From NCBI RefSeq assembly GCF_002113885.1, contig NW_018404083.1, positions 69,102 to 133,101 on the forward strand: a stretch of 64,000 nt of DNA. Reading direction: 5' to 3'. Every line of letters begins with the position of its first letter. Within the stretch, counting starts at the first letter, position 1. The DNA comes from Mizuhopecten yessoensis. Taxonomy: Eukaryota. This document shows, one piece after another, positions 1 to 64,000 of this stretch. Position numbers and translations under genes: made by a program. Below the pieces are notes generated by a model. It was not told the origin of the DNA and made no database searches. It was given only the letters and a program-made list of their open reading frames with translations.

Positions 1-1091
1 TCCGGTATTTTGTAACCATTCCTGATTTACAAAATCTAGGACCTCGCTGAATTATAAGTAACACACTTAATTTGACGAGTATCAAAGTGAAGCCCTTGCG
101 AGTAATCTCAAAAACGATATCGATCCGGCATTGTAAAGCTTACAATTTTGTATGTATTGTTATAGTCGTTTGTTAAGAAAATCAATAAATAAAGATACGA
201 AACGAAAGACAGTAATAAAACTTGAAATACCGAAAGTCAGAAGAGTTTTCCTTTTGCGACTGACCTTTAACGTGACGGCCGATGTTCTATTCCTGTGGCA
301 CTCATTTCAAATATAGATGATTTAAATCTGCATGTTGTCATTGATATAAATCTTCTGCTCATAGGAAATGAAATGAAAATCTGTCGGTAGAAGTAAACAC
401 TTCAATTTTTAGAAATGTGCAAAAGTACATAAAATTGAGCCAAAGGTTTAGTCAATGTGATATGGCATTAACTCATCACATGTGTATCTGTCGTGTTATT
501 TCCTTTATTGTATGAAAAAATGGTATTCATTGTGATAAAATTATGCTATTTCTCAATTTACGTAAACTTTATTGTGGAGAGGGCCTTTGTAATGTTGATA
601 TAACATGTGCCTAATCCGTTTGCTTCATTTATGCAATAAAACATGTTTAGATCAACCCAATTCAAGAAATATTTGCATTGCTCGGAATTTAATTGTCGGC
701 ATAAACTCGCGTTCACTAGCTAAGATCGAAAAGTGAACACTGCCAATGCATTTTAATTTTTGTCACACTATAAAATGCTATTTAAACATCATTGATAACG
801 CAAAAAAATCGATATCAGAATTTTTTAAACAAAACTTAAACGTGAAACTTAACACTTTTAAAACAGTTTCTCGGTAAGGTTTTAGGCTAACTCATAGCCA
901 TGGAACCATTGCCCCGATGCAAATCTTCGTCTAACACCGCAACAGAGGACGCCCATTGTAGAAGGAACTAAATGTCTTAAAAGACTTTTAAAATCACTTC
1001 GCATAACACAAATACGCACAGACTTTATGCAGAATTTAGTAGCATGCTCACTGAACAACAACGACATCCATTTTTACCTCCCCTTGTTTTA

Positions 1092-1145
1092 TGACGTCGC
1101 GGCTATCGACACGTGACTTTTGGTGGGTTGCTAAGGCGCCATTTT
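1092..1145 (+). promoter_or_regulatory. CpG-rich proximal promoter of gene 1 with CRE-like, E-box, X-box-like and YY1-like motifs
   Basis: TGACGTC 1092-1098, CACGTGAC 1110-1117, GTTGCTAAGGCGCC 1127-1140 and GCCATTTT 1138-1145 are packed 20-75 nt upstream of ATG 1165 in otherwise CpG-poor DNA. Confidence 0.45.
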
Positions 1146-1164
1146 CGACGCCGGTTAATCAATC

Positions 1165-4100
1165 ATGGAGCCGACACCGGCGAGTCCACCCAAGAAAAGA
1201 GGATGTAGAATTCGTATACTGAAGGAAGATACAATTGACAATCTTATCAAGGGACGCTGGTAAGTTACGTATTATTTTAAAATGAATATTTCAATGTAAA
1301 ACCGCCTGAGAGACATTTTATTTACTTGCCAGACTCGGTATCAGTCAATCAGCTGATCACATGAAACTGAAATTCAGTTCATAAGTAGACAGCCCAAATA
1401 ATCAACAACCAAAACAATTTGTATTGATAGGCCTATCTCAATATCAGGTTTTATCTGTGTTCGGATATATCAGTTCGGAAACGAACTCCCCTGTCCTTGC
1501 GGTGAAATTGAACCATTCAAACTTCACTCTTAGGCTACGAGTGACAGTTGCTTATTGCCTCAAAAATCAATTCCTTACATAGGCCTAACAGTTACTGTAG
1601 AGTCGTCTTATGACTATATATTATTATGTAAGTTGTTCGAGCTGAAGCAATTTTATGGAAGAAAAAACTTTGCTAGGAATTTGTTTTTAGAGGCCTACTC
1701 TGTTAGACTACCATGTAGGTACACGTACCTATCTCGAATAAAAATGTTTTCCTTTTTTCTGTCTATCACCTTCGTGATAGATAACTATGCCTACTTTCTC
1801 TTCATTTTGTCAACAATGTTTAATAGGACACATGATGGACGTAGGAACTTAGGAAGTTACTTGCCTCTATGCCCAATTTATATACAATCTAATTTAAAAA
1901 TCTTAAAATTACTCCGGCTGGTGGATTTGTAGCCAGCTAGGTGATAAAGTTTCAGTTAAGGGTGTTTCAAAGGATTGTCCTAACTAATTTCAAATATACC
2001 AACACTTCTATAGCCAAATGAATGTTTCCTAATATATAATTAACAATATTTGTTTCCTTATATTTTTTTTTGTATGCCCTTTCTGGATGTTGATTTTTGA
2101 TCAAAGATTCCAGCAGTATCTTTGTTGTCATGAATATTTAAGCATTGAACAGTTTTCAGTTGGCATACATATCGCCTATGAATGACAACTGAAAGCAGTA
2201 CTTATATTTACCATTTTTCGAATCTGTTCATCTCACAAAAAAAATCGATTACACTTATTATTATTCAGCATTCAATTCAAATAATGTATGTATCGTGTAT
2301 GCTTGTCCAATGAATAGAGCAGCCATCGCCCGGGAGGGTCAGTAGTATCCAACGAAACAATTATGACGTCATAATAATGATGACGTCAACAATCGGTCGA
2401 TGAAATTCATAGCCTATATGAATGCCAACTGAATTTGGTAGGGTTATATAGTGGCAGTGCCATTCGATGGTAAATATTGTTGTTTGATCTGTTTCAGTAT
2501 AGCTGTGCAGATTAAACGGCTCATTAAGGACAGACAGTGGTGTGAATCATTCCAGCTTCAACTTATGGTAAAACAGAATCGTCATAGTACTTCGAAAATA
2601 TTGGATGAGGGTAAGTTTATGTATATATTCCGTCTTTGCGTATTGCAGAGTTGTCTTTTCTTGTGAGCAGGTATTGATTGTTACGACATTGGTTTGTGTG
2701 AGAAAATAACGTCGTCTCTCAAAAATAGATGACGTAACTCTCACAAACCAATGACGTAACAATCAATACCTGCTCACAAGAGAAGATAACTCTGCAATAC
2801 GCAAAGACGGAATATGTGTTCTTGATGAATATAGGTCATCCGTTCGAACGTCGTCCATTCAATTCAAATTGTTTCAATTGTTAATATGAACAAACTTAAT
2901 TACAATAATTACGCAAGAAATATAACAATACATGTATTAACAAAGGGATACGACAACATTCGTCAACTTTCTCTTTAAAACGCTACTTACAGTTAAACTT
3001 CTGCTGGGGAAGTAAATTGTTTACAAATTAACTTAGAATGAAACTATACGGTTTATAAGTATATACAATATCTATTTACATCTCTCAGATTAATAATGTT
3101 CATATAAAGAATGGAATCGGAAATTCTGAATAAATTTTCTACTAAATCACGTCCTCATGAAATAAAATGTAGCGACATCTGGGATAATCCTGGGGTGGCC
3201 ATGGGGCCATTGACCCCTCAAAACTGAAATTGACCCCTCCATGTTCCAACTTTCTTTTAATTTTACATAGAATGGCCTTTCTGAATTTTGATTTTGATTA
3301 AAAATTGCTGAAATGGCCCACTTCTCTCAAATTACAGGATCTTCCCTGGTCTTAAAAACATGAAATTTAATCAAGATATTAAAGAACAAAGCTTCACAGT
3401 TCACAGCATAAAGATATCTGATAACGATTCATATTTTCTGTATCATTCACAGCGTCAAATTACCCATTGTTCGGGGGTTTCAAGAAGCAATACGAGGCTT
3501 ACTTAGAGAGGTCTGTTATCCGCCAGCAAGACATCGTGACTGGGTTAGGTCACGGAGAGGGACCATACGAAATGGTGAAAAGGTAAGATTTATCAAAACC
3601 TCGATAACGTTACAAAACAGTGTGATATAAAAATTAATGTTTTAACTTCGTTATTCCGTCTTTGCATATTGCAGAGTTATCTTTTCTTCGGAGCAGGTAT
3701 TGATTTTTACGTCATTTGTTTGTGAGAGTTACGTCATCAATTTTTGAGAAAACAACGTAATTTTCTCACACAAACCAATGACGTAACAATCAATACCTGC
3801 TCCCAAGAGAAGATAACTCTGCAATACGCAAAGACGGAAAGGAGCCTGTTAACACTAGGTCTGCAACGATATATCGTTCGACGCTATATATTGAATACGG
3901 TACGATACACAATATTTTTTGGGGAGGTAACGATACACCTACGATATTTTCCGGATTTTGTCGTTTCTGAATTCAGTCTACTCATATCGGTTCCAACACG
4001 GCGAGTGATAGATTCAGCTTAGCTTGCGCGTCAAAAGACTTGAATTGTGTGAAACTTAAAAACCATGCCCATTCTGGACTAAGTCTATTTCCAGTTGACC

Positions 4101-7100
4101 ACTGTATCGTGATACGTATCGTATTGTGACCACAGTATCGTGATACGTATCATATTGTTACCACATTATCGTGATACGTATCGTATTGTGACCACAGTAT
4201 CGTGATACGGATCGAATTGTGACCACAGTATCGTTATACGTATCGTATTGTGACCACAGTATCGTGATACGTATTGTAGTGTGACCACAGTATCGTGATA
4301 CGTATCGTATTGTGAAAACATTATCGTTATAGTATCGTAGTGTGACCACAGTATCGTGATACGTATCGTATTGTGACCCCAGTATCGTGATACGTATCGT
4401 TGTGTGACCACAGGATCGTGATACGTATCGTAGTGGGACCATAGTATCGTGATACGTATCGGATTGTGACCACAGTATCGTGATAAGTATCGAAGCGTGA
4501 CCACAGTATCGGGATACGTATCGTAGTGTGACCACAGTATCGTGATACGTATCGTAGTGTGACCACAGTATCGTGATACGTATCGAAGCGTGACCACAGT
4601 ATCGTGATACGTATCGTAGTGTGACCATAGTATCGTGATACGTATCGTATTGTGACCACAGTATCGTGATACGTATCGTATTGTGACCACATTATCGTGA
4701 TACGTATCGTATTGTGACCACAGTATCGTGATACATAGCATATCGTCATATTAATGTATTGTTGCAGCTCTAGTAAATATCTCATTTTTGTTTGTTTTTT
4801 GTTTTAGCTCATTATATTGCATTATTTTTTTTCAATTTACATTCTCCAATTAGGTATGAAAGTGCGTGCAATATCGTTATTGTAATTAATATTTCCATAC
4901 ATCTTTTTGTTGAAACATATAGTTGGTTGGATGATCCTACAACAAAAACGAAGCCGGAAGAATTGAAAAAGCAATATTCCAACTTACGCGATGACCATGC
5001 CAGCAAAATCACTCTTCTGAAAAAGGAGGAAAAGGTAAACATTTCTAGTTTTGACACTGTTGATCAAGCAACGGGAGGTAACTCGTAGTACATATACTAC
5101 TTTGTAAGTGCTAACTACTGTTGCTAAATTTTACATTGCTACGAGAGACGACATGTGAAGGTAAGGTTCGATGAACTGTTAGGATGTAAAACGAGACATG
5201 TATGCATTCGAAATGTGAAACCCGTCGCCATTATATGATGCACGCAACAAATGTTACGAACTAACTTAGCTAGGATGCTATCAAAAAACGACCCCACATT
5301 TACACTACACTGTATGATTCAAATGACGCGAGAGGAATCCCCGAATCGATTTTAAACGGCTCTGAATAAAAAATGATATTTGAAATAAAATAATATTGTG
5401 GGGATTTTTCTTCTTCTAGAAATATGACTGTCTATGTCATGTGTCTAACGTTATATGAATTACATCTTATGTTTAGGTATGTATCATAACCTAAGTTATT
5501 TAATTAAACTAAAAAGTGAATTATTTTATTTTTAACTAGACGCTGGCAAAGATATGTGAACAATTAACATCTTGTCAGAAGAAATTGAGAAATGTTCAAA
5601 CCGCCCTGCGGGTCACGTTTGGTTTGGACGTAGATGTATCAGCCCGTGAGATTAAAGAACACAGAACTCTCAGAAACCTGGAAAAGGAATTGATCAGTCG
5701 TCTTGACAAATCTCTGAGACAGTGCCAGGCGATGATGATAGAGGAAAACGAAAGTCGAAAACAGCTCCAAAAGGTACAATGTATTCAAATAATGTAAACG
5801 TCATGGTTCAAAGAACTAGAACACTTCTATTTCAGAAGTATCTAATCAAAACATACGTTTTTCCATTTCTACTAATGTCATATGACGTTATTTTCATTTA
5901 CTTACATCCCAACTAATGTCATATGACGTTATTTTCATTTACTTACATCCCAACTAATGTCATATGACATTAATGCACTCCATTCCATTCTCACTGGTGT
6001 CATATGACATCGATATATCGCCCACTTCTGTCTTTAGTGTCACATCGTATGACATACATGTATCGCTTATTTTTATCTCCACTGACTTTATATGACATTA
6101 GTGTACCCCTTCCATCCAGTCTCATGACCTATGATGTGATATATCACCCACTTCTATCCTCACTGATGGTATATATGGCATTAATGAATCGCTCCATTTC
6201 ATCACTACTGATGTCATATGACAGTGACAACCTGTTTTGGGTGACAGTGGCAGCCTGTTTTGGGTGACAGTGACAACCTGTTTTGGGCTACAGTGCCAAC
6301 CTGTTTTTGGTGACAATGAAAACATGTTTCGGGTAACAGTGCCAACCTGTTTTTGGTGACAATGCCAACATGTTTTGGGTGACAGTGACAACCTGTTTTG
6401 GGTGACAATGACAATCTGTTTAGGGTGACAATGACAACCTGTTTTGGACGACAGTGACAACCTGTTTTGGGTGACAATGAAAACCTGTTTTTGGTGAAGG
6501 TGACAACCTGTTTTTGGTAACAATGACAACCTGTTTTGGGTGACAGTGACAACCTGTTTTGGTTTACAGTGACAACCTGTTTTGGGTTACAGTGCCAACA
6601 TGTTTTGGGTGATAACTGACAATGACAACCTGTCTTGGTTACAGTGACAACCTGTTTTTGACAAAAGTGCCTACCCGTTTTTGGTGACAATGACAACACG
6701 TTTTGGGCGACAATGAAAACCTGTTTTGGGTGACAATGAAAACCTGTTTTGGGTGACAATGAAAACCTGTCTTTGGTAACAATGACCACCTGTTTAGGAT
6801 TTACAGTGACAACCTATTTTGGGTGACAGTGACAACCTGTTTTGGGTGACAGTGACAACCTGTTGATAAGCGACAGGCTATGCGGGAACCTGTTTAATGA
6901 TCATTGTCCAACTGGACTGTATTTTCCCCATACACTGTTAACTCTCCTTAACTAACATTTGAAAATAACAGTAGCACAGCCCTTCTTCTTCTTCCAATAA
7001 TCTGCATACCACCGCTGGTGTACAATGACCAGGAAGCTCAAAACGATTATAGCCATAACATAACAATCTGAAGTCCAGGTTCGAATACCCGCCTAGCCCC

Positions 7101-10100
7101 ACTGGATTTTCACACTCAGAACAGTGCTGTTGATTGTATTTTGTTTATTTCATCTCTGGGTTTTATCTCATAGAATTCAAAACCCCGCAAAGTATGACGT
7201 TCTTTTCAGAAGTGTTTTATCAAAGGTATTGTTCGGCAACCGGAGAAAAAAAGGTGTCCAGTACTTAGTTACATTTTTTGGTGGTAGTACGGGGACCCTT
7301 AAGAATTTTGTTACGATATTTTCCAGTTTAAATTACAAGTATCTTTATGTGACAAAATAATGCTATTACGTAAATATCAAGTGGATTTTGAATTTGTCAG
7401 GTGGCGAGAAAATATCCATAGACACGTCTGTATATATATGTTATAGGGTATGGCAAGGATAGCGGCCGAGGTGGAAAGTTTTGATAAAGAACGAGTGAAA
7501 GCTTGCAACGCTGCCATGAACTGTTTTGTACGGGTCTTAAATCAACATGAAATGCAAAGGTATGATTTTAGATATTTCTTACTTCTTTCTTTGATCTTCA
7601 CCTCAAATATAATATGTATCCGGATTATATTAATTGGACTGCATCTTTACAAAAGCTCAAGCTTTGTATATGACTTCTGTAAATCGTTACAAGGATTTAT
7701 TTTTCTAATTTTAGCCCTAACCCAAATCCCCCTTCCCGCCACACAGTAGGGAAGTATACTTGAATTGGGTTGTCCGCCCTTCTTTCTGTAAACACAATCT
7801 TTTGAATGTCCATACAGATTCTTCTACAGTTGTTTAAGCCATTTAATTAAAATCAACTGATGTAGTCAAAACGCTATGAAACTGTACACCTGTAATTAAC
7901 ACTTAAAGGTTAATTTAGCAGGAATGATAGATATATGTGGAAGAACGATGTTTTTACCCAGACAGTTTCGCTGACATTCTGCCAGCTTGGTCACTGGTGA
8001 CGTTCGTGATGTAGGAGTTAGTTACGAACGTCACCAGTGATCAAGCTGGCAGAATGTCAGCGAAACTGTCTGGACGTATACCTACAATTAACATTTAGAA
8101 CCGAATACTTTCGTAAGAGTTATGTCCCTTTATTTATAGATCTTCTTCAGAGGGGGTACCGATATTTCTAAAGCCCATTGCTAAGAGTTCTGTTTGCTTA
8201 TAATTCTTTCAATTGACATGGCATTTCATCATGTTTCCGTCTTGTAAAATCTTAATTATGTTTCACTTATATATGTTTCAGAACTGAAAAAACGCGAGCG
8301 AAGTGTGACCTTTTAGCAACAATATCTCCAACATTCATGGCCTCCCCAAACGTGTCGCTGAATAACAAAGATACTGCCTTTATCTACAGGTTCCCAGATT
8401 TTGCAGTAAGTAAGAACCAAGACGTTTTAATAACTTTCCTAATTCTTAAAATTTTATTTGAGTTCAGAACTTGAAATGTCAATTATAGAAGAAAACGTAA
8501 ATGAAAAAATTCGTTTCGATTTTCAAATAAGAAATGGCGGTTCAATGGCGGAAATTATAATTTCACATTTTTCTGAAAAAATTGAGAAGGTATATTGAAT
8601 TATTTTGACAGGTTTGGATGAGAGGAATAGTATAGTTTGATAAGTAACATAAGTCTAGTTCAGTGAAGCAGTGTGTCAGATTAGACAAGTTGCAATAAGT
8701 AATATACAAAGGCCTGGTCCAATTAGGCAGGGTGTCGGAATAGAAAAGTTTGGATAATAATTATTCCAGGGCTTCATAGAAAAGTTTGGGACAAAGAAAA
8801 ATTTCACTGTACCAAATTTTTTCTTTTTTTTTTTGAAAGTGTGCAAAAATGATATAAGGCCAATATAAAAAATACAAGTGTTTCCTATTTCTTTTATGTT
8901 ACCTACCTTCACTCTTAGTCCCAAATGAATATGAAACACGTGTATAATTTTATTTCGCTTAATCTCATATACTATTTTGAAACACAGATTTCAGTTTAAC
9001 ACGCCATCAAATGTAACATTATTAGAACTGGGGTTATACTAACTGTTATTCTATAGCTATTTTGTATTTTTATCAGACATGTCTTCCTCACTCCCGAATC
9101 ATTAAACAAACCCGCTAGGAATTGGTAAACACTTTTGGTTACCCACTAGCGGGTAACACCCTTGACGTTATTTCATTGGTCAATCTTCTAGTTATGACGT
9201 CAAGTAACAATGCTTTGTGACGTCATCTTTCATTCACGGTGACGTCATAGTTCATGGCAATTGTTTCTCCCATCGGAAACAGGAATAATGTGTTCCCACG
9301 AGCAACCTGTGGTTTTCTAGGTAAAATATCTGTACGTTGTGGGAGAGAAAGGGTCTCCAAACTTTTGATGGTTGATTATCATGTTTATCTAACTCTCGTT
9401 AGTAAATCTTCAAATAGTAATAGACACTCGGTAATCATCAATCCTCGATATTCAGGGGTTACGCTCACTTTCGCTCTCTACACCCCTGGAATATGTCATA
9501 GCAAAAATGAAGGCAAGCGGCAAGCTATTTGATTGGTGTCAGGTAAAAAGACCCTGACCAATCACTAGTCTGATACTTGCCCTTTGGAGATTACAAAGGA
9601 GCGACGCCCGACATTTTTTTACCGTTACGCGGCCGCGAGATTCTTTTGATGTACATCAAAGCACCAAACTAGTCTTCTCGTCTCATCCACAAGGAACTGC
9701 ACACTGAGCCTTCAATTTTGCTTTGACATATTCCAGGGGAGTAGAGAGCGAAAGTGAGCGTAACCCCTGGACATCGAGGATAGTAATCATCGTATCTTTA
9801 TAGAATTTGAAAGCTTTATACAATTTGAAAGTTAGCTAGACAAACATAGCAACCGACCATCACTCGTTGGGGACTCTCTTTGTACCTGTGTCATTGCATA
9901 GGTTCAAACTGGTGTGGGCATGACTAAATATGTATACTTTGTATAGAAAATTAACTAACTTGATTTGCGTTACGTTGGTACTAATGCTGCAATCTATAAT
10001 ATTGTTTTTGCGTCGCTTAAAAGAGTCTTGCTTCAATTAAGCTTCTGAAACTAGGTCAAAATTCTAAAGATTTTTTTTTTATTTTTTTTATTTTTTCATG

Positions 10101-12327
10101 AATTTTAGGAGCAGTTACGAGAAATGGGATTTTCAGACACTGGTTCAGCTCTGGATTCGGTATACAAGCCCGTCGAAGGATCTCACAATACCTCTAACAC
10201 TCTGCAGAATATTGCATCGAAATCTTACTCACCCCAAGTGACAAAGTATTGCTTGAACTCTTCTTCCTCCTCCGATGATTTAAATGGTACTTATCAATTC
10301 AGGATTATTTGCATAGTTTTCTTTCTCTGATGGAAAAAGTCCTTTTAATATCAAAAGAGGGATGTCGAATTATTTTCGTTTACGAGATATCTTGCACCTC
10401 CAAAGTAAAAGACGTCTTAGGGAATAAATGCATATATGAATATACTTACATTATTAACAATAATACTTATTCGCTTTGAAATTGGATCTTTGATTAAACT
10501 AATGTCAAGAAGACTCATTCTTAATCTTTCTTTCGTTTCCATAAAAGATACAGATGGTTCCGAGCAGAAGGCCAGGAACCGATCCAAAACAACACCAAGG
10601 AACGTCCCCAACAAAAAACTAAAGGAAGGGTTTGTTGAAGAAGACGAAAAGAAACAACAAAAACAGGCAACTAAATTTAGGAATGCAGGGAAACAGAATG
10701 ATAACTCGGCAATCCAAAAACTAGTCAGGAAAACCTCGCCTCAGCCTGTTGAACACGAGGAAGAACCAACAAGGAAGCTCACTAAACCAACCCAGAACAG
10801 GGCTTCTGAGGATGAAGATGACGCACCACCTCGTGTCCTTAGGCAAGGATGGGTAAGCAGTGATGATGATGATGATGATGAGGATGATAATGATGATGAG
10901 GAGGAGGAGGAGAAGAAGGAGGAGGAGGAGGAACCTCCAAGTGTCCTTGGGCAAGGATTGGTAAGCAGCGATGAGGAGGAACTGGAGGAGATAGTAGTGG
11001 GAGAGGAGGAGGAAGTGGAGGAGGAGGAAGAGGTAGTGGTGGAGGGAGAGAAAGAGGTAGTGATGGATGAGGCAGAGGAGGAAGAGGAGGATGTTTCTGT
11101 CAAAGATAATGAACAGGAAAAATCCCGAAGTGAAGTTTCTCCTTCATTCGACCATGGTATTCCTCTAGAACAATCTTGTCTATTTAAGGCCCTTGTGACA
11201 CACACATCTTTCGATGATTCCGACCTCAACTTTGAGAAAGGTAAGTATTTAGAATGTGTATTCACAGTGCAACTCAGTTTCTTCTAGCAACATTTTTGCT
11301 TTTCTTTATTAGCATGCGGACTAGACACTTACTATCATTGCTTATTTTGTTCATTTCTTGTATGAAGTTTCATCTTTAAACTTAGCGCAAGACAAAATTT
11401 TAAACAAATAATACTAACCCTATTTTGAATAGTTCTTTTAAAAAAAACATCACTCTAAAAAGCGAACGAAAGAGGTGATGAGTAGTTTTAAAATTGTACG
11501 TGTGGTACCGAATAACTACAAAAAAAGTTTCATCAGAAACACACTACGCACTGACAATGGGTGAAGTGTTTAAGTACAGGGGCCTAAAGCTTCATGAGAC
11601 TGAAAAGTATTGTCTGTGTTTCTGGAACCCTTGGTATTTTAAATTAAGCTTCCTCACCAGTCACATTTATACCAGGTTCAAATAAGCACAGGTTTTGTTT
11701 TATTCTGTTTAACGTTCTATCAACAGCTAAAGTCAGTTAAGGATGTGCCTTGATGTGTGTTGCGTATGCGTGCATGTGTGCTTGAGGCAGGGGAAGTCGG
11801 TGTGCTTGCCTCAGTATAATAGCGCGGATCTGATGCCGACTTTATAGTGCTAACTCACTGGAACACCTTGCCGAAGTCACCCAGCACAGCATTCCGCCCG
11901 GTCACATTCTACTGACAACGGTCGAACGTGTTGTTGCCATTACCCTCAATGCTAAACGTTAAGCAGGGAATAACAACTACCATTTTTAAGGACTTTGGTA
12001 TGTCCCGACATGGGGACAGAACTCACTGCCTCCCTTACATGTGCTAACTACATGCATTGTAAATTCATTCCAGTACCTCTGACTGGCGGAGGGTTATTTC
12101 CTATTTTTTGCCGGATTATATGTCTCTGGTGAAAGGTTTCAATATTTGTATTTGTAGGACAGAGACTGGTGCAAACACATCAGGCTAGTGAGGAAGATAT
12201 TGCCTACGGCTATATACGCAAACACCGATACAGCCAGCTCCAGTATGGATACTTCAACATCAGGCAAACCAGATTATGGGAACCATCAACAAAGAATGTT
12301 TTTAAGAAGTTGTTTACGAGCATTTAA
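1165..12327 (+). CDS. 10-exon gene, ~653 aa: helical/coiled-coil N-terminal half (F-BAR-like, tentative), D/E-rich disordered linker, divergent C-terminal SH3-like domain
   Basis: Exons 1165-1259, 2498-2610, 3453-3582, 4923-5034, 5540-5773, 7447-7559, 8282-8405, 10109-10286, 10548-11240 and 12158-12327 have GT-AG boundaries, phases match throughout and they total 1962 nt. The protein starts MEPTPASPPKKRG. The C-terminus LFKALVTHTSFDDSDLNFEKGQRL..IAYGY..QYGYFN resembles the SH3 ALYDY/ELSF-KG pattern. ESFDKERVKACNAAM resembles the distal F-BAR helix. Family assignment is by eye only. Confidence 0.8.
2628..2812. mobile_element. Palindromic ~185-bp MITE family A, copy 1
   Basis: TTCCGTCTTTGCGTATTGCAGAGTT...AACTCTGCAATACGCAAAGACGGAA with ~80-bp inverted arms. 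Near-identical copies are at 3654, 38953 and 55911. Confidence 0.9.
3654..3839. mobile_element. Palindromic MITE family A, copy 2
   Basis: Same terminal inverted repeats and internal sequence as 2628-2812. Confidence 0.9.
3856..4772. mobile_element. Non-autonomous TIR DNA transposon (hAT-like TAGGG-type ends) containing an expanded 31-bp minisatellite
   Basis: The left end TAGGTCTGCAACGATATAT and right end ATGTATTGTTGCAGCTCTA are inverted repeats. The flanks GTTAACAC / GTAAATAT are a possible degenerate 8-bp TSD. Confidence 0.65.
4097..4735. repeat. 31-bp minisatellite, ~20 copies (TGTGACCACAGTATCGTGATACGTATCGTAT)
   Basis: Directly visible tandem array. It produces the spurious repetitive ORFs at 4158-4785. 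Confidence 0.95.
5870..6220. repeat. Degenerate ~40-bp tandem repeat centred on the palindrome GTCATATGAC
   Basis: ACTAATGTCATATGACGTTATTTTCATTTACTTACATCCCA is repeated exactly at first, then decays through several further units. Confidence 0.75.
6219..6865. repeat. 23-bp minisatellite, ~28 copies (TGACAACCTGTTTTGGGTGACAG)
   Basis: Directly visible tandem array. It produces the spurious ORFs at 6122-6789. Confidence 0.95.
6925..7302 (+). mobile_element. Partial copy of the TTAA-flanked (Kolobok-like) element with internal tRNA-like cassette
   Basis: ACAATCTGAAGTCCAGGTTCGAATACCCGCCTAGCCCCACTGGATT matches 48790-48838. It ends GGGGACCCTTAA, like the 48380-49005 copy. Confidence 0.6.
7958..8073. 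repeat. Near-perfect 116-bp hairpin (small MITE or hairpin RNA)
   Basis: CCAGACAGTTTCGCTGACATTCTGCCAGCTTGGTCACTGGTGACGTTCGT-loop-ACGAACGTCACCAGTGATCAAGCTGGCAGAATGTCAGCGAAACTGTCTGG, with ~50-bp arms and 1 mismatch. Confidence 0.85.
9441..9781. mobile_element. MITE family B (~340 bp, ~65-bp TIR), copy 1
   Basis: TIR ATCCTCGATATTCAGGGGTTACGCTCACTTTCGCTCTCTAC...GTAGAGAGCGAAAGTGAGCGTAACCCCTGGACATCGAGGAT, flanked by the direct repeat GTAATCATC. Copies are at 19355 and 34120. Confidence 0.9.
10859..11092 (+). repeat. Coding GAT/GAG trinucleotide tracts (poly-D/E) in exon 9 of gene 1
   Basis: (GAT)n and (GAG)n runs encode DDDDDDDEDDNDDEEEEEKKEEEEE...EEEEVEEEEE. Confidence 0.85.
11706..12050 (-). 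mobile_element. Decayed tRNA-derived SINE, same family as 58374-58890
   Basis: Shares GTTTAACGT..AACAGCTAA, TGATGCCGACTTTATAGTGCTA, CCGGTCACATT.TACTGACAACGG and GACTTTGGTATGTC with the 58-kb copy. Confidence 0.8.
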
Positions 12328-14624
12328 CTTTGTCTTTTGAGCAATGTTTTGAACTGCCTGGATTTCTTTTCCTCGTAAGACGAAAATCGGAGCAGTTTAA
12401 ATTTTCAACAACAAAAATATTTTAAATTTCATAACGTTTATTTGATACTTTTGAAATAGCATATATCAGAAAACTAATTTAAGCATTTTATTTAATTAAT
12501 CAGTTAAATGGTTTTTAAAATAAGATAAGTAGCAAGAATGTCCTTACTTAAGTTATCCTCATTTTAGGAGGAAATCTTTGATTTGATAGCAGGTATAGGG
12601 AAATGTGAGCATAAATTTTGCTTTTAACAGATTTTTTTAGAAAACAGTTGTAATTTTTCTGTGTGAATAACCTATCAAGGAAAAAGAGCAGGAACGAAAA
12701 TCATGAACGCAAAAACCCTTTGACATTCTCATACTTAGTAGCTGAACATGCATTGCTTGGATATTATAGGATTAATGTAAAACAGAAGGGAAACATAGAG
12801 AGGAATTCTGAAGAAATAAGGATAAGCGATGATTATTATATCAAGGTTTCACTGTCTGAGAGCAAGTGAACGTGTTGTTTAAAACCTGTTTGTTAGAAAC
12901 AGAAATGAAGTGTTTATTTCACCAAGCTTTTTTCTAGTAAGGCATTAATGGTTTTAAGAGCATAACAAAATTCTGATCATGTTCCTTCTCTATTGTCAAA
13001 GGCCTCAAACTGTGACATATTTGCTGGTGTATTCCCTAACAGTTTACATATTACAGAGATAGAAATTATATACAGTCATTCATTTTATTTTCCTGGTATC
13101 AAAGTAGAGTTGAGCAGAAAGCGATAATTCTTTTTGTACGTTTTTTATAAGTTTTATTGATAAGGAAGAACATTAGCAAATATGGTCATTGGTAAGCTTA
13201 TTGCGGGTGGTTTTTGAAGGTAACTTTTTTTATATACAATCCAGTATTTTTCTGTGATATATTAAACATACATTGATGTGTATTGTGTTACATTTAGCAG
13301 TTACAATCAGCGTCTGGCATCTGGTTGAATGTTTTTTTATGATGTTTTATTTAGCAAATTTATTGACAACAAAGCTTAAGTATTTACTTTAAACTGAAAA
13401 TCGAATCAGATTACTTTTTAATCTTTTAATGATAAGATAAAACACTTCAATAACATTTACTGATATTGTTGAACTTTGTGATATTTTTATTTACAAATAT
13501 TGTATGAATAAAGAACGATTTGAAAAAAAAATGCTGCTTTTTGTCCGTTTATATTTTAGCTCTATTTCTTTGGAAAGCACTACGTTTAGACCGATTGTCC
13601 TTAAAATACATTCTTTTAATTGCTTTTTTTTTTATGAAAATATATATATATTTCAGCAGATTAACCTTCAACGACTTTTTACGTTTTTAAAAGCTTGTAT
13701 CTAGAGTTCGTTTTTCGCAAATTATGTTTTAAATGAGACGAAAGTGTTACTTTAGTCTCTTTGAAACTAATACTGGAATTTGTCTCAACTTGGAAACATG
13801 TTTATATCTTTAATTTTCTATTTCAAGCTCTCCAAGTAATATAATTTATCAATTCAGAAGCCTGTCGAAGCGAAAAATGTCATTACCATTTCTTAATCAT
13901 CTATTAAATGTAGCAGTAACGTTTGTTATTCATTTTGGAATACAAAATTCCAATTTTTTTTTCTATTTACTCTATCCAGGCGGATTCTGTGAACCAGCAG
14001 TTATATCCAATAGCCGATCGGTAAAAAATGAACCTTTCCTAAATTGTCAACAGAAAAAATTGCAATGTAATATATATTTGTGAGTATTTGCCCAAACCTC
14101 ATGTACAGACAAGGTTCCCAAACGGTTAAGAGACCTAGTGATATTGTTAATTCGGTCAATTGTTGTACATTTGTAATTATAAAGTACTCCTCTAAATAAA
14201 AAAAATCATAAATTAAGGTTTTTTGACGCACCTGTCCCTCTGTTTCAACAGTATCTTAGACAATTTGGATTTCCAGCATTTTGGACACTTGCATCACCGA
14301 TGAGTCCTATTGGTATTTCTTACATATTAAAGTAAATCAGTAAAGCAGTTTTCTTCTTCTAAACCTACTGATACCAAGCAAGAAACATTCTCTGAAATAA
14401 TTTCGGTATAAACAAAGAAGTTATATAGACTAAAACTGTACTGAGAAATATTGAATAAGGGCAAAAAACTGCTGCTTTTGAGAATACGTATAAATGTATG
14501 GTGATATTATTAAAGTGTATTTTGTCAGGTTGCTTTTGATTAAATGTATTAATGTGTGTTGAAGTTTAAAACCCAATAGGATATTGTATATCATTATAAA
14601 TTCCGACAGCTATCTAAATATTAA

Positions 14625-14785
14625 AAGGATCCCTGTCCCGCTGGACTGTGTTTTTTTCTCGGGCTGGTATGGGAGTCTTTGACTGATTAGGAGTAGGATA
14701 TGGTAATGGTCATTTGATAACCTATAAATATACGAAAAACCACAGTGGAATCTCTAGTGCTTTACCTGCAGTGGGACAGGGATCT
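14625..14785. mobile_element. Short TTAA-flanked MITE (Kolobok-like TIR GGATCCCTGTCCC-CTG)
   Basis: TTAA-AAGGATCCCTGTCCCGCTG ... CAGTGGGACAGGGATCT-TTAA. Confidence 0.7.
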
Positions 14786-16511
14786 TTAAGGTGATAAATT
14801 ATGATGCAACTGTTACTTGAACCATGGACACCGAGAAAACAATGGAACTCACACCAGATAACAAGCTTATTTGTGACGTATCGACGAATCATGTTTGTTT
14901 AGGAGACACGAACCAGGGATATAAACACAGTATGTGCCACATGCTCGTTCGATCCCCAGCTAAGTCAGCAACATGACACAGAATGTATTTCGTCATGTTA
15001 CCGACTAAATTGATATTAAATACCACCGATCCAATTGTGTTAAGAAATAAACAGATTTGTTTTAAAACTGCATATCAATAAAATGATAGCATCAAAATTT
15101 TGAAGAAACTTGCAGATTTTTCACTAATTTCATCTTATCACATTATAAAAAAAGGTGCTAACATATGAATTGTCTTTAAGGTGTTCGTATAGAAATCGAT
15201 GCGCGGGGTAAACACTCGACATATACTTATGGATTTTTCTTTCTTTGCGATTATATGTATTCGTGAAATAATTGTTTAAAGTTGCCGTGTCGCAATCCGT
15301 CCGAGAAACTGCGGTTAAATTGGTGTAATAAAATTTCATAAATGTTATATATATTAATTATTATACAGATTATATTAGAATGAAAAAAATTAACATTCCA
15401 ATGAATTATATTTATGTCAAGTATAAGCGTATTATTAAGCATTTTCCCTACTGCTACTTATCTCACCAGGCACAGGGTTGAAGCCATGTTTACGTTATTA
15501 TCATGTCACGATAGATGAATCTAACGAATGGCGAATCTGTGTGCGACTGGGTCAGAGATAAGGTTTACATAATACTATGTGTCCAACAGGGTCGGAAGGT
15601 AATGTTTACACAACAATCATGCTTTCATCTTAACTGATGAAGATCTATTGCTTCAATTGGTAAGCTTACCGACTTCTTAACCCACTTATGAAATAGTATT
15701 ATCATAAATGATCGCAATAGCATAGGAATCATACCAAAATGTATCGTCATTTATTAAAGGGGCACATTGGGGCATGCATGACATTATATATAAATCATCG
15801 ACACGTAAGCAAACTTATTTTTATTCATTTCAATTGCACGTTTCACATCCTGAGTGTGGTATTAACGGAAAGTCAAAAACTTTGGAAGAACAACAAGAAA
15901 TGACGCCAATTTTATCCTGTTGAGTAAGAAAGAGCGAAAGTTCGCGGCACGGTACCTTTAAAGAACAATATTTGAAATAAACAATCGTGAAAATTAAATG
16001 ACTGTTTATTTTCTGCAACTTATTCATATGCTGGTAGACACTTTTTACAAGTTGAATTGAGAGAAAGGGTAAGTTTTTTCTAAAATTCATTTTTCTAACA
16101 GTGGTTTTTACCATTATAGCCCATTTAAAAATCTGGGTTTTTTAACAGGACAAGGTAAATTGATGTTTTTATTTTAAAACATTCCAGTGAGCGTCACATA
16201 TGTAGAGCAAAAAGAATTATTAAAATGAAGATGTTTCACATGTGTTTAGACATTAAAAGTACGATCAAACGTTTTCAATAAATATGCCAAGTAATCTTAT
16301 AGATAACTCAGCATTATTAAATATCATATGTAGGTACAAAACAGAAAATAGCTCGCACGACTTTCATTAAAAATTGGGTTAAGGTAGCATGTCTATTTCT
16401 CTGACAATGTTATCACCCACTTGAGTTAGAAGTAGATTAGATGGACACACAAAGCGACCAAATGGACTGGATTTATCACATATGGTGAGTGGATGGACAG
16501 AGGTTTATCAA

Positions 16512-16518
16512 TATAAAA
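16512..16518 (+). promoter_or_regulatory. Candidate TATA box of gene 2
   Basis: TATAAAA ~70 nt upstream of ATG 16585. Confidence 0.35.
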
Positions 16519-16584
16519 CTACAGATACAATATACAGGTGGTATACCCAATGAAACAGTTTATTCGGAAACGAGCACAAGGATA

Positions 16585-19500
16585 ATGGACAGAGTGGCGT
16601 TCTACGGTGTCTTAATAGCGTCTTTATATTATGCAGGTAAATGACAAGTCGTTAGCATTGGTTTATTATTTTGTTTATTTTCCTTGTTTTGTTTTTGTTT
16701 ATTTATTTCAAAAAGTATTTCATTTTGGTAGCCATTTGTATAATTCAATTGATCACGCATGAATTTTATATTTACGTTAACTATGCAATGTTTATTTAAT
16801 ATTTGTTTATATCAAAAAATTGAATTTATTAATGCAGATATGTATATTTCATTGAAGAGTATTTGAAGAAATAAACATCTGAATATACTTTATAACATTA
16901 CATGTAGATAACTTCTGTTAGTCTTGAAAATACATCCTTGATGAATGTCCGTTAAATATGCATTGAAAAAACCGACCAATTTTGGGGTTTTAGGGTAAAG
17001 ACAACACGATACTAATGAAACTGTTGATATATTATTTTTACATGTATAGTGGTTGCTATGGTAATGATACATGTATATGGTTGCCATACTATTGATACAT
17101 GTTTATGGTTGCTATGATGCTGATACATGTATGTGGTTGCCATGATACTGATACATGTCTATGGTTGATATGCTATTGATACATGTGTATGGTTGCTAGG
17201 ATACTGGTACATGCGTATCGTTGCTATGCTAGTGATACATGTATATTTCTTATGATTTTGAAACATTATATAGTTATGTTGGCTATGTTAACCTGTATGT
17301 GGTTGCTATGAAATTGATACATGTGTATGGTTGCTATGATACTGACAAACCTGGTAGGAAAATTTAACTGTTTCGAAAAATCCTTCATATTTCATTTAGC
17401 TAAATACTTCTTGAAAATCACGTATCTGAATTTTTTACTAAAAATAATAACAACGTACCAATTAATCATAAGAAATCACCGAATTATGCAAGTTTAAATA
17501 TTATGGAAAGTGTCTGAAGAAATTGACATCTACCTAACCGAGGCCCACTTGTATAAAACATATCAAAGTTAAGGAAAATCTCAAGCAATATATTGTCTAT
17601 GGGAAATCTTAGACTTGAGGAAATCTCAAGAATTGAGATGTTTTTATACAAGTGGGCCCGAGCTTTTATAAAGTATTTAGAAATATATGCCCATTTTATT
17701 TGCCTTAACCAAACCTGAAAAGAGTCTACCATTGGTGCATAGCAAAAGTTAAAGCTTATTACTTTTATTGAACAGACGCCACTATCAATTGTGGAACATG
17801 CCTTCAGCCACCAGATTACGTCAGCAGTTTCATCAAACTTAAAGCACAGTCAACCCAATCAGAGGCCATCATTCTACACAACATCGCAGAGGTGCCAATC
17901 AAGGTCGATGTTCAGGTTAAACCAATAAGCGGCAACGACACAAATTACTTCTTCCCTGGATTAGGATCCTCTCAGCAGGATGACGACAAACAAGGAGTCT
18001 ATGGAGGCGTGGTCTACAAGTATAACGAAACAGCTGTCAAACTGTATGTGCCCAACCGGAACGACGGTTCTGGTGATGGTTCCGTGATATTTACAGGTAA
18101 ATTGTTGTTCTTGTATTCTTGTAACTATGGAAACCGATCACGGCCAGATTTTCATTTGCAAAGGATTGACCTCCTTGTTTCAAGGCAGTGAAAATACCTA
18201 AACCATCATCACAAATACATAATATTTTCAATTTACACTGACATTCACTCAATAACCATTGTTCCCGCAATCTTGAATTAGAATCGCATACACTTACCAT
18301 AGAACACAAATTTTCATGACGTAAACAATAATTCGTGTGGGCGGAGTTATGCAGATATTAAGCTGTCACAATAGTGTGACGTCACCAACAGTAGATGTGG
18401 GCGGAGATAGCCAAAGATTATGCACAATTTGGTTGTTGCGAAAATGAAATTTGAAATAGAAAAGAAAAAAGAAAACTATCCCTGAAGTGAAAATTGCCCC
18501 TGAACATAAAATAACTTTACATTATGACATGTCTTGACATTAGGACTAAGATTTAACTGGCAAACTGCGATAATGTTTATTTCAACCGGCCTCAAAACTT
18601 TACTTAGCATCAATTGTAGGTTATTTCAGTCGCACATTTATTGTCAATGTTTCCATTCATAGAGTTGCAGTAAACATTCGATTTAGAACACACAATTGAG
18701 AATTAAATCCTTCATCCGCACAAAATGTATAAGATAGATAGCAAATGCTTGGAATATCATGTCAGTGTATAAACACACAAAACAATAGGTGTATGACTTT
18801 AGGCTCTCTATATGACTGGTTGTATAAATGTTACAGGTATTATGTTGAAATTAATCTCCTTTCTTCCTATTTTCGTGTAACATCTAGAGGAGATGTTACT
18901 ACTGGTTAAGCACTTAACTTTTGACAGGTTACAATAATGCATGGGTTGGACCAAAGGTACAGAAAGAGGACGCGGCTGAGGTACGAGTAAGGGTGTGGAC
19001 TGCATGTAAATTTCCAACTCCGGATTATGAGTCTAACTGGATTCCTATGAAAATAAAGAACGGTTAGTATAGTTTAATCCATGTGCAGCTTCGAACGTGA
19101 CAACTGGTGATCTGGGTCAAGTTGTTCCAAGGGTGATTAGCTTAATCAGTGATTAGTGCAAATTTCAACTTTTATGTATTTTTGAAATGCAGCAATCAAC
19201 CTAGTTCAAACTTTTCAGATATAAAGTATTAAGTAGAGTGAATGTACATGTAAATTTACGAGTTTTTACCGTGTATATTGTAGAAAGGTTGAAAGATGTC
19301 GTTAAACAGTGATTAAGCTAATCATCTTTTGAACAACTGGGCCCTGGTAATATACATCCTCGATATCGATGGGGTTTAGCTCACTTTCGCTCTCTACACC
19401 CCTGGAATATGTCATAGCAAAATTGAAGGCTCAATGTGCAGCCTCTTGTGGATGAGACGAGAAGACTAGTTTGTTCCTTTGATGTACATCAAAAGAATCT

Positions 19501-22500
19501 CGTGGTCGCGTAACTGTAAAAAAATGACTGGCTTTGAAGTCAGGCGTCGCTCCTTTGTAATCTTCAAAGGACAGGTATCAGACTAGTTTTTTTACCTGAC
19601 ACCAATCAAATAGCTAGCTGCGTACCTTCATTTTTGGTAAGACATATTCCAGGGGTGTAGAGAGCGGAAGTGAGCGTTACCCCTGGATATCGAGGATGAT
19701 AATATACAACGTTAAGTTATCAGAGCTTTTACATGCAGATTAATGGATTTTGAAGAATTCAAATTATTTTCTGATCAAGTTTGAACATTTATTCTTCAAA
19801 AATGTATCTTCTACCAGAATATCTGATTTTTTTTCTGTACAGTCTTATACCATACGAAAGGAATGCATTGGTTCTCTTCTCGTTAGAATGTTTTTTATGA
19901 GAGGCGAACCGAGTTTTTGACCTTTTGTATGAGCATAACAAACGGCAAAGGCGAATTAAAGATAAATGTATCGATATTTTTTTTAAATAACAAGAAATGT
20001 AGTGACCATGTCGACCGTTTATACCCTCTTGAACTACAGACCTTTCTAAATCAGATGCTTTAAAGCCTGACCAACAGGACAAACGTTTTACAAAACTGTA
20101 GAATAAGGCAGTTGATTCGATATTTACGGAATTGTTTTTTATCGCAATTTTCATGAAGCATGTCTAAAGCTGGTGGACACGACAAAATGTTATAACAATA
20201 CAGGATTTGAAGACACATAGGTTGACGGAAAACTTTTGTTATATGATCGATATCATGATCTCATTAAGTAATATTTTATTTGCATTGAATATCGATGTTT
20301 TCGTTTAAGCTCATATAGGTTTTCCATGTTGTTTCGTTATCACTACTGCGGTTTTCTCTATTGTCAACTTAGATTACATATATTAATGTCAGTTAATGGC
20401 ATTGATGTATTAGGGGACGCTTGCCATTCTGGAACACATGGTCTTAACCTTGTATTTTTACAATGGTCGTCGAAGTTAAGTTTAAATTACTGTTTTGTAT
20501 ACAGTTCGGTATTTTCTCTTATTATTATTTTTATCAACTTTTGATAGGTACGGACTCGTTTCGGGAGGTAGTTCACGGACTAGGCTACGTCCCTAATTAT
20601 GTAACAGTACAAGTATGGAACAATGGAACTGACTGGTATGCAGACGGAATAGGTATGTTTGATAGAGCAACAAATTAAGTATATAGCAGAAACAGAATAT
20701 CTATGAATGAGGGGGGAGAAACAGAAATCAATTTGATTCAATCTGTACAGTTTCGTACAAATCAATTTAAACCCACCTTTACATATGGATTTTGATTATT
20801 TTTCCTTTTTAATATATATGTAAATATATCAAACATAAAAAAAAAAAATGTCAATGTTTCTTCACTTTATAGAAGTATATTTCAAATAAGAGTTTGAGAA
20901 ATTATATCATCAGGATGATTATTGGTAAATATTTACAAAATTGTTATAATTTTCTAACAGAGAGTAACAAAATATGTATTTGAAGTAAATAAAGATATCG
21001 TTTTTTTTTAAACAAATCATAAATTAAATGAAACAAAATATAATTGAAAAAAGAATAGAAAATATTTAAAAACGCAACAGTTATCCAATATTTTCCCTAC
21101 AAAGTTCCTTCAAAGTAAATCCGCAAGTCTTGTTCTTGTCATATCATAACTAATTGAACTGCCAATTTTACTCCATTTAGCATCAGGAATGACGCCGAAC
21201 AACGTCAACAAACTTACATCCTGGGGAGGAGTTGTCTATGCCTTTGATGACAATCATGTCCGGATCTGGGTACCAGGTTTCGACACAGGTACTCTAAATC
21301 AAATTATCGTAGCTGTAGCAAATCTACTAAATAAGATATTGTTGATGATGATAGTTTTAACGAAAGTCGAAGATGGCAGAAATGTCATCCTGATATATTT
21401 TCAAAATCAATTGTTTTGCTTTTTACTTGAACTGCATGAGTGTTAAAACATACCAATGAAAAGGAATTAAAGTGACTATAACGAATGATAACAATTCTTG
21501 CTCTTTTGTTATTATTATTTTGATAATGGCGTTGATATTTATTCCAACCTTAGTTTTGCATTCATAATAACAAAAGAGCAAGAACTGTTATTATTCTATA
21601 TGGTGACTTTAAAATTCCTTTTTACTAGTATGTTTTAACACTTTAGATTCTTAACATTAATCTTAACATTAAGGTTCCCTGTACCACTGCCAAACATTGT
21701 ACACCTTTTACCAGCATGACTATAGGATTTGATTATGCAAGAATCATTAAGCAGAACAAAAGATTAGTCTGAGGGTGAACATGCAGAGGAACCAAACATG
21801 AATCGAAGTCCAATCATGAGATAGGTTTATTTAGTCAAATGCACTGGTTTGAGTGGAGTTCGGGCGAGGAAAATCTTTTTTTTTTGGTGCATATATATAT
21901 AGAAAAGGTAATTACAATATCAAACTCGTAAATGCATTTGAGTGACTAGGTCAGCGGTAGTACCACGGTATTTCAACTTTATCACATTGGCACAAAACAG
22001 GGTTCTCACACTTGAGCTGACCGAAAATATAAGGCTTATTCAAGTTTTTTTCTAGGCCAGAAGACAAATTTCAATGTCATTTTCCAACACTCAACACCAG
22101 GAGTCATATATGTCGTATAAATAACGTGAAGGAGTCGCTCGTATGGGCAATGATTTTCTTGTCATTCTGGGTCAGGTTGACGTCGTCACATATCGTTTGA
22201 TAAATTCTCTGCACCTCTCCTGCTTCCAGTCAGGAATGAGTTAAACTCTGGACATGCCAGTATTAATATTGATTCTACCTGTGTACTACATTTATTATAA
22301 AAACAACTTAAGAGGAGTTTTTAAAAACTACAATACAGTTCCTTAGTATTTTGCCTGCAGTTTAACAGGGATCCTTAAACATGTATCCCAAGCATCTACT
22401 CAATGTTTAGCTATTTCAATCTATTAATAACTGAATACTTCTGTCATGTATCACAGGAAGTATGTTTAGTGTGGCCGATGGTTGGGGTCAAGGGTCACAA

Positions 22501-34478: not shown

Positions 34479-36124
34479 CATCCACCCAAAAATCACTCTG
34501 AAGGTGATATTGCTTGAAAGAGACAGCAGTCTGCAGACCTACTTAGTGTACAAATAATCTCTAATCATTTAATATAAATATATGTGTGTGTGGGTGGGTG
34601 TTTTGTCCCTTTCGTTGTTGGATCGGAAATGTATGGACTGATTTTGTTCACCGTTCGTAGCTATAAAACTCGTCTTAATATTTCTGAAGAACACACTTTT
34701 TTTATAAAAAAAAAGGAAAAGCAGTCCATATTTTGGTCGTTTTGTCATTTTTGTCAACGACAAACACAAATCAGCTGAACTTTGAAGTTTAAAATGAACT
34801 CTCACGTGTTCCATTTAATATATTCGTGTTAATGATCATGTAATCACATATAGCTAATACAAATGGACTAGAAGATATAGAGCATCACTTCATTGATGCT
34901 TCATTGATGTTGCAACACATACAATGTAACACAATCAACACAAAATCAAAGGTTAAAGTCATCTTCTAGAACACGTTTCAACAATGTCCGCCCTTAAGTC
35001 CTATACCTTATACTTTGCTCACAGCAACATTTTTCTTAATCGTGCACATTAAAATCATTGGAATATTTGATCTTTTGGGAAACGTTAGAGCGGTTTTAAG
35101 TTCAATAACTCGCTGACAGACACAAACCTCCAAAAGAACTTGAGGATTTTTACCATCCGCCGAAATATAATTTCGGATGCAAATACTGCATTCATTTTGC
35201 CCATTTTAACTCTCGCAATAAGTTATAAACTCCATGTTTGCCTAGTGTTAATTTCGCTCTTCGAATGTAATTTCTATTTATAGCAATCTGTGTACTTATA
35301 TTTGCTGTCGTGACAATTCGCCCCCAATACCAAAGACAAAAGTTAAACGGCACTGAGCGGCAAACATTTCCGTGTAAGATTTGTTTTCTTTATTCATGAA
35401 AATATATACATATCATATGTGTCAGAACGTTTTAAGTTCGACAAGTCCCTTTTCAAGCTTTGTCTGACAATTTGACGAAGGGATGGGTCGATACGTTCGT
35501 TGTTTGTGTATATATTACAGTAATTCCCCAGTATAAGTTTCAATCATGGTGGTCAATTCAGTTTTCAATTGTCCTTGCTGCGTCAACTTGGTCATTTAAC
35601 GAATCAATACAAGACACAATGGAACATGACATTAAATGTTTGAATACTCCGAGAGATGAAATTGTTCCCACAAAACAGTCCAATTTGGATATGTTTTCCT
35701 CGGGTAGGACCTGCCCCCGTTGAAACCCTGTTAAAGTACCGTACATATCTGTACTCTGCTTCCCGGACTGTGCTAAAATCGGTGGGTTATACAAATTTAA
35801 ATTTAAATTATATTTTATTAACTAATACTGATTAAAACGCATCAAATAATAAACGTTATCTGTCTGCATTCATTTCAAAATCAATATTTGTATGTATATT
35901 GCAGTGTTTGTTTCAGATGAATGTCTACATTTTACTGCACACGTGTTACATACATTCGGCTGTCCTACCGAAACCCCGTTGTATCGCCACCCCGTTATAC
36001 CGCCAAAATTGGCACAACACAAAATGTGGCAGTATAACGGATGACTAAGAACTGTATATATTCAAGATTTCCCTGTTTACAATATACGTTGAAAGTCACA
36101 CTTTCACAAATATGATTGCAAATA

Positions 36125-39100
36125 TCATAACTTTGACTTCTTGTCGTCAATGTTCATCACAGTCCTAGGATATAAATCCTTCTTCATTATCTCAAGCATA
36201 TCTCGGTCAATCCCAGTGCGTCCTAAAGCCCCGATCGCCAGTCGCTTAGCAGCGCCCATAAGGGTAGGTAACTCTCCAATCTCGTCCACCAGACCGAGGC
36301 TCTTTGCTTCTGGGCCTGGAATTGATCGAGCAAACAGGACTGCCTCTCTGACTGCGTTGGTATTCTTCATTTTATTACTATTGAAAAATAAAATAAGAAT
36401 AAGAAAATAAATATGCTCTTTTACTTCTATTCGTATAAGGTATCTGTTAAAATTATATCTTTCATGGTTCTATAACGACAGATTTGTTTTTTCCTCTGTC
36501 GGATAATTCAAAACGTTCAATGCAGGCTAGTGTGTGTGTTAAAATGTAGCATATAACCTCAATATTAAAATTAAACCTAAAGTATGGTATTGTCACCGAA
36601 AACCTCAACCTCGATCCTTATAAGTCATACTTAAATACCCCAATTAAACATCGTTAGATATTTAATTTTGATATTTTGAACTTGTACTTAGTAATTATTG
36701 GTTTGAAGCTCGTATGCTTATCCGTAAAAGAGAAATGTAGGCCTGTGTGACTTAGGTATATAAATGAACTTAAAACAGGTAGCTGGTCAAAGTGGTGGCT
36801 GGCCTTCAAAGGGAAGCTTAAGCTGTCACAATGATGGGAAGAAATGTTTATACAGTGTTAAACCAATCAGATCGAGGTATGCTGGTATTTCTTGTACAAA
36901 AGGAGACTAGGAAGGACAAAGAGCTGCATCGAAGCCTCCTATAGCCAATTTGGGTATTTGCATGTACGGGTGTTGCATGAGCATCACCAGAAAACAACGA
37001 AACCAAAGCCACGTCCGACAACAAAGCCCTGATTTGGATCTCGACCTCCACCCCTACGGAGTCCAACTGTTAGTGAATTATCTGAGGAAGAAGGTAGCAG
37101 TGAGGAGGAATGAGATAGTTGGGTGACGGTGCCTCCAGTAGAGCGGACTGTGATCGACGATGTTACAGACGTTAAAGAGCCATGAAAGAGGCTACGGAAG
37201 AACCTTCGGTGGGGTAAGTCCCCTACCGAAAAGGAAGGATCTCTGGATGGAAGGAAAAAGGATGACGACACTGCCTGACATCAATAGAAATGAGAAATTT
37301 ACAGATCATTAGGCTCTGACAGACTTTACTTTCGAAGTGCAGAGAGGTGACAGCGGTCATTTTGTTGGACATGGAGGAAGTTAGCCTGCCTGACAACGCC
37401 AAGCAATAAAGCATTTTCTCCGAAATAGATAGATGTTGTAAAATATCTGCTGGAAAATATAGGATATGTTGCATCTTCAATAATGGTAGGGTAGATAGTT
37501 CTATGCTTAGTGGTAATTCAAGTGATTCTGTCTAATTATAGCTTCAATTAACATTAGCGGTTGAAGTGTCATACCACCATGTTAACTTGCCCCCTTGATT
37601 GACCCTTACCTGTTGCAAGGACGAAAACCCATGAAAACAAACATTGTTTGATAAGGGTCTAGTTCGATATATCTAACATGTCGCGTTTTTTAGCCAATCA
37701 AAATTCACGTTAGATTCGTTGCGTTACTAAATATGAAATAGTATAAAAGCGATTTTAGTTTAACAACCAAGTTGAAAATTATACATATATTTATTTGAAT
37801 ATTTACCTTAGGACCTCCCGAGTAGCCGCTGGTATGCGTAGTCCGACCCGAGTCTCATTCATAGAAAACCAGCCTCGCTTTGAATTCATCACTATGTAGT
37901 CGTGTGTAATAGCCAAAAAGGCACCTCCGGCAAATGCATGCCCTTAAAAGATAGTGATTGATAATGAAAAGCCGTAACACATGCAAAAACTAATTAAACA
38001 TGGCGAGGTTGATTTTTAGTTGGGTTTATTTTATTTATCAACTTTTAACCAATGTACAAAGAGCGAAAAATGTCAAGCAAGAAACAAAACACTTAATCCT
38101 TCATTCTGGTAAGAGATTAAAAAAATATTCTTTCTTTTTAATTTTTTTTTTTTTTCAATTTTTCGCATTAACCGGAAAATATGTGAAACAGACAAAATAT
38201 AAATCAACAAGAGTGTTCTGAGAGTAAATTTTCAGATGGGCTAGACCGGGATTCGAACCCAGGACTACAGATTGTTATACAATTGATCTAACCGATTGAG
38301 CTACCTGATCAAAATGAGGTGTCCTCGCAAAAATGTGCTTAACGAAGTTAAAGGGAGGTAACTGTATATATAGGAAAAGCCACACTGCAATGTGACAGGT
38401 ATCCTTAAATTTGAACACAATAATCCATATATCAACCAGAACATGACTGCAGCTTGACGGTCGTATCGGATTCCGTTTCGATGGGTTACAATAGACTGAA
38501 AACGAAAGTTATAGCTGTGCAGCAAACAGGTCATTCATTTCCCGCCATTACTCACCATTTAGAAGTGCCACTGTCGGAAGGGGAAAGTGAGTCATTCTCC
38601 ATAACAAACTCTCGATTTCGGACCGGAAGTGGAGGTGTACCTCTTTTGACTGCTTCATCAACCATTTTAAATCTACCCCATTGCTGTAGAATTTACCTTC
38701 GCCAGTTGTTATCAAAGCCTTGCAGCTCTTATTTCTGGAATGTTTAATCAAATTATCTAATTCTATTTGAACCAAGCTATGTGCATACAAAGTTTACCAT
38801 CTATCATAACCTGAAAATTGTATGTTGTTTTTTTACAGTATTTGTTTTTTTTAGGGGTTTGTTTAAATGAAAAAGAAAATGATTTGTTACTGATATCACA
38901 GAAAATAATAACAAAATTACTGATAATAAAATCGGCACCCTGCGGTAGCCTTTTCCGTCTTTGCGTATTGCAGAGTTATCTTCTCTTGGGAACAGGTATT
39001 GATTGTTACGTCATTAGTCTGTGTGAGAAAATACGTCGTTTTCTCAAAAATTGATGACGTTTCTCTCACAAAAAAAGTGATGTAACAATCAATACCTGCT

Positions 39101-40257
39101 CCCAAGAGAAGATAACTCTGCAATACGCAAAGACGGAATACATTATGAATGCGTAATACCGATTGTATTGGTAATCGTTATGAAATTTGTGGTATATCTA
39201 ATAATATTATAATAATTCGAGATTATCAATACCGCTTTATCACAACCTTATTCGTAAGTCGTCTGAAAGCAGTTTACAAATTATTATCTGTGGTTATGCG
39301 GCATTTGCAAACCAGCCAATATCTTTCTCAACTTATTGGGGAGCATACAACCGGTGCTGCCATTTAGGCGCTCACAGCTAGCATTCAACAATTCCAGCAC
39401 TGCCCAACCACGTACTTTTTTACAGCTGACTTGACTTGAACAAGCGGAATAAAGTATCTTGTTCAAAGATACAACACGGTGCCGTGACTCGAACCCGCAA
39501 CCCCTCGGTCACGAGCCCGGCGTCCTACCTCTTGACTACCGTGCATCTTAAATGGCAAAAATAGCCCAATTGAAAGGGTTTGATCCGTTAAAACTTTTAA
39601 TAACTATACCTGACCATCCGCAATGAATAGAAATTCAATAATACACTTGAGGGTTTTTTATGCGCATGCCAATGTATATTTGCTTACATGTTAAAGATTA
39701 TCTTAAATATTTCTTTTTTAAACTTTGTGTAGACTAGTTACTAAAATATTATCAAAACAAATACTGAAATATTTGTTCCGACATGTTTTACCTTAGCTCA
39801 GCATGATACAATGATACAATCCCCGCAAGAAAATATACAGCACATGCCATTTGATTAAAGTTTTAACACACTCCGAACCATGTATGTCATGTCTTAGAAC
39901 AATCTACATGTATATTAAATAGTTCTGGTGTCAAGGATGATGAAAATAAGTATTATATTAAAGGTGAAATTATTTGCTATCAATTTTGTTTATAAATGAA
40001 AGCGTCAATACGTAGTATTCGAGTAAGTTAACATGAAACATAGGTTTTCGTTTAGATCGGTTATATATACAATTACATGGATCAAGTATGTAGGAGTTAC
40101 CTCCCCTTATTCGCACTCTTGCTCACCTGAGAACCTTGTCGAGATTATCATTGAGAATCTCTAGAAATTCCGCGTTCAAGCGATTCTCTCCATTTTTCAT
40201 CGTGAGAATGGCAAATCCATCGTCAGTAAACTCTACAGAGACTTTGTTCGACGACAT
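36125..40257 (-). CDS. Enoyl-CoA delta isomerase / crotonase-family protein, peroxisomal (paralog B, ~232 aa)
   Basis: Exons 40257-40127 (MSSNKVSVEFTDDGFAILTMKNGENRLN...), 38734-38556 (ALITTGEGKFYSNGVDL...PTVALLNG), 37942-37807 (HAFAGGAFLAITHDY...MNE) and 36377-36125 (...KKSKL*). Internal exon sizes 179 and 136 are identical to paralog A. The C-terminal -SKL is a PTS1. Confidence 0.9.
38238..38408 (-). mobile_element. End fragment of the Kolobok-like element with intact Pol III A/B boxes
   Basis: The minus strand reads TTAA-GGATACCTGTCACATTGCAGTGTG ... GGTAGCTCAATCGGTTAG...GGGTTCGAATCCCGGTCTAGCCC. Confidence 0.65.
38953..39138. mobile_element. Palindromic MITE family A, copy 3
   Basis: Same TIR and internal sequence as 2628-2812. 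Confidence 0.9.
39300..39545 (-). mobile_element. tRNA-derived SINE fragment
   Basis: The minus strand reads GGTAGTCAAGAGGTAGGACGCCGGGCTCGTGACCGAGGGGTTGCGGGTTCGAGTCACGG (A and B boxes), followed by TCCTTG-like SINE body sequence. Confidence 0.55.
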
Positions 40258-41762
40258 TGCGGATAAAATCACCTCCGGTAAACCTTCCAAACCTTATGAC
40301 TTTACACTTGCCTTGTGTACAGTAGACGCCGTATCTAAATTTAGTAACACTATTTTCACACTTTGGCCGACCATGTGATACGTAGCTGTAAATAGGTCGG
40401 GAGTACTCCTTATTTTTACATGATATATTCAGACACTGTTTCAGTATTTGTAGAGAAAATAACTAAACAGGTAAACAAGAAAATGCAGCAAAGCTGCTGG
40501 ACACCAAATCTTTTCCAACAACCTCGAGGGAACGGATCCTGCATACTTGAATTTACATAATTATAATTATTTTAAAAATTGTAGATGACATTAATTTTGT
40601 CATCCAGAATATTCCGTTCACGCTCAATATCCTTTCATTTTGCACAATTGTCACTCAATAATTGTCCAACAGCGAGCTAATGTACATTTTTAAACGCATG
40701 TGTATATGTCAACGATTAGGTAATTAAGTCATCTTCTGAGAAAGAGAAGCAATATCAACCGTAATCTGTGTTAAAGCGTCAATCTTCTTTTATGTACTAA
40801 TCTATCATTCTACACCCAGCAATAAATATTTTAAAATTAAAGCGTATCAATTATTTTGTAAGGATACACTTGCCATCCAACCTGGTGTTATACAAGGTTG
40901 TCTTTTTCGCCCACCGTATTTAAATTGAATAATTATATCTGTAGAAATAAACTAAATAGTGTTCCCTTCTACACATAATTGATTTATCATTCCATACCCA
41001 GAGTCGCGTGGGCTTTAAAAGAACTTGGATTTGAACTAGATTTACATGGCGTATGTCGTAAGTGAAGCAGAAGACGCTTACCCTTCCGGATCACCTGGGT
41101 CGTATTCATGAAATCGTTAGCATGCTCAAGCATGGATTTTGTGCTCAAACAATTTTCCTTGTAATTCACTTGAAGCATGTTAACCAATGTAAAAGTCAAA
41201 TGTTAACATTCAGAACAGTATTTGGCTGTAAGTCTCTTAAAAAAAGAGTCTTATTCTCCTTGTACTTCGTCTTGAGTTCGAATTACAGCTTTGTTGTTAC
41301 TTAGATATTCTTTTGTTGTATTATTTTTTCCCAAATGTCCACACCACGTTTTCTCAGACATTGTTTTCGCATAAAGTGGCAAGGTTTCCCGGAATATTGG
41401 TCTTGTGAAAGTAGGTAATAGTAGATATAATCATACACTGTAGCAAGCCAACTTAACATTTAATACCTTCAGAGGGGTCGAGAATGTATTTGATTTATCT
41501 TTGAATATAATATGAATATCTAAAAGAAATAAAGATAATTTTAATTTTAATAGAAATGTATTAAAATGAAGCAAATATTTTTCATATCAATTTCGTAATA
41601 GAGATATTTTAATGTAGATTAATAAAGATCTCTATTTATTATGATATACGATAATATGAGATATTTCTATTGTTTATACGATATCTCCGAAGTTAATAGA
41701 AATCTCGATTATTTTATAAAACATCTTTTTGATTAGTACCGACATATCTTTTAGGTATTTTA

Positions 41763-41845
41763 CCCTTTCACCACTGTAGACTATAATGGACTTGTCAAAA
41801 TAAATGTACGGCAGAGTCTACTAAAGTTACCAAGGGGTGAAAGGG
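41763..41845. mobile_element. Tiny piggyBac-like MITE
   Basis: TTTA-CCCTTTCACC ... GGTGAAAGGG-TTAA, i.e. CCC/GGG termini with a (degenerate) TTAA target. Confidence 0.55.
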
Positions 41846-42252
41846 TTAATGAGAAGTTCACTTGCAATACAGACTTACTGTAGACAGAGTCGCGTCATAC
41901 CGGGAATATACGAAAAGTCACTTAATCAGATTTTAATTAAGTTAATTTTTACTTCCGATCCTCCGTATATCACTGTTTTAGTTGTGCAAATGATGATGCA
42001 AGTCCCACCTTATAAGGTAAAAATATGTAAAGATAACTAAAAAATTAAGCTTAATTCGTATTTGAATTTATTGTAAAAAAACCATAACATTATCACAGTA
42101 CATTTGTATTTCACTAATGCAGAAGCATTGAATCTTCAGTTGTTTTGGATGTGTAGCAATCCGCTTGCCAATATTTCTTGAAAGATATAAGATGATTGAA
42201 AATGTTAAACAATGTCACAATGGCAAATGAAAGTCCAATGTAAAGATTGTAC

Positions 42253-45200
42253 TCAACAGCCGGCTTGATCAGCTTTCAAAAAGTGATTTGTATCAATTTT
42301 GAAACTCTTGAAGACGTCCATCAGCTCATCAATCTTGGCCTGAGGAAGAGATCGTTCCCTAGACATGATCCAGGCCTGCTCGAGATGGCTGAGTCCGAGG
42401 ATATCAATACATGAGTAAATGAGTGTATAGGAGGTATAATCTGTCTTCAGGACCCAGTAGTTTCCGTAAGGTGTGTCTGTTGAGAAACGGAGAAATTGTG
42501 TTTTATTAGTCCGTGTTGTTTTACCATCTTTATGAAACATAAAGTAAAAATGTTATATTCACTTTTTATATCGATTTTTCAGGGTTCGAACTATCAGAGT
42601 TTTATTTACTAAGATAAAGAAGAGACTTGGCCGGGACCGGAGAAATACTTCGAGATAAACGGTGTCTTTCAGTTAAAAGAGTTCGAGATAACGAGGTTCG
42701 ACTGTATTTGATATGATTTTTCTACGCTCGATTATTTTGAATCCTTCAATCTGCATGTTGTTTTTTTATTTTTATTTCATGTTATTGAAAATATGCCATT
42801 TACAAATAATGACGTAAAGTGTTGTTGAAAACATATATGAAAACATATATTTATCACAAGATGTCAATAAACATGTCCGGAATTGTACTTGTCGACAGTT
42901 GACACGAATACATTTGATATTAATTTCTGTCTAGTATATTGTTGTGAATATTTCCTTTTCTTCTTCTGTAAACTAATTTTACTGCCATAAAATATGTTTA
43001 TCGTGATTTCAATGGCGATGATCATATTGAATTCAAATTTGTTTCCGCGGGGTTCTTATTTTCGCGTTTTACATATTTCTTGGTAGTTAAATACTCCTTC
43101 AAACGAGTTGATGTCAAATCAGACAAACTGATATGCTTCTGCTTTCTATTTGAAAAACACTAAAGATCAAATTTATTTATCTTATCGGTTATTTTAGTGA
43201 GTAAACATGACGTATCAGGATCTATAACTGGAAGTCAGTTGTAATTGAAAAGAAACAAATGAAATGGATGATTGACGTGTATGTTAATTACTTACGGGCT
43301 GCGAATCTGATCTTGAGTTTGGAGGGAGAGTTCTGGGGGTCATTCTGATAAGCGTCACCAATAGCTATTGAGGGTTTGCCTGTTTTGGGGCTACAACAGA
43401 AAAAATATTAATGAAACCATCTGATAATCTTATTATATTTCCATTTTCAAATGGAGTCATATTATGTTCTAAACCCAAAAGTGGGTAGTGATGGTGCATG
43501 TACCAGAGGCTGGATTGAAATTTCCGTGCGGAAGGATGTGAGTGTTTCCAAATCGTTAAAGAAAGAAAAACATAAGAAATTCAGTTATCTTTCTCCTTTT
43601 CTAAAATCGTTAATAGCAAACTCATTTTCTTATCTCGTTTCTATTTTACTGCGACAGAAAATTGTATATTAAAACTTGTACTGCCTTCTGTTGCGGTTAT
43701 TCTGTTGACACGTAATGATGTTGATCATGGTATTTATGTACTCACTCAAAGCCCTCGTTGTGAACGTAGATGTGGTTGTTGGCTTGAAGGGTATAGTTGG
43801 CGGTGATGCACCTCTGTCCCTTCTCGTAGCTAGTCGGGAATCGGTAAAGTTCATACCAAATTCCGAGGTACTGCAAGGAACGAAGTCATTATTAGCAAAA
43901 GTTCAAAGTAAACGCAAACGTATTGTTAACACATAGTGATTTAAGCACTAGATGGTCATTAGTACTGTGAGTGTGCAGTTAGTCTAAGCACGTTATTTCT
44001 CAGCAGGCACGCGACCAAAATTCAATAGGTTGAAGTTTAGTCGATCACCGTCCGAGTTGAAAAATTGCTGTTGTTTCAATTGTTAAAGAAGTGTTGTTTA
44101 TCTACTATATATAAAGAGAAAGTTCTTTGTAAGCATACAATTTTTGTACGTACGAGTTAAAAATCTCTTTTGGAACGTTTGTCGAATTGTAATATACATT
44201 TATTTGACCGAGGATTAGGGGGGTGATGGTGTTGCCCGACCCAAAAAATATTTTATCGGCTTTAAACGATTTTTATAAGACGGTACAATTCGTAATGCTG
44301 TACAGAATATTGGCTCAGATTGTTAATCTGTATCATTAAACCAATCTAAACATTTGTATTTTTATTTCAAATTCGACCGTCTTATAAAAATCGTTTAAAG
44401 CCGATAACATATTTTTTTTGTGTCGGGCAACATCAGTTCCCCCTAATCCTCGGTCAAATAAATGTATATTGCAATTCGACAAACGTTCCAAAAGAGATTT
44501 TAACTCGTATGTACAAAAATGGTATGCTTACAAAGAACTTTCTCTTTATAAATAGTAGAGCTGATTGCACATAATCGAATTAGTAAGTGCCAGTTGGCTG
44601 CTACTGAAATCTGAACTGTTTGACTTGTACAGACTACGGTCATATCAAAAAGATAACTGTTTAATACACAGTAGCGTTTTCTTTTTCAATTTCATGTACG
44701 TAAAACTTTGTTAAGCTTTTGGTAAGATAGATTCAAGGACTAAAGCTAGCATTGAAGTCCATCGCGAACAAAGACAGCGTCCATGATAACTTCAGGCCCG
44801 AAGTCTGGTTTAGTATTTTAAAGGTCGACTTCAGGACTGAAGCTATCACGGAAGCACGAAAGTGGCAAGTCCATTGATCGTAAGAAACCATATTATAAAA
44901 TGTACATAAATATATATATTTGTATAATTAAGACTTGTTTATTTCTCGGTCAATCGAATCGTCCTAAGAAAGCACGATAAATCCTATTAACAAAGTGCAT
45001 TTTGAAAATAAATATCGTTGGAACCTTGATCGCAAAAACATAACCACGAAAATAAGCGGTTTACATCGAATCCAATTTTAAAACAAAAGTACCAATGAAA
45101 AAGATATAAATTAGAGTTTAATGCGTTTATTAAGGAACAACCGCGAAATATGTATTCCTGAGATTCATGAAAATTAGGAGATGCACAGTCAGTCAAATTA

Positions 45201-45661
45201 AAATAAAAGATAATAATAAAATATATTTTGAATCTATGTCTAGTCAAATATATCTGCAAATGTAAACACAACTTTTAACAAATGCTAAAGAACATTACTC
45301 ATTGTAGATTTTTGCTCGGGCTGCTTTCTTTTGTCTCGTTTCGGAAATTTGTATAAAAGCAAGACATTTTTTCTTTAGTGAGGCAACGGAGGGCGGGAGC
45401 CTGATAGTTCTCTACAGTATTTTTTTTATTTAGATTTTAATTGGAATAGTTTTAGAAATCAGTGTTTCAATTTGAACTTTGATAGGTCAATTATCTAGTG
45501 AACATTATCTAGCTGTTCTATAGAACTGCACCGTTATAAAGACATACCTGGCTGAGATCAAAGCTTTGCTGCGTGGTTGCAGATGGGCATCCTCCGAAAC
45601 TGAAAGACTGTGCTGAGGTCAGGGCAATAGCCGCCGCTAGAAGTAAAGCTTGTCCGATCAT
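42253..45661 (-). CDS. APOD: Apolipoprotein D-like lipocalin (paralog 1, ~185 aa, secreted)
   Basis: Exons 45661-45548 (signal peptide + QSFSFGGCP..QSFDLSQ), 43870-43746 (YLGIWYE, lipocalin SCR1; RCITANY), 43390-43296 (..KLKIRFAA) and 42476-42253 (YWVLKTDYTSY, SCR2; AWIMSRER, SCR3; DQAGC*). Four Cys lie in the ApoD pattern. Confidence 0.92.
44101..44559. mobile_element. Fold-back element: ~185-bp inverted arms around a ~90-bp spacer
   Basis: 44101-44284 is the near-exact reverse complement of 44376-44559. Both termini read TCTACTAT(A/T)TATAAAGAGAAAG. Confidence 0.85.
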
Positions 45662-45734
45662 TGTCGTATTGATGATGTCGTGTTGGTCAGTTCCTGTGAA
45701 AGTCTGCACACTTTTCATAGCGTTCCCACCCGCC

Positions 45735-45903
45735 TTATATAGGCAGTTGGGAACTCCGGATTCACATGTTTCGGAGCGTGTTTCAAAATGGAAACTATAC
45801 AGGTCAAGTTATGAAACATTTTCTTCGGAGTATTGACCATAAACATCCATGTTCACATTCCAGAGTTGTGAAGGACAACGCTTGGACTTGGTCTGATAAG
45901 GTC
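45735..45903 (-). promoter_or_regulatory. ApoD-1 promoter: TATA box and motifs conserved with the ApoD-2 promoter
   Basis: On the minus strand: TATATAA 45741-45735, AATGTTTCATAACTT 45820-45806, CACAACTCTGGAAT 45870-45857 and GACCTTATCAG 45903-45893. Confidence 0.7.
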
Positions 45904-47549
45904 AAAGAGATATGTTTGACCGACAGTCTTTACAAGGCCCTCCGTCTCGGGCATGTGCAATAAGCATGTTAGGGTCATGAAATATTCCTTGACTAAATTG
46001 ATGTTATAATAGCTGAAGAATACCCGTACTTCTGTTAAAACAGTAACTATCAATTGGAAACACTTTTATACCGGCATGGCATTACCTTAGAGAGACAGTT
46101 GCGGAACTTGATAATGATAAGTATGAAGTAAAAATGGTAAAGCAATCAACGGCAGTGTTCTGAGAGAATAAAGCAACGGACACAAAACGGGACTCGAACC
46201 CAGGACCTCCGATCACAATTATTTCGCTCTTATCAATTGACCGGATCAGAGGTAGTTTCCTAGCCCTTTTTCTATTACAGTTGAAATATCTTGCAATGAT
46301 CAAGGATGAACTTCGAATCTACATTTGATAGTATCATGGAAAATTTGATACATTGTAAAACTAACACCACTAAACCCATGTAAAAATGACACTGAGTTTT
46401 GTATGAAATGATTGCAAAAAATATCTCCCTAAGTGAAAAGAAATAAATCATGATAATATTGTATTCAGTATTTGAGCCTTGGTGCAATGTGCAATTTGTT
46501 TCTTGTAAAAAAAAGGTTGTTGATTTGTTTTAAGCTAAACAAAATCCTGTATTTCGCTCAAGTGACAGTTTTTAAATGTTATTTACATATCAATACCAAT
46601 GAATTCACAGTAGACTTTTAGATGTTCGTAAATGAAATGATTAGTTCATACATACATATTGTTGTCCTAATCTAAACAGCATGCAAACCACTAGAGAATC
46701 ATAATGCATAGTTGCATTGTTTGGGCGTTGTGTAGGACCACTACCTGTTTATATCATGGTCGAGCTTTATTGTAAAATAAACTTTGTAACTTTGCTTTTA
46801 CTATTATATTAAAATGGACAATTCTTCATAACACAAAGAAACACGTGAAATGCAAACTGATATGAAATTGAATTCGTTTGTAACAGTCATGTTTATCCAC
46901 ACTCCACCTCGCCAGACAAACTCGACACCGTTCGTACCGCTGGCCTTGTGGTTGACCTTCACTATGGATAGGACTGAAAGATAGGGCTCAAACAACCCTC
47001 CACACATACCGTGGTTGTGAGGGTGCATGTTTGGGAAGTAGCCAATTAAGTACCTATGTCCTTAGATGGGAGTACAGTAAGTACACTTTACACCCATAAT
47101 ATAGCCGAGGATGGCCGTGGCCTTGTACCTGGAATTCATCCAGGCGTAGTTTATATGACATTTTTTTATAGGCAACTTACATCTCTGTTGTATTCTTCTA
47201 TATATTTCGGAATACATTTGACAAAGATTTTTATTCTTTTAGCCTTAAGTATCACTGATGAGTTTAAATAGAGGAAGTAGCCATTTGGTGCAGTCAATAT
47301 TTACCCTATTTGACTTTCTGCATCAGCAATTTATCTATCTTAATACGTTCTTTTCGATATTTTTGGTGGGTTTTTTTTGTGATTGTCATTGTCTTTGGCA
47401 TTTCTTACTAAACTGAAATGCGAAGAAACGTTTGCAATTCCTATGCAAGCTAAGTAGTTTAATTGTGTTGTAATGTAATTATTTACCAACATAAACGATA
47501 AACGATATACAGGCTGAGTATGTTTAGCATGAAAATAATTAACATGGGT

Positions 47550-47759
47550 ACTGTAAAATCAGATATTTTCGTGGGGACCAAATTTCGTGCTTTACCGAAA
47601 AGAACACCATTTCGTTGGTACATGAATTCGTGGAATACGAGAACAACCTCCAACGGAGAAAAGCTTATAATTACTTCATGGACCAATGAATTAGTGGATG
47701 AATGTTACCCACGAAATCGACGAAATTAAAAACCCTACGAAAATGACTAATTTTACAGT
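47550..47759. mobile_element. TA-flanked Tc1/mariner-type MITE
   Basis: TACTGTAAAATCAGATATTTTCGTGGGG ... CCCTACGAAAATGACTAATTTTACAGT. A related copy is at ~54710-54935. Confidence 0.65.
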
Positions 47760-61100: not shown

Positions 61101-63535
61101 TCCTTGTACACCAAATCTGGTTACTCCAGATGAAATAGTATAGAAGATATGACCTGGACAAACTTTTTCGAAAGTTAAGATCAAAGGTCAAAGCATAGGT
61201 CACAGTGAGGTCATATGACCTTTTTCTTGCACTCCGCCATCCCAAAAGATGTCCTGGTACATCAAATCTGGTTACTCCAGGTGAAATAGTGTAGACGGAC
61301 AGAGGGACGGAAGAACGGACGGAATGCAAACTTAACCCCCCATCCCCCCATTCCCATCCCCCCTTGGGAACTGTTTGGGGACTTATATAGAAAAAAATAC
61401 TACTGAAATATGTTTAGTTTTATATCAAACATCGTGCATTTCGAAACTAGTTTTTATACATACATCTTCCCACGTAGGGTTCCCAAAAGCGAACTGTCAT
61501 ACTGGCGTTTTTAGATTTCTGAGACATCAAACCTCCTCCCCAGTTTTGGTTGATGTATATCAAATATCCTTCAGCATGGTTCAAGTGTTGCCATACGTGA
61601 ATTACTCTGGGACCATATGAGTACACTAGTCCACCAAAAGATTCTGTCGGGTCGGCGTTCTGTACAGCTCCCATTCCCGGGAAGGAAAAACCATCGTTAT
61701 TACCATCGATAGCTTTCACCTGTTTATTTTGTATAAGAAACAACAAATAAAGTTCTGTCATATTCATCTCTTCTTCAGGTTTATGACTAGGATTTAATAC
61801 GTTCTGAAGATATTGTGTCCATAGTTTGATTATTCAATTTTTAGTATAGCATTTAAAACCATTGATAAAAAATTAGAAGCATTAATGCTGACAAACTTTA
61901 CAACGTAAATATTGTAAACAGCAACTGTATTTTCGTCTCCTTTTAACTGATTTTAGATTTCAGGAGTTTATCTGCAATAAGATTGCCATTCTTTGCGATT
62001 TCTTAATTAAAATTTTGAGAAAAAAAATATAAACATAGTAACAAACAATATATTAATATTATTTATTTTGAAAGTAGGTAAAATACAAACTGTCAACAGG
62101 ATGGCGGGGACTAAACCATGGGTCGATTTCAACAATGATGAAAGAGAAGGAATTACATCTCTAAGTATATATAATCACCATACTACTATTTTTAAAATGA
62201 AAGTTTTGTCAAATTTCCAAGATGACATCATGCTAAATACATTTACATTAAAACTATCTCTACAAAATAAGACTACAAAATACTAACGGTAACGTAAATC
62301 ATCCCAGTGTCAATGTCCAAGGAGTTCCCACTTCGTGTTGATAAGTGATGCGAACGCTTTTTTCTTATAGTATTTACCAAAGATTTAGTGTCGCTGTATA
62401 TGGCGTCACCTTTAAAATAACTCCACACCCTAACTCTTATGGACCCCTCATTCCAAACTTCCTTTGACCCACGACCCCATCCATCGGCTGTGCTGAATAG
62501 GCTTCCTAAAAAATAGTTAATAATTTTTATTGTTAAAATCAAATGACTAAAATATATCCTGTAAATATCTAATATTGTCTTCTCTGACATGTAAGATGTA
62601 AAATCATGATGAATTTTCAATATCTTAGCTACAAAATCTGAATATCGGTGTCCTGTGTTATATGCTTTGCGAATGATATAAACTTGTGGAAATACTTAAA
62701 CACACATCTCCTTATAAAATTTTATTCTGAATTTTAATGACGTCATGATACTTACAGTTTCAGAGGGATATCTTCAACGGCTGACACTTCGATTGTATCT
62801 TAAGTTTTTCATCGCTTGTGAATACGATGTGATAACGAAAAATAATTTCAAACAATACCAAACATTAACATAAGTTTAACAATTTTGCTCGAAATAATGC
62901 AAGATTGTCATCAGACGTCAATTTTCATTTTTGTTGTCGCATCCATGATCGCAGCCGCATTCGGATGTCATAGTAATGATTAGGACGGCATATTTCATGA
63001 GACAACTTTTTTTCGCAGTCTCTAATTTTTCAAGGATTTCCTCTAATGGTTAATTTCGCGGGAAACCACTTTTAGCGGATATCATGTTTAGTGACATCAA
63101 TAAACAAAGAAAAACAAAATACCGCAGAAATCGTAAAAAAATAGAAAACAACGAGTAAACTTATTTTACAGTAAAATACGTCTCTGGATTAGCTACTAAT
63201 GATAAATAGGCGAATACCAGTCACCTAGACTAATTTGGTAGTCATAAGTTTTGAAGAGCGTATTTACCTGAAGTTTTGTTATATTAAAAACCTGTTTGTT
63301 TTCTTTATAAATTGTCTAACATCAGCTCGTGCGGTGATGCGTGTAAGACATGCAAATTATTTTATAAAAAAAACACCGCCCTAAAATCTGACAGCAAATC
63401 AATTATGGTAAGACATATATAACTTACCTGAGTCGTAGCCAGGAACCCATATTCTAACGTGACTATCATTGAACCCGTAAATAACACCTCCCCATGCCGA
63501 CTGCTGATCAAGTGCTTGAACTGTCATTACTGATC
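55165..63535 (-). CDS. Paralog of the GGVVY-repeat type-I membrane protein (5' exons lie beyond the window end)
   Basis: Exons 63535-63428 (WGGVIYGFNDSHVRIWVPG), 62505-62288 (LFSTADGWGRG..IRVRVW), 61719-61464 (FGGLVYSY..WGGG..VRFW), stalk exons 60511-60434, 59583-59524, 57987-57904 and 57535-57497, and TM exon 56976-56873 (VLGIIIGACLIVAGGIATGIICALCKKNKR). The last exon 55218-55165 (ESNPGRQISYQQLFCLQ*) is tentative. Intron positions and phases match gene 2. Confidence 0.82.
55911..56094. mobile_element. Palindromic MITE family A, copy 4
   Basis: Same TIR and internal sequence as 2628-2812. Confidence 0.9.
58355..58890 (-). mobile_element. tRNA-derived SINE with (AAAC)n tail
   Basis: On the minus strand: GTTGAGCGTTCGCCCC..GGGTTCTGTCCCCTGGCCGAGACATACCAAAGTC head, GTCAGTATAATGTGACCGG central block, and GGACGTTAAAC + (AAAC)n tail. 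A second copy is at 11706-12050. Confidence 0.8.
60875..61385 (+). mobile_element. pearl/CvA/HINE (Helentron-derived)-like non-autonomous element
   Basis: Internal tandem core repeats (CAAATCTGGTTACTCCAGGTGAAATAGT x3, AAGGTCA motifs), an ACGG microsatellite near 61295-61322 and a short 3' palindrome CCCC..GGGG. This is the layout known for bivalve pearl-type elements. Confidence 0.6.
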
Positions 63536-64000
63536 CTGTAAGTAATAAATTAAAATCAGTTCTTAAGTTATTTAATCCAACAATTTCATGTCCGCCAAGA
63601 GATTAAACACTATTGCACATCCGAGCAATAGTTATTTTTAATACTGCAACATTTTCGTCTAATTATGTTTTCCCTCTTTCTCGGAAAAATACAGTTTTGC
63701 CCGATGTTTTTATTTCGCCCTTTACATGAAATTACTTTATTTGGTATGTCGTTCACTAAAAATTCCATCTCATGACAAATTGGCCCATATTGCTATGGGT
63801 GAAAAAACAGGCTGAAATTAAGCTGAGGAGAAGATGTTTAGTATAACGTAGTAGACTCAACATTTCAGGTGACACCTCGCAAAGCAGATTTAAGCGTTGT
63901 TCTATTATCATTTTTCAAAACTATATGCTTTGAATACATAGTTTAAGTTAGAAATTAACTAACTAAGCATAAGTGCGTTATCATAAGAAGACAAATTAAC

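Follow-up and report, generated by a model that had tools for sequence, protein, structure and literature searches.

A mirror-image cluster of membrane-protein, crotonase and lipocalin genes in scallops, probably born of an old inverted segmental duplication

A gene cluster that reads as its own mirror image

How does a run of neighbouring genes come to be arranged as a mirror image, and does such an arrangement signify joint function or merely shared descent? The question is raised by a stretch of 64,000 nucleotides from the scallop Mizuhopecten yessoensis (C756:69102-133101, hereafter the window, with positions counted from its first nucleotide), in which the genes lie in the order TM1(+), ECI-A(-), ECI-B(-), ApoD1(-), ApoD2(+) and TM2(-). 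The midpoint between the start codons of ApoD1 and ApoD2 falls at 47603. This gene order, the paralog pairs, their conserved introns and a symmetry axis near 47.6 kb had been described in an earlier note, and are confirmed by the exon-level six-frame self-comparison and splice-site modelling from which the present gene models derive. Exon identity between paralogs is 61-85% in the ApoD pair, 50-63% in the ECI pair and 44-57% in the TM pair, and intron positions and phases are the same within a pair (0,2,1 for ApoD; 2,1,2 for ECI). The open reading frames of all four small genes (ECI-A, ECI-B, ApoD1, ApoD2) are complete, both TM genes are collinear with their Argopecten orthologs, and no frame-breaking lesion was found in any modelled copy, just as the earlier reading had it; the TM models leave out the signal-peptide exon of TM2 and parts of both Ser/Thr stalks. 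Judged from these models, all six genes look intact.

The axis lies in the head-to-head intergenic region between the two lipocalin start codons (45662-49545). Within it, 47546-47728 is a dispersed repeat that stands outside the duplication and has 871 first-look candidates genome-wide. The two arms are unequal in length (~31 vs 19 kb), because ECI-B and the later insertion of ECI-A both lie on the TM1 arm, the TM2 arm being free of crotonases.

Could the symmetry be a product of assembly, whether from a misjoin or from a haplotype that was collapsed or duplicated? The assembly is fragmented (82659 contigs), and two gaps of estimated length interrupt the cluster, but both fall within introns of the gene models. 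The first, at 30194-30386 in intron 3 of ECI-A, is flanked by the end of exon 3 at 31484 and the start of exon 4 at 29889, which form a phase-2 junction with a full complement of residues relative to ECI-B and ECI-C. The second, at 50034-50229 in intron 1 of ApoD2, lies between a donor at 49659 and an acceptor at 50761, which join in phase 0 at a residue shared with the corresponding junctions of ApoD1 and the orthologs. Moreover, the paralogous proteins are only 51-72% identical and their synonymous sites are saturated, too divergent for haplotypes. Decisively, the same order recurs in the independent assemblies of three other species, which rules out chance or a misjoin and makes an artefact scarcely credible.

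Conservation among scallops and other bivalves

In Ylistrum, two overlapping loci (L011 and L007) read TM2+, ApoD2-, ApoD1+, ECI-B+, TM1-, the same mirror order, which is found again in Argopecten (CM084265.1, 43.36-43.41 Mb). In Pecten, where only the TM2/lipocalin side is seen, TM2, ApoD2 and ApoD1 lie in matching order. Each TM and each lipocalin copy has its own orthologs in the other scallop genera, with ortholog dS of ~1.0-1.6 among the four genera and dN/dS of ~0.1-0.16, indicating purifying selection on the copies. From the shared layout and these orthologs it follows that both duplications predate the scallop radiation. Microsynteny across molluscs, to which the earlier note had looked for a check, thus holds in part: the linkage is kept in scallop genera, but no lipocalin or crotonase lies within 10 kb of the TM-family genes of two oysters and one mussel.

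The lipocalin pair

ApoD1 (42256-45661, minus strand; exons 45661-45548, 43870-43746, 43390-43296 and 42476-42256) and ApoD2 (49546-52197, plus strand; exons 49546-49659, 50761-50885, 51236-51327 and 51968-52197) encode predicted secreted lipocalins of 185 and 187 amino acids (aa), respectively. Their description as ApoD-type is borne out by profile searches and by matches to solved structures alike. Exon 4 of ApoD1 matches PF00061 (Lipocalin) at 32.6 bits against a cut-off of 23, exon 2 matches PF08212 (Lipocalin_2) at 33.2 bits against 24, and the exons of ApoD2 score 32.0 and 26.4 bits with the lipocalin profiles, again above cut-off. The best solved match to both exons is human ApoD, 2HZQ (exon 4, E 1.6e-12; exon 2, E 7.1e-7), followed by sandercyanin, Blc and crustacyanin. 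With the ApoD-type lipocalins (ApoD, sandercyanin, crustacyanin, insecticyanin, Blc) the scallop proteins share a length of ~185 aa, a signal peptide followed by Cys-Pro, and the G-x-W-Y-E motif. Unlike the known members, they are present as two head-to-head copies with diverged promoters.

The last exons of ApoD1 and ApoD2 are 84% identical, whereas the next lipocalin in the genome reaches 53%, making the two each other's closest paralogs; the ApoD1 orthologs form a clade with 100/100 support. Similarity between the copies ends 8 bp upstream of each ATG. Beyond that point each gene carries its own conserved region: ~240 bp upstream of the ApoD1 ATG (45662-45903, minus strand), ~70% conserved in Argopecten, Ylistrum and Pecten by blastn and likely the 5′UTR and proximal promoter, and ~200 bp upstream of the ApoD2 ATG (49338-49545, plus strand), 66-74% conserved in the three other genera. 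Between themselves, the two promoters have no sequence in common.

The membrane-protein genes

TM1 (16585-26897, plus strand) opens with a signal-peptide exon (ATG at 16585), whose splice is taken from the RefSeq model P0003 (XP_021374252.1). Six ectodomain exons (~17775-18098, 18927-19064, 20547-20651, 21180-21296, 22453-22674 and 23198-23479) encode three 114-aa beta-sandwich domains, here called GGVVY domains, and are followed by exons for a Ser/Thr-rich stalk (~24539-24715 and within 25026-25403), a transmembrane helix (26268-26405) and a tail (26703-26897). The gene is collinear with its 631-aa Argopecten ortholog, P0203, with 73-78% identity in the ectodomain exons. Read directly, its sequence runs from a hydrophobic first exon through three domains and a Ser/Thr stalk to a 23-aa hydrophobic stretch and then a run of Lys, by which TM1 is a predicted type-I membrane protein.

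TM2 lies on the minus strand from 56864 to ~66283. The cluster end originally placed at 63535 thus cut the gene short, as it extends ~2.3 kb past the window end at 64000. Its helix/tail exon (56864-56989), a stalk exon (~60453-60509) and three ectodomain exons (61462-61719, 62285-62506 and 63417-63536) are in the window, and its first three ectodomain exons (~64094-64231, 64788-64958 and 65957-66283) lie beyond. TM2 is collinear with its 520-aa Argopecten ortholog, P0008, over residues 16-415 and 479-520. It has the same type-I layout as TM1 save for the signal-peptide exon, which was not found. All six ectodomain exon junctions of TM1 and TM2 are at the same residues.

The GGVVY domain is covered by no Pfam family, and a domain profile finds exactly three copies in 123 of the 201 proteins of the family. 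An AF2 model of one 114-aa domain (pLDDT 89.3, pTM 0.83) resembles the C-terminal Ig-like domain of Pseudomonas aeruginosa pseudaminidase (2W38/3H6J, residues 335-438), with a Foldseek E of 1e-4 and, in VIA-align, a Z of 10.9 and an rmsd of 2.9 Å over 101 residues (next match Z 5.7), at a sequence identity of only 18%. That bacterial domain reportedly mediates trimerisation. The scallop family differs from the pseudaminidase in bearing three tandem copies in one chain, a mucin stalk and a transmembrane helix.

In the family tree, TM1 and TM2 form sister clades (support 91/90). A separate clade, TM3, adjoins a crotonase of the same family as the ECI genes. In Pecten and Argopecten the two form a convergent pair (TM3> <crotonase) 3.5-4.1 kb apart, and in Mizuhopecten crotonases of the ECI family lie <15 kb from TM3 copies. 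On the Mizuhopecten contigs concerned (C5088 and C2464), both with large gaps, the orientation is unlike that in Pecten.

The crotonases, and a copy that came from afar

ECI-A (29646-33329, minus strand; exons 33329-33205, 32308-32130, 31619-31484 and 29889-29646) encodes a 228-aa crotonase-fold protein ending in -AKL, and ECI-B (36128-40257, minus strand; exons 40257-40127, 38734-38556, 37942-37807 and 36377-36128) a 232-aa one ending in -SKL. By their sequences both belong to the crotonase superfamily: exon 2 matches Pfam ECH_1 (cut-off 27) at 37.3 bits in ECI-A and 31.8 bits in ECI-B, a match above cut-off that they have in common with ECI1 and the short bacterial crotonases. The term peroxisomal, first attached to these proteins from sequence, stands as a predicted localisation, since the -AKL and -SKL ends are PTS1 signals. 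Such ends recur in the ECI-B orthologs of Ylistrum and Argopecten (-SKL) and in the TM3-adjacent copies of Pecten (-SKL) and Argopecten (-AKL). Unlike animal peroxisomal ECI2, the scallop proteins combine this C-terminus with the lack of an ACBP domain.

Their identity as enoyl-CoA isomerases, also proposed at the outset, is not established. A G-H-A-F-A-G-G oxyanion-hole stretch and an Asn-Glu are present in all copies, the Asn-Glu being invariant in 8 copies. No Glu follows the A-G-G stretch in the ECI copies; set against rat hydratase, this would mean that the hydratase's first catalytic Glu is missing, an isomerase-like pattern. The nearest solved sequences are ~232-aa bacterial crotonases of unproven function (EchA3, 6C7C/3R6H; 3OT6; E 1e-4 to 4e-3). 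Mitochondrial ECI1 (1SG4/1XX4) trails these EchA3-like proteins at E 0.35-0.43, and neither yeast Eci1 nor ECI2 is among the solved-structure matches listed.

In Argopecten and in Ylistrum, where it has 232 aa, the ECI-B ortholog adjoins TM1, which marks ECI-B as the putative ancestral crotonase of the cluster. Its neighbour has another origin. ECI-A had been taken for a tandem duplicate, but its sister is ECI-C (C756:958.8-963.5 kb; support 99/98), on the scaffold that carries the cluster but 860 kb away, and between TM1 and ECI-B no ECI-A is present in Ylistrum or Argopecten. ECI-A and ECI-C differ by a dS of 0.54 (dN 0.18), against an ortholog dS of ~1.0-1.1. On tree, divergence and position together, ECI-A is a young, lineage-specific copy of ECI-C.

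One duplication or several

The mirror arrangement of the four remaining paralogs might have arisen at once or piecemeal. A comparison of dS among the pairs, suggested earlier as the arbiter, founders on saturation in all three old pairs, in which four-fold sites differ by 0.59-0.70. Protein-scaled depths give a relative measure: counted from the scallop crown node as the unit, the duplication node lies at 2.6 for TM (bootstrap 2.2-2.8) and 3.1 for the lipocalins (2.4-4.7), with overlapping ranges, although, with dS saturated, any claim of equal age depends on the lengths of protein branches that evolved at unequal rates (ApoD1 0.38 vs ApoD2 0.17). These overlapping depths fit, short of proof, a single inverted duplication.

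Separate events at different times, a head-to-head lipocalin duplication and an unrelated duplication or inversion of TM, would instead make the symmetry accidental. Raw divergence is indeed unequal (dN 0.19-0.24 in the lipocalin pair, 0.42 in the TM pair), as are the post-duplication branch lengths; the arms differ in crotonase content, and ECI-A shows that the locus accepts later insertions. Once scaled to the ortholog divergence of each family, however, the depths overlap, both duplications precede the split of the same sampled genera, and the orientation of the four genes is exactly that expected if a TM> <ApoD segment was copied once in inverted form. We therefore regard separate origins as unlikely. 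The old inverted duplication of a TM+ApoD unit, as first proposed, fares well on this evidence: TM1 and TM2 are sisters, ApoD1 and ApoD2 are closest paralogs, and every copy has its own orthologs.

As in palindromic segmental duplications, two paralog pairs are mirrored about one axis with exon structure conserved in each. Unlike recognisable palindromes, the scallop cluster has unequal arms and is too old for arm-to-arm likeness in non-coding sequence: none was detected, the nucleotide matches being confined to ApoD exons 1 and 4 and dispersed repeats. This speaks against the inverted-duplication model, yet it is what one would expect of an event that predates the scallop radiation, and so is no disproof.

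A proposed history

Taken together, the cluster probably goes back to an old inverted segmental duplication in the stem lineage of Pectinidae, followed by the loss of a crotonase and the later arrival of ECI-A. In the ancestral block, a GGVVY membrane-protein gene and a peroxisomal crotonase gene would have formed a convergent pair, with an ApoD-type lipocalin gene after them; because the TM3 clade also sits beside a crotonase, this block was probably a TM-crotonase one. Duplication head-to-head at the lipocalin end and loss of the crotonase from the new arm would have yielded TM1> <ECI-B <ApoD1 / ApoD2> <TM2. The insertion of ECI-A, as a copy of ECI-C that landed between TM1 and ECI-B, would have come much later and only in the lineage of Mizuhopecten. 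A search of the TM2 arm left no crotonase relic, so the loss is read from the TM3-crotonase block; that arm probably once had its own copy. Of the two options offered earlier, that a crotonase was duplicated on one arm or lost from it, tandem duplication thus falls away and loss is the better inference.

Does the linkage reflect a functional module?

Alternatively, selection may have kept the genes together as a module, in which the lipocalins deliver a lipid or pigment to the GGVVY membrane proteins, the peroxisomal crotonases process an unsaturated acyl chain, and shared regulation favours linkage. Much in the cluster would suit such a scheme: an order kept in four genera across the ortholog dS given above, TM-crotonase adjacency repeated in the paralogous TM3 block, the settling of ECI-A, as a third crotonase, within the cluster, and every copy intact under purifying selection. 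Yet the TM2 arm manages with no crotonase at all, the 2.7 kb past the crotonase of the TM3 block contain no lipocalin, whereas in the cluster one lies at a distance of 1.5 kb, and the oyster and mussel TM-family genes have neither partner nearby. Furthermore, the ApoD1 and ApoD2 promoters share no sequence, no direct link is known between an enzyme of the peroxisomal matrix and a carrier outside the cell, and a literature search gave no paper. The carrier, receptor and peroxisomal module envisaged earlier is therefore unsupported, given the diverged promoters and the absence of linkage in three non-scallop species, and we consider it quite improbable; the linkage would rather persist by inheritance than through joint action. 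A bolder version, very unlikely in our estimation, would have GGVVY triple-domain membrane proteins and short PTS1 crotonases as an anciently linked bivalve pair that recruited ApoD-type lipocalins in scallops. The cluster would then be a lipid or pigment uptake-and-processing unit held together by shared regulation, with a lipocalin carrier, a receptor with a pseudo-trimeric Ig-like ectodomain, and a crotonase handling an unsaturated acyl in peroxisomes.

Implications

Under the inverted-duplication history, the locus offers a clean, dated inverted segmental duplication whose mirror order has been kept across four scallop genera, and the case of ECI-A illustrates how a later gene insertion can mimic a tandem duplicate. 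The two diverged ApoD-type carriers, with their separate conserved promoters, may be candidates, and only candidates, for lipid or carotenoid transport in scallops. The recurring neighbourhood brings together an uncharacterised metazoan ectodomain family, absent from Pfam and similar in fold to a trimerisation domain of a bacterial sialidase, and a small PTS1 crotonase family, and so provides a concrete, testable lead on the function of both.

The Mirror-Image Gene Cluster

In the scallop Mizuhopecten yessoensis, two GGVVY-domain membrane-protein paralogs (TM1 and TM2) and two lipocalins (ApoD1 and ApoD2) face each other in mirror order, with two crotonases, here kept under their first names ECI-A and ECI-B, lying between TM1 and ApoD1. 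A six-frame, stop-to-stop self-comparison of the window (35% G+C, with two N runs at 30194–30386 and 50034–50229) recovered every exon pair implied by the earlier note. The lipocalin exons at 45.5, 43.8, 43.3, and 42.3 kb on the minus strand pair with those at 49.5, 50.7, 51.3, and 52.0 kb on the plus strand at 62, 61, 71, and 85% identity, respectively; the crotonase exons at 33.3, 32.2, 31.5, and 29.7 kb pair with those at 40.2, 38.6, 37.9, and 36.2 kb, all on the minus strand, at 54, 55, 63, and 51%; and for the membrane proteins, exons at 21.2, 22.5, and 23.2 kb (plus) pair with those at 63.5, 62.4, and 61.6 kb (minus). The lipocalin start codons at 45661 and 49546 have their midpoint at 47603, bearing out the mirror axis that the earlier note had drawn. 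Its end coordinate cuts TM2 short: with flanks from the source assembly (988 Mb, 82659 contigs) added, 20 kb beyond the window end and 10 kb before its start, TM2 runs on to ~66.3 kb, and its six ectodomain exons all align collinearly with those of TM1. Self-comparison, splice models, and other scallop genera together confirm and extend the mirror cluster.

Splice sites were picked by consensus and homology. Junctions and phases are identical within pairs (0, 2, 1 in the lipocalins and 2, 1, 2 in the crotonases), producing complete open reading frames of 185 (ApoD1), 187 (ApoD2), 228 (ECI-A), and 232 aa (ECI-B), lengths that agree with annotated products of other scallops (184/185 and 232 aa). 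TM1 is collinear from signal peptide to C-terminus with its 631-aa Argopecten ortholog, and TM2 likewise follows an ortholog of 520 aa, beginning at residue 16; parts of both low-complexity stalks are left unplaced in the models, as is the short signal exon of TM2. The window locus is also the source of a RefSeq protein, XP_021374252.1 (P0003, LOC110463739). Queries in external searches were single exons or database protein identifiers rather than spliced models. The first N run falls between exons 3 (ending at 31484) and 4 (starting at 29889) of ECI-A, and the second between exons 1 (ending at 49659) and 2 (starting at 50761) of ApoD2. The exons flanking either gap join in the expected phase, with zero residues missing relative to paralogs or orthologs, so the coding inference is unaffected; physical continuity across the gaps is not provable from the sequence itself.

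Several repeats and minor features accompany these genes. Short dispersed repeats of SINE- or MITE-like character occur between the two lipocalin genes and in the surrounding sequence. An inverted match between 47.5 and 54.7 kb was considered as part of the mirror and rejected, being a ~220-bp dispersed repeat (47546–47728 and 54743–54938) with 871 first-look candidates genome-wide at ~75–79% identity. Further dispersed repeats lie at 48670–48961, 52443–52733, 38181–38411, and 7025–7302. Tandem arrays occupy 4096–4734 (31-bp units), 6219–6864 (23-bp), 17039–17345 (28-bp, within TM1 intron 1), and 29212–29521 (37/111-bp, just downstream of ECI-A). Four copies of a ~190-bp palindromic element (2620–2830, 3650–3840, 38950–39140, and 55905–56100), 82–93% identical and each also matching its own reverse complement, probably represent a MITE. 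A candidate gene at 10436–11287 on the plus strand, a single-copy reading frame (283 aa, ATG start, with much acidic low-complexity sequence), has no Pfam match and one weak relative only in the genome.

Conservation Within the Pectinidae

The arrangement recurs in other scallop genera. In Ylistrum balloti (JAUZWB010000660.1), two overlapping loci place TM2(+), ApoD2(−), ApoD1(+), ECI-B(+), and TM1(−) within ~30 kb, each gene assigned individually to its Mizuhopecten ortholog by exon identities. The same five genes follow in unchanged order in Argopecten irradians (CM084265.1, 43.36–43.41 Mb), as do TM2, ApoD2, and ApoD1 on the TM2/lipocalin side of the cluster in Pecten maximus. At first the Argopecten cluster seemed to be split by 4 Mb, a reading that dissolved on closer assignment: protein P0013, at 47.3 Mb, belongs to a third clade, TM3, and the true TM1 ortholog, P0203, sits inside the intact cluster. 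Outside the scallops, the TM-family genes nearest in the oysters Crassostrea virginica and Saccostrea cucullata are same-strand tandem pairs with neither lipocalin nor crotonase found within 10 kb, and none was found within 10 kb of a TM-family gene in the mussel Mytilus edulis. The microsynteny check proposed in the earlier note thus came out in favor of linkage within Pectinidae, with none seen in the 10-kb flanks of these three other species. On the TM2 side, synteny reaches past the cluster: an exon upstream of TM2, ~12.3 kb past the window end (window-scale 76234–76424, minus strand; loci L003/L004), has conserved counterparts in Argopecten (61% over 49 aa) and Ylistrum. On the other side, the MFS gene that lies upstream of Argopecten TM1 was not found in the 26 kb upstream of Mizuhopecten TM1.

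Age and Number of Duplication Events

An inverted duplication of a TM-plus-lipocalin unit, as the earlier note proposed, is supported in outline. TM1 and TM2 form sister clades in the family tree (support 91/90), each containing several genera. ApoD1 and ApoD2 are reciprocal best matches genome-wide, 84% identical in the last exon against 53% for the next lipocalin, and ApoD1 orthologs form one clade (100/100). The suggested comparison of dS was uninformative, since the ApoD, TM, and ECI-A/B pairs are all saturated (NG86 undefined or >2.6; four-fold sites differing at 0.59–0.70) and orthologs between genera already stand at ~1.0–1.6. Relative depth was used instead, as mean duplication-node depth over mean scallop-crown-node depth, with branch lengths fitted on fixed topologies for the same three species. 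TM gives a ratio of 2.6 (bootstrap 2.2–2.8) and the lipocalins one of 3.1 (2.4–4.7), with clearly unequal rates after duplication; the overlapping intervals are compatible with a single event and do not demonstrate one. No non-coding similarity was found from arm to arm. Gene conversion, considered as a source of the 85% identical lipocalin last exons, is unlikely: at the DNA level these exons agree at just 76%, and orthologs conserve the exon to the same degree.

Taken exon by exon, both lipocalins score above the Pfam cut-offs for Lipocalin and Lipocalin_2. The best solved match of both informative exons is human apolipoprotein D (2HZQ), ahead of sandercyanin, Blc, crustacyanin, and insecticyanin, which marks both products, judged by sequence, as ApoD-type lipocalins, an assignment of type and not of orthology to chordate APOD. 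Around the start codons, nucleotide alignment of the two genes begins no more than 8 bp before the ATG and ends with exon 1. Some 200–240 bp upstream of each ATG are conserved between genera at 66–74%, and each paralog thus appears to keep its own proximal promoter rather than a symmetrical one shared by both.

Origin of the Crotonases

The history of the crotonases differs from the one in the earlier note. The family has five loci genome-wide: ECI-A, ECI-B, a third paralog, ECI-C, outside the window on the same scaffold (C756:958.8–963.5 kb, locus L018), and copies on contigs C2464 and C5088 adjoining TM3-clade genes. Tandem duplication, one of two options in the earlier note, proved wrong: ECI-A is no tandem copy of ECI-B. 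ECI-A is sister to ECI-C (99/98), at dS 0.54 and dN 0.18, the former about half the Mizuhopecten–Ylistrum ortholog synonymous distance, and it was not found between TM1 and ECI-B in Ylistrum or Argopecten. These observations make ECI-A a late arrival in the Mizuhopecten lineage only, with ECI-C as its source or sister. Nucleotide similarity between the two is limited to exons and ~100 bp of 5′ flank. Their last exons share 88.6% of DNA and only 77% of protein sequence, so most differences there are non-synonymous, a hint that selection was relaxed or positive once the copy existed.

A further clue to crotonase history comes from TM3 (proteins P0013, P0176, and P0175), whose genes in Argopecten and Pecten share a chromosome with the cluster but lie apart from it. 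In both species, a crotonase of the ECI family lies 3.5–4.1 kb downstream on the opposite strand, a convergent layout matching TM1 and ECI-B. As TM3 branches outside TM1 plus TM2, the convergent pair is probably older than the inverted duplication. Copying of an unbroken stretch from TM through ApoD would then have carried a crotonase along, to be lost later from the TM2 arm; no crotonase relic was found on that arm at 52.2–56.85 kb. In Mizuhopecten, two gap-rich contigs (C5088:6000–32600 and C2464:22000–45000; loci L012, L013, and L020–L022) each hold a TM3-clade gene and a same-strand crotonase 12–15 kb off, unlike the convergent orientation in Pecten and Argopecten. These copies may be allelic or recently duplicated.

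ECI-A and ECI-B pass Pfam ECH_1. In all eight crotonase copies examined the Asn-Glu is invariant and the oxyanion-hole stretch is retained. By comparison with rat enoyl-CoA hydratase, these copies lack a Glu where the first catalytic residue of that enzyme would fall, an isomerase-like pattern. The closest solved sequences are bacterial proteins of ~232 aa such as 3OT6 and EchA3, and mitochondrial ECI1 matches only at E 0.35–0.43; isomerase identity is therefore plausible but unproven. ECI-A ends in -AKL and ECI-B in -SKL, as relatives in other scallops do, making peroxisomal targeting a fair inference.

The Membrane-Protein Ectodomain

In TM1 and TM2, the ectodomain is built from a 114-aa domain repeated three times in tandem, followed 3′ by Ser/Thr-rich stalk exons, one transmembrane helix, and a short tail. 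Profile comparison found no Pfam family covering this domain. A library of 1.8 billion proteins yielded 165 representative clusters of relatives (E<0.001), with bearers in sponges, cnidarians, hemichordates, and bivalves; exactly three copies are present in 123 of the 201 retrieved proteins with matches. An AlphaFold2 model of one domain, built from a 97-sequence alignment, is confident (pLDDT 89.3, pTM 0.83). As modeled, it matches the C-terminal Ig-like domain of the Pseudomonas aeruginosa pseudaminidase (2W38/3H6J; Foldseek E 1e-4), and VIA-align ranks this match far ahead of the next (Z 10.9, rmsd 2.9 Å over 101 residues; next match Z 5.7). Look-alikes in the ESM Atlas, with scores ≤0.87, were uninformative.

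Function and Significance

No mechanistic link among the lipocalin, crotonase, and membrane-protein products emerged from this analysis, and a literature search found no paper mentioning the cluster genes. The recurrence of TM–crotonase neighbors is a mild hint, as is the third crotonase that joined the cluster. Block duplication and homology-guided rearrangement explain both equally well. Scallop genomes rearrange slowly. A functional module maintained by selection is improbable and amounts to speculation; linkage by neutral inheritance is the likely account. The mirror duplication is well preserved, yet an ordinary kind of genomic event. The most useful by-product is a lead tying an uncharacterized ectodomain family to PTS1 crotonases.
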